Positions 1 through 64,000 of a DNA stretch of 64,000 bases are shown in pieces. The notes under the pieces were generated by a model. It had not been told where the DNA came from, ran no database searches, and was given only the letters and a program-made list of their open reading frames with translations. The position numbers and the translations under genes were made by a program. Each line of letters starts with the position of its first letter. Position 1 is the first letter of the stretch. The DNA comes from an uncultured virus (IMG/VR IMGVR_UViG_3300012274_000094) (taxonomy: Duplodnaviria; Heunggongvirae; Uroviricota; Caudoviricetes), in the IMG/VR virus record IMGVR_UViG_3300012274_000094, positions 1 to 64,000 of that record. One strand, written 5' to 3'.

Positions 1-228
1 CTATGAAAGATTTGATATTAAAGGCTCAATTTCTAGCGCTTCTAAATATCCATTTCTACTCTCCCAAGAGGCTACAGCTTTAATTCCGTAGCGATTGGTT
101 GCTCTGCCATGACCTTTTATTAATGGATCAGGGAAAGGATCATCAATCCTTTCCCGCATATTTTTTAAAGTACCTTTAGAAATATTGTACCTTTTTAAAA
201 TCTCTGGTGTTGAGATGTAAATTGCCAT
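1..228 (-). CDS. Excisionase/AlpA-like winged-helix protein
   Basis: YISTPEILKRYNISKGTL..FPDP..RYGIKAVASWE pattern; last gene of the leftward early operon. Confidence 0.6.
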   Translation of the reverse strand: MAIYISTPEILKRYNISKGTLKNMRERIDDPFPDPLIKGHGRATNRYGIKAVASWESRNGYLEALEIEPLISNLS

Positions 229-260
229 TAAATTTAGACCTCCTTACTTTTCACTTTCAT

Positions 261-623
261 TTAGGTGATTGACTGATATCTAAGTTGATTCATTTTTGCC
301 ATGCCACGCAAACGCAGTTGATCGACAAATTGTTTGTCGTTATTTATCCAAGCTCGACAAAAGGAAGAAAACTGTTTTTGGCAAACTTCATTCATTTCAA
401 AACCTTTACTAGTTTCTTTTATAGAAATCTTGGCAACTTCCTTCCCTCTTTTTAAGACAATGAACCCTTTCTTATAAGAAGCATAGAAACCCTTTTCAGA
501 CATCCAAACAGTGAAAGGATAAGACATAGAGTCAGGGATATACTTCATCATGTCAAAATCTCCAAATAGCATCTTTAAGCTTTGCTTTATGTAACAAGCC
601 TTCAGTTTCATAGAGAGATACAT
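261..623 (-). CDS. Hypothetical phage early protein (start may be ~551)
   Basis: ORF in leftward operon. Confidence 0.55.
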   Translation of the reverse strand: MYLSMKLKACYIKQSLKMLFGDFDMMKYIPDSMSYPFTVWMSEKGFYASYKKGFIVLKRGKEVAKISIKETSKGFEMNEVCQKQFSSFCRAWINNDKQFVDQLRLRGMAKMNQLRYQSIT

Positions 624-689
624 TTACAAACATCTGAGTTCGGTTACCGATCACTGTGAATGTTCGTGATTTGCTGTTATAAATCTGAA

Positions 690-1451
690 TCATTGCTTTT
701 GCATCCATCCAGCATCTTTGCGTTTAGACTGACAAGCGTTGTATACGGTCTGTTGGATAGGTGTGTTTTTATACAGCTTATAAATTTTATTTAATTGATC
801 AAAACTTTGAGCTGTTTGCACTGAAATAAGAATGTTTTCAATATCATCACGAGAATAAGTTTGTAGTTTCTCGTGATCTGAACCTTCAGAAGTTAACGGT
901 TGCGAATTTGTAATAGGTTCTTCCACCTGATTACTTAAATTCGCATAGTTTTTATCTCGAATGGTTTGAAGATATTGGTGAAATTCTCTGGCCCTTTGTT
1001 GATGACCTGGTGTATTCCAAAGTTTTGAATGAATATCGCCTGTAAGCCCAATTTGACTCATGCACTTAACTAATGCATCAGTGACTGACTTTTTTGGGGC
1101 TTCTTCATCATATTTCATTTTACTTGGTGTATTGGCATTGCCAGCTGTTCTATAGACAGCTTTTGTTGAACCCATATGTTCGACTAAGCATTTTCTACCT
1201 TCTCTCATGTACCAGAATTGAACCATCGCCCAATGCAATTTTGTTTCTTGATCAAGTGCCTCAAAACCCTGATTTTTGATTGAAAAACCCCATCCGTCAC
1301 CACAAGGTCCAAATACCTCAGTACAACGGAAAGTTAACCAATAAGGATGTGTTGAAGTACCTTTATATTCTTTACCTTCGATTGTTGTTGTTTGACTTGG
1401 ATCAGTTAAGAAAAGTTGATCCCAAAGTTCACGATTTTTTAAATCTAACAT
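690..1451 (-). CDS. Rad52/Sak-like single-strand annealing protein
   Basis: FGPCGDGWGF and KKSVTDALVKC..GLTGDIH motifs; ATG 1451 preceded by AAGGAG. Confidence 0.65.
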   Translation of the reverse strand: MLDLKNRELWDQLFLTDPSQTTTIEGKEYKGTSTHPYWLTFRCTEVFGPCGDGWGFSIKNQGFEALDQETKLHWAMVQFWYMREGRKCLVEHMGSTKAVYRTAGNANTPSKMKYDEEAPKKSVTDALVKCMSQIGLTGDIHSKLWNTPGHQQRAREFHQYLQTIRDKNYANLSNQVEEPITNSQPLTSEGSDHEKLQTYSRDDIENILISVQTAQSFDQLNKIYKLYKNTPIQQTVYNACQSKRKDAGWMQKQ

Positions 1452-1461
1452 AGGAAGCTCC

Positions 1462-1605
1462 TTAACGATTAGCCCAACAAAAACCACAACTGTGACATTC
1501 ACATTGACTTCCTGTGCCTGAATGACTAACACCCAAAGTACATTTGTCATTAGCACATCTAGGGCAAGTCCCATATATCACTCGAAAAGATTTAATAACT
1601 AACAT
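1462..1605 (-). CDS. 47-aa Zn-ribbon protein (not in ORF track)
   Basis: MLVIKSFRVIYGTCPRCANDKCTLGVSHSGTGSQCECHSCGFCWANR; CxxC..CxxC; GGGGAC RBS; fills the intergenic gap. Confidence 0.65.
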   Translation of the reverse strand: MLVIKSFRVIYGTCPRCANDKCTLGVSHSGTGSQCECHSCGFCWANR

Positions 1606-1617
1606 AAATGTCCCCAA

Positions 1618-1986
1618 CTACCGTGTACCAAGAAAACCGCGACGTTTTTTATAATCTTTCCGATCCGTTGAGGAAATGTGCGTTTTCGTAAGGATTTCCT
1701 CTAATTCACGTCCTCTACGGTACTTAATTTCAGTTTGTAAATTACGTAGAATCCATTCTTTTGTATTTAGCGTGTATTGAGAGACTGGAGTTAATTCACC
1801 AGCTTCATCTATTGTATAAACACGAGTTAAAGTATGATTTGCTGCAAAAACCGTTTGGCCTAAAAGTACTTTGTATAAACCACGCTCTTCATCTTTCCCC
1901 TTAAACTCGCGGAAAGATTTATTGTTTGCCGTACCTTTTGGACTATTGTTATAACGTCTAGAACCACGAAGGAAGTTAGTGTTCAT
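1618..1986 (-). CDS. Hypothetical basic protein
   Basis: ORF with ATGA overlap to upstream gene. Confidence 0.65.
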   Translation of the reverse strand: MNTNFLRGSRRYNNSPKGTANNKSFREFKGKDEERGLYKVLLGQTVFAANHTLTRVYTIDEAGELTPVSQYTLNTKEWILRNLQTEIKYRRGRELEEILTKTHISSTDRKDYKKRRGFLGTR

Positions 1987-2312
1987 TGGGCACCACCTAA
2001 TTTAACTACACGAACTTGAGCTTCTACTGGTTCACCTGAGTTAAATTGCTGTTGCCATTGTTTTGTTTTTTGCTCACGCAACTGAGCCTCAGCATCACAT
2101 GCATAAACAAAGGCAATAGCTATTGCACTAACTACGAGAAAGAGTAAAACATACGGAAATTTACTATCTTTTTTAAACTTTAGATCCTCAGCAGATGGAT
2201 GCTGGTAAAGTTTACTAATAGCTGGTTTATTTGTTTTGTTGCCGCTAAGTTCAGGAACAAAACAGATTGGGTTAGATGGTGAAGATTGACTGCTTATATA
2301 TTTCTGATTCAT
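1983..2312 (-). CDS. Hypothetical single-TM protein
   Basis: Hydrophobic YVLLFLVVSAIAIAFVYA segment. Confidence 0.65.
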   Translation of the reverse strand: MNQKYISSQSSPSNPICFVPELSGNKTNKPAISKLYQHPSAEDLKFKKDSKFPYVLLFLVVSAIAIAFVYACDAEAQLREQKTKQWQQQFNSGEPVEAQVRVVKLGGAQ

Positions 2313-2321
2313 AATAATTCG

Positions 2322-2386
2322 CCTTAATACGTATAGTATTGGTAGAAAAAGCCTCGATAGCCGTCCAAAGTCATTGAGGCTTTTTC
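2322..2386 (+). ncRNA. Predicted antisense RNA to the leader of 1983..2312
   Basis: TTGACT(2286)-18-CATAAT(2310) promoter, then hairpin 2345-2386 ending in T5. Confidence 0.4.
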
Positions 2387-2619
2387 ATTTGTGTTAGTTG
2401 CGCGGTTCCAGAGATTTGCGAAGGTTTAAATCTGTAAATAAAACCGTTTTTATGAATGCGCTCTTCATCAACAAAGTCTTTTGCATTAATTTTTGTGATT
2501 TCCAAGTCCTTCCAATTCGGTAAGTCTTTTTTTGTACATTGAACAAGACGACCACAAGCCATAGCTCGTAACGCCTCCGCAATGCTAATCAAGCCTTCTG
2601 TAGAGCATATTTGACTCAT
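2371..2619 (-). CDS. First PL-operon hypothetical protein
   Basis: ATG 2619 with GGTG RBS downstream of PL. Confidence 0.6.
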   Translation of the reverse strand: MSQICSTEGLISIAEALRAMACGRLVQCTKKDLPNWKDLEITKINAKDFVDEERIHKNGFIYRFKPSQISGTAQLTQMKKPQ

Positions 2620-2649
2620 TTTATATTCACCATGAGATATGTTGGTGAA

Positions 2650-2704
2650 ATTATTATGCATAAGTGCATAACGTAATGCAATACTGAATTATGCAAATGT
2701 GCAT
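2650..2704 (-). promoter_or_regulatory. PL/OL with ATGC-N6-GCAT operators
   Basis: Perfect sites 2656-2669 and 2691-2704, imperfect 2676-2689; TTGCAT-17-AATAAT on minus strand. Confidence 0.75.
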
Positions 2705-2731
2705 TATTATTTATTTGTAATTATTGAGCAT

Positions 2732-2755
2732 AAAAAAACCGCTACTTGAGCGGTT
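2732..2755 (-). terminator. Intrinsic terminator of the cI operon
   Basis: AACCGCT/AGCGGTT stem plus U-tract on minus strand. Confidence 0.65.
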
Positions 2756-2812
2756 CTTTAAAAGATAATGCTAAACTATTAATTTAAAAAGTTAATTTAC
2801 TAAATCAATAGA

Positions 2813-3097
2813 CTAAATCTTTAAATTTTCAACAGTAAGTTTAAGCATTCTTGCTAATTCCATATCAAAGCCATGCAAAGCATTCTTAATAACATTGCCA
2901 GCCATATTATGGTTTTCGAAATGATCTATTGTAAAAGCTTGACTTACAAGGGGGTGATGCTCATTAGAAAGTTCTTTAATATTCATCAAGATAGAAGCAG
3001 CCATATTTGGTGAGGATCTTACAACTTCTTCAACAAATGTAGTGAGCAACGCTTGTCTACCAATCAGGTCAGCAGTGTTTTCTTTATTATTTTTCAT
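2813..3097 (-). CDS. Hypothetical protein co-transcribed with cI (rex-like position)
   Basis: Starts 3 nt after the cI stop. Confidence 0.65.
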   Translation of the reverse strand: MKNNKENTADLIGRQALLTTFVEEVVRSSPNMAASILMNIKELSNEHHPLVSQAFTIDHFENHNMAGNVIKNALHGFDMELARMLKLTVENLKI

Positions 3098-3100
3098 AAC

Positions 3101-3865
3101 TTAACGTCTCACTTTGCGGCCTTCAGATTTCCACCAGTATTGACCAATGATTTGTACATTTTCTGCTTCAATACGAGCTGGTGAGTAATATTCATCAGGA
3201 TATTTAACTTTATCTGTATTACGAGAAACGGCTTTAAAACCACCTTTGCCTTGCTCATTCCATTCAAATAACAGTTTGATTTTTAATTCATCGCCTCTTA
3301 AAAAAGCATAAATTTCACCATCAAAAATTCTTTTAGCTGAAGTATCAATAGATATTCGTTGCCCTGGGTAAAGATCGGGTACCATGCTTTCACCATCAAC
3401 AACGATGACTTTAGCGCAGTCTGGTTTTACGTCATATCTTCTGATTTCATTAACTGGAAATAAGAATTTATGTGGGCTTTGCTGCTCTATATTCAAGTAT
3501 CCACCTCCGGCACTAACTTTAATTTCACTATAGAAATCAATAGCTACATAACCATCAGGGATGGGGTCACCTTCTTCATATAAATGAATTTCGGTATCGT
3601 AAATTTTATTGTTATCAGGACCTGGGTTATGTTGATTTTGATTTCTTTCTAATAAAGATAAGTCTTTATCAAATAATTCATTAACAGTAACGCCTGCCCA
3701 TTTAGCAATAGGTTCTAATGTAGAGCGTCTAGGATCTTTAGTAATTCCGTTCAAAATGCGGAATACAGTTGATTGCTTAATCTCTGGATTCTTTTGCTCA
3801 AGATCATTTGGATTTGTTTCATGTTTATTAAGCAAGTATTCAATATTCGATTTCAGGTAATTCAT
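3101..3865 (-). CDS. cI: CI-like repressor (HTH + S24 peptidase)
   Basis: HTH QSTVFRILNG; cleavage site SAGGG; GESMVP catalytic Ser; IKLL Lys. Confidence 0.92.
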   Translation of the reverse strand: MNYLKSNIEYLLNKHETNPNDLEQKNPEIKQSTVFRILNGITKDPRRSTLEPIAKWAGVTVNELFDKDLSLLERNQNQHNPGPDNNKIYDTEIHLYEEGDPIPDGYVAIDFYSEIKVSAGGGYLNIEQQSPHKFLFPVNEIRRYDVKPDCAKVIVVDGESMVPDLYPGQRISIDTSAKRIFDGEIYAFLRGDELKIKLLFEWNEQGKGGFKAVSRNTDKVKYPDEYYSPARIEAENVQIIGQYWWKSEGRKVRR

Positions 3866-3897
3866 AGATTTCACCACTATTTCCGCAAAACTATTTT

Positions 3898-3968
3898 ATG
3901 CGAAGACGCATAATTTGTGGAAAATAACTCACATATGCATTGACGATAATGCAAATATGCATAATAAT
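3898..3968. promoter_or_regulatory. OR/PR with ATGC-N6-GCAT operators
   Basis: Sites 3898-3911 and 3949-3962, half-site 3927-3940; TTGACG(3940)-17-AATAAT. Confidence 0.75.
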
Positions 3969-4001
3969 TTGCATTAATCGATCTAGGCGTAAGAGCTAAA
4001 T

Positions 4002-4205
4002 ATGACACTTAAAGAAAAAATCCTGTTTTTAACGATCACACGTGGTTTTACACAACAACAAGTAAGTGAAGAAACAGGTATTGAACAAAGTTCTGTATCT
4101 CGCATCTTGAATAACACTCAAAAGAATATTGGTTATGAAAAAGGTGTTGCTTTGGATGCTTTCGTAAATCGTGAAAAGGCAAAAGTTCAATCCAAAACTG
4201 CTTAA
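4002..4205 (+). CDS. cro: Cro-like HTH protein
   Basis: TQQQVSEETGIEQSSVSRIL HTH, divergent from cI. Confidence 0.85.
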   Translation: MTLKEKILFLTITRGFTQQQVSEETGIEQSSVSRILNNTQKNIGYEKGVALDAFVNREKAKVQSKTA

Positions 4206-4240
4206 TTGAGTTCCATTTCAATATAGGTAATGAGGTATCT

Positions 4241-4615
4241 ATGGCTGAAAAACTTTTAGCAAATGCTTCATCAAAATTAACTTTGGAGGAAAAAGCTAAG
4301 ATGGAGTGGATTGCCAAATTAGAAGGCAGTGACTCTCTATCAAAACTCATCCGTTCTATGTGTAAGAAAAAAATTTCAGAAGTAGAAGGTGAGATGGCTA
4401 ATAAAAGCTCTCTAGATGTAATTAAAAACATTTGCACAAGAAAAATCTCAGCAGCAGAAACTGAATACGAGTTTCTCAGAAATGTTTTTATTGGGTCAAA
4501 ACAAAACGGGTATACCGAAGATACCTTTGAATTAGTGCCTTTACGGGCCGAAAAATCACAGCATTCAAATGCATGTGACAAATCAGTCCAGCTGGATCTA
4601 CTTAGCTGGAAATAA
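4241..4615 (+). CDS. CII-position regulator (ribbon-helix-helix-like N-terminus)
   Basis: Follows cro; GAGG RBS; SKLTLEEK..SLSKLIR. Confidence 0.5.
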   Translation: MAEKLLANASSKLTLEEKAKMEWIAKLEGSDSLSKLIRSMCKKKISEVEGEMANKSSLDVIKNICTRKISAAETEYEFLRNVFIGSKQNGYTEDTFELVPLRAEKSQHSNACDKSVQLDLLSWK

Positions 4616-4679
4616 AAAAACCATTTCCTGTTGGCGCAGGAAATGGTCATGGCAGTTCAAAACCTTGGAAGAAATGAAC
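4614..4679 (-). ncRNA. Predicted OOP/sar-like antisense RNA
   Basis: Leftward TTGCCT(4714-4709)-17-TAAATT(4691-4686); hairpin 4620-4647 followed by U-tract. Confidence 0.45.
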
Positions 4680-4850
4680 GTGAGTAATTTAGCAAATCAT
4701 CCTTGCTCAGGCAAATGCACTGATTTTAATGAAGAACAGTGCTCGACTTGTCTTATCAAACAAGATGCACCGCATCAAAACTTAGAAATTCAAACCGATG
4801 AAGACAAATTTCTCAATCGTGCTTTATCAGCACAAAGGGAGATTCCATGA
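4674..4850 (+). CDS. Small Cys-rich hypothetical protein
   Basis: CSGKC..CSTC; start after GGAAG. Confidence 0.55.
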   Translation: MNVSNLANHPCSGKCTDFNEEQCSTCLIKQDAPHQNLEIQTDEDKFLNRALSAQREIP

Positions 4851-5029
4851 CTTCTAAAAAGGTTTGGCCGTTAGGAACTAACCATACTGATTCTGAAGAA
4901 ACGCCATGGAAACGTGATGCTCAGAACAATTGGTGGTTTTGGCAAGAAAATTTTGGCTGGTCACGATACGTGGGCCCAGTGAACAAAGCTTTCTTAGATT
5001 CGCGTTTTGAAGTGGTAGAAAATCAATGA
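4847..5029 (+). CDS. Trp-rich hypothetical protein
   Basis: ATGA-coupled ORF. Confidence 0.65.
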   Translation: MTSKKVWPLGTNHTDSEETPWKRDAQNNWWFWQENFGWSRYVGPVNKAFLDSRFEVVENQ

Positions 5030-5475
5030 TTTATGAAATCAGTAAACATCAAGAAAAATTTAGTTTTGAAGCACCAAATTTAAAGATTGCTGCTTTAGTT
5101 GTTTGTTCACTAGGCCATGGACAATACCCAGCCATATCAATAGATGGCGAACTGTTCGTACCACAATTTATTTTTGGTGGTCATGATGAATGGTTCATTT
5201 CTAATTTTGGTTCAAATTTTGTCGAAACTCTTAATGAGGTTCTTTCTAAGGAAAAGGAGCAACTCTATATAAGTTTAAAATCTGTCTTAATTGGGACTTC
5301 AGAAGGCAGAAAGGCATATCAGGAGTCTAAGGCATTCACACCTCATACACCTAAAGCAGTGTTGGAACATTCGAAAGATAAACTTAACTCTAAATACAAT
5401 AATTTTTGCCAATATGCTTGGGCTTTCGCTGAACAAGTGAGCTTGTATAAGCCAGCTCAGGAAGGTGAAGCATGA
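5026..5475 (+). CDS. Hypothetical protein
   Basis: ATGA-coupled ORF. Confidence 0.7.
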   Translation: MIYEISKHQEKFSFEAPNLKIAALVVCSLGHGQYPAISIDGELFVPQFIFGGHDEWFISNFGSNFVETLNEVLSKEKEQLYISLKSVLIGTSEGRKAYQESKAFTPHTPKAVLEHSKDKLNSKYNNFCQYAWAFAEQVSLYKPAQEGEA

Positions 5476-6113
5476 GAGATCGTTTTTACATCGCATGCTT
5501 TAGGGATAATGTAGGTCCTAATGTAAGTTTTCATCGTCATCAATTTGCAGGCTATCACACTGATATTGATCAAGCATATGTTTGTACATTTGACGAAGCA
5601 CAACGACATTTCAATCAAGCCAGAGAGTTCGAACGTCCTATTTCTGCTGATCATGTTGATGCATTAGCTGTATGGAAAGTTGATCATCAAACTTTGCCTA
5701 ATAGCACTCAAATTATTGATGGTGTTTTTGGTTACGCTGTTTTCGTTCAAGGAAAATATTCGGGAAATGATGTCTATTGGTTAAATAAAGGTACTTATGA
5801 CATAGCTACTGATTTTGAAAAAGCATCTTATTTTTCCAAAGACGAAGTAAATCATCTAGGTGGAAAGTATGTTGCTATTCCTTTTTCTTTAGCTGAGAAA
5901 GCAAAACGTAGAACTTTTGATTTTGAGCAATATAACCCACGAATCATGACGCAGGGTGCGGGCTTAAAAATGCCTGAGCACCTTAAAAGAGCCAAGAGAA
6001 AAGTCAAAAATCCTCAAACACGATTTAACTGTCCAAGTTGTGGAAAAATCGTTTGGCAATACAACCCCTATGACTTTGATCACTGTGATCATTGTGGAAA
6101 AGTGGGGGAATAA
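5472..6113 (+). CDS. Hypothetical protein with C-terminal Zn finger
   Basis: CPSC..CDHC. Confidence 0.7.
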   Translation: MRDRFYIACFRDNVGPNVSFHRHQFAGYHTDIDQAYVCTFDEAQRHFNQAREFERPISADHVDALAVWKVDHQTLPNSTQIIDGVFGYAVFVQGKYSGNDVYWLNKGTYDIATDFEKASYFSKDEVNHLGGKYVAIPFSLAEKAKRRTFDFEQYNPRIMTQGAGLKMPEHLKRAKRKVKNPQTRFNCPSCGKIVWQYNPYDFDHCDHCGKVGE

Positions 6114-6116
6114 AGC

Positions 6117-7676
6117 ATGAACAATAAGTTATTTTTTGATAGTTCACGATTATTTAAAACTCAATTTGGATTAAATTTTTCCGAAAAAATAATTGTTGAT
6201 TTCTTTGCTGGCGGCGGCGGAGCGAGTACAGGATTGGAAATGGGGCTTAATCGTCCAGTCTATGTGGCGGTTAATCACAATCCAAAGGCCATTGCAATGC
6301 ATGAGGCAAATCACCCTCATACAATTCATTATGTACAGGATGTATTTGCAGTTGATCCAGTCTATATTTGTGACGGCTATCATGTTGGTTGGTTTCATGC
6401 GAGCCCGGATTGTACTCACCATTCACAAGCAGCTGGTGGTCAGCCTCGGAAAAAAGAAATAAGAGATCTTGCTTGGGTAATCCCAAGATTTGCAGGGAAA
6501 GTAAAACCAGATGTTATTAGCATGGAAAATGTTCGCCAGATGCTTAATTGGGGACCATTAATCTCAAAACGAGATAAAGCAACCGGCCGTGTTATTACCC
6601 TTGAAAAAATTGAAGTAAATGGAAAGTTGGTTAATCGTGTTGCTGAGCCTGGTGAAGTTGTACCAAGAAATTTACAGTTCTTGATTCCAGATCCAAAACG
6701 TATTGGCCTAACTTGGAAACGCTTTATTAAGACATTAAAGGGCCTTGGCTACATAGTTGAGTGGCGTGCAAATATTGTTGCTGCTGATTTTGGAGCGGGA
6801 ACAATTCGTTCACGATTATTTTTAGTCGCCCGTTGTGATGGCAACCCAATTGTTTGGCCTGAAAAGTATTTTGCAAAACAACCTAAGGCTAAACAGAGTA
6901 AATGGATTTCTACCGCAGATTCTATTGATTGGTCTGATTTGGGTAATTCAATTTTTAATCGTCCAAAAGGTCCGCTTGTTCCAGCTACACTTAAACGATT
7001 GGCGAAAGGTTTGAAGCGATTTGTGATTGATGCTGAAAATCCATATTTCGTCAATTCTTCAACTCCATTTATTTGCCGTGATTTTAATACGAGCATAGGT
7101 CATAACATTACTGAGCCTCTTGCAACCACAACTGCAAGTTATGGTGGGCATAGTCAACTTGTGTGTCCAATTTTAGCCCCGTTTCTAACTGAATTTGCCA
7201 ATGCATCTCAACAGCGCAACTGGTCTATAGATCAACCACTATCAACGATTTGTGCACAAGTTAAAGGCGGACACCATGGTTTAGTAACTGCACAACTCAG
7301 TAAAGACGATTTCGAGGGTGCATTACGAGTGGCGGCCTTCTTGATTAATTATTACGGCAATGGTGATGCAAGAGACATTACCGCACCTATGGATACATTA
7401 ACGACTAAAGATCGACTTGCATTAGTCACTGTATGGATCAAAGGAGATCCTTGGGTAATTGTTGATATACGTTTGCGCATGCTTAAGCCAAGAGAGCTTT
7501 ATAAAGCGCAAGGATTTCCAGATTCTTACATAATCGATCCGATTTATTGCGGCAAGCCATTATCAAAAAAAGACCAAGTACATATGTGTGGCAATAGCGT
7601 TTCGCCTTTGCCTATGGCTGCAATTGCTCGAGCGAATAACCCATTTTTAAAAACAAACCAATATGAGGCTGCTTGA
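6117..7676 (+). CDS. DNA cytosine-5 methyltransferase
   Basis: DFFAGGGG (I), SPDC (IV), ENV (VI), RSRLF (VIII), GNSV (X). Confidence 0.92.
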   Translation: MNNKLFFDSSRLFKTQFGLNFSEKIIVDFFAGGGGASTGLEMGLNRPVYVAVNHNPKAIAMHEANHPHTIHYVQDVFAVDPVYICDGYHVGWFHASPDCTHHSQAAGGQPRKKEIRDLAWVIPRFAGKVKPDVISMENVRQMLNWGPLISKRDKATGRVITLEKIEVNGKLVNRVAEPGEVVPRNLQFLIPDPKRIGLTWKRFIKTLKGLGYIVEWRANIVAADFGAGTIRSRLFLVARCDGNPIVWPEKYFAKQPKAKQSKWISTADSIDWSDLGNSIFNRPKGPLVPATLKRLAKGLKRFVIDAENPYFVNSSTPFICRDFNTSIGHNITEPLATTTASYGGHSQLVCPILAPFLTEFANASQQRNWSIDQPLSTICAQVKGGHHGLVTAQLSKDDFEGALRVAAFLINYYGNGDARDITAPMDTLTTKDRLALVTVWIKGDPWVIVDIRLRMLKPRELYKAQGFPDSYIIDPIYCGKPLSKKDQVHMCGNSVSPLPMAAIARANNPFLKTNQYEAA

Positions 7677-7679
7677 GAA

Positions 7680-8705
7680 ATGGCAAGATCTAGAAATATT
7701 AAGCCCTCATTTTTTATGAATGAAGACATTATTGAATTACCGTATGAAGCTCGATTGTTATTTATTGGGCTTTGGATATTAGCTGATCGAGAAGGCCGGT
7801 TAGAAAACCGACCAAAGAAAATCAAGATGTCCTTATTTCCAGCAGACGAAATAAACGTTGCAGAACAGTTAGAGAACATTTCTAAGTTTGGTTTTATAGA
7901 GTTATATAACGCTGATGGTACTGATGTTATCCAAATCGTAAACTTTGTTAAGCATCAAAATCCACATGGTCTTGAAAAGGACAGTGACTTACCTAACAAA
8001 GATGGTGTCTACACTGTTCATAATCGTAACCCTAAAAACAAAACTATTGTTGGAAAGCCAATCCAAGTAAGTAAAGCTGATCTAAAGTACTTTTACGACA
8101 AAACAGGCCCTTTTGCCCCGAAAAATACTGCTTCTGCTAGTGAAAACAGTTATCAAGATAACGAATCGAGTCAAGCTAACAGTAACGGGAATACACAAGA
8201 ACAGTTAGAAAACGTTTCTACAACTGTTTCTATCTCAGACCAAAACGCCCTGATTCCTGAATCCTTTAATCTGAATCCTGAATCCTTTAATCTGAATCCA
8301 GAAGATAATAACAACTCCGCCGTTGGCGAAGTTGAATCATCCCAACAGAAATTTAGTTTCAAGTCAGCTTTGAAAAAACATGGTGTACCTGAAAAGGACG
8401 CTACTGAGTTCATGCAAATCCGAAAAGCCAAAAAAGCCCAAAATACTGAAAACGCGTTTGACGCCTTGTTAAACGAATCCAGAAAGGCAGGTATCACACT
8501 TCAACAAGCAATCGAGTGCTGTTTGAAAAGACAAAACCCTTGGGGTGCTTTCAAAGCGTCATGGTACCAAAACGATAAAGCGGCTGTAGTGACTGGACAA
8601 CCTCAGGGCCATCAATCTTTACCACGCAATGTGAATGATCAATGGGGTGCACCAAAACAATATGAGCCAGTACCTCACACAGAAGTGGAGGGTGAATTGA
8701 TATGA
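7680..8705 (+). CDS. Phage replication initiator (O-like)
   Basis: MARSRNIKPSFF..ARLLFIGLW..ADREGRL N-terminus; precedes DnaC. Confidence 0.8.
   Translation: MARSRNIKPSFFMNEDIIELPYEARLLFIGLWILADREGRLENRPKKIKMSLFPADEINVAEQLENISKFGFIELYNADGTDVIQIVNFVKHQNPHGLEKDSDLPNKDGVYTVHNRNPKNKTIVGKPIQVSKADLKYFYDKTGPFAPKNTASASENSYQDNESSQANSNGNTQEQLENVSTTVSISDQNALIPESFNLNPESFNLNPEDNNNSAVGEVESSQQKFSFKSALKKHGVPEKDATEFMQIRKAKKAQNTENAFDALLNESRKAGITLQQAIECCLKRQNPWGAFKASWYQNDKAAVVTGQPQGHQSLPRNVNDQWGAPKQYEPVPHTEVEGELI
8142..8299. repeat. Iteron-like and tandem repeats (candidate origin) inside rep
   Basis: AACAGT(T)A copies ~8145/8178/8200 (and 7864); 21-bp tandem CCTGAATCCTTTAATCTGAAT x2 at 8256-8297. Confidence 0.55.
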
Positions 8706-9466
8706 ACTCAATGCCTCAGAAATTGGAATATAAATTTTTCCATACAAATCAGATTTGTAAGATTCACAATGAAAACATGATCAATGTGCATGGTCGAATT
8801 GTTTGCAAGTCATGTGCTGAAGAAATCTTGCAGCAATCAAATAAAAATTATGAAAGTGAGATGAACAATCGTATTTTAAATTTGAAAATGGCTCGTGCTG
8901 GGATTCCTAAACGACATGTAAATAGCGGCTTTGGAAACTATGCTGTAACTCACAAAGGACAAGACACAGCTCGTAAAACTTGTGAAAAATTCACTATGGA
9001 TTTCAATGCGGGAGCTTTTAGAAATTTACTCCTTGTAGGTCGTACGGGTACGGGAAAAACCCACCTTGGTTCATCTATTCTGAAAAATATCATCATCAAA
9101 AACTCGCAGGCTATTTACATAACGTCTGCAGGCTTAGCTGAAGATATCGCTGGTGCCTATCGCCGTAGTGGGGATAGTGAAGAAGAAGCGCTAAAACGCT
9201 ATGTGAAAAAAGATTTATTAATTATTGACGAATACGGCTTACATGACCGTGCTGAAAAACGCCCGCAGCTTCTAGAGAGTGTCCACAAAGTTTTACTCAC
9301 TCGTTATGACGAGTTGAAGCCAACAGTAGTGATTTCAAACCTAAGTCTTTCTGAGGTCCGCGAAGATCTTGGGGACCGACTATGGTCAAGATTTCAACAT
9401 GATGGCTTAGAAATTGTGGAATGTGATTGGGATGATGCTCGTATAGGTGGAGGTAAAGCACAGTGA
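8702..9466 (+). CDS. dnaC: DnaC/IstB-like helicase loader ATPase
   Basis: GRTGTGKT Walker A, LLIIDE Walker B, ISNL, N-terminal Zn ligands. Confidence 0.88.
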   Translation: MNSMPQKLEYKFFHTNQICKIHNENMINVHGRIVCKSCAEEILQQSNKNYESEMNNRILNLKMARAGIPKRHVNSGFGNYAVTHKGQDTARKTCEKFTMDFNAGAFRNLLLVGRTGTGKTHLGSSILKNIIIKNSQAIYITSAGLAEDIAGAYRRSGDSEEEALKRYVKKDLLIIDEYGLHDRAEKRPQLLESVHKVLLTRYDELKPTVVISNLSLSEVREDLGDRLWSRFQHDGLEIVECDWDDARIGGGKAQ

Positions 9467-9987
9467 ACGCATTTGTTGATATGAAAAAATCTGAATACGC
9501 ATTAGTTGCTTACTCAAACGTTGCAGCTAAATCAAAAGAGCGTAAAGCTTTAGAAAAAGCAGTTAAAAAATGGTTGAAACATCCAGGTAATAAAATTCAA
9601 CCAGTTCAATCTAAGCAGTCAGAATCTATGGCTCATGGAAATCAGCGAGCTTATAAACGCATGGGTTGCCGCTGCGAAGTTTGTGTTACTTGGGCCATTT
9701 CATCAGGTTTTGTAAAAACGAAGCCGAAGTCTGAAATAAAACGTGGTCCAGATGAACGTCAAATACGTATACAGGCACAAAAAGAGAGTTTACATAGGTT
9801 TGCTCAGGTATTTGAAAAAGACTGGCAATTACTAGCATTTGAGATCGGTTATGCGATTACAGCTTTTCAACTTGAACGGGTTTATCAAGGTAAGTCTGAA
9901 ATTGATCAATATTTCACATGGAAATATGTGAAGAAAGTTGCTGATCAGTTAGTTGCTGAAAAGTTAAAAGTTAATGGGGGAGTGTGA
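9463..9987 (+). CDS. Hypothetical protein (HG..GCRCEVC Zn motif)
   Basis: GTGA-coupled ORF. Confidence 0.7.
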   Translation: MNAFVDMKKSEYALVAYSNVAAKSKERKALEKAVKKWLKHPGNKIQPVQSKQSESMAHGNQRAYKRMGCRCEVCVTWAISSGFVKTKPKSEIKRGPDERQIRIQAQKESLHRFAQVFEKDWQLLAFEIGYAITAFQLERVYQGKSEIDQYFTWKYVKKVADQLVAEKLKVNGGV

Positions 9988-10721
9988 ATATGAAATCTAA
10001 TTCAACCAGCAAAAAACGATTAAAAAAATACAATCCAAACAAGCTTACACCGGCCCAAGTACAAGCTAATCAGAGAAAGGCTGAATTGCGTAGAGAAGCT
10101 GCTCAAGAATATGAGTTCAGCATGCGTTTTGTTTCAAGTAAAGTTCGATCTTTTTTAAAGGAGAAGGAGATAGAAGAAGCAGACTTACTTAATCAATATC
10201 CAAATGCTCAATCAGTACCATACCACTTCAGTATCGCTGCTTATGATTATCAGGATTTGGCAATTGTTCAAGTGCTCGAACATGTTAATGAGTGTGAACA
10301 ATGGAATGTTGATTTAAACATTACGATGTCAGATAGAACCGATATGTATGAAGGCTCAGTAATTGTAAATCAACCCTTTACCGCTCCAAAGATGAGTTAT
10401 TTTGAGTTTTGGTCTGGTAAAAAAGATTGTTATGTCGATTTAGGAGGTGGCATACGTGTCAAGGGTTGGAAAGGCTTAAATGATGAGATTTTAAGAGCTT
10501 TAGAACATAACAAAAAAATTCCAGATGGCTTTGGTATAGATCGTATTGAAGTCTATCTAACTACATCAGCCAGTTTTAAGAGCATTCATACGTATCAAGA
10601 GTTTTTGATTGTAGCCGAATGGATAAATAAGGGGATAGCCGAGAAGCATTTACGCAAGCTTTGGATTGCTGACCAACTTATTGGTAACGGCAGATCATTT
10701 GGTTATGAGGGCGCAGCATGA
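9984..10721 (+). CDS. Hypothetical protein
   Basis: Coupled ORF. Confidence 0.7.
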   Translation: MNMKSNSTSKKRLKKYNPNKLTPAQVQANQRKAELRREAAQEYEFSMRFVSSKVRSFLKEKEIEEADLLNQYPNAQSVPYHFSIAAYDYQDLAIVQVLEHVNECEQWNVDLNITMSDRTDMYEGSVIVNQPFTAPKMSYFEFWSGKKDCYVDLGGGIRVKGWKGLNDEILRALEHNKKIPDGFGIDRIEVYLTTSASFKSIHTYQEFLIVAEWINKGIAEKHLRKLWIADQLIGNGRSFGYEGAA

Positions 10722-11143
10722 TGAGAAGATTAAAACAACGCCAGCGCCAGCAACGAAATATTTGGGCCATGTTAAACAAACCTGCTATTGATGATTTTAA
10801 AATTTTCAAAGAGGGTGACTTTGTTATTTTGATTACCGACCTGAGCGACATTCTTGATATGAGAGCCCTTTATCAGGTTGTATCAGTAGGTTTGGATGTT
10901 GCCATTGCTTTATTTGGTTCTAACAAAGTAGTCGCTAGAAGCGGAATTTTCGTAGCTCATCAAGAATTTCGACACGCTACTATCCAAGAAGTAATTGCAG
11001 GTTATCGAATAGATAATCTAAGCCCGATTTATGCACATTATAAATACCCATACAACGTTTTAACTGGAGAACAAGTTGGGGTGGTTCTAAATTTTGCACA
11101 AGAAATTGATGTAATAGAACTTACAGGCGAGACAAAGGCATGA
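10718..11143 (+). CDS. Hypothetical protein
   Basis: Coupled ORF. Confidence 0.65.
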   Translation: MMRRLKQRQRQQRNIWAMLNKPAIDDFKIFKEGDFVILITDLSDILDMRALYQVVSVGLDVAIALFGSNKVVARSGIFVAHQEFRHATIQEVIAGYRIDNLSPIYAHYKYPYNVLTGEQVGVVLNFAQEIDVIELTGETKA

Positions 11144-11907
11144 AAAATAAAATTCAATTAATGCTGGGTGATTGTCTAGAACGAATGCGGGAAGTTAAGA
11201 CTGGAACCGTAGACATGATTTTGTGTGATTTACCTTATGGAACTACATGTTGCAAATGGGATGTAGTAATTCCATTCAAACAGCTTTGGGAGCAATACGA
11301 AAGAGTAATAAAGGATAATGGCGCAATTGTTTTATTTGCAGCACAACCATTCACATCACTACTAGCCTCATCCAATCTGAAGTTATTCCGCTATGAATGG
11401 ATTTGGGAAAAACCATCAGCAACTGGATTCTTTAATGCTCATTTCCAGCCACTTCGTGCACATGAAAACATCTTAGTGTTTTACAAGGCTAAACCAACAT
11501 ACAATCCAATGAAAACATTTGGACATGAACGTAAGACCGCGAAACGTAAAGACATTGGATCAGAGCACTATGGCAAGCAAGTGAATATCAAATCTTATGA
11601 CTCTACAGAGCGTTACCCACGTTCCGTTCAGTTATTCAGTAAAGATAAGAAGAAATCAAATTTACATCCAACACAAAAGCCTGTTGCACTTTGTGAGTAC
11701 CTAATTCGCACCTATACAAATGAAGGTGAAACAGTACTTGATAACACAATGGGTAGTGGCACCACTGGTGTTGCATGTGTAAACACAGGTCGTTCATTCA
11801 TTGGGATTGAGTAAGAGAAAAAGTACTTTGAAATAGCACAAAAACGTATGGCTCAAGCTGTTACAGAGAAAGACATGCAGCCAGATCTCTTTGGGGAAAT
11901 AGCATGA
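11140..11907 (+). pseudogene. N4/N6 DNA methyltransferase with internal TAA at 11812
   Basis: DLPY, HPTQKP, DNTMGSGTTG; frame continues EKKYFEIAQKRM..GEIA to a TGA overlapping the next ATG. Confidence 0.8.
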
Positions 11908-12371
11908 ACACAATGGCAAAATTAGGGTTATATGGAAATGCAGATGGAAAAACAGATGTTTGGGCCACACCTCAAAACTTATTTGATGCTTTAGATCAGA
12001 TATTTAACTTTGATTTAGATGTTTGTGCTTTACCTGAGAATGCAAAATGTGAGCGTTATTTTACTCCTGAATTGGATGGTTTAAAGCAAGATTGGACAGG
12101 CACATGTTGGATGAATCCACCTTATGGACGCGAAATTTCCTTGTGGATTGAAAAGGCAGTTGAAACAGCAAATCACGGTCACACTGTTGTTGGGCTATTA
12201 CCAGTGCGTACAGATGTAGTTTGGTGGCAAGAGCACGTATTGCATAGAGAAATTCACTACATCAAAGGTCGTCTTAAATTTGGAGGAAGTAAACATAACG
12301 CACCATTTGGGTGTGCTTTAGTGGTGTTTAGGCCAAGTCTTAAAGATGTTCAGTGGGAGAAGTCAATATGA
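11904..12371 (+). CDS. Phage N6-adenine methyltransferase (Dam family)
   Basis: WATPQ, FDLDVCA, WMNPPY, GRLKF. Confidence 0.88.
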   Translation: MNTMAKLGLYGNADGKTDVWATPQNLFDALDQIFNFDLDVCALPENAKCERYFTPELDGLKQDWTGTCWMNPPYGREISLWIEKAVETANHGHTVVGLLPVRTDVVWWQEHVLHREIHYIKGRLKFGGSKHNAPFGCALVVFRPSLKDVQWEKSI

Positions 12372-12477
12372 ATAATTTCAATTTATGTGGGTTTAGACAA
12401 TCTGAAACAACTGGTGAAAGGAACTGGCATACCCAACGATAGTATGTAAGATATAGTTTTTAAATGAATAACAGATT

Positions 12478-12503
12478 AAGCTCATCAATTGATGGGCTTT
12501 TTT
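12478..12503 (+). terminator. Intrinsic terminator
   Basis: AAGCTCATC/GATGGGCTT stem + T-tract. Confidence 0.65.
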
Positions 12504-12519
12504 AAAATTGTGAAATAGT

Positions 12520-13287
12520 ATGACTACAGGTATTTGTAAGCTTTGTGGCGAAGAAAAAGAGTTACAACGTTCTCATGTAATAGGTAAAACCTTTTTTAGT
12601 CAAATATTGCGTAATTCTGATAAAAATCTCGCTACACAATTTGAGTTAATAAATAAAAGATCTATAGAGACTAATGATACGTGGTTTACACGATTATTAT
12701 GCAGTCAATGTGAGCGATTTTTTAATGAAAAATATGAAAATTATTCAGTTGCAATACTTAGGGAAAAAAGAAAGGAAGTTGAAATAATAAAAGATTCCGA
12801 AGGGATAAATTATAAAAATATAGATGTTGAAAAATTAGCGATTTTTGTACTTTCAATTTTCTGGCGAGGAGTTCATTCAGAACATCATGCTTTTGATGAT
12901 TGTATAAATGACCCTACAATTGAAAGTGTGTTGAAAGAAATAATAAAAGGTAAGATAAAAGTTGTTTCAAGTATAATCAAGGTTAGAATTAGGTTGTTTA
13001 AAGATTCTGCAAATTTTTTAAATGAGAGTATGTTAAAGCAAATTATTATCGCGCCTTTCAAAGAATCAATTCCGAATGGGATTATATATACAATGACTTT
13101 TGAAGGATATTTGGTTGAGATATATCTCGGGAATTTGAATATTTCAAATACAATAAAAAAAGGAATTCTAGATGTCGGTAGTAGTGAAATTTACATACCC
13201 TATGTGGAGATCCTCTCACATCGACAAATCAGGAATACACTTTTTGAAAGCGCAAAATTAATAAAAGACTCCCCTATATCTACGTGA
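12520..13287 (+). CDS. HNH-like Zn-binding nuclease cargo protein
   Basis: CKLC..SHVI..LLCSQCE..N; AT-rich. Confidence 0.65.
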   Translation: MTTGICKLCGEEKELQRSHVIGKTFFSQILRNSDKNLATQFELINKRSIETNDTWFTRLLCSQCERFFNEKYENYSVAILREKRKEVEIIKDSEGINYKNIDVEKLAIFVLSIFWRGVHSEHHAFDDCINDPTIESVLKEIIKGKIKVVSSIIKVRIRLFKDSANFLNESMLKQIIIAPFKESIPNGIIYTMTFEGYLVEIYLGNLNISNTIKKGILDVGSSEIYIPYVEILSHRQIRNTLFESAKLIKDSPIST

Positions 13288-13332
13288 AGTAGTAAAGTGC
13301 ACACTCAAGTTATAAACTCTTTTGGCTTATTT

Positions 13333-13548
13333 ATGAAAATTTGTATAGGTGGTGATCTCAACGGTCAGGTTGTTGAGAAAGATGTTTATTCATTTAAAGC
13401 TGCTGAAATAGATCCAGAGAAAAAGTCAGAGTATTTTATTCAAAGTTATATTCTTGAAGATAAGCTATTAAAGTTTTGGATTTGTTTTGATATAGATTTT
13501 CATGAAGCCTCCCAAATCGTTGAAAAAATGATGAGAACAAAACATTAA
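13333..13548 (+). CDS. Hypothetical protein
   Basis: MKICIGGDLNG start. Confidence 0.6.
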   Translation: MKICIGGDLNGQVVEKDVYSFKAAEIDPEKKSEYFIQSYILEDKLLKFWICFDIDFHEASQIVEKMMRTKH

Positions 13549-13625
13549 AGTGTATATTGATTAAATTCGATGTATGCATTATATTATGTGAACTGTTTAT
13601 CGTTAAATGCCTTTATTGGTTTTAT

Positions 13626-13659
13626 AGTCCGTACTTTCCCCAAGGTGCGGACTTTTTTT
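13626..13659 (+). terminator. Intrinsic terminator
   Basis: AGTCCGTAC/GTGCGGACT + T-tract. Confidence 0.65.
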
Positions 13660-13707
13660 ATCTGTAGGAAAATGATAATTTTGGATATTAATTTAAGGGG
13701 TTTAATA

Positions 13708-14724
13708 ATGTTTAATAATAGAACACGTAATCAACATTTTATTGCTCAAGTTGAGCAAAAATTAAATGCAATCGATCCTACTGTGGATAAAGATAAAAGA
13801 AGAATCTATGAGTTTGAAATAAGTGATCGTGATAAACTAAACTATGCAATTACAAACTCAGCAGGAGTGAAAATTGAAAATAATTTAAGCTTTTATGATT
13901 TATATACTTTTGATGTGTTTTCAGATGCAACTAGAAACAATTTTGAAAAATTTTTCCAGAAATACGAAAGTAAAATTGAATTATATACAAATAGTTTTCT
14001 AGAAAAAATGCAAAAAAATGAGAAAATTTCTAAGGAAGAATTATTTGATTTAATTTTCTGTAAAATCATGAATTTGATTAGAAATCCTTTTAGTATTGTA
14101 AAGATATTGAATACTTTAGGTTCCCTTGCAGAAGTTAAACCTACTGATCCAAATCTCTTAGTAGAGTTTGATAAAATAGAAAAAAGTAATTTAAAAGTTG
14201 ATGATGAAACTTTGAAATTATTAAATATTTCTGATGATCAATTTGTTAAATGGTTAAAAGTTATTTTTAACTTTTTTGCAGTAGAAATTGATGGAAAATC
14301 TCTGGGAGAACTAACAGTTCAAAACTTTTCGAATAATAGCAAAGTTTATATCAATGTTTTTAGCTATAAAAAGGAAGTGTGTTTACTTTCTGATAGAGGA
14401 TATGTTGATTATTCTCCTGGTTTTGAAAATAGTGCATTTTCAATGTCATTTAATTTGAATAAGAATAATTTTTTGAATTTTAGTTTTTTTGAAATAAGCT
14501 GGGATAACTTTAAAAAAATTACACCTCATGCTCTACCTGTGATTGAAGCTTTACAAAAATCTGGAGTAGACATAAAAAAATTGTTCAAACCTGAAATTGA
14601 AGTTGCTACTACTAAATTTGAATGTTTGGAAGCACTTGAAAATTATAATTCGAATGCATTAGTGCAATGCCATAATAATGTTTATTGTGCTGAAGAAAAA
14701 TTTAAAGTTTGGAGACAAGATTAA
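13708..14724 (+). CDS. DUF4238-like cargo protein
   Basis: RNQHFIAQ..DLYT..FEKFFQKYE..LLSD pattern; AAGGGG RBS before ATG 13708. Confidence 0.65.
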   Translation: MFNNRTRNQHFIAQVEQKLNAIDPTVDKDKRRIYEFEISDRDKLNYAITNSAGVKIENNLSFYDLYTFDVFSDATRNNFEKFFQKYESKIELYTNSFLEKMQKNEKISKEELFDLIFCKIMNLIRNPFSIVKILNTLGSLAEVKPTDPNLLVEFDKIEKSNLKVDDETLKLLNISDDQFVKWLKVIFNFFAVEIDGKSLGELTVQNFSNNSKVYINVFSYKKEVCLLSDRGYVDYSPGFENSAFSMSFNLNKNNFLNFSFFEISWDNFKKITPHALPVIEALQKSGVDIKKLFKPEIEVATTKFECLEALENYNSNALVQCHNNVYCAEEKFKVWRQD

Positions 14725-14738
14725 ATAGGATTAAAGAT

Positions 14739-14805
14739 TGGAACTAACCCAAAATACACTTTAGAAAATTGCTAATAATTCCTGAATTATAGAAATTCAG
14801 GAATT
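14739..14805 (+). promoter_or_regulatory. Late-type promoter + hairpin
   Basis: TGGAAC-N29-AATAAT(14774); stem 14777-14805. Confidence 0.65.
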
Positions 14806-14813
14806 AGGTTCTT

Positions 14814-15503
14814 ATGCTTAAGCGAAATAATCGCCGTCAATGGAGTGAATTTTTCACAAGTAATAAAAGACAAGAACTATTTAAGGACTTCAGTGTTTCA
14901 CTACTTAATAACAGACATAAAAAGCAAAAAAATAGCTCATCTAAACATGTGTTTTTCCCGTGCCAACTAGAAAAAGAAAATGACGGGGAAAATAGTATAT
15001 ATAGGGGGAGCACAGGCGGTGTTATCATTTCTGGTAAGCAATACATCACAATCAAATTGCCTTATGGATTAAGCGCTAACGAGATTTGGCGGGCTACAAT
15101 TGATCAGAACGGAAAGCAAAGAAATAGTCTTTCAGTAGGTGCTAAAAAGTATAAGGACAAGGTTCAAAAACAATATGGACCTATGTTTAGAGCACTTAAA
15201 TTAAAAGCTATCGATCAACTTTGTGAAATACGGTTAGTTGTTCAACCCCCACTTAAAACTCGTTCATACAGCGCTAAGACATATCCACGATTTGATATTG
15301 ATAACTATCCCAAACTAATAATTGATAGTGTCAAAGGTGATGGTTTGTTATTCAAAGACGACAATATTTTCATAAGTGAACAAATTAAGTTGGCAGAACC
15401 ATGTGAAGACGGTTGTGTCTGGCTTTCTTGTGTTTTTACGGATGAAACTGATTGGTTATCTAAAACTGTAGATTTTGATTGGTTAGCTGGGAGAAGCATT
15501 TAA
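14814..15503 (+). CDS. rusA: RusA-family Holliday junction resolvase
   Basis: LPYGLSANEIWR, DIDNYPKLIID, FKDDN. Confidence 0.8.
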   Translation: MLKRNNRRQWSEFFTSNKRQELFKDFSVSLLNNRHKKQKNSSSKHVFFPCQLEKENDGENSIYRGSTGGVIISGKQYITIKLPYGLSANEIWRATIDQNGKQRNSLSVGAKKYKDKVQKQYGPMFRALKLKAIDQLCEIRLVVQPPLKTRSYSAKTYPRFDIDNYPKLIIDSVKGDGLLFKDDNIFISEQIKLAEPCEDGCVWLSCVFTDETDWLSKTVDFDWLAGRSI

Positions 15504-16190
15504 ATGGCGAAAAAGAGCGATTTGCAACGTCGAGTACTCATTGGTAGAAAACTTGCAATGGCGCGTGACATGGCTCAATTACGTCAAGAAGACGTAGCAT
15601 TAGAGATATTCGGTACACCTCACAAGAATCGAATGAGTGAAATCGAAAATGGTAAATTAATGCCAGATGCAGAATTATTATCTGTGCTATGTCAAAAATA
15701 TGGTGTTTCTTCTGATTGGGTACTTGGATTTACTGTTGAGCCAGAATTAGATAAAACTGCTTCTGTAGCAGGTATTTTGTTTAATAGTCTTGGCGATATG
15801 ATGAGTGAATATACTCAAGCCATGGCTTTTCAATTAAGTATGGCCGCAGCACAGCACGTAACGTCATTTCCGAAAGCTTTAACCGTACAGTTGTTAACGG
15901 CTTCAAAAGAGCTTATTCAGGCGTGTTTAACTCAAGATCAGTCTTTTCAAGATAAAGTATTACCTGAATTACAAACTTTAATGCTTATTGTTCGTGAATG
16001 TGAACAAAATCGAGCTAAACAGATTCGTAACCTAGAAATGGCTATTGATGATGTTTTTCAGCGAGACGAAAGCGATATACAGGAAAAGGCATTGATTGAC
16101 CTTATTAAAAATAAAAAGCGTTTTAGTAAAGCTTCTTTACAGCAACAAGCTATAGCTGAAGTAAAACAAATAGGTCTATTTTCAGAGTAA
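15504..16190 (+). CDS. XRE-family HTH regulator
   Basis: LAMARDMAQLRQEDVA..MSEIENGK. Confidence 0.75.
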   Translation: MAKKSDLQRRVLIGRKLAMARDMAQLRQEDVALEIFGTPHKNRMSEIENGKLMPDAELLSVLCQKYGVSSDWVLGFTVEPELDKTASVAGILFNSLGDMMSEYTQAMAFQLSMAAAQHVTSFPKALTVQLLTASKELIQACLTQDQSFQDKVLPELQTLMLIVRECEQNRAKQIRNLEMAIDDVFQRDESDIQEKALIDLIKNKKRFSKASLQQQAIAEVKQIGLFSE

Positions 16191-16203
16191 TGGATAGACA
16201 AAA

Positions 16204-17040
16204 ATGGCTCGCAAGATTGAATACTCGGAAGAAATTTGGAACCGACTAAAGGAAGTCTATGAATCTTCACCAAAGATTACATGGCAGGGTTTAGTTGATC
16301 ACGTTGGCGAAGAACTCGGTTGTGAGATGCCTTCGCCGTCTGTCGTTCGCCGTAAAGCACTTGCTGAGAAATGGAAAAAGAAAGCAAAATCTCTAGTCAA
16401 AAAGTCTGCCCAAGAGCTCAATAAAGAGATAAAAAAATTGACCAATAAAAATAATGGTCAAAATGAGTCACAAGGTTCTGAAAATAAAGAAAAAACTAAT
16501 AGTCAAAATTCAGTCAAAAAAACGTCAAATATTGCTGAATTTAATAGTCAAAACTCAAAAAATAATGGTCAGAATAACGGTGGAAATTCATCAATTAATG
16601 AGAACTATCTAAAGTCTGCATTAGTTATGAAAAATAACCGTGTGAGAGCTCATAAATTAGGTGGTCTAATTGACGATACTATCGATAGTGTTATTCATGT
16701 TCGTGATGAAATTTTAAGATTACATAATCCAACTGACGAAGAGCTTGCCTTAGTAAAGTTCAAAATGGGCATAATCTGTCAAATTGTTGATCTCAATGTA
16801 AAGCAGAGTATTAGTGTATCGAATATTGCAAAAGTTGAAGCACAGTTCTGGGGCTTAGATCTAGATGATCTTAAAGACCAATCAGAAGTCCAAGCACGGC
16901 GTAGTTCTGTTATTTCAGGTGCTGAAGAGCGTATGGCGATAGCTAAGGCTAATATGAAGAAGAATAAAGAAGAGGCATTTATGCGTAAGCTAGCGCTTGT
17001 CGAAGCTGGTGAAGTAGAACCAGAAGATGTGCAAGAATAA
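16204..17040 (+). CDS. Probable terminase small subunit
   Basis: N-terminal HTH (W..LKEVYE..VVRRKALAEKW) typical of TerS; coiled C-terminus. Confidence 0.55.
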   Translation: MARKIEYSEEIWNRLKEVYESSPKITWQGLVDHVGEELGCEMPSPSVVRRKALAEKWKKKAKSLVKKSAQELNKEIKKLTNKNNGQNESQGSENKEKTNSQNSVKKTSNIAEFNSQNSKNNGQNNGGNSSINENYLKSALVMKNNRVRAHKLGGLIDDTIDSVIHVRDEILRLHNPTDEELALVKFKMGIICQIVDLNVKQSISVSNIAKVEAQFWGLDLDDLKDQSEVQARRSSVISGAEERMAIAKANMKKNKEEAFMRKLALVEAGEVEPEDVQE

Positions 17041-17156
17041 GTTGAAAAGCACTGGAATATAGTTGATTAATGAATATACTATTTACTTGATATGTACAAC
17101 AATTTTCATTTCATCAAACAACTTAATTCAAGACATCTAATGTGGGAGAATAATTC

Positions 17157-17579
17157 TTGAATCCTTATTTTTTTGGTATTAACCCTTGGTTTTTATATGC
17201 TTTTTTGGTGGTTCTTGCCATCGTTGGTATTTTATTGATTCGATTTAATAAGTTTAATAACACAACTGGAAGTGGAGTTGGTGTTATTTTAATTGGCTTA
17301 GCTATCATTAGTGGTTTCTCCTTTCATAGCTACATGAGTAAACCTATTTCTAGTGCTGACGCAAAGAAACTTGATCTTATATATGATGAAAGTTATGGCA
17401 ATCCTCAAGCTGAAGCCTTCCGAAATGAAATGTCAGACTTAGCTAAAAAAAATGGGATCGTTGTTAGTTCAGCTTTTTCATACAGTGGCAGCGATATCTA
17501 TGTTGACTACATTACAAGAAGCGACTTCAATAGACTTGCCAAGCTTTATGATGAAAGCAAAAAATTTAATATAAATTAA
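17157..17579 (+). CDS. Two-TM membrane protein (cargo)
   Basis: Two hydrophobic helices plus soluble tail. Confidence 0.65.
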   Translation: MNPYFFGINPWFLYAFLVVLAIVGILLIRFNKFNNTTGSGVGVILIGLAIISGFSFHSYMSKPISSADAKKLDLIYDESYGNPQAEAFRNEMSDLAKKNGIVVSSAFSYSGSDIYVDYITRSDFNRLAKLYDESKKFNIN

Positions 17580-17588
17580 GGTGATATA

Positions 17589-17900
17589 ATGACAACAAAA
17601 TCGTTTCAAAATCTTAGTGTTATGCAACGTGTTGAAGTTGCATTATTTGTTTCGGGAATTGCTGTAGCTTACATGCTAATTCTGATGTTAATAATGAAGC
17701 CATATCTTATTTTCATCAAACCAATTGCGATGTTATTTGTTGACGCAGCAGGGCTAGATCCATTTAATAATATCCTGCAAATTCTCAGCGGTTTGTGCTT
17801 CATTCTTACGCAACTGACTGTACTTTTAGTTCCATATGTTATTGTTCGTTTTTTCAGTAGAAGTTTTCCTAAAAAGGCTAAAAGAAGAGTAACTTTTTAA
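17589..17900 (+). CDS. Membrane protein (cargo)
   Basis: 2-3 TM helices, basic C-terminus. Confidence 0.65.
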   Translation: MTTKSFQNLSVMQRVEVALFVSGIAVAYMLILMLIMKPYLIFIKPIAMLFVDAAGLDPFNNILQILSGLCFILTQLTVLLVPYVIVRFFSRSFPKKAKRRVTF

Positions 17901-17917
17901 GCTTTAAATTATTAGTT

Positions 17918-17944
17918 AAGCCTGCCTTAATGGTGGGCTTTTTT
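17918..17944 (+). terminator. Intrinsic terminator
   Basis: AAGCCTGCC/GGTGGGCTT + T-tract. Confidence 0.65.
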
Positions 17945-18051
17945 GTATGATAATTAATCACATGATTGTTTAGTTTAAAAAAAGTTCCCGTGTTTTGGGT
18001 AGTGCATGTCTATATTAGAAATAATCATTAACTTTAAGATTTATAGGAATC

Positions 18052-18324
18052 ATGCAAATGTCTTCAAATCGAATCACTGCAGCTGAAGCATCTAACTTAG
18101 CAAATAGTTCAACCCAGTTTGATAAAGATTATATCCTCGATCAGGTTTATCAAACAGTTAAGGCTAATCTTAAGAACGGTTATGTAGTTTTGCTATATCA
18201 AATTAATTCAACCTCTATTCTAGAAATGGAAGCAGCTGTACGTCAATTGAAAGAAGATGGATACCAAGCAAATGCTACTCATTCCTCAATCTCTCTTAAA
18301 TTAGAGGTTAGATGGTCTGTCTAA
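18052..18324 (+). CDS. Hypothetical protein
   Basis: AGGA RBS. Confidence 0.6.
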   Translation: MQMSSNRITAAEASNLANSSTQFDKDYILDQVYQTVKANLKNGYVVLLYQINSTSILEMEAAVRQLKEDGYQANATHSSISLKLEVRWSV

Positions 18325-18337
18325 GAATTATAACAAT

Positions 18338-18402
18338 AGGAACTTAATAGCTTTTTATTGAAAAAAATTATCCAAAATGCCCTATATCAGTATGGGGCAT
18401 TA
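18338..18402 (+). promoter_or_regulatory. Late-type promoter + hairpin
   Basis: AGGAAC-N29-CAAAAT(18373); AATGCCC/GGGCATT stem. Confidence 0.65.
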
Positions 18403-18408
18403 TTTGTT

Positions 18409-20706
18409 ATGGCAGATTCAGATCACAATAATTCAGTTTTATCTTATGATGAGCTTGGCTTCATTATTGGTATGAAACGAGTTGAAAAAAAAGTTAGTAC
18501 GATTGATTTAAATATTGAAAAGATTATCGAAATTCTTACTCAAAGCTTTGAAGAGCAAAAAGCACAGTTTGCAAAGCCTCAGCCAAAACTGACTGAATTT
18601 CAAAAGATGCTTAATGCTGTCAATAATAGACCAGCTTTAGACTTTGAAGATTTATTAAAAGAAAAAACGAATCCTATCACGCAGTCTTTTGTTGTAGCCG
18701 ACAAGTTTGTGAAAGACTTTGCTGATGTATTAGAGCAATCAGTTAGTGACCTTAATTCAGCAAATAAAGAACAAATCAACCAACCTAAGGCACGAAAGCC
18801 AGCTATAGAAATTAATAGTCATGAAGATTTGGATAAGATTGTAAGCTCAACCACACCAGAACGTGATGAGAAAGGGCGTTTTGTATCAAACAATAATGAT
18901 GCTCAAAACCAATCATCAATTAGAAAGGTTGCCCAAAAGATTACAACGGCGATTAAAGGAATAATGCCGAACTCACCACAAGGTGTAGATCCCACCGTTG
19001 ATGCTATCAATGAAGTTGGTCACTTACTTTCACCTGTACGCCGTGCTGCGGGTTTAGCCTTGCGGCCATTAACTGGATTGATGCGTAGTAAAAAGCGAAA
19101 TGAGCCATTACCTCGTGAACAAGAGAACCATAACCGCAAACAAATAAAGTTATTGCAGCGTATTGCCGATAATTTAGCGTCTAAAGGTGGTTTGTTAGGT
19201 TCCCTAGGGAAATTACTTACTTCCGCTTTATCTGCTGGTGGCGGGCTGCTAGGAGGTGTTCTAGGCAAAGGAAAGAAAGGTGTAGGTAAATTAGGAAAGG
19301 GCTTGGGTAAACTTCTCAAGTTTGGCCGTGGTCTACCCGTAATTGGTGCATTAGCTGCTGGTGCATCATTGTTAGATTGGAATGAACAAAGCACACAAGA
19401 AAAGGGTGGTACGGTTGGTAGTCTTGCTGGGGGTGTGATCGGTGGTACGGTGGGATCATTATTTGGCCCAGCTGGTACTTTGATTGGTGGTATGGCTGGA
19501 TCTTGGATAGGTAATAAGCTTGGTACCGCAGTTGCGCCGTATTTTAAAGAGTGGACAGATTCATTAATAGCTGCAGATGTACCAGGTATTATTAATACTG
19601 CATGGAAAGGATTTGTTAGTTATGCATCTAATGCTTTTGATCAAGCAAAAGGTACAACTTCAAAAGTTGTGGAAGGTGTCAAAGATACTGCAGGTGATAC
19701 ATTAGATTTCATCAAAGATAAATTTAACCGGTTTAATCCATTTCATGACGGCGTTCCAACGTGGGGAGTAGGCCAAGGAGTTTACAAGCCGGGCTTTGGG
19801 GCAAACAAAAATGTTCCTGCTTATGGAGCTGCAAGTGGTGGTAAGGGCGGTAAATTCAATGGTTTTGGAGTTGATATTGATCAATATATTAAGGAGTCAT
19901 CACAACGTTATGGTATTGATGAAAAAACCTTACGTGGTTTCGTTAAAATTGAGGATGGTTGGAGCGGTAAAATGTCGCCAACAGGTGCAATTGGTACAGG
20001 GCAATTTACTCAAGGTACATGGGATGATTTAGCTAAGACAAAAGAAGGACAAGCTATAGGTATGTCTAAAATTGGTAATCGCTTCCGTACCAAAAATGAT
20101 CCAAGGTTTGATAAACGAGTTAATACTCTTGCTACAGGTCTATTAGCCAAACAAAATGCTGAAAGATTGAAGAAAGCAGGCTTAGAGGTTACTGGTGAAA
20201 ACTTATATATGCTTCATAATATTGGTCCTGGTGTAATACCAGCATTACAAGGACGCAATTCGGTAAGTGCTAAAACCATAGAAGCTATGCGTAATAATGG
20301 TATGCAGTCAAATGAATCACCAGTAGCTTTTGCTCAACGGCAGAAAAACAAATTTCAACAGCACTATAATTTAGCTAATTCTGTGTCTGTAGAAGCTAAA
20401 ACTGTTTCAAAAAAAGAATCAAAACCACCTGAAAATATTTTTAATGAAACACGCGCAAATATGAAACAGGCTTTTGCTACCAAAACTGCCGTAATTCCAA
20501 GGGCAGAGCATGTAGTAGCAGCCTCAACTACTAAAAATCAATTTGTCACATCTGTACCATCCTTTAAACAGCCGCTTAATACTCCTAATCCTCAGGAAGT
20601 TGTTGTTGTAAATCAGAATAATGGTAACATCGGCCAGAATGTTAATGATCGTTTCCTTGCACATGCACTTACTGGTGGCATTGGAATGTATAAGAATGAG
20701 GCTTAA
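18409..20706 (+). CDS. Tape-measure / structural lytic transglycosylase (P1 Sit-like)
   Basis: Gly-rich hydrophobic middle; SLT motifs KIED, GAIGTGQF..TW, YMLHNIGPG. Confidence 0.75.
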   Translation: MADSDHNNSVLSYDELGFIIGMKRVEKKVSTIDLNIEKIIEILTQSFEEQKAQFAKPQPKLTEFQKMLNAVNNRPALDFEDLLKEKTNPITQSFVVADKFVKDFADVLEQSVSDLNSANKEQINQPKARKPAIEINSHEDLDKIVSSTTPERDEKGRFVSNNNDAQNQSSIRKVAQKITTAIKGIMPNSPQGVDPTVDAINEVGHLLSPVRRAAGLALRPLTGLMRSKKRNEPLPREQENHNRKQIKLLQRIADNLASKGGLLGSLGKLLTSALSAGGGLLGGVLGKGKKGVGKLGKGLGKLLKFGRGLPVIGALAAGASLLDWNEQSTQEKGGTVGSLAGGVIGGTVGSLFGPAGTLIGGMAGSWIGNKLGTAVAPYFKEWTDSLIAADVPGIINTAWKGFVSYASNAFDQAKGTTSKVVEGVKDTAGDTLDFIKDKFNRFNPFHDGVPTWGVGQGVYKPGFGANKNVPAYGAASGGKGGKFNGFGVDIDQYIKESSQRYGIDEKTLRGFVKIEDGWSGKMSPTGAIGTGQFTQGTWDDLAKTKEGQAIGMSKIGNRFRTKNDPRFDKRVNTLATGLLAKQNAERLKKAGLEVTGENLYMLHNIGPGVIPALQGRNSVSAKTIEAMRNNGMQSNESPVAFAQRQKNKFQQHYNLANSVSVEAKTVSKKESKPPENIFNETRANMKQAFATKTAVIPRAEHVVAASTTKNQFVTSVPSFKQPLNTPNPQEVVVVNQNNGNIGQNVNDRFLAHALTGGIGMYKNEA

Positions 20707-21227
20707 TGATGAAAAGACTTTTAATAATTATTGCTACTAGCATGATGTTAACTGCGGTAAATGCGAACCCACTTACTGAATTTCCCAAAAATGGACAAGA
20801 AGCAAATTATCTTGCTAATTGCTCAGCACATATTAATGAATTTTTAGTAGTTGATCGGAAGCTCGGAACAGGAGTAGTAGGGTCAAGAACGACAAAGAAT
20901 GCATTAGAAAATGTATTTGCATTTGGTTTTACTTCTATTGCTTTTTCTGACCAAAATGCATATTTATCTAATTATGAAAAGGCTTTATCAAATATTAAAA
21001 ATAAAGAACAAGAATATTTATATGGAGGTACTGCAAATGTTGGGAAGTACACTGATTACTTATCTCAGAATGTGATGAAATGTGTTCCTGCATCGAAAAA
21101 AATTCTTGAATCAAAAGAAAATGAACTTACTAAATTCATGCAAATTATGAAAAAAGAAGAAAATAATTCACTCTTAAAGAGTATGCAGGAAACAGTTAAA
21201 AGAACTAATCAAGCCCATACGAATTAA
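20706..21227 (+). CDS. Secreted/periplasmic hypothetical protein
   Basis: Signal peptide MMKRLLIIIATSMMLTAVNA; two Cys. Confidence 0.65.
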   Translation: MMKRLLIIIATSMMLTAVNANPLTEFPKNGQEANYLANCSAHINEFLVVDRKLGTGVVGSRTTKNALENVFAFGFTSIAFSDQNAYLSNYEKALSNIKNKEQEYLYGGTANVGKYTDYLSQNVMKCVPASKKILESKENELTKFMQIMKKEENNSLLKSMQETVKRTNQAHTN

Positions 21228-21245
21228 AACTTAAATGTGTAAAGG

Positions 21246-21275
21246 AAAGGGATTGAACCATTCAATCCCTTTTTT
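21246..21275. terminator. Bidirectional terminator
   Basis: AAAGGGATTGAA/TTCAATCCCTTT between convergent genes. Confidence 0.75.
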
Positions 21276-21277
21276 AT

Positions 21278-22033
21278 TTAAGAACGGTACATATCTAAGT
21301 ACTTTTCTTCTGAGATGTTACATAACAACTTAAAGAAATTCTTTCTTGAATCCGAAGTTAGTTTTTCACGAGGTAAAGGTAATAATTGATCAACTGCACC
21401 AACTGGACCCCAACTGGCTGTAAATGGAACAGAGATATTAATGAAATATGCTTTGTCAGAACTTACTGCAGCATCTAATATTTCTTGTACTTCTCTATAT
21501 CTTGGATACCTTTGAGCAGTTAAAAATAATCCATCAAAAATTACATAAGCATTGAATTCTTGCAATTCAACTAACAATATTGCTCCCATTAAAGGAAGAT
21601 TTGTTTCAGGTCCATCATCTCGGCTAAACCCAGGTTCTGGTGTTTTTTTAGTAGCAAAAAGAAGAACCTGAATGCATTCAGGCATATTGATATAATCTAA
21701 AAGATAAGAACAATTCTGTGTTGTATTTCCATGACTTCCTCTTACAGCTAGATAATTATCTTGTTCATGAAAAGCTGCATTCTGGGTATGAGTATGTGGT
21801 AAAAATTTACGTAAAGCTAATTCTAAAACTTTCCTCTGATTAGATAACTTTGATAAATCAGAGACATAACCTTCAGCAATAAAACCTTTTTCCATTAGGT
21901 CGAGCATAGCCGTATTCAAAGAAAGATTATTCTTCTCTGCGTATTCAACGATAGCATCATATTGATCTTGTGGAATGCGTATCTGTGTACGCTTCCATTC
22001 ATCCTGATTTTGTATTCGCTTTTTTTCAAACAT
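21278..22033 (-). CDS. Arc/Mnt-like RHH repressor fused to an unknown C-terminal domain
   Basis: KRTQIRIPQDQYDAIVEYAEKNNLSLNTAMLDLMEKG. Confidence 0.7.
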   Translation of the reverse strand: MFEKKRIQNQDEWKRTQIRIPQDQYDAIVEYAEKNNLSLNTAMLDLMEKGFIAEGYVSDLSKLSNQRKVLELALRKFLPHTHTQNAAFHEQDNYLAVRGSHGNTTQNCSYLLDYINMPECIQVLLFATKKTPEPGFSRDDGPETNLPLMGAILLVELQEFNAYVIFDGLFLTAQRYPRYREVQEILDAAVSSDKAYFINISVPFTASWGPVGAVDQLLPLPREKLTSDSRKNFFKLLCNISEEKYLDMYRS

Positions 22034-22054
22034 GGATATGACCAAAACTAAACG

Positions 22055-22149
22055 TTGACACTAGATTAGTGATACATTTGATTATTGTCAATGTTACTAA
22101 ATTAGTGACATAAAAAAGCCCCGAGTAATCTTGCCGGATCTCGGGGCTT
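22055..22149. promoter_or_regulatory. Divergent promoters, two palindromic operators and leader hairpin (immI-like)
   Basis: CACTA-gat-TAGTG 22059-71; ATGTTACTAA-A-TTAGTGACAT 22091-111; leftward TTGACA-17-TAATCT; hairpin 22116-149. Confidence 0.6.
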
Positions 22150-22180
22150 CCATCAACAACCGTTTCGAAAGGATATTGAT

Positions 22181-23083
22181 ATGTCTAATTTATCATATAT
22201 ACCGCAAATTGTGTCGTTTCATGGCACTGAACTCTTCATTGTTGAACATGAAGGTCAACCTTATACCCCAATGAAACCTATTGTTGAAGGAATGGGGATG
22301 GATTGGGCATCCCAATTTGTAAAATTAAAACAAAGATTTGCAAAAGGTATTGTGGAAATCACAATACCTTCAAATGGTGGGTTACAAACCATGATTTGCT
22401 TATTGTTGCGTAAACTTCCCGCATGGCTCTATTCAATAATGCCAGGTAAAGTTAAACCTGAGATTCGTGACACAGTAATCATGTATCAACAAGAATGCGA
22501 TGATGTTTTATGGGACTATTGGACCAATGGACAGGCAATCAACAAGCGCTTTACCATTTCTCCAGAAGAGCAAAATGCACTACATGCAATTGTAGACCGC
22601 CGTGCAGGAAGGGATCGAAGTTTAAGAGCTTCAATGTGGATACGACATAATCGCCACTTTAATATTTCAAAATATAGTCAATTACTTTCAATCCACTTTG
22701 ATGATGCGAAAAAGTACCTTGAGATGTTGCCGTTACAAGAGCTTGTCCCAGCTGAAACAGATACACTACAACGCTTAGAAAAATTTGTAGATAATCTCGC
22801 AGCGCGTTATCCAGCTTTAGAAAGCCCTATTGCTTATGAAATCGCTCAGCAAGTTGGTGAAAAACTGAAATATCAAAAACCTTATGGTCCGAAAAACTTC
22901 TGGATATCGATTCAAGAAAACGGCGCTCTTTCAGTACAGCAATATTGTCTACACCACACACCTGTTAATGTTGTGCAATTGCGTGAAAAGTTTAATGGCT
23001 TATGGGAATTTTTACATAAAGATGAGGTGCTTGAGCTTGGTAAAGTATTAAAACGCTTTCCTTTTGAACCTGTGAGAGCATAA
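22181..23083 (+). CDS. ant: Phage antirepressor (P22 Ant N-terminal family)
   Basis: VSFHGTEL..PYTPMKPIVEGMGMDW..YQQECDDVLWDYW. Confidence 0.88.
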   Translation: MSNLSYIPQIVSFHGTELFIVEHEGQPYTPMKPIVEGMGMDWASQFVKLKQRFAKGIVEITIPSNGGLQTMICLLLRKLPAWLYSIMPGKVKPEIRDTVIMYQQECDDVLWDYWTNGQAINKRFTISPEEQNALHAIVDRRAGRDRSLRASMWIRHNRHFNISKYSQLLSIHFDDAKKYLEMLPLQELVPAETDTLQRLEKFVDNLAARYPALESPIAYEIAQQVGEKLKYQKPYGPKNFWISIQENGALSVQQYCLHHTPVNVVQLREKFNGLWEFLHKDEVLELGKVLKRFPFEPVRA

Positions 23084-23278
23084 GGGCTTATAAATATTTT
23101 AAGATGTTCTTTAATAGAACTCCCCACTAAAAAGAAAGCTAGTATGAAAAATCTAGCTTTCTAAGCTTAATCTTAATTCAGCAGAATGTATTTATTTTTT
23201 AATTGGATTATTTAAAAATTAGAAAAATTGGAATAAAATTCAGCCTGTTAATTAGACTTGTTTAATAATGGCATTTTT

Positions 23279-25561
23279 ATGAATACTAATGATCAAAAGA
23301 AAATAATCAATTGGATTAAGAATGAAAAGTTCTCACATCTAAATTTTTTAGAAGAAGAATGGAATACTTCAGATAATGATCACTATCCTGGATATTATTA
23401 TTTTATACTTGATATGAAAAATGATAATAATGAATTTGTTTTTGATGAAATAGTTAAAAGAAAAGGATCGGAGGCAGAAGCTTATTTTTATCTTGGTTGT
23501 GTCGCAGGAAAAATATTTGATTATAATAAATCTAAACATATCGAATTGGGATTTTATCGAAAGGCTTTATTGATAGACAGCAACCATGCTGATGCAAACT
23601 GGAGTGTCTTTTATTATACAAATAAAATTGATCATTTGCTAAAGTGCTTAAACTATTTTTATAAGAATGATGAAATCCAAAAAATTAAGAATGTATTAAA
23701 TAATATATATGATCTAGATGGTTTAGAAGAGCTGAGTAGAGATGAATTGTTATTTTTAAAAAAAATAATAAATCATAGTGAACTTAGAGGGAATCGAAAT
23801 ATTGATAGGATACTAATTGATTTATGTTTTTGCTTGGGTGATTTAGAAGAAGGATTGGAAATTATTAGCAATATAGATAAAGTAAATTATAGAATAATTA
23901 AAAAGTATGTTGATAAAAATCTAATTTCTTTAGATGACTCTCTTCTGAAAATAAATAGTTTTGAGTTGAGTAAAATAAAAAATTGTGACAAAAATAAAAT
24001 CTATGAAGTTTATTTAAATGAAGCGAAAGCTGGAGGGCCGAACCCTACAAGTGATGTGTTGATCCAAAAGGCATACGAAGCAAAACAATATAATGATGTT
24101 GTTTCTATTTTTGAAAAAGCTAACAAGGAAGATAAATTAATAGCAATAATTGATTCACATTTATATTATCTATTATCACAAATAGAGTTAGATAATGAAT
24201 GTAATAAACAGATATATGAATATGTTGTAAATAAATTTAATGATTTAACCTTTATTAAAAATGATAAAAATTCTTATTTTTTATTTTTAAAATTAAGATT
24301 TAAACTTATATGTAAGGATCTTGAAAAAAAAGTTGAAGAAAATTATTTTTCGAATTTTTCAATTGAAAATTATTCAATTCTTAAAGAAGCAGAAGAAATA
24401 TTAAAAAAAGATGAAATTGTAAATAATAAAAGTTACACGGAACTAAAAGGAAGATTAAATAATATTAAAGATAAATACTATAAAGAGAAATCAGAAGAGA
24501 AATTAAAAGAGTATGGTGACACTTTATCCTTAGAAGAATTTGAACTTTCTGAATTTAATGAATATTGCTATGTAAGTATTTCATGTGGGAATTATGAAAA
24601 TACAATTGAAAATATTAATAAATTTCATAAATACAATAGACCCACAATGAGTACTTTAAACTCGTTAGCAATTTGTTATATGCATATTAATGATTATAAA
24701 ACCGCTTTTAAATATTCTAGTGAAGCTTTGGAATGTATGAGAGCTTCTAAAGAGTATGACTATATTATCATTAATAATTATCTGGATTTATATAAGAAGG
24801 CTGTTTGTGAAGATTTTTCAAAAGAAGAATATAATAAACTTGTAAATGAATTTAATCTGGGTTTGGTGAAAAGTTTTACTTGGCATAATTTTATTTCTAC
24901 TAGATTTAATATCTTATATAAATATTCCCCATTTAATGTTAATACCATCGATGCTTTAACAAATCAATATTTCTTCTTGCCAAGTAAGAGATTATTAAAT
25001 GATCCGATTGAATTACCAGAATTAAGTAAAATACGACCAGATACTCATATACTTGAAAATTACAATATATGTTCATTTTCTAATAACGAGAATTCGATGT
25101 TAATGTGGTCACATTATGCTCAACAACATCAAGGGATTATGGTTGAATATTTCTTTGGAGGGGAATTGCCTTTTGGGTATGGAATTAGTAAGGTTGACTA
25201 TGTCGATGATAAAAAAAGATATAAAGATAAAGATGAGTTTATATTCAATCAGTTTCTTTTAACTAAAAATAAAGATTGGTCTTATGAAAATGAAGTTCGT
25301 CTTTTTACATTTTTGAATAATAAAGTTGAATTTGAAAATTATAAATATCCTAACCCCGACAGGACAAAGATTAATGCATCTATTAAGAGTATTACATTAG
25401 GATTAAACTTCCCTGAGGATAAAAAGAAATTAATTGGAATAATTGTGAATACTCTAAATAACAAAAAGCTACCTCATGAATCTAAAATTTCAATTAAACA
25501 AGCTTTTTTATGTGAAGATAATAGCTATGCTTTAGAGTATAGAGAACTATTTCTTGATTAA
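23279..25561 (+). CDS. TPR-like repeat + DUF2971-like protein (putative defence cargo)
   Basis: LYKY..LNDPIE..CSFS..LMWSHYA.QHQGI..KNKDWSYENEVR; very AT-rich. Confidence 0.75.
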   Translation: MNTNDQKKIINWIKNEKFSHLNFLEEEWNTSDNDHYPGYYYFILDMKNDNNEFVFDEIVKRKGSEAEAYFYLGCVAGKIFDYNKSKHIELGFYRKALLIDSNHADANWSVFYYTNKIDHLLKCLNYFYKNDEIQKIKNVLNNIYDLDGLEELSRDELLFLKKIINHSELRGNRNIDRILIDLCFCLGDLEEGLEIISNIDKVNYRIIKKYVDKNLISLDDSLLKINSFELSKIKNCDKNKIYEVYLNEAKAGGPNPTSDVLIQKAYEAKQYNDVVSIFEKANKEDKLIAIIDSHLYYLLSQIELDNECNKQIYEYVVNKFNDLTFIKNDKNSYFLFLKLRFKLICKDLEKKVEENYFSNFSIENYSILKEAEEILKKDEIVNNKSYTELKGRLNNIKDKYYKEKSEEKLKEYGDTLSLEEFELSEFNEYCYVSISCGNYENTIENINKFHKYNRPTMSTLNSLAICYMHINDYKTAFKYSSEALECMRASKEYDYIIINNYLDLYKKAVCEDFSKEEYNKLVNEFNLGLVKSFTWHNFISTRFNILYKYSPFNVNTIDALTNQYFFLPSKRLLNDPIELPELSKIRPDTHILENYNICSFSNNENSMLMWSHYAQQHQGIMVEYFFGGELPFGYGISKVDYVDDKKRYKDKDEFIFNQFLLTKNKDWSYENEVRLFTFLNNKVEFENYKYPNPDRTKINASIKSITLGLNFPEDKKKLIGIIVNTLNNKKLPHESKISIKQAFLCEDNSYALEYRELFLD

Positions 25562-25660
25562 TGTGTTTAAGGACCTTGTAGTTGTGAGGTTATTTTTCGT
25601 GGAAACTCTTAGTCTTACATTTTATTATTTACTGTTTTTATACTAAATTAACTTAAAATT

Positions 25661-25689
25661 AAAGCCAGCTAAGAAAGCTGGCTTTTTTT
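25661..25689. terminator. Terminator between convergent genes
   Basis: AAAGCCAGCT/AGCTGGCTTT + T-tract. Confidence 0.7.
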
Positions 25690-26105
25690 CACTTAACAAA
25701 ACCTTGTATAGCTTTGGACAGATTTTTAATAATTAATTCCCTTTCATAGCGAAAATCAAAAGTTTTAGGATTCTTTACATTAAGAACTTTCTGTTGAGCA
25801 AGCGTCAATGGGATCTTATCGTTCTTATTACTAACAAGAGAGTTATCGATATCAATTAACGTGTTTAATTCAGCAGTCCTTTGAATATTTAGCCATTGAA
25901 TTTGAACATTCATTTGAGGAAAAGTTGCATTGAAAAAGGGAGTAAATTTTTTAGTGGAAATTGATAAATCTTGACCTTTGTGTTTCCGAACAATTAAATC
26001 ATTTGTGTTACAGAGCAGGGTATCTGCATAAACCAAGTCATTGCCAAATTGTTGAATCTTATTTGGGTCAAGGTGAATCTCTTGACCTTCATAAACAAAA
26101 TACAT
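25689..26105 (-). CDS. Hypothetical protein
   Basis: 138-aa ORF, GGAAG RBS. Confidence 0.6.
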   Translation of the reverse strand: MYFVYEGQEIHLDPNKIQQFGNDLVYADTLLCNTNDLIVRKHKGQDLSISTKKFTPFFNATFPQMNVQIQWLNIQRTAELNTLIDIDNSLVSNKNDKIPLTLAQQKVLNVKNPKTFDFRYERELIIKNLSKAIQGFVK

Positions 26106-26234
26106 TTAAAACTTCCATATAAATAAATTAGTGATGTTTCAGCCATTCTTTGTCGCCTATTATTCAGTTGTATCATTTAATTAGATGATATGTGTAGTTA
26201 ATTTTTTAATAAGTGCAACGCTTTGAAACTTGGA

Positions 26235-26300
26235 TGGAACCTTTCTCATTTTGTTAGGTTAGGGAATATCAAAATAGCCTCATTGATAAGAGGTTATTTT
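26235..26300 (+). promoter_or_regulatory. Late-type promoter + RBS-occluding hairpin
   Basis: TGGAAC-N29-CAAAAT(26270); AAAATAGCCTC/GAGGTTATTTT. Confidence 0.7.
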
Positions 26301-26301
26301 C

Positions 26302-27618
26302 ATGGGCAGTCTTAATCTTGCAGCTGTAACAGCTACCACTCCATATATTAAAAAAATCCAATCTGCATTAGCAAAAGCAACAGGCCAAACTATCGTTACA
26401 CCAGAGTTTCGAAAAATTAAACGCGTTGCTGGTGTCAGTGTTTTACCAGTTACTTTTTTCTTTTCTGGTGGTGCAACACTTACGCTGTATGTTCGTGCTT
26501 TAGCAGATGTGGTCAAGGCAGAACTTAATGAAAAAGTGATTGTGCTATCAGGTGATTTTAGTGATGACTATAAGCCAACTTTTGATAATGCTGTTAATGG
26601 TGTAGCAAAGCTAATTCGTGAAGCACAATCACAGATTCAAGCACAAAACAAACGTGAAAAAGTGCGTCTTCCTCCACGCCGTACTTCAGTAGATCAAAAG
26701 GCTGTAGAGGTTGAAGAACAAGAGCAAAAGCTTGATGAAGAATTAGTAAAACAAACGGCGCAACGTGATCAACTTTTGGAAAAAATTGAACTAGCCAAAC
26801 AGCAGCTTGGTATCAATTCTATGACGGAGGCTGGTCAATCCGAATTGGGAAAGTCGATTAGTGAAATCGTATCAATTTCCACTGATTCCAGCGCAAATAT
26901 TTTCAAAGAAAATAGATTATCTAACATGTCTGATGTTGTAGAATCATCATCAGATAAGTCTATGATGTGGAAGAACATAGTGTCAAAGTATTTGGGAAGT
27001 GATCATCCACTTTCATTGGAAGAGCAGGAAAAAATTGTAGAAGAATGGATAAGCAGTAATGAATTAAGTATTCTAAAATACGACCTTTTAAATTCAGATG
27101 AGATTGTTAAAAAGTCAAAAAAATATGGTCTAACTTTACCAGAACAAATCGCAATTCGTTATTGGTCAGGATCAGGATTTGGGGGAATTAATGGTGTATT
27201 GCACCAATCAACCCCTTACTCAAAAGAACAAATTTTAATTGAATTAAAAGGTGTATCTCTATTACGTCAGGCATTAGATAAATTACCAAACTTCACAGAG
27301 GAAGTTGTTTTTTCAAGACAGCAATTACCAGAGAAATTGCTTGAATCGATGTTAAACTATGAGACTTATACAGCAGAAGGTTTTTTGTCTGCTAATGTAA
27401 GTTATGATATGTATTCTCATCGAAATATAAAATTAATTATTCAATCTAAAACCGGAAAACACATTGCATGGATTAGTGAGAATTGGGAAACAGAAGATGA
27501 AGTCTTGTTTAAAAATTCCACTTCGTTTAAAGTATTAAACATAGCTGATTCAACAACAGATGAAGCTATTGAAAAAGGTCATATTTGGTTCTATCTAGAG
27601 GAGGATGATAATGAATAA
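26302..27618 (+). CDS. hdf: Hdf/DarA-N-like head protein fused to an ADP-ribosyltransferase
   Basis: N-terminal Hdf-like fold + coiled coil; C-terminal IAIRYWS..GIN..L, VFSR, FLSAN, EDEVLF. Confidence 0.7.
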   Translation: MGSLNLAAVTATTPYIKKIQSALAKATGQTIVTPEFRKIKRVAGVSVLPVTFFFSGGATLTLYVRALADVVKAELNEKVIVLSGDFSDDYKPTFDNAVNGVAKLIREAQSQIQAQNKREKVRLPPRRTSVDQKAVEVEEQEQKLDEELVKQTAQRDQLLEKIELAKQQLGINSMTEAGQSELGKSISEIVSISTDSSANIFKENRLSNMSDVVESSSDKSMMWKNIVSKYLGSDHPLSLEEQEKIVEEWISSNELSILKYDLLNSDEIVKKSKKYGLTLPEQIAIRYWSGSGFGGINGVLHQSTPYSKEQILIELKGVSLLRQALDKLPNFTEEVVFSRQQLPEKLLESMLNYETYTAEGFLSANVSYDMYSHRNIKLIIQSKTGKHIAWISENWETEDEVLFKNSTSFKVLNIADSTTDEAIEKGHIWFYLEEDDNE

Positions 27619-27829
27619 AGTAATATTAAATATGCCTCTTGAGTTACAGGTAAAACGAGCAAAAGAAGCTGGTTTAACATTGCCAGAATGGCGAAAAGGT
27701 ATGGAAATTAAATTAGCGAAAATGCATCGTAGTGCTGTTAAATCAATGAGACCAACAGGTAAATTTGTTTCAGTTTCTCGTGCTGATGCTGAACGTTTCC
27801 AACGAAAAATGGATTCAGCAATTGCATAG
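27605..27829 (+). CDS. Small basic protein overlapping the ART gene end
   Basis: GAGGAGG RBS; followed by terminator. Confidence 0.6.
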   Translation: MIMNKVILNMPLELQVKRAKEAGLTLPEWRKGMEIKLAKMHRSAVKSMRPTGKFVSVSRADAERFQRKMDSAIA

Positions 27830-27949
27830 ATTGCTTCAAGAATATTCTTTAAAAAAGGCTGCTTAATTGCAGTCTTTTTTATTGGAAGTTGAATTAGTTT
27901 GTTCGAATAAATTAGGGAAAAATGAGTTAGAGATTTTTAAAATTAATAG

Positions 27950-27972
27950 ACTGCTAGATAGCGGTTTTTTTT
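27950..27972 (+). terminator. Intrinsic terminator
   Basis: ACTGCTA/TAGCGGT + T-tract. Confidence 0.55.
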
Positions 27973-27976
27973 GTTT

Positions 27977-28042
27977 TGGAACCTTATAAATATCGAGAAG
28001 GTTCAAACAACTACTCTTATAAAAATCCAAATTAAGGGTAGT
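27977..28042 (+). promoter_or_regulatory. Late-type promoter + hairpin
   Basis: TGGAAC-N29-TACTCT(28012); CTACTCTTA/TAAGGGTAG. Confidence 0.7.
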
Positions 28043-28045
28043 ACC

Positions 28046-28402
28046 ATGCAAATTCAAATCGGTATAGATATTGTCTTAATTCTTGCATTTTCTGCGTATC
28101 TTTATTTCATAACAGGGTGGAATGGCAAAAATAAAGCGGCATCAATAAAACAATTTCGGCAAATTCCAATTAACCTTTTATTTAAAGAAATAAGATGGAT
28201 GTACTTCATATGCATGGCATGCGTATTGATCACAATTATTTTAGTTGATTGGCGGATCTATTACGTTGCTTATTACTTTGATGCATTAAGCGTTTCGCTT
28301 TGGATCTTTCTTATCTATTTTACTATTTTTTCTACTTATCAAATTGGCACTGCAATTTTACTAAAGCTTTTGACTATTTTTAGCAATAGAGCAACTTCCT
28401 AA
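28046..28402 (+). CDS. Three-TM membrane protein
   Basis: Three hydrophobic helices; ATG 28046. Confidence 0.6.
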   Translation: MQIQIGIDIVLILAFSAYLYFITGWNGKNKAASIKQFRQIPINLLFKEIRWMYFICMACVLITIILVDWRIYYVAYYFDALSVSLWIFLIYFTIFSTYQIGTAILLKLLTIFSNRATS

Positions 28403-28740
28403 TGATCACAGCTAAGTCAATTTTAGACATGGTTGATTATTGGCTTAATCATCCTGTCAATGGGAAGTATGGGTCTGATTTTGGTGCACCTCTTTACGAT
28501 TTGCTTATGGCTCCACTCGATGCAAGGGTGGCAGATAGCTTTCTAATTAAGATGAAGAAGGATCTGCCTTTATTATCTGAGCTTAATTCTGATCAATTAG
28601 CGCTTTACTCAGAAACAGAAGGTTTTGAGACGATCCATATTTATCTAAACATCATGAATGTGCCTATTGATCTTAACCAAGTAGCAGATCGACTAAGTAA
28701 ACCAGTAACAGGTGAGACATATGACATTAACGCAAGCTAA
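28402..28740 (+). CDS. Baseplate wedge/sheath initiator (gp25-like)
   Basis: WLNHPVNGKYGSDFG; precedes baseplate J-like gene. Confidence 0.6.
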   Translation: MITAKSILDMVDYWLNHPVNGKYGSDFGAPLYDLLMAPLDARVADSFLIKMKKDLPLLSELNSDQLALYSETEGFETIHIYLNIMNVPIDLNQVADRLSKPVTGETYDINAS

Positions 28741-30166
28741 TTTTGAAGCTCAGCTACAAGCAGCGATAGATGATTATGAGATTCAGGAACGTTACAAAGC
28801 TCAAGATCCACTAGTCGTTCACCAGCTGCGTTCAATGGCTAGTTTTTTAACTGCATTTGGACCTGAAATCGATATTGCATCAATTGAACCTTTCACAAAA
28901 ACACGTGATCGATCAATTATTGCAGATGCAACTAATAAGGGAATCTTGCCAATCGGGACGCCGTGCCAACACTTAGTAGAAATCATAAATCGGTCAACAA
29001 ATGCTGTTAGCTTAAGCCAAGGGCGAATGATTGAAGACCATAGCGGCGGTAGAGTATGGCGGTTACTTCAATCAATTACAGTTAAAGCTGGTGAAACGGC
29101 GGAAGTAATTGCAGAACAAAGTGAATATCGTGAAATAAATTATGTGGTACCAGTAACTGAAGGGTTTCATAAATATCGAATAGATCTTTTAGAGGATCTT
29201 TCACTTGCAAATATTTCCATTAAGCAGGGCAATAATAACTATGTAATTAAGCCACGCTGGATGAATGTTGAGCCTGGTGAATTTGCTGTTACGGTCACTA
29301 CAGATAATCTTAGAAGATTATTTATTGAATTCGGTGATTCTGAGAGAGCAGGTCGAACCCTACAAGCCAATGAAACGGTCACAATCGGTGTACTTGAAAC
29401 TTACGGTGAAGTTGATGCTAATCGTTTAAAAGATGCTGCTTTAATAGATGTATTTACTAATGATGAACAGCGGGTATCGGTACGTTTTAAAGCTGGTGGA
29501 CTGATTAGAGAGGGAGTAGATCCGTTAGCTGTATCGGAATTGCGTTTATTATCAAGCTATCCATCACTTTACGATGAAGATGCGGTATTTCTCGGTAACT
29601 TTGACTATGTAGTTCGTAAAAAGTTCATGAAGCGGGCTCAATTTATTTCTGTTTGGAATGAAACGCTTCAAGAGCAACACTTTGCAATCACATACCGTGA
29701 CATTAATCATTTAAATCTTGTGGTGGTTGCGAAGAATCCAGCAGAACAAGATGTCTTAGAACAAGATATCTGTCGATATATAGGTTTTTGCGATAACTTG
29801 TATGAAGGTAAGGTTAATGTACATGAAGTAGTTGAAAAGCCATTACCAATAGTAATCACTGGCACATTAGCCTCAGTACATAATACCGATATGGTCAAAA
29901 CCCAGATCATTGAATTACTAGTTGAGCGCTATGGCCGTGAAGCACTTAGCTCAAGCCGTTGGTTAGTGAATGGTTTTAATAGTCAAGAAATGTCAAAGCT
30001 GATTAATGACAATATCGTTGCTTTCCAAGACCGGATGAGCGATTTCTCCATTAAACTTTCAAATGAGATTAATAAGCCTAATGAATGGGTTTACATCACT
30101 AAGGACAGCATTGTAGTAAATATGGAGCGTACAGCTGATATTTCGGGGGCAACATGGACCCTATAA
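28721..30166 (+). CDS. Baseplate J-like protein (P1 BplA-like)
   Basis: EPF..RSIIADA; IEFGDSERAG; GVDPLAVSELR. Confidence 0.7.
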   Translation: MTLTQANFEAQLQAAIDDYEIQERYKAQDPLVVHQLRSMASFLTAFGPEIDIASIEPFTKTRDRSIIADATNKGILPIGTPCQHLVEIINRSTNAVSLSQGRMIEDHSGGRVWRLLQSITVKAGETAEVIAEQSEYREINYVVPVTEGFHKYRIDLLEDLSLANISIKQGNNNYVIKPRWMNVEPGEFAVTVTTDNLRRLFIEFGDSERAGRTLQANETVTIGVLETYGEVDANRLKDAALIDVFTNDEQRVSVRFKAGGLIREGVDPLAVSELRLLSSYPSLYDEDAVFLGNFDYVVRKKFMKRAQFISVWNETLQEQHFAITYRDINHLNLVVVAKNPAEQDVLEQDICRYIGFCDNLYEGKVNVHEVVEKPLPIVITGTLASVHNTDMVKTQIIELLVERYGREALSSSRWLVNGFNSQEMSKLINDNIVAFQDRMSDFSIKLSNEINKPNEWVYITKDSIVVNMERTADISGATWTL

Positions 30167-30768
30167 ACTTTACACGTCCTATTGATGAACACTATGTTAA
30201 TGCTGGCTTACAAACGGCGCTTTCCAAGGCTTTTAAGCAAGTATTTGCCCAGAATTTTGAGCAGTCTATACAAGACCTACTAGATTACGGCTGTCCGCAT
30301 ATCGGTAGTAAAACAGTTATAGAACGGTTCTCTAAACAAAATGGACTCGTGGTTTTAAGGCGTAATAACACCTCTGATACGTTAATGCGAATTATCTATG
30401 CTAATTGGAGCAGCATGGGTAATAAAAGGGGATTAGCGTTTTTAGAGTTCGTTTTGCGAATGCTTTGGGGGAAAGATCATTATCAAATTATTCGGCTATG
30501 GCATAGCTTGGAAAAGCTAACAGATTATCCAGCTTATTTGTCGGATATTGAGAAGCCAAATTATTTCTTAACTAGTCGGATTAGAATTGTTTTAGATAAA
30601 ACAGTTGATGCAAATGAAGTGGTAGAGCTCTCACCAATATTACGGCGTTTAGTACCAGCCAATATTGTCGTGAAAGTACACTCAATGGCATTTGATAGAG
30701 ATTTAGGCGCGACAAGCTTTGCAGCGGCAATAGCAGCTAAGCCTTATGCAGTCTATAACTTCCTTTAA
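30154..30768 (+). CDS. Baseplate wedge protein (gpI-like)
   Basis: KRGLAFLEFVL..LRRLVPA; synteny. Confidence 0.6.
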   Translation: MDPINFTRPIDEHYVNAGLQTALSKAFKQVFAQNFEQSIQDLLDYGCPHIGSKTVIERFSKQNGLVVLRRNNTSDTLMRIIYANWSSMGNKRGLAFLEFVLRMLWGKDHYQIIRLWHSLEKLTDYPAYLSDIEKPNYFLTSRIRIVLDKTVDANEVVELSPILRRLVPANIVVKVHSMAFDRDLGATSFAAAIAAKPYAVYNFL

Positions 30769-30774
30769 TTAGAT

Positions 30775-30839
30775 TGGAACTGTTGAGTTAGCGCTCAAAT
30801 ACAAAATGATTTCATAGTCCTGTTCATTAGTTCAGGACT
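30775..30839 (+). promoter_or_regulatory. Late-type promoter + hairpin
   Basis: TGGAAC-N29-TTTCAT(30810, weak -10); AGTCCTG/CAGGACT. Confidence 0.6.
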
Positions 30840-30846
30840 TTTTTAT

Positions 30847-31305
30847 ATGCAACAAGCTCAAGAAAATGTTTTAGTAGGAATCGCAGAACCTATCAATGGT
30901 CAAGGAGAAAACTTATTAATTGATCATTTCTTAGGATATGCAAACCAAGAATTAGAACCACAAGAAATTGATAAAGTTGTAAATGGGGAAGTGGTAGAGG
31001 GCATTACAGCTTATGCTCAAGGCCATTACTATAAGATTTCAGCAAATCCTGAAACTCAAAATGCAAAAGATTTTGAAATCAGTCTTCATTTTCAGGATGG
31101 CCCAATTCCAGAACATGGTGTGAATGGGGTGACCAGTGAAGCATTGTTAAAAGTACTTATTCACCGTACTAAAACCTTGGATGAAAAGTTCCCAAGTGAG
31201 TTCAACAAACAAGCAATCATTTATATGGAAAGTGCGTTAGAAGAATTCAATAAGCGTACAGCTGAGCGCCGTGCTCGTGGTGTCGAAGGCACTCTTCTTA
31301 AGTAA
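30847..31305 (+). CDS. tad1: Tad1-family anti-defence sponge protein
   Basis: FQDGP..GVNGV..ALL..N..A..E.AL..NKRTAERRARGVEGT resembles the Tad1 C-terminal hairpin. Confidence 0.7.
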   Translation: MQQAQENVLVGIAEPINGQGENLLIDHFLGYANQELEPQEIDKVVNGEVVEGITAYAQGHYYKISANPETQNAKDFEISLHFQDGPIPEHGVNGVTSEALLKVLIHRTKTLDEKFPSEFNKQAIIYMESALEEFNKRTAERRARGVEGTLLK

Positions 31306-31316
31306 TTGGGTGAAGT

Positions 31317-31544
31317 ATGCGATTAAAAATCTTTTGTCGAAAGCGTGGTTGTTCCCAATTAATTGACTTATCTCAAATGGATTGTTTGCAAGTCTCCCAA
31401 AGTGATCATAGAGGCGGTATGGTTAGTGAGAGCTTTTATGATGTTTTTATCTCTCTAAAAAGTGGATACATCTTTGATGCAACTATTGAAGATAAACAAC
31501 ATGACAAACTATTGGAATTGATTGAGTGTGATCAAAAGATTTGA
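31317..31544 (+). CDS. Hypothetical protein
   Basis: Downstream of tad1-like gene. Confidence 0.6.
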   Translation: MRLKIFCRKRGCSQLIDLSQMDCLQVSQSDHRGGMVSESFYDVFISLKSGYIFDATIEDKQHDKLLELIECDQKI

Positions 31545-31546
31545 TC

Positions 31547-31611
31547 TGGAACTGAATAAATTTCGACTATAGAACAATTGAAACAATAGCCTCAATCACA
31601 GCATTGGGGCT
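31547..31611 (+). promoter_or_regulatory. Late-type promoter + hairpin
   Basis: TGGAAC-N29-AACAAT(31582); AGCCTCAAT/ATTGGGGCT. Confidence 0.7.
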
Positions 31612-31617
31612 TTTTTT

Positions 31618-32523
31618 ATGGCTAGCAAAAATAGAAAGACTAAAGTTCTCTCTTACAACCTACATGATCGGTGCCGTAAATATACTGGTGTTGATCGAAG
31701 TAATGTCGATGTTGATGCAATGATCAACCTGATTAATAGTGACTATGTTCAAGAAATGGTTGCTACAAACTCATTGCAAGGTTTTAACGGCCATCACATC
31801 CGACAGCGTTATGGCATGGTACCGCCAGAAACTGTAATCATAAAAGGTAAGTTGGTATATCTTGCACGGGCATTTAAAACTATTAAATTACATGCCTCGA
31901 AAGATGGGACAGTAGAGCATCAAGAAGAGTTCTATGAAAACGAACCTGGTGAATTTGCTTTACAACAATATCAGGCAAAAGCAGGTGGTTTTAGTACATC
32001 AGTAAATTATAAGAATGTCGCTGGCCGTTTAGTCCCTACTGGCTTTTTTGGTTTTGATTTCGTTGCACAACCAAACTATGCAAGTAATGTGGGTGATGGA
32101 CAATTATTTGATGGCTTATTTCTTCCAGAAGAACCTGAAGGTGTTGTTTCTTGCTTTGATAGTGCAACTGATATTTCACAGTTATCACCATCTGAAATTG
32201 TTATTGCTCAACTGCTTGAAGAGCAAATCTTGCAGACGTACGACAATATCAATAGTCAGATTCACCTTTTAAATGAATTGGGTAATGCTCAGGGCTTAGT
32301 CGGTGAATTATCAGAAGTAGTTGATAAGCAAAAACGCGTACAACAACTTAGAGAAGAACGAAAAAAAGAACTCTATACGGGTATGGTCAATCCTGTGAAG
32401 AGTTTTGATTCAGTACAACAACAAGCTGAACAAATCATTCAAAGTTTGGACAATCCAAACGTAAAAGAGAAAGTTAAAAAGCCGAAAAAGTCTTTTGGCA
32501 ATATCTTTAGTGTATGGGGGTAA
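31618..32523 (+). CDS. Head-processing (prohead) protease, P1 Pro-like
   Basis: QE..GFNGH..R, GGFST, GFDFV..PNY. Confidence 0.7.
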   Translation: MASKNRKTKVLSYNLHDRCRKYTGVDRSNVDVDAMINLINSDYVQEMVATNSLQGFNGHHIRQRYGMVPPETVIIKGKLVYLARAFKTIKLHASKDGTVEHQEEFYENEPGEFALQQYQAKAGGFSTSVNYKNVAGRLVPTGFFGFDFVAQPNYASNVGDGQLFDGLFLPEEPEGVVSCFDSATDISQLSPSEIVIAQLLEEQILQTYDNINSQIHLLNELGNAQGLVGELSEVVDKQKRVQQLREERKKELYTGMVNPVKSFDSVQQQAEQIIQSLDNPNVKEKVKKPKKSFGNIFSVWG

Positions 32524-32525
32524 TA

Positions 32526-33329
32526 ATGAAATACCCCAACGATTCGCTTAAATGCATCCAAAACGCTTGGTATAAGCAGCTTGTGAATTTTCGTGCTTCC
32601 TATATGCCAGAGACACAATTAACGACTGACTGGAAATTGAGAGCTATTGGCGATGCTATAAAAGCATGTCCGTCACGGATGATGGACGATTCAGAAGCAA
32701 TGCTATCTGAATACAGAAAAAGCCAAAAGCATGATGAAGTGTCGAAAGTACTTTTACCTGTAATGCTCACTGCAACAGCGCTAACAGACCAACCCCCTGA
32801 TGTTAATCAATTACTGCCAGTACCCGATTTTATTGAAACGGTCATTGATGAGAAGCGGGTAAAAATACGACTGGTACCTACAACTTTACGTGCTCAAATC
32901 GCATTCTTTGCCACTAATCCTAACGATCTGCGTTCAGTTATTGGGCAATTTTGCGCGCACATGTCTAGCAGTGATAACCGTCGTTTTAATGTGCCATTTC
33001 AGCAATGGAATGATCATATCGTTAATTCAACATTCACTGTTTTTGAAAATGAACTATTTCCATCACCAGTCCCTAGCGAAGCAATCAATCTTTCTATCTC
33101 AACTGTAGATATTCAGTTAGTTGGTTACACACCTAACGTCATCGGTTTCGGTGGTCCTTTCGACCAAAACACGGGTAATGGCTATGAACCTGACGGCTCA
33201 GCAACGGAACAGCCCGCAATCAACGACAAAGTTGTAGTGCAAGCTGATCAGTACACATCACTCGATCACCAGCGTGTGAAGGGCGATAGAGAAACAGGTG
33301 AAATTACAGTTGAGCGTATAGATGACTGA
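32526..33329 (+). CDS. Virion structural protein (tail terminator-like?)
   Basis: Late operon position; LPVML..LRAQIAFF. Confidence 0.45.
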   Translation: MKYPNDSLKCIQNAWYKQLVNFRASYMPETQLTTDWKLRAIGDAIKACPSRMMDDSEAMLSEYRKSQKHDEVSKVLLPVMLTATALTDQPPDVNQLLPVPDFIETVIDEKRVKIRLVPTTLRAQIAFFATNPNDLRSVIGQFCAHMSSSDNRRFNVPFQQWNDHIVNSTFTVFENELFPSPVPSEAINLSISTVDIQLVGYTPNVIGFGGPFDQNTGNGYEPDGSATEQPAINDKVVVQADQYTSLDHQRVKGDRETGEITVERIDD

Positions 33330-33522
33330 CTTGATCGATAAAGCACAAGAAAGTGCTGAATATTTACTACAGCAAGAGATTGCTAACCGTTGCCGCTTTG
33401 AGGGCGAATCTGAAAAAGAATGCGTTGAATGTGGTGAAGAGATACCAGAACGACGCCGTGCTTTAGGCGGTGTGAAATTCTGCATTGAATGCCAAACCAA
33501 GTTAGAACGCAAACGGCGCTAA
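33322..33522 (+). CDS. traR: TraR/DksA C4 zinc-finger protein
   Basis: DLIDKA (DxxDxA), CVECGEEIPERRR..CIECQ. Confidence 0.9.
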   Translation: MTDLIDKAQESAEYLLQQEIANRCRFEGESEKECVECGEEIPERRRALGGVKFCIECQTKLERKRR

Positions 33523-33533
33523 GGATAAATGGA

Positions 33534-34046
33534 ATGTCTGAAATTATACGAATTGACAGCCGTGTTGCTGGGTTTTCTGATCAACCAATTCGTCTCATAG
33601 GAGCCGCATTTGCTGATACGGGTGAGCTTGTTATTCAAAAAACTGCCATTTATTCAAATTTACCCGTACCAAGTGATTTAAGAGATCAAACGGTTGTTGT
33701 TACTGACTCACCTGACCAAGTTCAGAATTGGCAATTAAGTTTCAATGCTAAGGACCATTTAGAAGAAGTGATTTCAATTTACCAGGCTCGTTACAGAGCA
33801 AAGTTAATTGAAATTGAACCAAAGCTAAATCAGTACAACCCTAAGAACGTACTTGAAATCCGAAAAGTTGATAAAAACGGTCTTCAACAAGAGTTCGATA
33901 GCAGCAGCTTAAACAACGGCCACATTGCAATCCTATTAGCGGTATGGGCTAGTACGAAAATTGCTAAAGGCCATTCAATTACTGAAGGGATTCAATTTGA
34001 AGAAGATGCTGTAGATCCAACAATGCTTCCTTTTTCATTCTTTTAA
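33534..34046 (+). CDS. Hypothetical protein
   Basis: ORF before terL; start MSEII. Confidence 0.6.
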   Translation: MSEIIRIDSRVAGFSDQPIRLIGAAFADTGELVIQKTAIYSNLPVPSDLRDQTVVVTDSPDQVQNWQLSFNAKDHLEEVISIYQARYRAKLIEIEPKLNQYNPKNVLEIRKVDKNGLQQEFDSSSLNNGHIAILLAVWASTKIAKGHSITEGIQFEEDAVDPTMLPFSFF

Positions 34047-34068
34047 TTATTAATGGTGTTTTTACGGT

Positions 34069-36081
34069 ATGGCTTTATCACCATTAAAAGAAATTCCCGA
34101 ATGGTGGGAACTTTGTGAGCGTTATCGATACGACATCTATGCTTTCGCCGTAGAAGCATTAGGTGTCGAACCAACATGGCAACAAGAATTACTTTTTGAA
34201 TCAATTGCATTTGATGGTAGCCGTACATCAGTAGCATCTGGTCACGGTTGTTTTGGCAAAGGGACATTAATCAAATTAGCCAATGGGGACTTTATCCCAG
34301 TTGAGCGTATTAATTTAAATCATAAGATCCTTGCTGCAGATGGTAAGACAGAACTAGAAGTAGTTAAAACAGTAACCGGTTATCAGGAAATGTACCGGTT
34401 TGAATATGAGAATGGCAAAGCTCATACCTTCAATAAATCACACATCCTTTGCTTAATATCTTTATACGATGGTAACGGCTGGTCCAAGGGAGACAAGATT
34501 GAATTACTTGTTTCTCAATACCTGAACATAAAGCCTGAAAATAGAGAGCAGTTTGCATCTTATAGGCTTATAGATGGTGAATATAAGCCATTAAAAATCA
34601 CATCGGTTGCCGAGCTTGGTGAAGGCAAATATTACGGTTTTGTACTCGATCCAGATCCATTTTTTTTGGGTGAAGATGACTTAGTACTACATAACACTGG
34701 TAAAACGGCCAGTGCCGGTATTGTTGCCTTATGGCATCTCTTGTTTTTTGATGAATCAATCATGATGTTTACTGCCCCGCAGATCGGGCAGTTAAAGAAA
34801 CAAGTCTGGAAAGAAATCAGTATCAATCTAGCACGATTGAAACAAGGGCCTTTGGCATGGCTTGCTGATTATGTCGGGTACCAGTCTGAACTCGTTTACA
34901 TTAAAGGCTATAAAGAAAAATGGTATGTCTTTGCTAAGACAGCACCAAAACATCAACCTACTAACTTAGCTGGTAACCACGGCGATAACTACATGGTCTG
35001 GGTCGATGAGGCCAGCGGTGTAGATGATGCTGTACTTGATGTGGCGTTTGGTGCATTAACTCACGAAGACAACCGTGCTGTAATGACGTCGCAACCTACC
35101 CGTAATGCGGGTATGTTCTATGAGACTCATCACAAGTTAAGTCATCGAGCTGGTGGTGTTTGGATTGCTCTCACATTTAACGGGGAAGAGTCACCACTTG
35201 TTAGTAAGCAATCTTTAGAAGAACAACGGCAGAAGTATGGAAGCCGTGAAGATGCTCAATACAAGATCCGTGTTCTAGGTGAATTCCCAGACTTATCGGA
35301 TGAGTTCTTAATTACCAAACGTCAAACAGAAGAAATGTATGTTGGCGCGAGTATTTTTGAGGATCATCAATTTGGTTATGTCATTACGGTTGACGTTGGT
35401 GGTGGTGTTGGCCGAGACGATTCTGTAATTGTGGTTTCTAAAGTTTGGGGTGAATCTCAATGGGGAGAGCGTGCACGACGAGTAGAAGTTGTTGATATTC
35501 CTCTATGTAAAAATAGAGATGATATTATTGAGCTGTTCGCAAAGATTAATGAGCTACTTTTACAGTATCCAAATGCTAACTTGGTAGTAGATGACAACGG
35601 GGCAGGTAAAGGTTTAGGCCAGTACCTTAAAAAACAAGGTATTTTCTACGTTCCTGTTTATTGGGGCTCACAATGTTTTAGTAATGACAATAGAAAAGAG
35701 TTTACGAATAAACGGTCATTAGCTTATGTGGGTTTGGCTCGAGCAATCGCTAGTGGTCGTTTTAAAATGAAAACGAAGAAACACAACGTGAAAATTAAAG
35801 ACCAATTAATTCACGTTCCATACCGTTTTGATGACTTTGCACGTTACAAAATCTTGAGTAAAGATGAAATGAAACGGATGGGAATTAAGTCGCCCGATTT
35901 GGGTGATGCTTTTGCCTTCTTATTCCTTGAGAACGTTCATTACACAGAAGCTTATGAAACAGTCAATGTTACAGATGATACGCCTGAAGGTCGAGAACAA
36001 GCTGAACGTAAGTCAAGATTCAGTGCTTTAAGAAATGCGGCTGAAAAAGATAATGATCAATCTAGTGGAACTGACCCCTAA
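34069..36081 (+). CDS. terL: Terminase large subunit (P1 PacB-like) containing an intein
   Basis: SGHG|TGKT Walker A, VWVDEA Walker B, TVDVGGG nuclease, SPDLGDA. Confidence 0.92.
   Translation: MALSPLKEIPEWWELCERYRYDIYAFAVEALGVEPTWQQELLFESIAFDGSRTSVASGHGCFGKGTLIKLANGDFIPVERINLNHKILAADGKTELEVVKTVTGYQEMYRFEYENGKAHTFNKSHILCLISLYDGNGWSKGDKIELLVSQYLNIKPENREQFASYRLIDGEYKPLKITSVAELGEGKYYGFVLDPDPFFLGEDDLVLHNTGKTASAGIVALWHLLFFDESIMMFTAPQIGQLKKQVWKEISINLARLKQGPLAWLADYVGYQSELVYIKGYKEKWYVFAKTAPKHQPTNLAGNHGDNYMVWVDEASGVDDAVLDVAFGALTHEDNRAVMTSQPTRNAGMFYETHHKLSHRAGGVWIALTFNGEESPLVSKQSLEEQRQKYGSREDAQYKIRVLGEFPDLSDEFLITKRQTEEMYVGASIFEDHQFGYVITVDVGGGVGRDDSVIVVSKVWGESQWGERARRVEVVDIPLCKNRDDIIELFAKINELLLQYPNANLVVDDNGAGKGLGQYLKKQGIFYVPVYWGSQCFSNDNRKEFTNKRSLAYVGLARAIASGRFKMKTKKHNVKIKDQLIHVPYRFDDFARYKILSKDEMKRMGIKSPDLGDAFAFLFLENVHYTEAYETVNVTDDTPEGREQAERKSRFSALRNAAEKDNDQSSGTDP
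34249..34695 (+). mobile_element. 149-aa mini-intein in TerL Walker A
   Basis: CFGKGT start, FNKSH block B, YYGF..F..VLHN|T end. Confidence 0.9.
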
Positions 36082-36136
36082 TATTACTTTAAGCCATAAC
36101 TACCATAGATCAATAAATCTTATGGGTGGGTTATGG
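36066..36136 (+). promoter_or_regulatory. Late-type promoter + hairpin covering RBS and ATG
   Basis: TGGAAC-N29-TACCAT(36101); CCATAAC/GTTATGG. Confidence 0.7.
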
Positions 36137-37671
36137 TTATTAACTTCTTTTTAACTGACGCAGGTCGGAATGCATTAAATAAAGTAGGCGATGTCGCTAG
36201 TTTTGGTGGGGAATTAACTCATCTTGCTGTTGGTACCAGCAAATTTGATGCATCAGTAGAAGCAAAAAAATTAATTTCTCTTAAAAATGAATTAGCCAGA
36301 TTCTCCCTTAATGGTGGTGGTGTAGATTCTGAAACAGGTACTTTACGCTTTGTAATGAGTATCGAGCCTACATTAACAATGGAAGTGTTTGAGATGGGTA
36401 TATACCTTTCAGATGGCACTTTGCTTGCAGTAGCTTCAACTACAGCCGCTCAATCAATCATGTCTTTACATGCAAACGTAGTAGCAATTGTTACATTCGG
36501 ATTTGTTTTAACTGACGTTAATTTAAAAAACGTAACTATCAAGATTGATCCAAACACACCAATTGCTGTGATGTTGATGAATCAGCACAGCGCAGATGAA
36601 GACCCTCATCCACAATACGGCGCTTTAATTCGTAAACTTATCACTGATCATAATGCACACGAAGATCCACACCCCCAATATGCATTTGAAAAGGATGTAA
36701 AAGCCAAAGACGATGATTTACAACATCAGATAGATGATCTAGATATTGGATCAAAGAACTTGTTACAGCAGTTAATTGATTTCAAGAAGAACTTAGATGC
36801 TCAGTATCCTAAATTGATTGGAGCAGGTGTAAAAATTGGTAGCACTGCAACAATTGAATTAGGTGGCAAAGTTACTGATTTACGTGATTCAAAGTATGCA
36901 ATCCAATTAACCCCCGAAAGTACACATGAAGCATGGAAGCTTACTCGTGCTGAAAAAGGTTTCTCATATGAAGTTTGGGAGCGCTCAGGACAAAACCGCA
37001 TCGGGTATTCAGGTTCTGTGAATTGGACCGTTATTCAGGTAGCTGCAGAAACACTAAACGACGGAAACGGCGATTACACAGTACCTGGTGTTTACATTAT
37101 TCCAATTCAGCCAAAAGAGCTTAAAGAGTTCATTCTAGTTGGCGCTGGTGGAGCTGGTGGCGGCAGTGTGTGGGAAGCCGCAGCATTGGCACACGGTACA
37201 AGCGGAACAGATACACGCCTACGTTTAAATGAAATAGATTTAGCTAGTGTAGGTGGTGGTAAAGGGGGTACAAGTGGTCAGTGGTCAAATGGTAGTGCAT
37301 TCTCAAACGGTGCAGGTGGATTAGCTGGTGCAATTACTGTTACTTCGAGCATTACAGAAATTTCTAGAAAACTCGGTAATGCGGGTACAGCTGCAAACCA
37401 ACAGAATCATAAAGGTGGGGTATCGGTTAGTACTGTATCTAATTGGGGTGCAGGTGGAGATGGTGCCAACGGTGTTGGGGATTTAGGTTGGGGACTTGGT
37501 GGCGGTGGTGCAAGTGGTGGTTTACTCATTTGCCGATATGCTAATTCAACAGAAAAAACTCAGTACATGACTTTAGTTGTCGGCGAAGCTGGTCACACTA
37601 CTGAAAGTAACGGCAACAGCGGTAAAGCGGGAATTGGTGGCTTTGCACGTGTTAGTACTGTTTCAGCATAA
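36133..37671 (+). CDS. Side tail fibre
   Basis: LTDAGR..LAVG..EMGIY N-terminus, DPHPQY x2, Gly-rich C-terminus. Confidence 0.8.
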   Translation: MVINFFLTDAGRNALNKVGDVASFGGELTHLAVGTSKFDASVEAKKLISLKNELARFSLNGGGVDSETGTLRFVMSIEPTLTMEVFEMGIYLSDGTLLAVASTTAAQSIMSLHANVVAIVTFGFVLTDVNLKNVTIKIDPNTPIAVMLMNQHSADEDPHPQYGALIRKLITDHNAHEDPHPQYAFEKDVKAKDDDLQHQIDDLDIGSKNLLQQLIDFKKNLDAQYPKLIGAGVKIGSTATIELGGKVTDLRDSKYAIQLTPESTHEAWKLTRAEKGFSYEVWERSGQNRIGYSGSVNWTVIQVAAETLNDGNGDYTVPGVYIIPIQPKELKEFILVGAGGAGGGSVWEAAALAHGTSGTDTRLRLNEIDLASVGGGKGGTSGQWSNGSAFSNGAGGLAGAITVTSSITEISRKLGNAGTAANQQNHKGGVSVSTVSNWGAGGDGANGVGDLGWGLGGGGASGGLLICRYANSTEKTQYMTLVVGEAGHTTESNGNSGKAGIGGFARVSTVSA

Positions 37672-37684
37672 GTAGGTGGGCAGT

Positions 37685-37963
37685 ATGAGAAATGACTATC
37701 GAAATGCCATTAGGGATTTAATACACCGCAACTTACAACAAAATAATATTCAGAATCTAATCGTTTGGGAGATTAAGGAAGATGAAGCACAAGATCCTTC
37801 ACTCCTAAGCTTCAAGCTCTACGGTTCTAGAAATCAAATTGATGCTGTGCTGGTCGCATGTGGTGCTAATGGGATATGGGAAAAGCTACCTCTTCAAAAA
37901 GTAGCCTTTCCACGGCTCGTTGATCTTTTAAGACTTCAAAAAGAATATTTGCAGGATAATTAA
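37685..37963 (+). CDS. Baseplate gpX/LysM-like protein
   Basis: DPSLLSFKLYG..AVLVACG..LP. Confidence 0.55.
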   Translation: MRNDYRNAIRDLIHRNLQQNNIQNLIVWEIKEDEAQDPSLLSFKLYGSRNQIDAVLVACGANGIWEKLPLQKVAFPRLVDLLRLQKEYLQDN

Positions 37964-37964
37964 T

Positions 37965-39095
37965 ATGTCAGCATTTAAGCCAGATGAATTACGCCGTGCT
38001 CAGATGCAATTAAATCAATCTTTGCAGAATGGTGGTGTACGCAGAGATCAACAGAGTCGCCAACGTGCAGATAGGGAACAGCGGGCATTTGCCGAAAAAG
38101 AAATTGAATATGATGATTGGGGACGAAAGATCCCTAAACCTAGGTTTTTGCGCCCACAAGATATTGCTCAAGGCGAAAAATACGATGTTGAAAGAGTTCT
38201 TTTTACAACGCTAGGTCAGCGAAATGGGGAAGTGCCACGGCGTATAACACGTGATGATATATTGGCATTTCAAGAAAACATTCAGCTATTAAAGGATCAG
38301 TATAGTAAAGGCATTACCCCTCAAAACATTATTAATTTAAGCCGACAAGATGATATTGATCGGGCAAATGAACAAATATTTCTGGCGACACCTGTGAGCA
38401 GAAAAGCTGGTTTAGTTCATTTACTCACTAATGCTGGACCTAAAAGTAAAGTCTCATTTCGCCATGTTGAAATTGAGTTCACAAACTTCAAATCAGTTGT
38501 TTTCGAAATCGATAAACAAGTCTTAAGCACTGTAAAAAACCGCTTATCAAAAGGGAAAATCAAATTTCAATGTGATTGCGAACGTCATACTTTCTGGTAT
38601 CGGTATATGGCAACTATTGGAGGATATAATTTAGGACGTGATGAGGGAGGATTTCCTAAAGAACGCAACCCCCATTTATCAGGGGTAGCCTGTAAGCATG
38701 TTCTTAGTGTTGTGAAATGGATAGGTTCACCATCTGGGATTGCATATCTTAAAAAGGAAGTAGAGAAAGACCGTCAGAAACAAGTCGGTGCTCGATATAA
38801 GCAAACCGAAAAGCAGATACAGAATTCGATTAACGAACAAGTAAAAGATGTGATGAATGGTTCTACGAAACCAATCAAAGCAAATATTCAAAAAGCTGAA
38901 AAGGAAATGATGCGTAGAGCAGATAAAGTTGCGAAAAAGCTCTTAGAACGCGAATTGAAAACCCTCAAACGTTTTGAATCAGAAACTGTTAGAGCCAGTC
39001 AAATTGAAAGAATTCAAGCATTACATAAATCAGGCGCTATTGACCAAGAGATGCTTAATGTTTTTATGAAGGGTTTAAGTCGAAATGCTAAATAG
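37965..39095 (+). CDS. SWIM-type Zn-finger late protein (P1 gp7-like)
   Basis: CDC..H.FWYRYMAT..FPK.RNP.L.GVACKH. Confidence 0.6.
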   Translation: MSAFKPDELRRAQMQLNQSLQNGGVRRDQQSRQRADREQRAFAEKEIEYDDWGRKIPKPRFLRPQDIAQGEKYDVERVLFTTLGQRNGEVPRRITRDDILAFQENIQLLKDQYSKGITPQNIINLSRQDDIDRANEQIFLATPVSRKAGLVHLLTNAGPKSKVSFRHVEIEFTNFKSVVFEIDKQVLSTVKNRLSKGKIKFQCDCERHTFWYRYMATIGGYNLGRDEGGFPKERNPHLSGVACKHVLSVVKWIGSPSGIAYLKKEVEKDRQKQVGARYKQTEKQIQNSINEQVKDVMNGSTKPIKANIQKAEKEMMRRADKVAKKLLERELKTLKRFESETVRASQIERIQALHKSGAIDQEMLNVFMKGLSRNAK

Positions 39096-39630
39096 ATCAG
39101 TAAATCAAGTTGCCAATGGACGCCGTTTAGCAGCTAGACGTGTTGTGATGAATGCTTTAGCAAGTATTCCGGCGCAAGTCTGGCGTAAAGAAGTGATTTT
39201 CAATAATCCAGCTGAAGATTCAAAACCTTTAGATCCACTTTCTTTTGAAGCAAACACTTTATCAATTCAAGACGAACCTAACTACAAGTATGAATATAAA
39301 GGGGCTGCATATGTTCATTTAGATAAATTTAATGGTGGTTATATTCAAAAGAACTTCTCTATGAATAACCCCTCTGATTTGGTGTTAACCGCTCAAGTAG
39401 AGCCGTTCAATGAAGAATTGGACGATGTTTTGGAAAGAATAATCAACATTCCAGACATGATTCTTAAAGAAGGTGATCTTTTAGGTTTAATGATTTATGA
39501 AAATCTAATGTTGTGGTTTGAGATTGTGAATATTACTGGTTTTAGCCTTATGGCTGATTTTGGTAGTAAGTATGTTTTAAACCGTAGAGATGATTTGTTT
39601 ATTTCACCTAGCGGTGATGGAGAGAGTTAA
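39085..39630 (+). CDS. Probable head-tail joining protein
   Basis: Late operon; C-terminal KYVLNRRDDL. Confidence 0.45.
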   Translation: MLNRSVNQVANGRRLAARRVVMNALASIPAQVWRKEVIFNNPAEDSKPLDPLSFEANTLSIQDEPNYKYEYKGAAYVHLDKFNGGYIQKNFSMNNPSDLVLTAQVEPFNEELDDVLERIINIPDMILKEGDLLGLMIYENLMLWFEIVNITGFSLMADFGSKYVLNRRDDLFISPSGDGES

Positions 39631-39932
39631 TGAGTTATTTAGTTTTTAATGTAAAAGGGAAAAAGACAGGGGATATTGATATAGCTGAGCAATGTACTTC
39701 TGCAATTTTCAATTACCAGGTGATCGGGAACGGGGCAGAAGTAGAATTTTTCGGAAGTAATGTTCCAAATGCAGATCCGCAAAATGATTCTCACTGGGTG
39801 CCTATTCTTACTTTAACAGCTGCTTCACCAGATACTGAACCATTTCGACAACATTGCTGGGATAAGCTCCGTTATAAAGTGAAAGCAGGTGATAGTGTAG
39901 AAATTTATGTTTCTAGTGGTGTAAGCGGATAA
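39630..39932 (+). CDS. Small beta-rich virion protein
   Basis: TAATG-coupled ORF. Confidence 0.55.
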   Translation: MSYLVFNVKGKKTGDIDIAEQCTSAIFNYQVIGNGAEVEFFGSNVPNADPQNDSHWVPILTLTAASPDTEPFRQHCWDKLRYKVKAGDSVEIYVSSGVSG

Positions 39933-40041
39933 ATTTAAATTTTTTGCAGTAAGTGGAAATGTAAAAGTAGTAAAAATCAACTATGGATCTACCTGTCTTA
40001 TTGATGTCATAAGAACAGGTAGTTTACTCAAAATAATAGAA

Positions 40042-40794
40042 TTATATAGGCCAATTAATTGAGCGGTTATTTTCGATAATATTCATATGTGACGGTGTCT
40101 CGCCAAGTGTTTGGAAGCTAGCATACAGTAAAGGCAAACGAGCTAAGCCTTCTCCTTTTTTCGCTAGAGCCAGAGCACGTAGCATTGTTGCAGCTTCCCA
40201 ATCACAGCAGTAAGAAGGTGTACATGGCTGTTGACGCCATGATTCAGAAATCGGTCCAGTAAATACAGGATCAAATCCAGTATCGTTTACTAATGACATA
40301 GCAGTCTTTACAGCTTCATGATTATCTCCAGCAACTGCGACTGCCAGACGACCTCGACTTCCTTGTGGCAGGCCAAGACTTGCAAGTGAGTATGCGAGAA
40401 TATTGTTAAAAGCTTTTACTACAGGATGTCCAATTTGATTCTGCACCCATTCGCTTTCCGTTTGACCTTCATCCAGTTCAGTAATATGAGGGTCACGTAG
40501 TTCAGGATAATAGTTGCTTGTATCGATTACAGGAACATGTGGAGGCAGGTTTTCGAACAATTGATTAGGCAGGTTACTGAGAGCGGGAAGTGGAATCGAA
40601 AGAATAATAGCATCAACGTCAGTAACCACACTACGTATGTCTGCAGGTTCTGCATTAATCTCATTTGCAAAACTACGGACAGCTTCAATGCCTCGTGAAT
40701 TAGCTACTTTTATAATGTGCCCAGCTTCACCCAACTTTCGAGCCAGCGTTCCACCAATATTACCTGTACCAATTACACCAATTTTCATATTCAA
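40042..40794 (-). CDS. NADPH-dependent F420 reductase-like oxidoreductase
   Basis: GTGNIG Rossmann, IDTSNYYP, VVKAFNN. Confidence 0.88.
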   Translation of the reverse strand: MNMKIGVIGTGNIGGTLARKLGEAGHIIKVANSRGIEAVRSFANEINAEPADIRSVVTDVDAIILSIPLPALSNLPNQLFENLPPHVPVIDTSNYYPELRDPHITELDEGQTESEWVQNQIGHPVVKAFNNILAYSLASLGLPQGSRGRLAVAVAGDNHEAVKTAMSLVNDTGFDPVFTGPISESWRQQPCTPSYCCDWEAATMLRALALAKKGEGLARLPLLYASFQTLGETPSHMNIIENNRSINWPI

Positions 40795-40888
40795 AACCTA
40801 TTTCATTGACTACCTGAAATACACTATATTTTTACTGCTTAAATAACAAGAACACACAAAATAGTGTGTTACTAACCTGGAGGTAGGT

Positions 40889-41257
40889 ATGGATAGAGAC
40901 TGGCAATGTGATGTACCCGAAAAAAGACTTATGTGGGCTCAAGCTACGACTGAAGCGCTGAAAATTATTGAAGGTAAGTGGAAGATAATAATTATATGTC
41001 AACTTTTCGCTGCTAAAGCTCCAATTCGGTTTTCCGAACTAGAGCGGCGGATAGAGGGAGTAAATCAGAAGATGTTGATACAGCAGCTTAAGCAACTTGA
41101 AAAGGACGCAATTGTTTCACGCACACTTTACCCTGAAGTTCCCCCTCGTGTTGAGTACGCACTTACTGATCTGGGAGAAGCACTAGGACCTTCAATGACA
41201 GCATTAATAGACTGGGCATTACTGCGCCGTGAAACCCTTGGCATTGATCCGTCTTAA
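40889..41257 (+). CDS. HxlR-family transcriptional regulator
   Basis: GKWKIII..RFSEL..KMLIQQLKQLE..PPRVEYALT. Confidence 0.9.
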   Translation: MDRDWQCDVPEKRLMWAQATTEALKIIEGKWKIIIICQLFAAKAPIRFSELERRIEGVNQKMLIQQLKQLEKDAIVSRTLYPEVPPRVEYALTDLGEALGPSMTALIDWALLRRETLGIDPS

Positions 41258-41315
41258 CAAGTTGGAAAGATATAGCAAAGTATTCTTAAGATCTTTTTGG
41301 GAATGTTTTTATGTT

Positions 41316-41376
41316 TGGAACCGATCAGAAATAGTAAAAATGGCCATGTCAGACTTTCTTCATCTTACATAGAAAG
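41316..41376 (+). promoter_or_regulatory. Late-type promoter of the capsid gene
   Basis: TGGAAC-N28-CAGACT(41350); short CTTTCT/AGAAAG stem. Confidence 0.6.
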
Positions 41377-41393
41377 CCAAAGGCTGGTTTAAA

Positions 41394-43172
41394 ATGACTG
41401 TGTTATCAGACGAAATTCGTAAAAAGTATGAGGCTCAACAAATTGCCACGACTCAGTGCCAAAACTACTATTTTAAAAGTACTGATGAGTTTGAAAATGG
41501 TTTTGACAGTGCGCAAACAGCGGTAGAAGAATACCCTGAAGTATTAAAAGCTATTTTTGATTCTATTGGCATTCAGCATGCTGCTGATGTTGATAAAGGT
41601 GTGATGTTCGGTGTTTCACAATATCAAGCACGTCACGGTGGTGATTTACCACACCCTTCAATCATTGCAGCTGCATTAACAGCTGGTTTAAATGGTGCAA
41701 AACAAGCAGCAGCTTTGCCTGCTGAGACCATTAGCTATTACGACAGTATTAATGAATCTGGTTTTGATGATGTAAATCACCAGCATCATGAATCTGTAAG
41801 TATCGTACCAGCGATTACAGTTGCTACTATCGCCAACGTTATCGCTTATGCAACACCTATCGTTGCAATGATTCCCAACTCGAATGGTTCAAATGAAGTT
41901 CCGCTAGTATCTATTCGTTTTGTCACCAATCGTGATTTTGGTGCAATGAAAAAATCAGAGTACCTAGATGGTGCAAATGCCTCTAAGCCTTATGTAGAGG
42001 GCCGTTTCCGTTTTGCCTTGTCAAATGGCGGTGCGGGTGCGACATATTCTGTAACAGCCCGAACTGGTTATGAAGACTTCAAAGCTAAAACGCCAGATGT
42101 AAATGCGAAATTACTGCCGTTTATTGCTGGTAATGTATCAATCAAAATCAACGGTAAAGAAGTTGCGCATACTCGAAACCGCAGTAAATCAAAATTTTCA
42201 GGCAAGATTTCTGCTATTGCTGAAAAAAACGTATTTGTAAACGGCCTAGAGTATCGTGTTGTTGGTAGTGAAATTGACCTTTCTGCTAGCAAAATTAGCG
42301 TGACCTTAAATGAAGCTTTACCAGCTGGTGCTAAAGTTGAAGTTCATCTCGTAGCTGATTTTGATGCGCGTGATGGTAACGGTAACTTCTTAATGACGCC
42401 TGTAGGTGTTGATTTTGAACCTGAATATGAAAATTTGGTGGCTTCACCAATTATGGCACAAGTTACCGCAGCAACTTTATTGCAGACTCAGTTGAATAAT
42501 GAACTCAAACTTGGCTTCTTAGGTCAAGCTTTGGCAATTATTCAGGGTAAAGTTTTCTTGGAACAAACGGTCCGTCTTTTAGGTGAAGCAAAAGATTTGG
42601 CTGAATACTCAGGCCATGAAATTACTTTTGATGCTTCTCGTGGCGTGACTGGTAAATTGGCAGCTGCCTTTAATACGACTGGCGATCTGTTTGGCGAAGT
42701 AATGAAGTTTATTTCTGCTGCAAAAATGGATATTAATCAGCGTACTGGTGGCTCTACTGTAGCTTACGATTTGTATGTTGGGGATAGTGGTGCAGTATTC
42801 TTTAACCAATTATCTAGCGATAAGATGCCAACAAAAACTGGGTACTCTGCTGGATATGGTCAAATTGTTCGTATTGGTACACTTGCAGATGGTACCAACG
42901 TTTATCATGCGCCATCAGCTCAAGAGCTTGTAGCTGAAGCTGATACAGCATTTGATATGCTTTTAGTAGGCCGTGGTAATGAGCCAATTCGAGCGCCGTT
43001 TGTTGGGTTTATTCAAACGCCACTCTCAGTTATTGAAACACGCCCAGATGCACGTGAATCAGTACTTACTTTAATTGGCTCTCAAGCTGCAGAAATGAAC
43101 CCATTGGATCGATACGCTGACCAAAGCTATGTCATTCACTGTATCAATATGCCATCTCTTAAAAAATCGTAA
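41394..43172 (+). CDS. Major capsid protein (P1 gp23-like)
   Basis: Size, strong codon bias, own promoter and terminator, RIGTLADGTNVYHAP. Confidence 0.8.
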   Translation: MTVLSDEIRKKYEAQQIATTQCQNYYFKSTDEFENGFDSAQTAVEEYPEVLKAIFDSIGIQHAADVDKGVMFGVSQYQARHGGDLPHPSIIAAALTAGLNGAKQAAALPAETISYYDSINESGFDDVNHQHHESVSIVPAITVATIANVIAYATPIVAMIPNSNGSNEVPLVSIRFVTNRDFGAMKKSEYLDGANASKPYVEGRFRFALSNGGAGATYSVTARTGYEDFKAKTPDVNAKLLPFIAGNVSIKINGKEVAHTRNRSKSKFSGKISAIAEKNVFVNGLEYRVVGSEIDLSASKISVTLNEALPAGAKVEVHLVADFDARDGNGNFLMTPVGVDFEPEYENLVASPIMAQVTAATLLQTQLNNELKLGFLGQALAIIQGKVFLEQTVRLLGEAKDLAEYSGHEITFDASRGVTGKLAAAFNTTGDLFGEVMKFISAAKMDINQRTGGSTVAYDLYVGDSGAVFFNQLSSDKMPTKTGYSAGYGQIVRIGTLADGTNVYHAPSAQELVAEADTAFDMLLVGRGNEPIRAPFVGFIQTPLSVIETRPDARESVLTLIGSQAAEMNPLDRYADQSYVIHCINMPSLKKS

Positions 43173-43184
43173 GTAATACAGAGT

Positions 43185-43208
43185 AAGGCGCATTTCGATG
43201 CGCCTTTT
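43185..43208 (+). terminator. Terminator with UUCG loop
   Basis: AAGGCGCAT-TTCG-ATGCGCCTTTT. Confidence 0.7.
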
Positions 43209-43234
43209 CCCTTATTTATTGAAAGGATAATCTC

Positions 43235-43861
43235 ATGGCTGCAGCAACTCAAAACACTGATGAAACTTTAGCTTCAACTGAAGACCAAACTACTATCAAA
43301 CAAAAATCAACCCGTAGTAAAACTAATAAAACTACTGAAGCACAAAATACCCAAACTGGTGATGAAAAAGCTTCAGACCAAGGCGATTTGTTAAATAGCC
43401 AAGGTCTTGAAAACGGTGCATCTCAAGATGAAGGTAATAAACCTACTGATTTGAAAAATGGCGATTCAGATAATGAAGAGTCCAATACTCAAGAAAAAGG
43501 AAATCCAACTGAAACATCGAATGATTCTGTCAATCCTTCAAATGATCTAGATTCAAAGGGTGGTAAGTCTGGTGATGATGTGGGGAAGGAAACGATTCAT
43601 GCCCTTAAAGAAACTGATACTTCTAAAGTTAATACTCCCATTACCGATTTGTTAACAGTATCAGGTGGAAGTAGCGTGGATCCGCTAGTTATTAAAGTAA
43701 TAAATAACGGATTTTCAACAGTTTTAGAACCGTTATCACGTGTTGCTATTGAGGCAGGTAAAACAGCAAGTATTACGTGTCATAACCAAACATTTAAACA
43801 TCAAGTACTGGAAAACTTACGTCAGTTGAAGGGGCTTGGTAAGAATCTAACTGTTGAGTAA
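43235..43861 (+). CDS. Acidic low-complexity virion protein
   Basis: Disordered D/E/T/N-rich N-terminus; C-terminal domain resembles next gene. Confidence 0.6.
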   Translation: MAAATQNTDETLASTEDQTTIKQKSTRSKTNKTTEAQNTQTGDEKASDQGDLLNSQGLENGASQDEGNKPTDLKNGDSDNEESNTQEKGNPTETSNDSVNPSNDLDSKGGKSGDDVGKETIHALKETDTSKVNTPITDLLTVSGGSSVDPLVIKVINNGFSTVLEPLSRVAIEAGKTASITCHNQTFKHQVLENLRQLKGLGKNLTVE

Positions 43862-43865
43862 CAAG

Positions 43866-44153
43866 ATGACTATCTTCATTATTGATGGCACGAATCCAAT
43901 TATGGATGCAGTAGGTGATCAACCAACTGAACGAAGTATTACACTTCAAAATAACGGTTTAAGTGACATTACCGAACCATTTACACAAGTTTTGGTACAG
44001 GCTGGTCAAAAGGTCACATTCACTTTGATCGGTGACGAAGCTCATAAACAATTGCTAGATAACCTAGATCAAATTAATAGCTTGAAAGGTAATGTACTTC
44101 AAGTTGTACCTTCTGAGCCGCAAGAACCCACTGAACCAGATGGAACGGTATAA
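43866..44153 (+). CDS. Small virion protein (paralogous to C-terminus of upstream gene)
   Basis: NNG..EP..V.AG..T..Q.L.NL.Q. Confidence 0.6.
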   Translation: MTIFIIDGTNPIMDAVGDQPTERSITLQNNGLSDITEPFTQVLVQAGQKVTFTLIGDEAHKQLLDNLDQINSLKGNVLQVVPSEPQEPTEPDGTV

Positions 44154-44168
44154 GAATTTGATTATTTT

Positions 44169-44194
44169 AAAAACCACTTCCGAGTGGTTTTTTT
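44169..44194 (+). terminator. Intrinsic terminator
   Basis: AAAACCACT/AGTGGTTTT + T-tract. Confidence 0.7.
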
Positions 44195-44198
44195 ACAT

Positions 44199-44262
44199 TG
44201 GAACTAGCCAGAAAATTAAATAAGCCCACAGCTCAAAATACTTAAAACAAATAGCCTTGGGC
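44199..44262 (+). promoter_or_regulatory. Late-type promoter
   Basis: TGGAAC-N29-CAAAAT(44234); imperfect GCCCA/TGGGC stem. Confidence 0.7.
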
Positions 44263-44272
44263 GTGTAATGTA

Positions 44273-45568
44273 ATGAATATACTTGCTCTATCAAGTACAG
44301 GTGAGCTATCCCTTGTAGCAGGGGCCAGCCCATCACTCAAATTGGAATTTGATACTCACAGTTATCTTGCAAATGCAGAAATCAATGTGGCCTTTTTTAC
44401 GAAAGTAACTAGCCCACGCGGACCTGCAGATATTTCTATGCGCTTGGAAATACGTGATGCGGTAACTGGTGATCAAATTGTTACTGTACAAGGATTAGTA
44501 GATGGTGACATTGAAAATTCTGCTTCAATTGTTGCAGTAGCTGATGCTAAAGAATACTTCGAGAAATTTGATTTATCACTGGGCATTGATGCGCTACAAG
44601 CAATTCTCAAATCAACTGCATATAACGAATCTAATAGTTTAGGTCGAGCTTCAAAAACATTGGCCTTAGAAGATGAAGCATTACCTTCATTTAATCCAGA
44701 TGAACTATATAAAATCCTGACAAGTCAGTTAACTACACCAGCATATCTGACTTTGCCTAATCCACATGATTTACCAATTTATGTTGCGGCACAACGTGCA
44801 GCTACAAAATTACGTATTCCTTTAGATGCTGAAATCAACCCAACCTTTACTGCTGAACAGGCAGCCCAATTTGCTACAAGCGTAGATGCTCAATCACAGT
44901 TTGTTCAATTCATTTGGAGTCCGAACCTTTGCCGCCCTTCAGATGCTGTCACCTTTAGAGGGCGTAAGGTACCAGCTTACTATTTGGGCCATTACATCGG
45001 CGATAAATTATTACGTAATGCGAAATTGAATAAACAAGGTTTTGCGCCGTTAAAAAATGCTGTGGCGTGGAAAGATTATCCATTTACAGCAAAAAACTTA
45101 AGCCAGATGTCAGGTAATGATCTTGAAGATGAGCAAATTCAGGAAATGTTGGCTAAGGCTAAAGTAAATGTCGTTCGCCCAGTTAAGTTCGAAACTACAT
45201 TATTTGTATTAAGTGATGTGTTAACCCAATACCAAAGTAAAAATAGTGCTTTGCGCTTAGTTCCTGCAGCCGAAATAGCGGCACGGGTTACAAATAAATG
45301 TATCGAAATTCTTAGAACTTATATGTTCCAAGCAACACCTGACTACATCAAAAAAGCTGGTGACGATATCCAAGAATTTTTAGAAGGAGCATCTAGCGAA
45401 ACAACTGGTTGGTTACAACCTGCTGAAGAGCTGGGGGGAAAACCTTTTGAGTTCAGTTTAGTACCTGATAATGACTTTCCTTATGAGCGGGTACGCCTCT
45501 ATTTAGCCCATGGTGTTGTTGGTACAACGCGTGCCGCAATTTTTGATGAAGACGTTTTAGTTAAATAA
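44273..45568 (+). CDS. Tail sheath protein (P1 gp22-like, apparently lacking N-terminal domain)
   Basis: LAKAKVNVV, SALRL, GTTRA C-terminal sheath features. Confidence 0.7.
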   Translation: MNILALSSTGELSLVAGASPSLKLEFDTHSYLANAEINVAFFTKVTSPRGPADISMRLEIRDAVTGDQIVTVQGLVDGDIENSASIVAVADAKEYFEKFDLSLGIDALQAILKSTAYNESNSLGRASKTLALEDEALPSFNPDELYKILTSQLTTPAYLTLPNPHDLPIYVAAQRAATKLRIPLDAEINPTFTAEQAAQFATSVDAQSQFVQFIWSPNLCRPSDAVTFRGRKVPAYYLGHYIGDKLLRNAKLNKQGFAPLKNAVAWKDYPFTAKNLSQMSGNDLEDEQIQEMLAKAKVNVVRPVKFETTLFVLSDVLTQYQSKNSALRLVPAAEIAARVTNKCIEILRTYMFQATPDYIKKAGDDIQEFLEGASSETTGWLQPAEELGGKPFEFSLVPDNDFPYERVRLYLAHGVVGTTRAAIFDEDVLVK

Positions 45569-45586
45569 TTTTAAGGATCTTTCAAG

Positions 45587-46354
45587 ATGAATCCATTTTG
45601 CCCAACCACAAATAAACCTTTAGCTTTACGTGCATTCGATTCAGCAGCTGAGAATATTTCAGTAGTCGTAAGTAAAGTATCAAGTACTGACCGTGAACAA
45701 CAGTCAGTGATTGAGCAAATTCGACAGATTGCTTTAGATATCCTTGCAGATACTGTAGATACAATCAGCGAAGCCAATCTAGAAGAAGGTGAGCTCGCCG
45801 TTGATTATTTGGATGCGTTAATTGTTGATGCGTTAGATAGTGCAGATGATGATGAAGGCACCTATGAAAACGCTCTCATGGCGTCACTTTCAGATGCTTT
45901 CTTAACATTTGGTGTTGATGCTACAGATATTGAAGAAATCTTTAGCGAAGATACAGAAGTTGCTGATGCTGCATTAGAAGCAGCAGCAAATACTGTTCTC
46001 GCTAATACGCCTGATGAAGGTCCAGAACTCGAAGAACTGGTACGAGAATTTATTTTCGGTGAGGCAGATGAAACTGAAGAAGGTTTCGACTCAATGGCTA
46101 AAAAAATTAAAGCTCGAAATGGAGCGTTTAGCCAGCGTAAAGTGAATGGTCGAAAAGTTCATTACCGTGGAGTTCTTGCGATTCGACAAGGGGTTAAAAC
46201 TGTAGTGAATAAACGATTACCTGGTCAAAAGGTGCGTTTAACGTCAGCTCAAAAAGCTGGTATGAAAAAAGCTCGTCTTCATGCTTTCACTGCGAATGCT
46301 ATTCGCAAGCGTTTGCGTTCATTCAATAAAGGTAAACGTTTAGGTATTTACTAA
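45587..46354 (+). CDS. P1 gp21-like acidic/basic virion protein
   Basis: Acidic N-terminus; RLTSAQKAGMKKARLHA..RS basic tail. Confidence 0.6.
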   Translation: MNPFCPTTNKPLALRAFDSAAENISVVVSKVSSTDREQQSVIEQIRQIALDILADTVDTISEANLEEGELAVDYLDALIVDALDSADDDEGTYENALMASLSDAFLTFGVDATDIEEIFSEDTEVADAALEAAANTVLANTPDEGPELEELVREFIFGEADETEEGFDSMAKKIKARNGAFSQRKVNGRKVHYRGVLAIRQGVKTVVNKRLPGQKVRLTSAQKAGMKKARLHAFTANAIRKRLRSFNKGKRLGIY

Positions 46355-46416
46355 TTGCTATTAGGTAAAGTCATTTTATGGCTTTACCTATCATCCATTC
46401 AATTAAGGAAATAAGC

Positions 46417-46695
46417 ATGAATACAACTCAAATCTTAGGTGAAGCGCCAGGTATTCAATATCAGAAAAAAACTGATAAAACTGAAACAAAAACAAATCAA
46501 TCATTAACTGACACGATTATCATTGGCCGTTTTATGCGTGGGCGTTTTGATGCACCTATGACGATCCATAAAGGAAATATTCGCGGTGAACTCGGTTATG
46601 AACCAAATAACCCTGATTATCGTTGTGTCCAAGATACCCTTGAACGTGGTGTGCCTTCAGTACAAGTTCTGCGGGTACCGCCGAATATTGGATAA
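46417..46695 (+). CDS. Stand-alone tail-sheath N-terminal domain
   Basis: LGEAPGI..IIGRFMRGRFDAP..LG..VQVLRV. Confidence 0.6.
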   Translation: MNTTQILGEAPGIQYQKKTDKTETKTNQSLTDTIIIGRFMRGRFDAPMTIHKGNIRGELGYEPNNPDYRCVQDTLERGVPSVQVLRVPPNIG

Positions 46696-46707
46696 AAAGA
46701 AATAAAC

Positions 46708-46733
46708 AAAGCTACCTTTAAGGTGGCTTTTTT
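46708..46733 (+). terminator. Intrinsic terminator
   Basis: AAAGCTACC/GGTGGCTTT + T-tract. Confidence 0.7.
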
Positions 46734-46735
46734 AA

Positions 46736-46807
46736 TGGAACCAAACAACTTTGAAAGGGTTTTAACCTTTTACTCTTGATGCATATAAAAGCTATAGAGC
46801 ATCAAGA
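46736..46807 (+). promoter_or_regulatory. Late-type promoter + hairpin
   Basis: TGGAAC-N29-TACTCT(46771); TCTTGATGC/GCATCAAGA. Confidence 0.7.
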
Positions 46808-46809
46808 TC

Positions 46810-47457
46810 ATGCAACAATCTAACCCGATTTTACTTAACCAGCTTAAACAAGATTATATTGCCTTACAGCAACTTGGGTCCCCCTTATTAGCGTGTCAAG
46901 GAATGTTTGTACCTCGTGGCATGGAAGACCTTCGCTTTTTATTTAAAAGTTGCCCACGGCCGATTGTGAGTAATGAAGATCCAGCAGAAGTTCAATATGC
47001 GGGTGGTTTTACTGGAATTGTTGCTGGTCCACCGAAAACCCATTACACAGGCAACCTTCAAATCCTAGTAACTGAAGCTGGTCATGATCAACTATTAGCT
47101 GAATATGTCGTAGCTAGTGGTGGAATCATCCATGGTGATTACTACGATGGCCGATTAGGAAGTTTTACCCGCTCATATGCACTTGAAAACTGTGCTATTC
47201 GTTTTGAATCAGCTGAATACGATTCTGATAGCCGATCACAAGTAATGACAGTTTCTTGCCCAATTGATTACAACTACTTTGGTAGTTTCGCAAACATTGG
47301 TACCAACGGTAGTATTCAGCCGGGTAAAAAAGAAATTGATGGTACAGCTGAGCTTGTTAATCGAGTTCAGCAAGTGATCAATACTGCTCAACAAGCAACT
47401 AATCTTGCAAATGCTGTGCAAGGCGTTGGTCGTCAACTGGGCAATCTATTTGGGTAA
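46810..47457 (+). CDS. Tail tube/baseplate protein
   Basis: Beta-rich, tube-like size; follows sheath. Confidence 0.55.
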   Translation: MQQSNPILLNQLKQDYIALQQLGSPLLACQGMFVPRGMEDLRFLFKSCPRPIVSNEDPAEVQYAGGFTGIVAGPPKTHYTGNLQILVTEAGHDQLLAEYVVASGGIIHGDYYDGRLGSFTRSYALENCAIRFESAEYDSDSRSQVMTVSCPIDYNYFGSFANIGTNGSIQPGKKEIDGTAELVNRVQQVINTAQQATNLANAVQGVGRQLGNLFG

Positions 47458-47900
47458 TGGCTATGAAGTTATTACCTGAATCAGAAGGGTATGCTGTAGT
47501 TGCTGGTTCTATCCAGCAACTTTCGGAAGAACTCTATAAAGAATATCAATTAACTGGTTACTCAATTTTGCTTGAGGATATCGTTAAGGCATTTATTGAA
47601 GAGACAAAATCTTATGCGGGTTGGGCGACATTAGATTGTCAAACTAAGGCAATTACCAGTATTGAACTGAATGAATCCATAGAACTTAATGGGGATGAGT
47701 ATGTAATCATTTTGCCTTTAGTAAAAGCGCATTGTGATCTTTTGCAAGCTCGATTAGTTGAAGCTACCCGTGGGCTAGGTGTCGAAAGTTACGGGCTTTC
47801 AGTCTCAGAAGCTCAGCAAAACTATAATGAGAAGAAAGAAGCTTTACCAAAACTTGCATTTTTAATGGTCCCTAAGAGTTTTAATATGGGGAACCGTTAA
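47457..47900 (+). CDS. Morphogenetic protein
   Basis: Coupled late ORF. Confidence 0.55.
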   Translation: MAMKLLPESEGYAVVAGSIQQLSEELYKEYQLTGYSILLEDIVKAFIEETKSYAGWATLDCQTKAITSIELNESIELNGDEYVIILPLVKAHCDLLQARLVEATRGLGVESYGLSVSEAQQNYNEKKEALPKLAFLMVPKSFNMGNR

Positions 47901-48793
47901 TGCAAATTACCATTGTGTCTGCGGGTAAAGTTATTCCAGCATCTGAGCTCATTAGTGCAACTTTAAGAACTGATCTCGTACCAATTCCAGCATCCATTGA
48001 GTTTACAGTTCAATCAACAGCAGAATTAGACTCCCTTTTGAAAGAAGGGGAGCAGTTAACTGTAAACGATATTTCTCATCCATTTGAATTAATCAAAGTT
48101 ACTCCTCTAAAAACTCAAACTATTAAACAAGATCGCCGTGTAGGTGGTATCTCATGTATTGGCATTTTGGCTGGCTGTAAAAGACTTATCGAAAATTCAA
48201 AGCAAGCTGTTATTAGTAATGAAACCTCCTTTAATTCAGTGATAAGAGCTTGTGGAGCAACTATCAGTCTAGGTGGTGATTTACCTTTGCCAAAATTCGT
48301 ATGCCTAAAGGGAAGCTTGCCTACACAACGTTTGGCTCATTATCTGCAGCAAGAAGCGGCAGTCATTTGTTTTCAAAACAATAAGATGTCAGCTCAAAAA
48401 ATTGATTCTTTTTTCAAAAAGGAACCAGTCACAAAACTAGATCCTAGCAGTGTCGTTTGGATATCCAGTAAACCTTTGGAACTGATGCAAAAATCATCTT
48501 TCGTGACCGTGGAGAATAACGGTTCAACGGTTGTTGGTGATGACTCAATAACCCCAGGCCACACTGTTACGCAAAGAGCTGGTTTAGATGCCCGACAAGT
48601 TAAAAACTTAGAAAAAGTTTTGATCTTGCGGGGAACCATAATCAGGCCGCTAAATTTGAATTGGAATGCGGGCGATATATTCGAAATTGATAGTAAGAAG
48701 TATGTCGTTTTAACAGCTGCACATCATATAGATACAGGCGCAATCGGGGGATCAATGGGGACTTCATCAAAGTTCTGGATTGCTAATTTGTAG
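47900..48793 (+). CDS. Baseplate hub protein
   Basis: ATLRTDLVPIP..LTAAH; directly before spike. Confidence 0.55.
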   Translation: MQITIVSAGKVIPASELISATLRTDLVPIPASIEFTVQSTAELDSLLKEGEQLTVNDISHPFELIKVTPLKTQTIKQDRRVGGISCIGILAGCKRLIENSKQAVISNETSFNSVIRACGATISLGGDLPLPKFVCLKGSLPTQRLAHYLQQEAAVICFQNNKMSAQKIDSFFKKEPVTKLDPSSVVWISSKPLELMQKSSFVTVENNGSTVVGDDSITPGHTVTQRAGLDARQVKNLEKVLILRGTIIRPLNLNWNAGDIFEIDSKKYVVLTAAHHIDTGAIGGSMGTSSKFWIANL

Positions 48794-48802
48794 GTCAAAT
48801 AT

Positions 48803-51800
48803 ATGAATGGTTATAAACGTGCAAAGATTTTAAGTTACAACGCAAAAGGTCGTACTGCACAAGTACACATTCATGGTTTAACTGATGGCGCGAGTGAAGG
48901 CATTACGGCAACTTTTGCCTATCCAGTCGGTGATAGTGATTTAGATACAGAAATACAAATTGTGGATGGGGAAGACGTCTATGTCTTCTTTGAAAACGGC
49001 AATGAAGAACGTCCAGTAATCCATAGTTATGTTAGTCACGGAGACGGCGCAATTGTAGGTGTGCGCCGTATTCGACAAGACAATATTGAATTTATCTCTA
49101 AAGAAAATTTAAAAGTAGATTCTGGCACAACTGTATCTATTAAAACGCCGTTGATGAATGTGCAAGCTAATACACAACAAACTGGTAATAGCACATTAAC
49201 GGGAAATAGCACTGTAGTAGGTAATACTTCAGTAGCAGGTAATAGTTCTGTTGCAGGCAGTATGGCCGTAGGCACAACGCTTACGGTTGCAGGTGTGCCT
49301 ATTGACCCTAAAGCTATTGAGGGGGCATTTAAAGACGCTCTTGATAAGTTAGAGAGTTTAAAAGAAGACTTAAAAGAACAAGGCGAAAAAATTGATGAAA
49401 ACAAAGATCAGGTAAGCCAAGAAATTGATGAAAAAATAAAAGAAGTAGAAGAGTTAATTGATAATATTAAAGATTCTGATGCCTATAAATTGCTTGAAGA
49501 AGGTATTAATCATATTGATGAAGAAGTGCAAAAAATTCATGACCAAGTAAAAGAAGTAGGTCAGATTGCACAAAATAAAGTTGATGAAATTCGGGCTTAT
49601 ATTGATCAAGAAATTGTCGATACAAAACAGATTGTTGAGCAGCATGTCAGTGATGCAAACATTCGTTTGGATGAAGCCAATCAACGTATTGATCAATCAA
49701 TTCAAGCGAATGAAGCGCTGGTGGCAGATGCTCAACAACGGGCTATTCGTGCTGAGAAAGAACTTGATGACAAAATTGGTTTCATCAAGAGAGAAACGGA
49801 TTCTATTATTGCTGATGTTAGAAGTGATGCAGATGAAATTCGTATAGTTGCTGAAAACGCAAAAAAGGTTGCAGATCAAGAAGTTCTAGACCGCAATAAG
49901 CAAGCAGCTGAAACTCTTATTGTAATAGACCAAACAAAAGCCGCTTTAAAACAAGATATTGATCAAAGCTTAGTTAAAGCAGGTCAAATGATTGATGATG
50001 CTAAATTAGCATTAGGTGAAGAAACTAATACTCTCATTAATCAAAAAATTGAACCTATTGTAAGCCAAACTGAAGCTGCTGTTAAAAAAGTAGATCAAGT
50101 TGCAGCCCAATATGTTGACCTTAATAAGAAAGTCGATTCGGGCTTTCTAGCTGAAGCTGAAGCACGTGCAAATGATAAAGAGGCATTAACTCAAAGTTTT
50201 GAGCTTAAGTTTGCTGAAATGCAAACTGAATTGGGAAAATCAAACGCCTTAATCTCAGAAGAAATTAAAACGCTTGCAGCAAAAGATAAAGCTATAACTG
50301 AACAAATTAGTACTGCTCAGTCTCAAATTGGAGATAACAAAGCAGCAATTAATAATGTTGAGCGTACAGTAGTTGATCTTGGTAAATCTGTTGCTGAAAA
50401 AACTGATCAAATACAAGCCAGTTTAGACACCACAAATGCAAGTTTATTAAGTGCTAATGAGTTAGCGCGGATGCAATCACTTGGTAAACCTTTACGTGAT
50501 GATCCCACGTTTCTATCGGGGAATGGGGGATTAAGTGCCTATGCGGTACCAGCAGGCTCAACACTAACTCGACAAGCCAAATCTACGGATAACCCCGTAA
50601 ATAGTACCCATGAGATGCTTTTAAGATCTACAGCATCTTTAGGTGGTGGCTGGTATCCAACTGTTCCTACACTTGTAGCTGCGCCTAATAAAACGTTTTT
50701 AATAAAACAAATCATTAAAATGCCAAAAGGGACATATTTATTACCAGTTGGCAATGCTACAGGTACGGGTGGTTATTTACGAGTACTTGGAAATAAAGAA
50801 GGTACAGGCAAGTTTGAGGTTTATTACTCTGTTGTTCAGTGTGGCTATGATGCACCAGCAGCTATTCATGGGCATTTTCGTGTTTTAGCTGGCACTAATC
50901 CACCTTTACCAAGCACTTCAAGTCCAGTTGATGTAATCCTTGCTGATTATGAGGTCTGGGACATTACAGCATTAAATGACACCATTCCTAAAGCATGGCG
51001 TGATCAAATTACTGGTAATGCCTCATATATCGAAAAGGTTGAATCTTCTGTAAAACTTGTTGATGAGAAACTTGTTTCAGAAGCAAAAAAACTTGAAGAA
51101 CTAAAGACTGACTATAATTCAAATAAGACTAAAACAACGTCTGATTTAGCGACAATTACTCAGTCAGTTTCTGATGGAGATAAAGCCTTATCATTACGTA
51201 TCGACCAAACGAAAGCAGCTCTGGAAGAAGCAGATCGTCAGTCGAATTCAAATATTCTAGAAGTTACTGAGTCACTAGCTGAATTTGAACAGTCTACCAC
51301 GACAAAATTTACGGAACTTGATACAAGTATCTCGAAGGAAAATTTGAAGGTACAAGGTCAGATTGTAGATGTCCAAAAAAGTGTATCTACCTTAGAAAGT
51401 AATACAAACACTAAAATATCTGGCCTTTCTTCTTCACTTAAAACTACTGATGATATTGCTAAACTGGCTTTCGATAATGCAGCCGAAGCGCAGCAAACTG
51501 GTACAACAGCGGTAAAAGCTACTGAAGCACTTTCTCAAAATTTATTAAGTCTCAAGTCTCAAACTCAAGTAACTACTGGTGTGAGGGCAGTAGTAACAGC
51601 AAAAGGAATTGATGACTGGTCAACTTGGCGAACTACAGGTGAAGCTAAAGTACTTCAAGATTCTGATGCATTTGGCGGTTATATTCTTGAGCTTGGTAAT
51701 AATGCTGGCAATGATGAAGTTTGGGTTCATTGGAAAGAATTAGTAAAAATTATTCCAGATACGCTTTATCGGGTGCGTGCACGTTTCCGTCGTGTTGCTG

Positions 51801-54800
51801 GTGAAAATGGAAGTATTTATTTAGGTGTTGCATGTAAAACAGCAGATCAAACTAAGTATGTAACAACTACAAATAATCTTGCTGCAGACATGGGCTCATC
51901 AAATTACTTGTTGTCTGCAATTAAACCAAATTTAGGTGAATGGCAAGAAGTAGTACTTTATCTGAAAGGAAAATCTACAGGTGCAGCTACGGGACTTGGA
52001 ACAATTGATAATCCGCGTACTTTCCCAGCACAAGCTGAATTTTATGCCCCAATGTTTATTGGTAACTATGCAGCTCAACCAGGTATAAGTCAGCTTAACT
52101 ACATTATCGTTGAAGATAACAACTCTTTAGCTTCAGCAAATGATGCAACAGCAACTGCAAATGATTTATTCAAAACTGCTACTAATAGAACTGAGGCTGA
52201 AGCAGAACGGACCAGTAAGCTTGAATCAAGAATGCAGAATGCTGAATCAGGTATTCAGAGTAACGCTCAAGCATTATTGAAAACAGCTACAAAGAGTGAT
52301 CTTGAAAGCGCCATGGGACGTGTGGCGACTGATATTACAGCTGCAGTGAATAACATTAAGATTGGTGGTGTAAACGCCGTAGCTAATTCAGAAGCACCTC
52401 GAACGTCCACAGCAGCAACAAGCCGTGAATACTTAATGTATGAACGTAGCAAAGAGCTGAAAGCTTTTTATGACGAAAATTTAGATAAGCCGGTTACTAT
52501 TTCTTTTGACGTGAGTGTGCCCGTTGCTGGAACAGTACAGGTTTACTCTTCAAATGGATCTGCTCATTACTTTACAACTTCAGTTACTGTAACAAAAGCA
52601 AATGAGTTTCAAAGATTTGCAGTTACAGTATCCCCTAAAGTACATACTGGAAGTACTACCGAATCTACAATTGAGTTTTATGGAACATATGGTTCTGGTC
52701 GAATTCCAACAATTCAAAAATTACAGATCGAAGCAGGCAATAAGGCTACTGCATGGAGCCCAAGCCCACGTGATACTCAAAGCTCTTTAGATGCTAATGC
52801 GGAAGCAATTAAAGTCACTCAAGCTGAAGTGAAAAAGAATGGAGATACTTTATCTTCTCAAAGTATAGATATTTCTAAGCTTAGAAATGATTTAACTTTG
52901 ACTAACACTGAAGTAGGGAAAAAAGCCTCAAGTGAAGCACTTGAAACAACAAATTCAAAAGTAACTGAACAAGCTGGACAGATTAAGGCTGTAACTGAAC
53001 AGGCAAATACCTTGTCTGCGAACTTAAGTAAATCAGCACCAGCGGGTACAAATCTTTTAATTAATTCAAATGTAATTGGTAACTATGATGGAGTTTCGTA
53101 TCCTCATGTACTTTATAAAATGGGGGAAGATTGGGAGGTAGGTGCAAAATATACTTTGTTATGGTGTGCAGAACATAAGCGTAATAATGCTGATACAAAC
53201 TCTACATTAGGTGCATATGTAGGTGGTGGACAGCAGGTTGTTCAATCACTTACAAATAGTAATGGGAAAGTAGTAAGTAAAATTACTTTTACTAAAAACA
53301 GTAGTGGTTTAGGTAAGTACGTCAATTTCTACATGCTTAATAGGCCAAGTGCAGCACAAGGTTCTATTGGTACAGTTTACTGGGCTGTATTAGTCAAAGG
53401 GGAGTTAATAACTACAGATAGTTGGATTGCTAGCCCATATGACTTTAATGCAGCTTTTGATCAAGTATCTGCTAATCTCACTGAGTTTAAGCAAACATAT
53501 GTGACTGAAAGGGATGCATTAGCACAGCGCACATCTAAGCTTGAAGTTGGTATGACAGATGTAGAGAAGAATATCTTTAACACTGCTCAAGCTCTAAATA
53601 ACTACGCTACAAATGCAAAATTAGATGAAGTTACAGCTTCACAAACAAAGACGTTTAATACTTCACTGACTAAATTGGATGAAGCACTGAAATCGGCAAA
53701 TGACAGTGATTCATTGGCAGGCGATTATAACTGTAAGAATCCTGACATGTGGTATAGCCATTACGGTTATGACATCTCTCAGTATTTTAAAACTACAACA
53801 ACTGGGAAAATTGGTAATACAGTTTTCAGAAAGGATACTTCAAATCCAGTTAACTGTTTTAATTACAATAAACAATCACTACCAAATACACGAACATATA
53901 TTGTGAGTTTCCTTGTTCGTCGTAGCTCCGATTCAAACGGTCTTTGTTACATTCCAATTGGTCGTGCAAAAAATGATGGGGTATTTTCAACAGCAAATTA
54001 TACTAGTGTAAGTGTTCCAATTGCTGAAATCCCAGCAAATGAAACTTGGACTCTTATTTCAAAAGTCATCAACATGACTTCAGTTGATGATACATATCCC
54101 CAAATTCAGTTAGGTATTGCTTTAGGTCATACTGGAAATGCGGGTTGGTGGGAAGCGCAAGCATATAAAATTACACCAGTTCTAAATGAGTCAGATGTAG
54201 ACAGCACAATTGTTAAGTCTTCTATTCTTGTTGATTACTCAAGTAAGTCTGATACGACTAAAGCAATCTCTGCTGCTACTGAGTCTCTTAAAGCCAAATT
54301 CCGTCAGAAATTTGGTGACTTATGGACCAATAGTTCAGCAACTCTTGATAGTACTCGTTATACAAAAACAGAGACTAATCAGGCGATTGCAGAGGAAAGT
54401 AAAATCATAAAAGCCGCAATTTCAACTAGTGGCGGCGATAATATTATTAAAAATGGTGATTTTTCTAAGCCTCTTGAAATTTCAAATTGGCGTCAAAATG
54501 CAGCAGTAGCAGGTAGCTTATTAGAAGTTTATAAGGACTCAAATGGGGTTACTTGGGGGCATTTTAAATCAACCAATACAGCTACATATTTTAAAGGCTT
54601 TATTGAGACGATTACTTTAGCTGAAGGTCTAGAAGGGAACCAGAAATACACGTTGTCATTCAAGGCAAAATCATTGACAGCTGCTCAATCACAAATACTC
54701 CTAATCATTCATCGTCGTGATGCTGCAGGTAGTAACAATCAAATTGGAACCTCTTGGAATAATATTTCGACAGATAAAGAAGTTTTATGTACTTACACAT

Positions 54801-57800
54801 TTGACACTAATCTTGTTGATTTACAATATATTAATGTAATTCTGTATGCTCAAATTGGATTTGCACCTGATTTTTTAATTCGTGAAGTACAAATTGAAAA
54901 AGGTGAATTAGCAACTGGTTTTAGAAAAAATCCTCGTGAACTTGAAAAAGGGTTAGAGGCTAATGCAACCGCAATTGAAGGGACCAAGGCAGATGTTAAA
55001 AAGAATGGTGAACAAATTGCATCCATTTCTGAAAATTATGTAACTTTAAAATCTGCGGTCGATAATAATAAATTATCTGTTGACGGTAAGTTTCAAGAAA
55101 TTAACTCTACAATTAGCGACAACCAGCAAAATACAACACAGTCAATTTCGAACTTAGAGTCAAGTTATAAACAACTTAATCAAGATCTTGGTCAAGTTTT
55201 CAATTATCGTGTCTACTCATGTGGTTGGAATGGCTTTTTCACAGGGATAAAAAACCTTAAAGGTGAAATCAAATCCGTAGCTTCAGCTCGCGGATTCTCA
55301 GTTCATGTTTTAGCTGCTGATGGGTCAATTGCATCTTCAACTCGATACGATACATATGCTGCTATCGCTAATGCAACGGCGATGAGTAATGCTATCGCCG
55401 CGATTCCGAATGACACATTTGTTATTGTGACCAATTACGACAGTATCGGAGTAAATATTGCTACTGTTAGAAATGCCTTAATCTCTCTTGGGGCAAATCC
55501 ATTTACAATTGATCAAATTACTGGCCGTGATGCATACATATTAGTAGGTCAAAAAGGAATTGGCTCGGGGAGAGGTATCGAATTACATTCAACACCAGAT
55601 ACGGGCCCAAATGGAGCCAAACAAATCATGCTTGCCGTTCAGGTCGTAAGTGGTATTCCGATTGGTTTGGCAAATAACAGTGGTAACTTACAAAAGGTGT
55701 TAGAAAACCACGCTCAAATACTTCAAGAAAAAATTACTCGATCTGATGCAAAAGAAGTCTTTGCTGAGGAAATTAAAGTCTTCAAAGCACAACTAGATAC
55801 CTTACGTTATTCCGAAGAAAACTGGATTTTACTAGGTGATGATACTAAAAATTTAAGTATCACCACTGGTACCAATAGAACCGTTGCTGTTTGGGAACTT
55901 CAATACAAACATAAAGAAATTCCTATCGATAAAGGTGATCCGGTTGTAGCCCGTATCAAATATACAGCTGCAGCTGGATTAGTTGGAGCTACCTGTAGCA
56001 TTCAATTTCATGGAGCAACTTATAGCATTGGATTACCTTCATTTATTGTTGCTGCAAGTGGTGAAATTGAATTGACTGGTATTTTCCCTTCTGATTTAAA
56101 AGCCTCTGCTTATGAAGGTATTCCATTGGGTTTACGATTTGATAATGCTCCATCAGGGGGAACATTTACTGTGACCAATATGTTTATTAGCCGTGGTAAT
56201 TCAGCACCGAACTTTAAAGGAGGTTTTAGATCCTCTCTTAAGCAAAATGCACAGTTTGTAGAAGATACTTTTATCAAAGCAGATGCAAACAAAGGTGTTA
56301 TTGCCCAGCAAATTCAACAATATGATGCTGGTGTACCTGGTGGATTATCTACAGTTGTGAAAACAACAAAAGCTACAGCTGACCAAACTTCACAAGATCT
56401 TGCAACTCTTAAAAATACTGAAATTTCACAGTTACAAACAAGTACTAACAATCTTGGCTCTGCATTAGAAAACACAACTATGCTGGCGATGATGATTACT
56501 AACGGCAAGTTGGTGCAAGGAGACGTGAACTTTAAAAAGGGTAATAATGTAGTAGGTGTATATAACAATGCTGGAAATGGGAACGTTACTGTTACTCGTG
56601 TGGCAAAAAGTGCGGATAACCCGACTACATCAACACATGAGCTGGAAATCAAAACCATTGGTGCAGCAAATCCAGTCTGGGGTGGATTTTTCCAACTTGT
56701 TTATGGCCGTGCAAATGCTGTTTTTGTCATCAAATATTTAATCAAGCTACCAGTGGGTTATAAATTAATGAATGCTGGTAACGCTATGGGGACTGGCGCA
56801 ATTGATCGCTTCATTGGCAGTACAGAGGGTACAGGTAAATTCGAAACTTATATTCGAATGATTAAATGTGGTGCGGCAGGTACTTTCTCAAACTCAGGAC
56901 ATGTTTATGTGGCTGGCGGCTCTACACCAACTGCAACAGTACCTTTAGTTTGGACCTTAGCCCAAATTGAGCAATATGACGTTACCGATTACGCTTCAGC
57001 TGACCCAACATTACAAGATTTTGTTTCTACAGCTACAGACTCTATTTCAACATTAACCAATTTCAAAGAAACATGGGCGGCCAAACTTTCGGAGATGTCT
57101 TCAAAGTTAGACAGTAAAAACGGCGCTTATATTCTGAATGCGGATATGACAAATACCAATGTTGAGCGAGCTATTGCTGCATCCTCACAGAAAATTACCT
57201 CAGAATATACTAATGCAATGAGCGTTCAGCCACTGGGTTCAGGTGGAGGCAAAATTTTCGTGAAGCCTTTGACTTGGCGTCAACCAATCACGACTACGGG
57301 AACTCTTGTAATTAAGACACCAATTACAATTGGTGCCTTCATGACTAAAGTTAAAATCTCAGGTTATAACTACAACAACAAAGAAGACAATATTTTTGAT
57401 TTGGACTTGGCGTTCTATGCATATACGTCAACAGTACCATTTTATCCAAATATGACTTCGCGTTCTTTTGGTATCACCTTAGATGAAAGTAATACTACGA
57501 CTAAAGGTTTGGCTTTAGCTTTAGATAGCAATAATAAAGTGTGCATCTTAATTACCAAAAAAGATGCTTGGTCTTACCCAGCTATTACGGTTGAGTCAGC
57601 AACAATTACTCATACAAACCCGCCAGATAACTTTAAAGAAGGATGGTCAGCGGCTATTGAAACGGATTTATCGGTTTATAAGTCAGTAACGCCGTTTACT
57701 GTCACTTCAATGATGGAAACGACTGCAGGTTCTCAAGCCAAAGTTGATATTCCAATGGCTCAGTTAAGTGATATTGCAGCTGATAATAAACTTACACCCG

Positions 57801-59308
57801 TTGAGAAAAAACAGGCGAAGTTGGTGTGGGATACTCTTTATCAAACTGATACAAGCTTACGAGCTGAGGCTGTCACTTATGGTATATCTTCAGCTGCTTA
57901 TGCAACAGCTTTTAGTACTTTAAATACATATTTGGCTTCTTTGTTTGCCAATATGAATACAACCAGTACGATTGATCGAAATCAGTTTATTACTAACTTT
58001 GCGAATGTACACAATGCACGTCAAGCATTGGTAAGAGCAATATCTGAAAAGGCAAAAGAGATAGCCGATTCTGCAAAAGACTTAGCATCAACTACAAAAG
58101 CGACATTAGAGCGTGATTACATGACGTCTACCAAGACGAATGAAGCAATTGCATCTTCAACTGAAAGAATGTCTGCTCTGTATTCTGCAAATGGTCAAAA
58201 GATCATGGCTTCAGTACTAGATACATGGCAAAAAGATTGGTTGGTAAAAACACCAAGTGGAAACAAACCTGAGCTAAATTTAGTGGCTGATGCAACTTGC
58301 CGTGGGGGATATGCACTAAGAATAGGTAATAACGTTGGAAATGATGAAGCTTGGTTAAATTGGTTTGCTTCTTTGCCAATCGATGACAACAAATACTATC
58401 GAGTGAAGTATAGATTCCGCCGTGTAAGTGGTACGGGGGTTGTATACGTAGGTGCAACTTGTCAGAACGCCACTAAAACTAAATATGTGGCTCAAGACAA
58501 CACCGAAATTAATGATATTGGATCGAGTCATTATCTTGTTGCTGGTACCGCACCAGCGCTGGGAACTTGGATAACTGGAACTGCATATTTCAAAGGTAGA
58601 TCTGCTGGTGCAAGTGCAGGTGCCGGCACTCTACTAAGTCCAAAAACATTTGCAAATAAAGCTGCTTTCTTTACTCCAATGATCATCGGTAACTATTCAG
58701 GAAAAGCTGGTGAGGTGGATCTAGACTTTATTGATATTGAAGATGCAGACAATATTGCAGATTTTGAAAACTTTAAAACCACCTATACAACTGATGTGGG
58801 TGCATATGCTGGCGCATTACAAACATTAGTATCTGTTTACGGCCAAAATGCTATCAAGCTTAAATCGCAAGCTGACTTGATTGATGGTGTGAAAGGTAAA
58901 TACGTAATGGGCATGGATAATAACGGTGTGTTTTCTGGCATGTCTATGGTCAGTGAGCAAACGAATGGAACCGTTATCAGTTCAATAGGTTTTCAAGCGG
59001 ATAAAATATTCTTCACTACTGGTACTTCTTCTACTAAATATATGCCGTTCATAATCCAAGACAATCAAGTTGTCATGAACAGTGATGTATTTATTAAGAA
59101 TTTGACAGCTGCAAACTTCAAAGCGAAGTCTTTAACAGCTGAACTGTTTAAAGTCGATAAATTGAGCGCGATTGCTAGTGAGTTGGGGACCTTAACTACG
59201 TACAAGGATCCGGCTAAACCCAATGGTGCAAGAATGGTTTTAAGCGGCAGTTTAATTACGGTTTACGATGATAATAATGTTGTCAGGGTTAAATTAGGGC
59301 TGTGGTAG
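48803..59308 (+). CDS. 3501-aa baseplate spike/central fibre fusion
   Basis: gp5/gpV OB-fold + beta-helix N-terminus, coiled coils, CBM-like and ILEI-like modules, J-like C-terminus (FQADK..PF..VRVKLGLW). Confidence 0.8.
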   Translation: MNGYKRAKILSYNAKGRTAQVHIHGLTDGASEGITATFAYPVGDSDLDTEIQIVDGEDVYVFFENGNEERPVIHSYVSHGDGAIVGVRRIRQDNIEFISKENLKVDSGTTVSIKTPLMNVQANTQQTGNSTLTGNSTVVGNTSVAGNSSVAGSMAVGTTLTVAGVPIDPKAIEGAFKDALDKLESLKEDLKEQGEKIDENKDQVSQEIDEKIKEVEELIDNIKDSDAYKLLEEGINHIDEEVQKIHDQVKEVGQIAQNKVDEIRAYIDQEIVDTKQIVEQHVSDANIRLDEANQRIDQSIQANEALVADAQQRAIRAEKELDDKIGFIKRETDSIIADVRSDADEIRIVAENAKKVADQEVLDRNKQAAETLIVIDQTKAALKQDIDQSLVKAGQMIDDAKLALGEETNTLINQKIEPIVSQTEAAVKKVDQVAAQYVDLNKKVDSGFLAEAEARANDKEALTQSFELKFAEMQTELGKSNALISEEIKTLAAKDKAITEQISTAQSQIGDNKAAINNVERTVVDLGKSVAEKTDQIQASLDTTNASLLSANELARMQSLGKPLRDDPTFLSGNGGLSAYAVPAGSTLTRQAKSTDNPVNSTHEMLLRSTASLGGGWYPTVPTLVAAPNKTFLIKQIIKMPKGTYLLPVGNATGTGGYLRVLGNKEGTGKFEVYYSVVQCGYDAPAAIHGHFRVLAGTNPPLPSTSSPVDVILADYEVWDITALNDTIPKAWRDQITGNASYIEKVESSVKLVDEKLVSEAKKLEELKTDYNSNKTKTTSDLATITQSVSDGDKALSLRIDQTKAALEEADRQSNSNILEVTESLAEFEQSTTTKFTELDTSISKENLKVQGQIVDVQKSVSTLESNTNTKISGLSSSLKTTDDIAKLAFDNAAEAQQTGTTAVKATEALSQNLLSLKSQTQVTTGVRAVVTAKGIDDWSTWRTTGEAKVLQDSDAFGGYILELGNNAGNDEVWVHWKELVKIIPDTLYRVRARFRRVAGENGSIYLGVACKTADQTKYVTTTNNLAADMGSSNYLLSAIKPNLGEWQEVVLYLKGKSTGAATGLGTIDNPRTFPAQAEFYAPMFIGNYAAQPGISQLNYIIVEDNNSLASANDATATANDLFKTATNRTEAEAERTSKLESRMQNAESGIQSNAQALLKTATKSDLESAMGRVATDITAAVNNIKIGGVNAVANSEAPRTSTAATSREYLMYERSKELKAFYDENLDKPVTISFDVSVPVAGTVQVYSSNGSAHYFTTSVTVTKANEFQRFAVTVSPKVHTGSTTESTIEFYGTYGSGRIPTIQKLQIEAGNKATAWSPSPRDTQSSLDANAEAIKVTQAEVKKNGDTLSSQSIDISKLRNDLTLTNTEVGKKASSEALETTNSKVTEQAGQIKAVTEQANTLSANLSKSAPAGTNLLINSNVIGNYDGVSYPHVLYKMGEDWEVGAKYTLLWCAEHKRNNADTNSTLGAYVGGGQQVVQSLTNSNGKVVSKITFTKNSSGLGKYVNFYMLNRPSAAQGSIGTVYWAVLVKGELITTDSWIASPYDFNAAFDQVSANLTEFKQTYVTERDALAQRTSKLEVGMTDVEKNIFNTAQALNNYATNAKLDEVTASQTKTFNTSLTKLDEALKSANDSDSLAGDYNCKNPDMWYSHYGYDISQYFKTTTTGKIGNTVFRKDTSNPVNCFNYNKQSLPNTRTYIVSFLVRRSSDSNGLCYIPIGRAKNDGVFSTANYTSVSVPIAEIPANETWTLISKVINMTSVDDTYPQIQLGIALGHTGNAGWWEAQAYKITPVLNESDVDSTIVKSSILVDYSSKSDTTKAISAATESLKAKFRQKFGDLWTNSSATLDSTRYTKTETNQAIAEESKIIKAAISTSGGDNIIKNGDFSKPLEISNWRQNAAVAGSLLEVYKDSNGVTWGHFKSTNTATYFKGFIETITLAEGLEGNQKYTLSFKAKSLTAAQSQILLIIHRRDAAGSNNQIGTSWNNISTDKEVLCTYTFDTNLVDLQYINVILYAQIGFAPDFLIREVQIEKGELATGFRKNPRELEKGLEANATAIEGTKADVKKNGEQIASISENYVTLKSAVDNNKLSVDGKFQEINSTISDNQQNTTQSISNLESSYKQLNQDLGQVFNYRVYSCGWNGFFTGIKNLKGEIKSVASARGFSVHVLAADGSIASSTRYDTYAAIANATAMSNAIAAIPNDTFVIVTNYDSIGVNIATVRNALISLGANPFTIDQITGRDAYILVGQKGIGSGRGIELHSTPDTGPNGAKQIMLAVQVVSGIPIGLANNSGNLQKVLENHAQILQEKITRSDAKEVFAEEIKVFKAQLDTLRYSEENWILLGDDTKNLSITTGTNRTVAVWELQYKHKEIPIDKGDPVVARIKYTAAAGLVGATCSIQFHGATYSIGLPSFIVAASGEIELTGIFPSDLKASAYEGIPLGLRFDNAPSGGTFTVTNMFISRGNSAPNFKGGFRSSLKQNAQFVEDTFIKADANKGVIAQQIQQYDAGVPGGLSTVVKTTKATADQTSQDLATLKNTEISQLQTSTNNLGSALENTTMLAMMITNGKLVQGDVNFKKGNNVVGVYNNAGNGNVTVTRVAKSADNPTTSTHELEIKTIGAANPVWGGFFQLVYGRANAVFVIKYLIKLPVGYKLMNAGNAMGTGAIDRFIGSTEGTGKFETYIRMIKCGAAGTFSNSGHVYVAGGSTPTATVPLVWTLAQIEQYDVTDYASADPTLQDFVSTATDSISTLTNFKETWAAKLSEMSSKLDSKNGAYILNADMTNTNVERAIAASSQKITSEYTNAMSVQPLGSGGGKIFVKPLTWRQPITTTGTLVIKTPITIGAFMTKVKISGYNYNNKEDNIFDLDLAFYAYTSTVPFYPNMTSRSFGITLDESNTTTKGLALALDSNNKVCILITKKDAWSYPAITVESATITHTNPPDNFKEGWSAAIETDLSVYKSVTPFTVTSMMETTAGSQAKVDIPMAQLSDIAADNKLTPVEKKQAKLVWDTLYQTDTSLRAEAVTYGISSAAYATAFSTLNTYLASLFANMNTTSTIDRNQFITNFANVHNARQALVRAISEKAKEIADSAKDLASTTKATLERDYMTSTKTNEAIASSTERMSALYSANGQKIMASVLDTWQKDWLVKTPSGNKPELNLVADATCRGGYALRIGNNVGNDEAWLNWFASLPIDDNKYYRVKYRFRRVSGTGVVYVGATCQNATKTKYVAQDNTEINDIGSSHYLVAGTAPALGTWITGTAYFKGRSAGASAGAGTLLSPKTFANKAAFFTPMIIGNYSGKAGEVDLDFIDIEDADNIADFENFKTTYTTDVGAYAGALQTLVSVYGQNAIKLKSQADLIDGVKGKYVMGMDNNGVFSGMSMVSEQTNGTVISSIGFQADKIFFTTGTSSTKYMPFIIQDNQVVMNSDVFIKNLTAANFKAKSLTAELFKVDKLSAIASELGTLTTYKDPAKPNGARMVLSGSLITVYDDNNVVRVKLGLW

Positions 59309-59313
59309 TGAAG

Positions 59314-59337
59314 AAGGGCTAGTTATCTAGCCCTTTA
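59314..59337 (+). terminator. Hairpin after giant fibre gene
   Basis: AAGGGCTAG/CTAGCCCTT, short T-tract. Confidence 0.45.
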
Positions 59338-59352
59338 TATTGGGAGGACAAT

Positions 59353-59673
59353 ATGCCACAAGGCTTACAATGTTTTGATGAAACTGGGAAGATTGTTGTT
59401 GATGTTACAGATCGTCAAATGCACTTAATACATACTTTTGAAATCTCTTTAGGTTCTAATGAGTATTATAAGGATTATGTTTATGACGGTATTTCATCTG
59501 AAACTCATATAGCAATTGTTAGAGAAGACTGCTTAGGTAATATGACTCAGCAATACCCTACACTTGCTTACCATGGTGGGCCTTTTGCGTCTATTTATAC
59601 ACCTAATGTAGTAAGAGTGAGTGCATTATCTGGTTTAGCCCTTCTTACTGTTGATATTTATAGGTATGGATAA
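59353..59673 (+). CDS. Tail-tip accessory protein
   Basis: MPQGLQCFDETGKIVVD, typical of genes following J. Confidence 0.6.
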   Translation: MPQGLQCFDETGKIVVDVTDRQMHLIHTFEISLGSNEYYKDYVYDGISSETHIAIVREDCLGNMTQQYPTLAYHGGPFASIYTPNVVRVSALSGLALLTVDIYRYG

Positions 59674-60335
59674 TGTCTGGTTTTGAAGTAAGTAATGATA
59701 AAGGTGAAATTATTGTTAGTGACACTTACAGACATTTAGGTGTAAATTCTGTACAAGTGTTAGATGGTGGTGCACCTAGTTCAATAGGTGCATCTTCTGG
59801 TTGGGCACCTAGTTTTATTCAAACCCCTAGTTTGGTATATCCTTCTTTTCGTAATGATTTACCAAAAGAGACTCTTTATATTTTAAACCTATCAGAAGGT
59901 ACAGAGTTTTGTGGGAAATATTGGCATAGTGTGCATAACAATAATATTTCATTTTTAAGTTATGACTACACTAAAATCTCTGGTTATTTAGATGTATATG
60001 ATGAGCAAGGTAATTTAATCTGGTCTGCTATATCTGCTAAAAATGTTCCAAGGATAGTGCAAACATATCAATTAACAGCAGATAACTTATTAAACGGTAT
60101 TACGCTGAGCATTGGTTCTAATGTGGGTATCTTACTAAATACTTTACCTTCATGGTTTAGACCGGGACCTATGAATAACTTAAATAGAGGGGGCGTGTTT
60201 GGTAGATACTCTAACAGTCAGTTACAATTACAGTTTGCTGCTGCTGCTAAATTAAATGATATCTCCCCAAGGATTATTGAAAATTTAGGGCCAAATGGCA
60301 CTCTTCCTGTTCATATTACCTCTTTTGCATCATAA
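59673..60335 (+). CDS. Tail-tip receptor-binding/accessory protein
   Basis: GFEVSNDKGEII..GYLDVYDEQGNLIWS internal repeat. Confidence 0.6.
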   Translation: MSGFEVSNDKGEIIVSDTYRHLGVNSVQVLDGGAPSSIGASSGWAPSFIQTPSLVYPSFRNDLPKETLYILNLSEGTEFCGKYWHSVHNNNISFLSYDYTKISGYLDVYDEQGNLIWSAISAKNVPRIVQTYQLTADNLLNGITLSIGSNVGILLNTLPSWFRPGPMNNLNRGGVFGRYSNSQLQLQFAAAAKLNDISPRIIENLGPNGTLPVHITSFAS

Positions 60336-60349
60336 GGTTACTAGATAAA

Positions 60350-60377
60350 AAGAAAGCCCCTTAATTGGGGCTTTCTT
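60350..60377. terminator. Bidirectional terminator
   Basis: AAGAAAGCCCC/GGGGCTTTCTT. Confidence 0.7.
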
Positions 60378-60391
60378 CATTTAAATGCATT

Positions 60392-60586
60392 TTATACAGG
60401 TTGATCTGGACTTTGTGGTTCTTCTACCAGCGTATAATTAACAGCTACAGCACCAGTATCAAGATCCCAACCTAAATTCAAAGTTTTGAAAGCAGGGCGA
60501 TTGTTATATTTCTGATTATTAACAATATCCTTAGTTTTTTGAGCAAGTTCGATATCTAAATCGGTAAATACTTTTACTTCAGCCAT
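60392..60586 (-). CDS. 64-aa hypothetical late protein
   Basis: GAGGA RBS; own TGGAAC element. Confidence 0.65.
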   Translation of the reverse strand: MAEVKVFTDLDIELAQKTKDIVNNQKYNNRPAFKTLNLGWDLDTGAVAVNYTLVEEPQSPDQPV

Positions 60587-60626
60587 GAGCTTTTCCTCTA
60601 AAACAGATTAAAAAATATGTGCAGAT

Positions 60627-60742
60627 AGAATTGCATGCTGTGGATTTATTGAATCTGTACGGTTCCAATTAACTTTGGAACTCATCTAATAGTTAAAAAT
60701 TGGTAGCCATCAAAATACTTAATTATTTAGGTATTTTGGCTT
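60627..60742. promoter_or_regulatory. Back-to-back late-type promoters
   Basis: GTTCCAA-ttaact-TTGGAAC; minus -10 AATTCT(60632), plus -10 CAAAAT(60711) with CAAAATAC/GTATTTTG stem. Confidence 0.7.
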
Positions 60743-60746
60743 AGTT

Positions 60747-62282
60747 ATGTCTTCTCGGTTCTTATCGTTGTTACTCGGTGAAAATGTTAATTCATATGAT
60801 CAGCAATTTGATGCCTCAAATCAGGATGCTACGGCGCAGCTTTATGAATCCATGGCACCATTTTCACTTGGGACCAATCAAACTAAAGCCAATAAGAAGC
60901 GTACTCGAAAAGAAATTTTCACCAAATGGGAGAGAATGTTACGCTTTGCCCCTATCGCAGAGGGTATGGGGATTCATGTTTCTGCAGCTTTAGGCGGAGA
61001 TTCTTATAGCGGCCAACAAGTGTTTATTACACCAGCACAACGTTTGAAAAAGGGAAATGGCCCAGCAGCTGAAAAAATCAAAAAGCAGCTAGATGAACGC
61101 CGTGATGTCATGGAAAAGCTGATCAATAAGTATTTAAGTAAGCTTGCCCGAGATGCGATTTCATTTGGCGATTCTTATGCCCGAATTTATGGCAAAAAAG
61201 AAAATGGAGTAATTGACCTCCTTTGTAATGAGTATACTTATCCGCCATTAATACAGCCATTCGAACAGGGCAGTAAAACTGTCGCATTTTTTTGCTTAGA
61301 TCCTCGAAATTGGCAGAAAACTATTACCAAACTAAATACTATTCAAATGGTACGTTTCAAAATGCCCCGTATGAGCAATATTGCTCAATATGAACTTGTT
61401 GAAACTGGCCTTGTAACTAAAATGTTAGAAGGAGATGACCCAGATGAATTACCGATTTTACCAGCGCATTTAGGTGGTTCATTTCTATACGAAATTGAAG
61501 AAGTTTATGATGATGTGATTCTTGCATTGGCATCTATGAACAGCCAGCAGATTGCAGATACAGTAAATCAGATGTTCTTGACGGTAAATATGTCTGGAAT
61601 GCCGCCAGCACAACGCCAAGCCTATGTTCGGGGTTTAGAAGGTTTACTTAAAAATCATGAGACATATGTTCGTGATGCTTTATCTGGTGGCGAAGCCGTT
61701 TGGAATACTGCTTTTCATATGCTGCCAGTATTTGATGAAAAGCAAGTTCTAAATCCTGTTGGTGATATCAAACTTCAAAGAAGCTCACCTATTAATATTG
61801 AACAATTCATGATTAATGTCCGTTTGTTAATGGGCGGGATAGGTCTAGACCCAAGTATGGTAGGGTGGGCTGACATGTTAACTGGTGGTATTGGTGAAGG
61901 AGGAGCGTTCCATACCTCAGCGCAAATAATGCGTAGGTCACAAGATATTCGTACAGCAGTAACTGAAGGGATTAATCAGATTCTTCATTTGGATTGGGGA
62001 TTTGCATTTAATGAACAATTTGAGCCTAAAGATTATCCTTGGCAAGTTGAATATTATACAAACCAAACTGCAGCAGCTACTGAAGAAATCAGTAATGCCC
62101 AATCTAGAATGAATACAACACTACTTAAAACCCAAGTGATTGCCGCTTTAAAGGAGACAAACTTAGATGTAGAAACTATGGCCTATATTCTAGAGCGCGA
62201 TGCAGGTATGAAATATGATGAAGCTCAATTATTATCTGAAAGTATTTTTAAGAGCCGTAAATTTCCTGAGGATGATGAATAA
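60747..62282 (+). CDS. Portal protein (P1 Prt-like)
   Basis: A..FGDSYARIYG..G; GGS.L; GLDPSMVGWADML.GG.GEGG. Confidence 0.75.
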   Translation: MSSRFLSLLLGENVNSYDQQFDASNQDATAQLYESMAPFSLGTNQTKANKKRTRKEIFTKWERMLRFAPIAEGMGIHVSAALGGDSYSGQQVFITPAQRLKKGNGPAAEKIKKQLDERRDVMEKLINKYLSKLARDAISFGDSYARIYGKKENGVIDLLCNEYTYPPLIQPFEQGSKTVAFFCLDPRNWQKTITKLNTIQMVRFKMPRMSNIAQYELVETGLVTKMLEGDDPDELPILPAHLGGSFLYEIEEVYDDVILALASMNSQQIADTVNQMFLTVNMSGMPPAQRQAYVRGLEGLLKNHETYVRDALSGGEAVWNTAFHMLPVFDEKQVLNPVGDIKLQRSSPINIEQFMINVRLLMGGIGLDPSMVGWADMLTGGIGEGGAFHTSAQIMRRSQDIRTAVTEGINQILHLDWGFAFNEQFEPKDYPWQVEYYTNQTAAATEEISNAQSRMNTTLLKTQVIAALKETNLDVETMAYILERDAGMKYDEAQLLSESIFKSRKFPEDDE

Positions 62283-62935
62283 TGGCTTTTTTTGAATATG
62301 AAACACAGAATAAAACGTCTAATAACAGTTTTGGTAATGTTATAAGTCCATTCAAGGAACGTTTTGCAAGAAATCCTGTCTTATGGTCTGGATTGACAGT
62401 TGATAAAGCTGTTTCTCATTATCAAGAGCTCTATGCATTAGGAACTCTCTCAGCCGCTCATTTTGGAATAGAAATTAGACCTTATCGGGCAAATAGTAAG
62501 ATTGCCCAAGCGAATATTCCAATTTTTGATCCTTCCAATAAAATCGCATGGTTAGCCAATAATGTTGATGTATCTCTTCTGGATGCACAAACAGATTCAG
62601 TACATGTTGGACACCATCAACTCAACTATATAACCGGTAATGCCTCGAATGAATTAAGTATCTCATTTATTGAGACTAAAGCTGCAGCTATTGCAAATAG
62701 TGCATTAGCCATAAAGCAGATAATGTTTAATAAAGATGGTACACAACCGCCACCTATAGAATATTTAATGCGTTTGAAAATATATGCTTTTGATAAAGCT
62801 GTAAGATCTCAACATCATTTTGAAATTGAGCATTTAGTATCTCTACAAGCTGGTAATTTGCCTCTAGATGCCGCAAATAAAGCCCATTCAATAGTCACTT
62901 TAAATTTCACTAAAATGTTCCCGAACTTAAAATAA
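62282..62935 (+). CDS. Tail tube-like/baseplate protein
   Basis: ELSISFIET, DGT.PPP.EY. Confidence 0.5.
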   Translation: MAFFEYETQNKTSNNSFGNVISPFKERFARNPVLWSGLTVDKAVSHYQELYALGTLSAAHFGIEIRPYRANSKIAQANIPIFDPSNKIAWLANNVDVSLLDAQTDSVHVGHHQLNYITGNASNELSISFIETKAAAIANSALAIKQIMFNKDGTQPPPIEYLMRLKIYAFDKAVRSQHHFEIEHLVSLQAGNLPLDAANKAHSIVTLNFTKMFPNLK

Positions 62936-62939
62936 GCTA

Positions 62940-63002
62940 TGGAACTCATTGGCTTTTTACATTCAATAGATTGAGAAAATATCCTCAAATTAAAATGAGG
63001 AT
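62940..63002 (+). promoter_or_regulatory. Late-type promoter + RBS-occluding hairpin
   Basis: TGGAAC-N29-GAAAAT(62975); TATCCTCA/TGAGGATA. Confidence 0.72.
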
Positions 63003-63008
63003 AACTCC

Positions 63009-64000
63009 GTGAGTGTTAAATCAATTTTTACTCAAACACATGCACCACATCAAAGCCGATTAGTATCTGGTTTTGATTCAATGGTGAATAGTGGCGCTTG
63101 TTCAATTGGATTTATTAAAGGTGATTACCGTCAAATTAATGCCTTAGTCACTGAAGACTACACGGAAAATGACCTCTGGCGAGTGATTAACTTAAAAGGG
63201 CAGAAGAGCGGAATCGAAGCTTATGATTCAGTTGCCATACTTGGTGCAATTGATGATCAGCATGCTGGTGAACTAGCAATCTTACAGTTTGGACGCATGT
63301 TTGACGCTTGTGTTACAGATGTAATTGAAACAAATCAATTTGGTCTTAAACGCCACCTATCTTCCAAACAATTTAATTTGTCTGGGTCTAAACCAATTCA
63401 AAGATGGCAATTAGAGAAATTACAGAACGTGATTGCTGCAGAAACACCTCAATGGGATGGTATCAGTTTAGTTTCTCATGATGGTGAAACAGCAAAACTT
63501 CTTCTAGATATGCAGCGAAATGATGACCATAGTCAGCTGCTAAGTAAATTTGATGGGTTGCCTACGCTATTATCTAGTCTGGAAGTAGAAGAAGCTCATT
63601 ATGATTCTATTATTGTCGATTACCAGCATTTAGAGCAGCTGTCTGCTATTTTGCATCACGCTATGGATCAGTTTTCTAAAACTGGTGTTAAAGTCATTAA
63701 CGTTACTGAAAGTAAGCCCTTCAAGCATAAAAAAGTACTTCAAATTGCGCTTACTTATGATTTTGAAGACGGTCAAAACTTCACAATCCTTTTTCATAAG
63801 CCAGATCGATTTTCAAAGAAAATTAGTTCTGCAGATTCATTAATTTCATGGAAGATCTTAATGAACAATCGTGATATTACAGCTGCAATTCAGCCTAATC
63901 AGGGAGAAGGAATTTCAATTCCTGTTCTCGCTGGTCGAATCATGAAGTTAATTAACCAAAATAGTAATCGTTTTAAACGCTTACAAGCTAAAAAAGCCGA
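63009..64000 (+). CDS. darA: DarA-like anti-restriction head protein (partial, runs off window; not in ORF track)
   Basis: Open frame from GTG 63009; DGQNFTILFHKP..MNNRDITAAIQP..KLINQNSNRFKR resembles DarA N-terminal domain. Confidence 0.75.
   Translation, partial: MSVKSIFTQTHAPHQSRLVSGFDSMVNSGACSIGFIKGDYRQINALVTEDYTENDLWRVINLKGQKSGIEAYDSVAILGAIDDQHAGELAILQFGRMFDACVTDVIETNQFGLKRHLSSKQFNLSGSKPIQRWQLEKLQNVIAAETPQWDGISLVSHDGETAKLLLDMQRNDDHSQLLSKFDGLPTLLSSLEVEEAHYDSIIVDYQHLEQLSAILHHAMDQFSKTGVKVINVTESKPFKHKKVLQIALTYDFEDGQNFTILFHKPDRFSKKISSADSLISWKILMNNRDITAAIQPNQGEGISIPVLAGRIMKLINQNSNRFKRLQAKKA

Follow-up and report, generated by a model that had tools for sequence, protein, structure and literature searches.

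Late promoters placed inside hairpins predicted to mask the ribosome-binding site in an Acinetobacter temperate myovirus

Do the hairpins found at the late promoters of a temperate phage hide the following gene's ribosome-binding site from every transcript that starts further upstream? The question is raised by IMG/VR record IMGVR_UViG_3300012274_000094 from an uncultured virus (Caudoviricetes), positions 1 to 64,000 of which were analysed as a whole and are called here the window. It comes from an Acinetobacter temperate myovirus with 88.9% nucleotide identity to phage vB_AbaM_ABMM1, and carries genes that resemble those of P1 (DarA_N, Hdf-like and Ant). All ten main and two weaker inverted repeats listed in the initial annotation were recovered in the sequence and its folds, at the same coordinates. 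They belong to 12 operon starts on the + strand, each composed of (T/A)GGAAC, 29 variable nucleotides, a -10-like YAnnnT box and a hairpin with its 3' arm over the ribosome-binding site; a thirteenth TGGAAC promoter, on the - strand, has no hairpin. The neighbours upstream of these cassettes are mostly late genes themselves, transcribed at the same time.

The features are given below, with the minimum free energy (MFE) of the leader and the cost of opening the ribosome-binding site (read-through RNA, then predicted late RNA) in kcal/mol. Two starts of the mechanical ORF list were reset to an ATG after the hairpin: TTG 18358 was replaced by ATG 18409 and TTG 27971 by ATG 28046.

14739..14816, + strand: cassette 1, 5' of a RusA-like gene; TGGAAC 14739-14744; -10 AATAAT 14774-14779; predicted +1 about 14786; hairpin 14777-14805 (fold 14771-14809); ATG 14814; MFE -15.0; opening cost 15.0 and 4.0.
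18338..18411, + strand: cassette 2, 5' of a gene for a 765-aa tail-lysin-like protein; AGGAAC 18338-18343; -10 CAAAAT 18373-18378; predicted +1 about 18385; hairpin 18376-18401; ATG 18409; MFE -14.6; opening cost 18.2 and 4.5.
26235..26304, + strand: cassette 3, 5' of a gene whose product is Hdf-like at its N-terminus; TGGAAC 26235-26240; -10 CAAAAT 26270-26275; predicted +1 about 26282; hairpin 26271-26300, right arm with GAGG; ATG 26302; MFE -12.1; opening cost 14.4 and 2.1.
27948..27972, + strand: separate intrinsic-terminator-like hairpin with T-run, directly 5' of cassette 4.
27977..28048, + strand: cassette 4; TGGAAC 27977-27982; -10 TACTCT 28012-28017; predicted +1 about 28024; hairpin 28010-28042; ATG 28046; MFE -10.6; opening cost 10.8 and 4.8.
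30775..30849, + strand: cassette 5; TGGAAC 30775-30780; -10 TTTCAT 30810-30815 (with TGa in front) or else CATAGT 30813-30818; predicted +1 about 30822-30825; hairpin 30816-30839, right arm with AGGA, then a T-run; ATG 30847; MFE -10.6; opening cost 10.6 and 4.7.
31547..31620, + strand: cassette 6; TGGAAC 31547-31552; -10 AACAAT 31582-31587; predicted +1 about 31594; hairpin 31588-31611, then a T-run; ATG 31618; MFE -11.6; opening cost 12.7 and 6.8.
36066..36136, + strand: cassette 7, 5' of the tail-collar fibre gene; TGGAAC 36066-36071, within the terminase gene's end; -10 TACCAT 36101-36106; predicted +1 about 36113; two-tier hairpin 36095-36135, which takes in ATG 36133; MFE -11.4; opening cost 16.9 and 7.4.
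41316..41396, + strand: cassette 8, 5' of a gene for a 592-aa head-related protein; TGGAAC 41316-41321; -10 CAGACT 41350-41355; predicted +1 about 41362; just a weak structure, 41344-41387; ATG 41394; MFE -8.2; ddG 2.1, reaching at least 4 kcal/mol in just 1 of 18 close variants.
44169..44194, + strand: separate terminator-like hairpin with T-run, 5' of cassette 9.
44199..44275, + strand: cassette 9, 5' of the tail sheath gene; TGGAAC 44199-44204; -10 CAAAAT 44234-44239; predicted +1 about 44246; long-range stem 44227-44265, weak; ATG 44273; MFE -6.8; opening cost 11.3 and 4.3.
46708..46733, + strand: separate terminator-like hairpin with T-run, 5' of cassette 10.
46736..46812, + strand: cassette 10, 5' of the tail tube gene; TGGAAC 46736-46741; -10 TACTCT 46771-46776; predicted +1 about 46783; hairpin 46774-46807; ATG 46810; MFE -13.4; opening cost 12.5 and 3.2.
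60586..60667, - strand: divergent promoter of a 64-aa gene; TGGAAC 60667-60662; -10 AATTCT 60632-60627; predicted +1 about 60620; ATG 60586; no masking hairpin on folding; opening cost 4.2 (longer RNA) and 5.0.
60676..60749, + strand: cassette 11, 5' of the portal gene; TGGAAC 60676-60681; -10 CAAAAT 60711-60716; predicted +1 about 60723; hairpin 60705-60741; ATG 60747; MFE -13.6, z -4.23.
62940..63011, + strand: cassette 12, 5' of a gene for a DarA_N-domain protein; TGGAAC 62940-62945; -10 GAAAAT 62975-62980; predicted +1 about 62987; hairpin 62980-63003, right arm with GAGG; GTG 63009; MFE -10.4; z at or below -2.4 in 6 of 6 orthologues.

The promoter model was derived independently of the hairpins, using 48 non-redundant variants and, in addition, 44 promoters from seven distant prophages of other Acinetobacter species and of Alkanindiges. 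GGAAC is invariant in the 48 variants and the 29 nucleotides that follow are free, after which A at position 36 (46/48), T at position 40 (46/48) and A at position 47 (36/48) occur at fixed spacing. The same A and T, and an A at the predicted +1, are present in 41, 33 and 34 of the 44 distant promoters and in 11, 13 and 9 of the 13 promoters of the window. Conservation of A(-11) and T(-7), with their position fixed, is the signature of a sigma-70-type -10 box, and this box is kept where it lies outside the stem (sites 44273, 63009 and 41394, named after their start codons) and at the - strand promoter that lacks a hairpin. No -35 hexamer was found 16-18 nt 5' of the -10 box, the spacer carrying at most 0.57 bit per position, and 29 nt exceed what a -35/-10 pair allows; a consensus scan for promoters of the TTGACA/TATAAT type gave a match at one + strand cassette (TTTACA, 18 nt, TATCCT, 62956-62985, inside cassette 12) and none at the other 11.

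Promoters of ECF sigma factors combine a GGAAC-type -35 with a conserved -10 about 16-17 nt after GGAAC. We rejected this class, as the 48 variants hold no conserved element in that register (at most 0.31 bit, and no -10-like signal, 17 nt past GGAAC) and the only Sigma70_r2/r4 match in the window is a weak one in a 67-aa HTH protein (E=0.005). The Lpa-dependent late promoters of P1, with their -10 box and 9-bp inverted repeat near -22, were set aside too: positions -29 to -13 are unconserved, and no annotated Lpa-like match turned up in the Pfam, PHROGs and NCBIfam searches. More generally, the late promoters dependent on Mor/C in Mu, on Ogr in P2 and on Lpa in P1 pair an activator site upstream with a -10 box and do without a -35. 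The promoters described here are like them in their conserved upstream box centred near -44, their A(-11)/T(-7) -10 box and their lack of a -35 consensus, and the phage is like P1 in its many separate late operons as well as in the genes mentioned above; they differ in that the upstream box is the non-palindromic TGGAAC, and searches of Pfam, PHROGs and NCBIfam revealed no Mor/C, Ogr or Lpa homologue in the phage; no protein that would read TGGAAC was found. Our literature searches returned no paper on the TGGAAC motif or on the late promoters of this phage group.

When this model is superimposed on the folds, an overlap of the left arm with the -10 box and predicted start is seen at 12 of 12 sites, in agreement with what had been proposed from the repeats, and the distance between hairpin and TGGAAC is fixed. 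The right arm likewise lies over the Shine-Dalgarno or start region at all 12 + strand sites, paired in a stable RNA hairpin at ten of them and in a weak one at two (leader MFE, in kcal/mol, from -10.4 to -15.0 at the former and, for the latter, -8.2 at 41354 and -6.8 at 44224). Compared with dinucleotide shuffles, the 12 promoter-proximal leaders have a z of -2.45, against -0.31 for the 49 other genes of the window (Mann-Whitney p=3.1e-5); their MFE is -12.5 against -8.4 (p=3e-4) and the pairing probability at positions -14..-5 is 0.76 against 0.48 (p=3.4e-5). The initial annotation had described the stem sequences as different at each site, which holds for the stems taken as a whole but not for an anti-Shine-Dalgarno/Shine-Dalgarno-like core (CCTC/GAGG, CCCT/GGGG, CCTG/CAGG) that they have in common.

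Since the start predicted from the -10 box falls within the loop or at the left arm's top, only 0-4 of the 8-16 left-arm bases would remain in late RNA. Folding with and without the left arm gave the result expected of a start-dependent lock: opening positions -16..+3 costs 12.0 kcal/mol in read-through RNA and 4.7 in predicted late RNA, and for 12 of the 13 sites the cost is lower on the latter (Wilcoxon p=0.0005). The same truncation changes the cost by 1.1 kcal/mol at the 49 other genes and by 8.0 at the promoters (p=1.2e-6), and a masking effect is calculated for 11 of the 13 TGGAAC promoters of the window. The relief of masking requires a start no more than about 4 nt upstream of the predicted +1, or downstream of it; the whole model hinges on late RNA that begins about 7 nt past the conserved T.

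Among close variants, a ddG of at least 4 kcal/mol is kept in 112 of 145, and in cassette 3 93.8% of cells are paired across 16 variants. In relatives at 50-59% sheath identity the same value is reached by 20 of 44 promoters, compared with 12 of 101 control ORFs (p=2.7e-6), more than half of these distant promoters having no masking hairpin. The hairpin of the tail tube gene (cassette 10) has decayed in 10 of 19 close variants and is absent from distant orthologues. Four distant orthologues of the portal cassette gave z values of -3.47 (L153), -3.35 (L158), -2.28 (L155) and -1.31 (L154); the inner stems of L155 and L158 are unlike that of the window, L153 forms one long helix and the fold of L154 is weak. 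Variable columns are found at 36 of 282 paired and 50 of 219 unpaired positions among close relatives. Covariation is weak in close relatives, with one compensatory pair per site; shuffled controls matched the observed score in 14/500, 1/500 and 131/500 runs at three sites, and RNAalifold found no consensus structure in MAFFT alignments that included distant orthologues.

The hairpins could serve chiefly to terminate the preceding operon or to stabilise its 3' end, their overlap with the promoter reflecting a compact genome and the masking of the ribosome-binding site being a by-product, a reading that we consider unlikely. Two scans bear on it: a simple rule, a G-C stem followed by a T-run, flagged 3 of the 12 hairpins (14776-14806, 18376-18401 and 31588-31611), which a laxer rule flagged too, together with those at 26271 and 30816, and these five with their T-runs look like canonical intrinsic terminators. 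Moreover, terminator-like hairpins tend to be mutually exclusive with separate upstream terminators, occurring in 7 of 71 variants with a separate terminator and in 53 of 109 without (Fisher test, related sequences being counted as independent), and at orthologous site 28046 the two states alternate among relatives, those that lack the upstream terminator having a T-run after the masking hairpin. Nevertheless, 7 of the 12 hairpins have no T-run, sites 28046, 44273 and 46810 mask the ribosome-binding site despite a separate terminator upstream, and there is no co-directional gene upstream of 60747 to terminate; the Shine-Dalgarno or start region is always under the right arm, with its anti-Shine-Dalgarno-like core conserved, and contigs assembled from RNA libraries of relatives span the promoters at 36066, 41316 and 44199, which is weak evidence against termination there. 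As 5 of the 12 are terminator-like, part of the silencing of read-through would probably be termination, a contribution that the initial annotation had left out of account.

Alternatively, late transcripts could start 5' of the stem, and the hairpin would then be a 5'-terminal stabiliser of the mRNA, since 5' stem-loops protect mRNA from decay, or would be opened by a phage or host factor as a form of translational activation. The fixed distance from TGGAAC to the hairpin fits this, reading TGGAAC as a -35 element would put the start at the stem's base, and one RNA-library contig begins exactly at TGGAAC 41316, 46 nt 5' of the predicted start, compared with only one that begins near a predicted start (36121 against 36113); as assembled contigs, these are uninformative on start sites. 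We find this quite unlikely, however, as no conserved -10 occurs 16-18 nt past GGAAC while the conserved A-N3-T box lies 29 nt downstream, within the left arm or at its base; burying the ribosome-binding sites of abundant structural genes at 12 kcal/mol would also need an opener, and the loops offer it no common recognition sequence. The predicted +1 is 8-16 nt inside the structure. A role for the inverted repeats at the DNA and not the RNA level seems very improbable, whether they formed cruciforms or strand hairpins to assist promoter opening or served as operators for a dimeric regulator. They do overlap -10 to +20 of every promoter, and at three sites (14814, 41394 and 63009) the + strand has the less stable fold of the two, but the stems differ at every site, so that there is no common operator, and the right arm follows the Shine-Dalgarno region and not a fixed promoter position. 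Variation among close relatives exchanges Watson-Crick pairs for G-U in 15 columns and for A-C in 3, which fits a + strand RNA, as do the G-U pairs that had been taken to favour RNA: there are 12 on the + strand (9 of 12 sites) and 8 on the opposite strand (4 sites). The accompanying strand asymmetry is less clear, the + strand being the stabler at 9 of 12 sites without significance (Wilcoxon p=0.11).

We therefore regard a masking cassette with the promoter inside the hairpin as the probable mechanism of these late operons, as judged from modelling. Each late operon opens with one modular cassette. Its TGGAAC, at about -47 to -42, would presumably be bound by a putative phage activator and is followed, after exactly 29 free nucleotides, by a sigma-70-type -10 box (YAnnnT, with CAAAAT as consensus); transcription would begin about 7 nt further on, with a leader of 20-34 nt. 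The -10 box and discriminator would form the 5' arm of the hairpin, and the Shine-Dalgarno region its 3' arm. RNA arriving from upstream would hold both arms, fold and bury the ribosome site, and at about 5 of the 12 sites the U-tract after the hairpin probably terminates transcription as well; RNA from the cassette's own promoter would start atop the 5' arm, could not form the hairpin and would be translated. The late operons would then be insulated from upstream transcription, and their expression would consequently depend strictly on the TGGAAC-dependent promoter.

T4 uses masking at a few genes, where it separates early from late expression; its late promoters consist of one -10-type box that the phage sigma factor gp55 recognises, and those of soc and 49 lie inside hairpins that sequester the ribosome-binding site, like that of gene e. 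For gene e, PMC3014915 places late promoters in the 5' strand of an inhibitory structure and reports lysozyme synthesis from longer transcripts as reduced 100-fold, with I-TevI working in the same way: long transcripts fold and are poorly translated, and promoter-proximal ones are translated. The same geometry is predicted computationally here at 11 of 13 promoters, which are almost the entire promoter set of a single regulon in a temperate Acinetobacter phage. Unlike in T4, the promoter is bipartite (TGGAAC, 29 nt, YAnnnT), about 5 of the 12 hairpins would double as terminators, and upstream transcription is mostly late and simultaneous, so that the early-versus-late rationale of T4 is not directly transferable and it is hard to see what advantage masking would confer. 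The hairpins share with intrinsic terminators the G-C stem and T-run at 3 (simple rule) or 5 (laxer rule) of 12 sites, but differ in having the -10 box and predicted start within the stem, the ribosome site of the next gene as 3' arm and, at 7 of 12 sites, no T-run.

The initial annotation had held that read-through transcripts fold and stay silent while late transcripts lack the left arm, throughout the regulon. The geometry behind this is present, and tighter than that first reading could show; the silencing itself is made less certain by the weak covariation, the non-significant strand asymmetry, the 5 of 12 terminator-like hairpins and the mostly late upstream neighbours. With an effect at 11 of 13 promoters, "regulon-wide" is a fair description for this lineage, but in the distant prophages just 20 of the 44 promoters have retained a hairpin that masks. 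On in silico support, the phage would thus use a new, regulon-wide variant of the logic of T4 e, soc and I-TevI.

Tentatively, and with slightly more doubt than confidence, we suggest that the clade of temperate phages of Acinetobacter and Alkanindiges has built its late regulon from self-insulating cassettes, in which one hairpin would both terminate the unit before it and lock the ribosome-binding site that comes next, a design that may be widespread in phages. If this is true, each late operon would be deaf to all transcription but that from its own activated promoter, and the cassette would represent a general design rule by which prophage structural and lysis genes are kept silent despite read-through from morons and from the host.

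All twelve inverted repeats listed in the initial annotation were found in the window, and the two that it had described as weaker, at 41354 and 44224, are indeed weak. Each hairpin occupies an intergenic gap immediately 5' of the first gene in a co-directional block; for two of these genes the start codon was reassigned to the ATG that follows the hairpin (18409 and 28046) instead of an upstream TTG. The last 50 nt before the twelve starts are more strongly folded than those before the 49 other + strand genes (mean z -2.45 vs -0.31, computed against dinucleotide shuffles, p=3.1e-5), and their Shine-Dalgarno (SD) window has a higher pairing probability (0.76 vs 0.48, p=3.4e-5), which bears out the presence of hairpins at promoter-proximal leaders. 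Two leaders of non-promoter genes are also strongly structured: 47860-47902, before gene 47900, is tightly folded (MFE -17.4, z -3.2, SD paired 0.79), and 59310-59352, before gene 59353, forms a terminator-like hairpin (-21.3) after the gene for a 3501-aa protein.

Every one of these gaps contains the hexamer TGGAAC, as the variant AGGAAC at 18338, and a thirteenth copy is found on the minus strand at 60667, facing a small divergent gene. The boxes at 60662-60681 are inverted and 8 nt apart (GTTCCA-N8-TGGAAC), giving divergent promoters of which only the + strand (portal) one has a masking hairpin. Among relatives GGAAC is invariant, whereas the ~30 nt after it have a scrambled sequence of almost unchanged length. 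Using 48 non-redundant promoter variants anchored on GGAAC to seek further elements, we found a second one at fixed distance, with A at position 36 and T at position 40, each in 46/48 variants; position 47 is A in 36/48. The A-N3-T pattern is the A(-11)/T(-7) signature of the sigma-70-family -10 box, the consensus here being CAAAAT with TG two bases upstream at several sites. Because nothing is conserved 16-18 nt downstream of GGAAC in the 48 variants, GGAAC is not a -35 element; it stands at about -47 to -42 relative to the predicted start, and activator sites lie at about these positions. Counted from the C of GGAAC, the cassette is arranged as follows.

30-35 nt: -10 box
about 31-43 nt: left arm of the hairpin
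about 42 nt: predicted start
about 44-47 nt: loop
about 48-60 nt: right arm, with the SD
62-74 nt: start codon

Other readings of these elements were considered and rejected. As a -35 or ECF-type element TGGAAC has no -10 in register, the actual box being 29 nt away, and as a sigma-54 -24 box it has, by sequence inspection, no GC element 5 nt on. AGGAAC at 12420 is not a cassette, a terminator standing between it and the gene. The 3501-aa ORF had raised the possibility of hairpin promoters as in an N4-like phage, but it encodes a tail protein and the idea was dropped.

We collected a second set of 44 promoters from seven prophages of other Acinetobacter species and Alkanindiges (sheath identity 50-59%), using a 9-sequence sheath alignment to find the loci, a 17-sequence alignment being too diverse. 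The layout TTGGAAC, 29 nt, CAAAAT, 6 nt, A recurs in these promoters (-10 A in 41/44, -10 T in 33/44, +1 A in 34/44) and, with the first T optional, is shared by phages of A. baumannii and by prophages as distant as those of Alkanindiges. As the -10 box is kept where it lies outside the stem and also at the minus-strand promoter that has no hairpin, it is not a by-product of the hairpins. No description of the motif was found in the literature on Acinetobacter prophage late promoters or on TGGAAC, nor anything on transcription in that on the closely related Acinetobacter phage vB_AbaM_ABMM1 (ABMM1).

According to the initial annotation, the left arm overlaps the -10 box and the start while the right arm holds the SD or start region, so that read-through RNA folds and stays silent and late RNA lacks the left arm. 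On the promoter model, late RNA would retain 0-4 of the 8-16 left-arm bases at the 12 sites, in agreement with this overlap. Fold energies computed for RNA with the left arm and for RNA lacking it point the same way: the mean cost of opening the -16..+3 region is 12.0 kcal/mol in read-through RNA vs 4.7 kcal/mol in RNA from the predicted start, and it falls at 12/13 promoters (p=0.0005), the exception being the hairpin-less minus-strand promoter. In a control in which the leaders of the 49 other genes were cut at -24, the cost changed by 1.1 kcal/mol, vs 8.0 at the 12 cassettes (p=1.2e-6). When the start was slid along the sequence, masking persisted with starts at least 8 nt upstream of the prediction and was gone from about -4 onward; the model is sharply falsifiable because masking depends on the start position within a few nt. 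The RNA data are Logan assembled contigs of relatives (6-10% of words matched), the ends of which are not interpretable as starts; with this restriction, ends in four RNA libraries fall at 30779, 41316 and 36121-36147, one contig beginning at TGGAAC 41316 and another at 36121, close to a predicted start, and several contigs bridge promoters.

The difference in ribosome-site opening cost between read-through and late RNA (ddG) remains at least 4 kcal/mol in 112/145 distinct leader variants of close relatives, the weak sites being 41394 (1/18 variants reach this value) and the tube gene 46810 (9/19). In the distant prophages it is reached at 20/44 promoters vs 12/101 control ORFs (p=2.7e-6); masking there is enriched and far from universal. 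RNAalifold returned no consensus structure for MAFFT alignments of the portal and DarA-like leaders with their distant orthologues, and the latter were folded one by one. Three of the four portal orthologues fold well (z -3.47, -3.35 and -2.28) and one weakly (z -1.31); the inner stems of two (prophages L155 and L158) are unlike those of the window, and a third (L153) forms a single long helix. All six DarA-like leaders fold at z -2.4 or lower, fibre orthologues fold weakly (z -1.8 to +0.35), and the tube orthologues have lost masking (ddG 0.2-3.4 kcal/mol).

The covariation proposed as a check is formally weak in three alignments of close relatives: pairing is kept in 94%, 88% and 98% of cells, each alignment has one compensatory pair, and shuffles match the observed score in 14/500, 1/500 and 131/500 runs. 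Over ungapped close variants, 108/141 pairs are invariant and the varying ones comprise 15 Watson-Crick/G-U columns, 3 A-C, 15 other mismatches and 2 compensatory; paired columns are less variable than unpaired ones (36/282 vs 50/219). The G-U pairs had been taken as a sign of RNA, and the 15:3 ratio of G-U to A-C columns does favour + strand RNA, whereas in the window alone neither the G-U count (12 vs 8) nor the strand stability difference (p=0.11) settles RNA vs DNA.

T-runs follow five of the 12 hairpins (14777, 18376, 26271, 30816 and 31588), which resemble intrinsic terminators, and three other cassettes (28046, 44273 and 46810) have a separate terminator immediately 5' of TGGAAC. Over 180 distinct but related, hence statistically non-independent, variants, terminator-like hairpins occur in 7/71 with an upstream terminator vs 53/109 without, and among lineages the orthologous site 28046 switches between these two arrangements. 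Because T-run hairpins and separate upstream terminators are distributed in this complementary way, we read the hairpin as a probable insulator against read-through RNA. Such RNA would be stopped by termination where the hairpin permits and silenced in any case by masking of the ribosome site, and RNA begun inside the hairpin would escape both. The masking reading of the initial annotation is supported in silico and made more precise by the promoter model and by a probable terminator role that it did not include.

With mostly late genes as upstream neighbours, the biological purpose of masking is less obvious here than in T4. Morons on the + strand (in the window Ant, a 767-aa gene and HxlR) are a plausible source of unwanted read-through, and in ABMM1 a toxin-antitoxin pair lies directly before the tube promoter. 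ABMM1 carries two extra cassettes beyond the window's range (38492-38560 of its piece L160; 316-385 of L161, ABMM1 40316-40385): before a baseplate/tail-tube gene the hairpin is strong (-13.2 kcal/mol) and carries a T-run, and before the holin it is weak (-4.2). The moron block 39932-41306, missing from relatives, holds two genes.

40042-40794, minus strand: NADP/F420-oxidoreductase-like gene
40889-41257, + strand: HxlR-type regulator

In contigs of 3/4 RNA libraries (X1, X4 and X8) a different stretch of 66 letters links 39931 to 41306. The DUF4238-like gene 13570-14724 (384 aa, Atlas score 0.97), inserted between the ABMM1 gene 66 orthologue and the first late cassette, is likely a moron as well; its GC is low (0.31) and it matches ABMM1 over a 37-residue stretch only (65% identity).

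The TGGAAC motif points to a putative activator. Among proteins encoded upstream of 18324, only 12520, 13297, 13570 (the 37-residue stretch), 14814, 15504, 16204, 17157 and 17589 have ABMM1 matches, and the Xre-type protein 15504-16190 is the only one of these with a DNA-binding domain. Pfam, PHROGs and NCBIfam, as well as PDB sequence searches with 15504, 10718 and 16204, gave no activator candidate besides this Xre-type HTH protein, and Atlas comparison of 13570 and 16204 gave none. The 278-aa protein 16204-17040, in the first TGGAAC operon, is like small-terminase clusters (Atlas 0.92, 150-164 shared features), an identity that is only a lead.

The 64-kb window further contains genes for a CI-like repressor (S24 peptidase domain) and for three DNA methyltransferases, a replication module, P1-like accessory genes (DarA_N, Hdf-like and Ant) and a structural module of contractile-tail type that comprises sheath, tube, baseplate, portal, terminase and the 3501-aa tail protein. 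The large terminase ORF 34069-36081 (670 aa) may carry an intein or Hint insertion, with a Hom_end-associated Hint match at residues 61-123 (E=8e-8) and, C-terminal of it, a Terminase_6N match at 211-406. In the late region, DNA identity to ABMM1 is 88.9%, and sheath and baseplate proteins 91-99% identical to those of the window are encoded on >100 IMG/VR contigs.

According to a review on T4 (PMC3014915), the 5' strand of an inhibitory structure holds the late promoters of gene e, and longer transcripts give 100-fold less lysozyme synthesis; the same logic is described there for I-TevI. With starts that are predicted here, the window cassettes would share with these cases a promoter in the 5' strand of an inhibitory structure, and whereas T4 masks a few genes, masking would be the default of the whole late regulon in this phage. 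The predicted masking is, on this model, a regulon-wide version of a known T4-type device. Our literature search on promoter-in-hairpin masking found T4-type cases only and no regulon-wide one; provided that the predicted starts hold, this would be the first case known to us in which an entire late regulon is built on it by default. For synthetic biology, the cassette would be a compact natural insulator, combining terminator, promoter and conditional ribosome site in about 75 nt. As a precise and testable description of late promoters, the layout TGGAAC, 29 nt, CAAAAT, 6 nt, A covers a large group of Acinetobacter prophages and aids the annotation of their operons and true start codons, and the temperate phages predicted to use the masking architecture belong to a genus of clinical importance.
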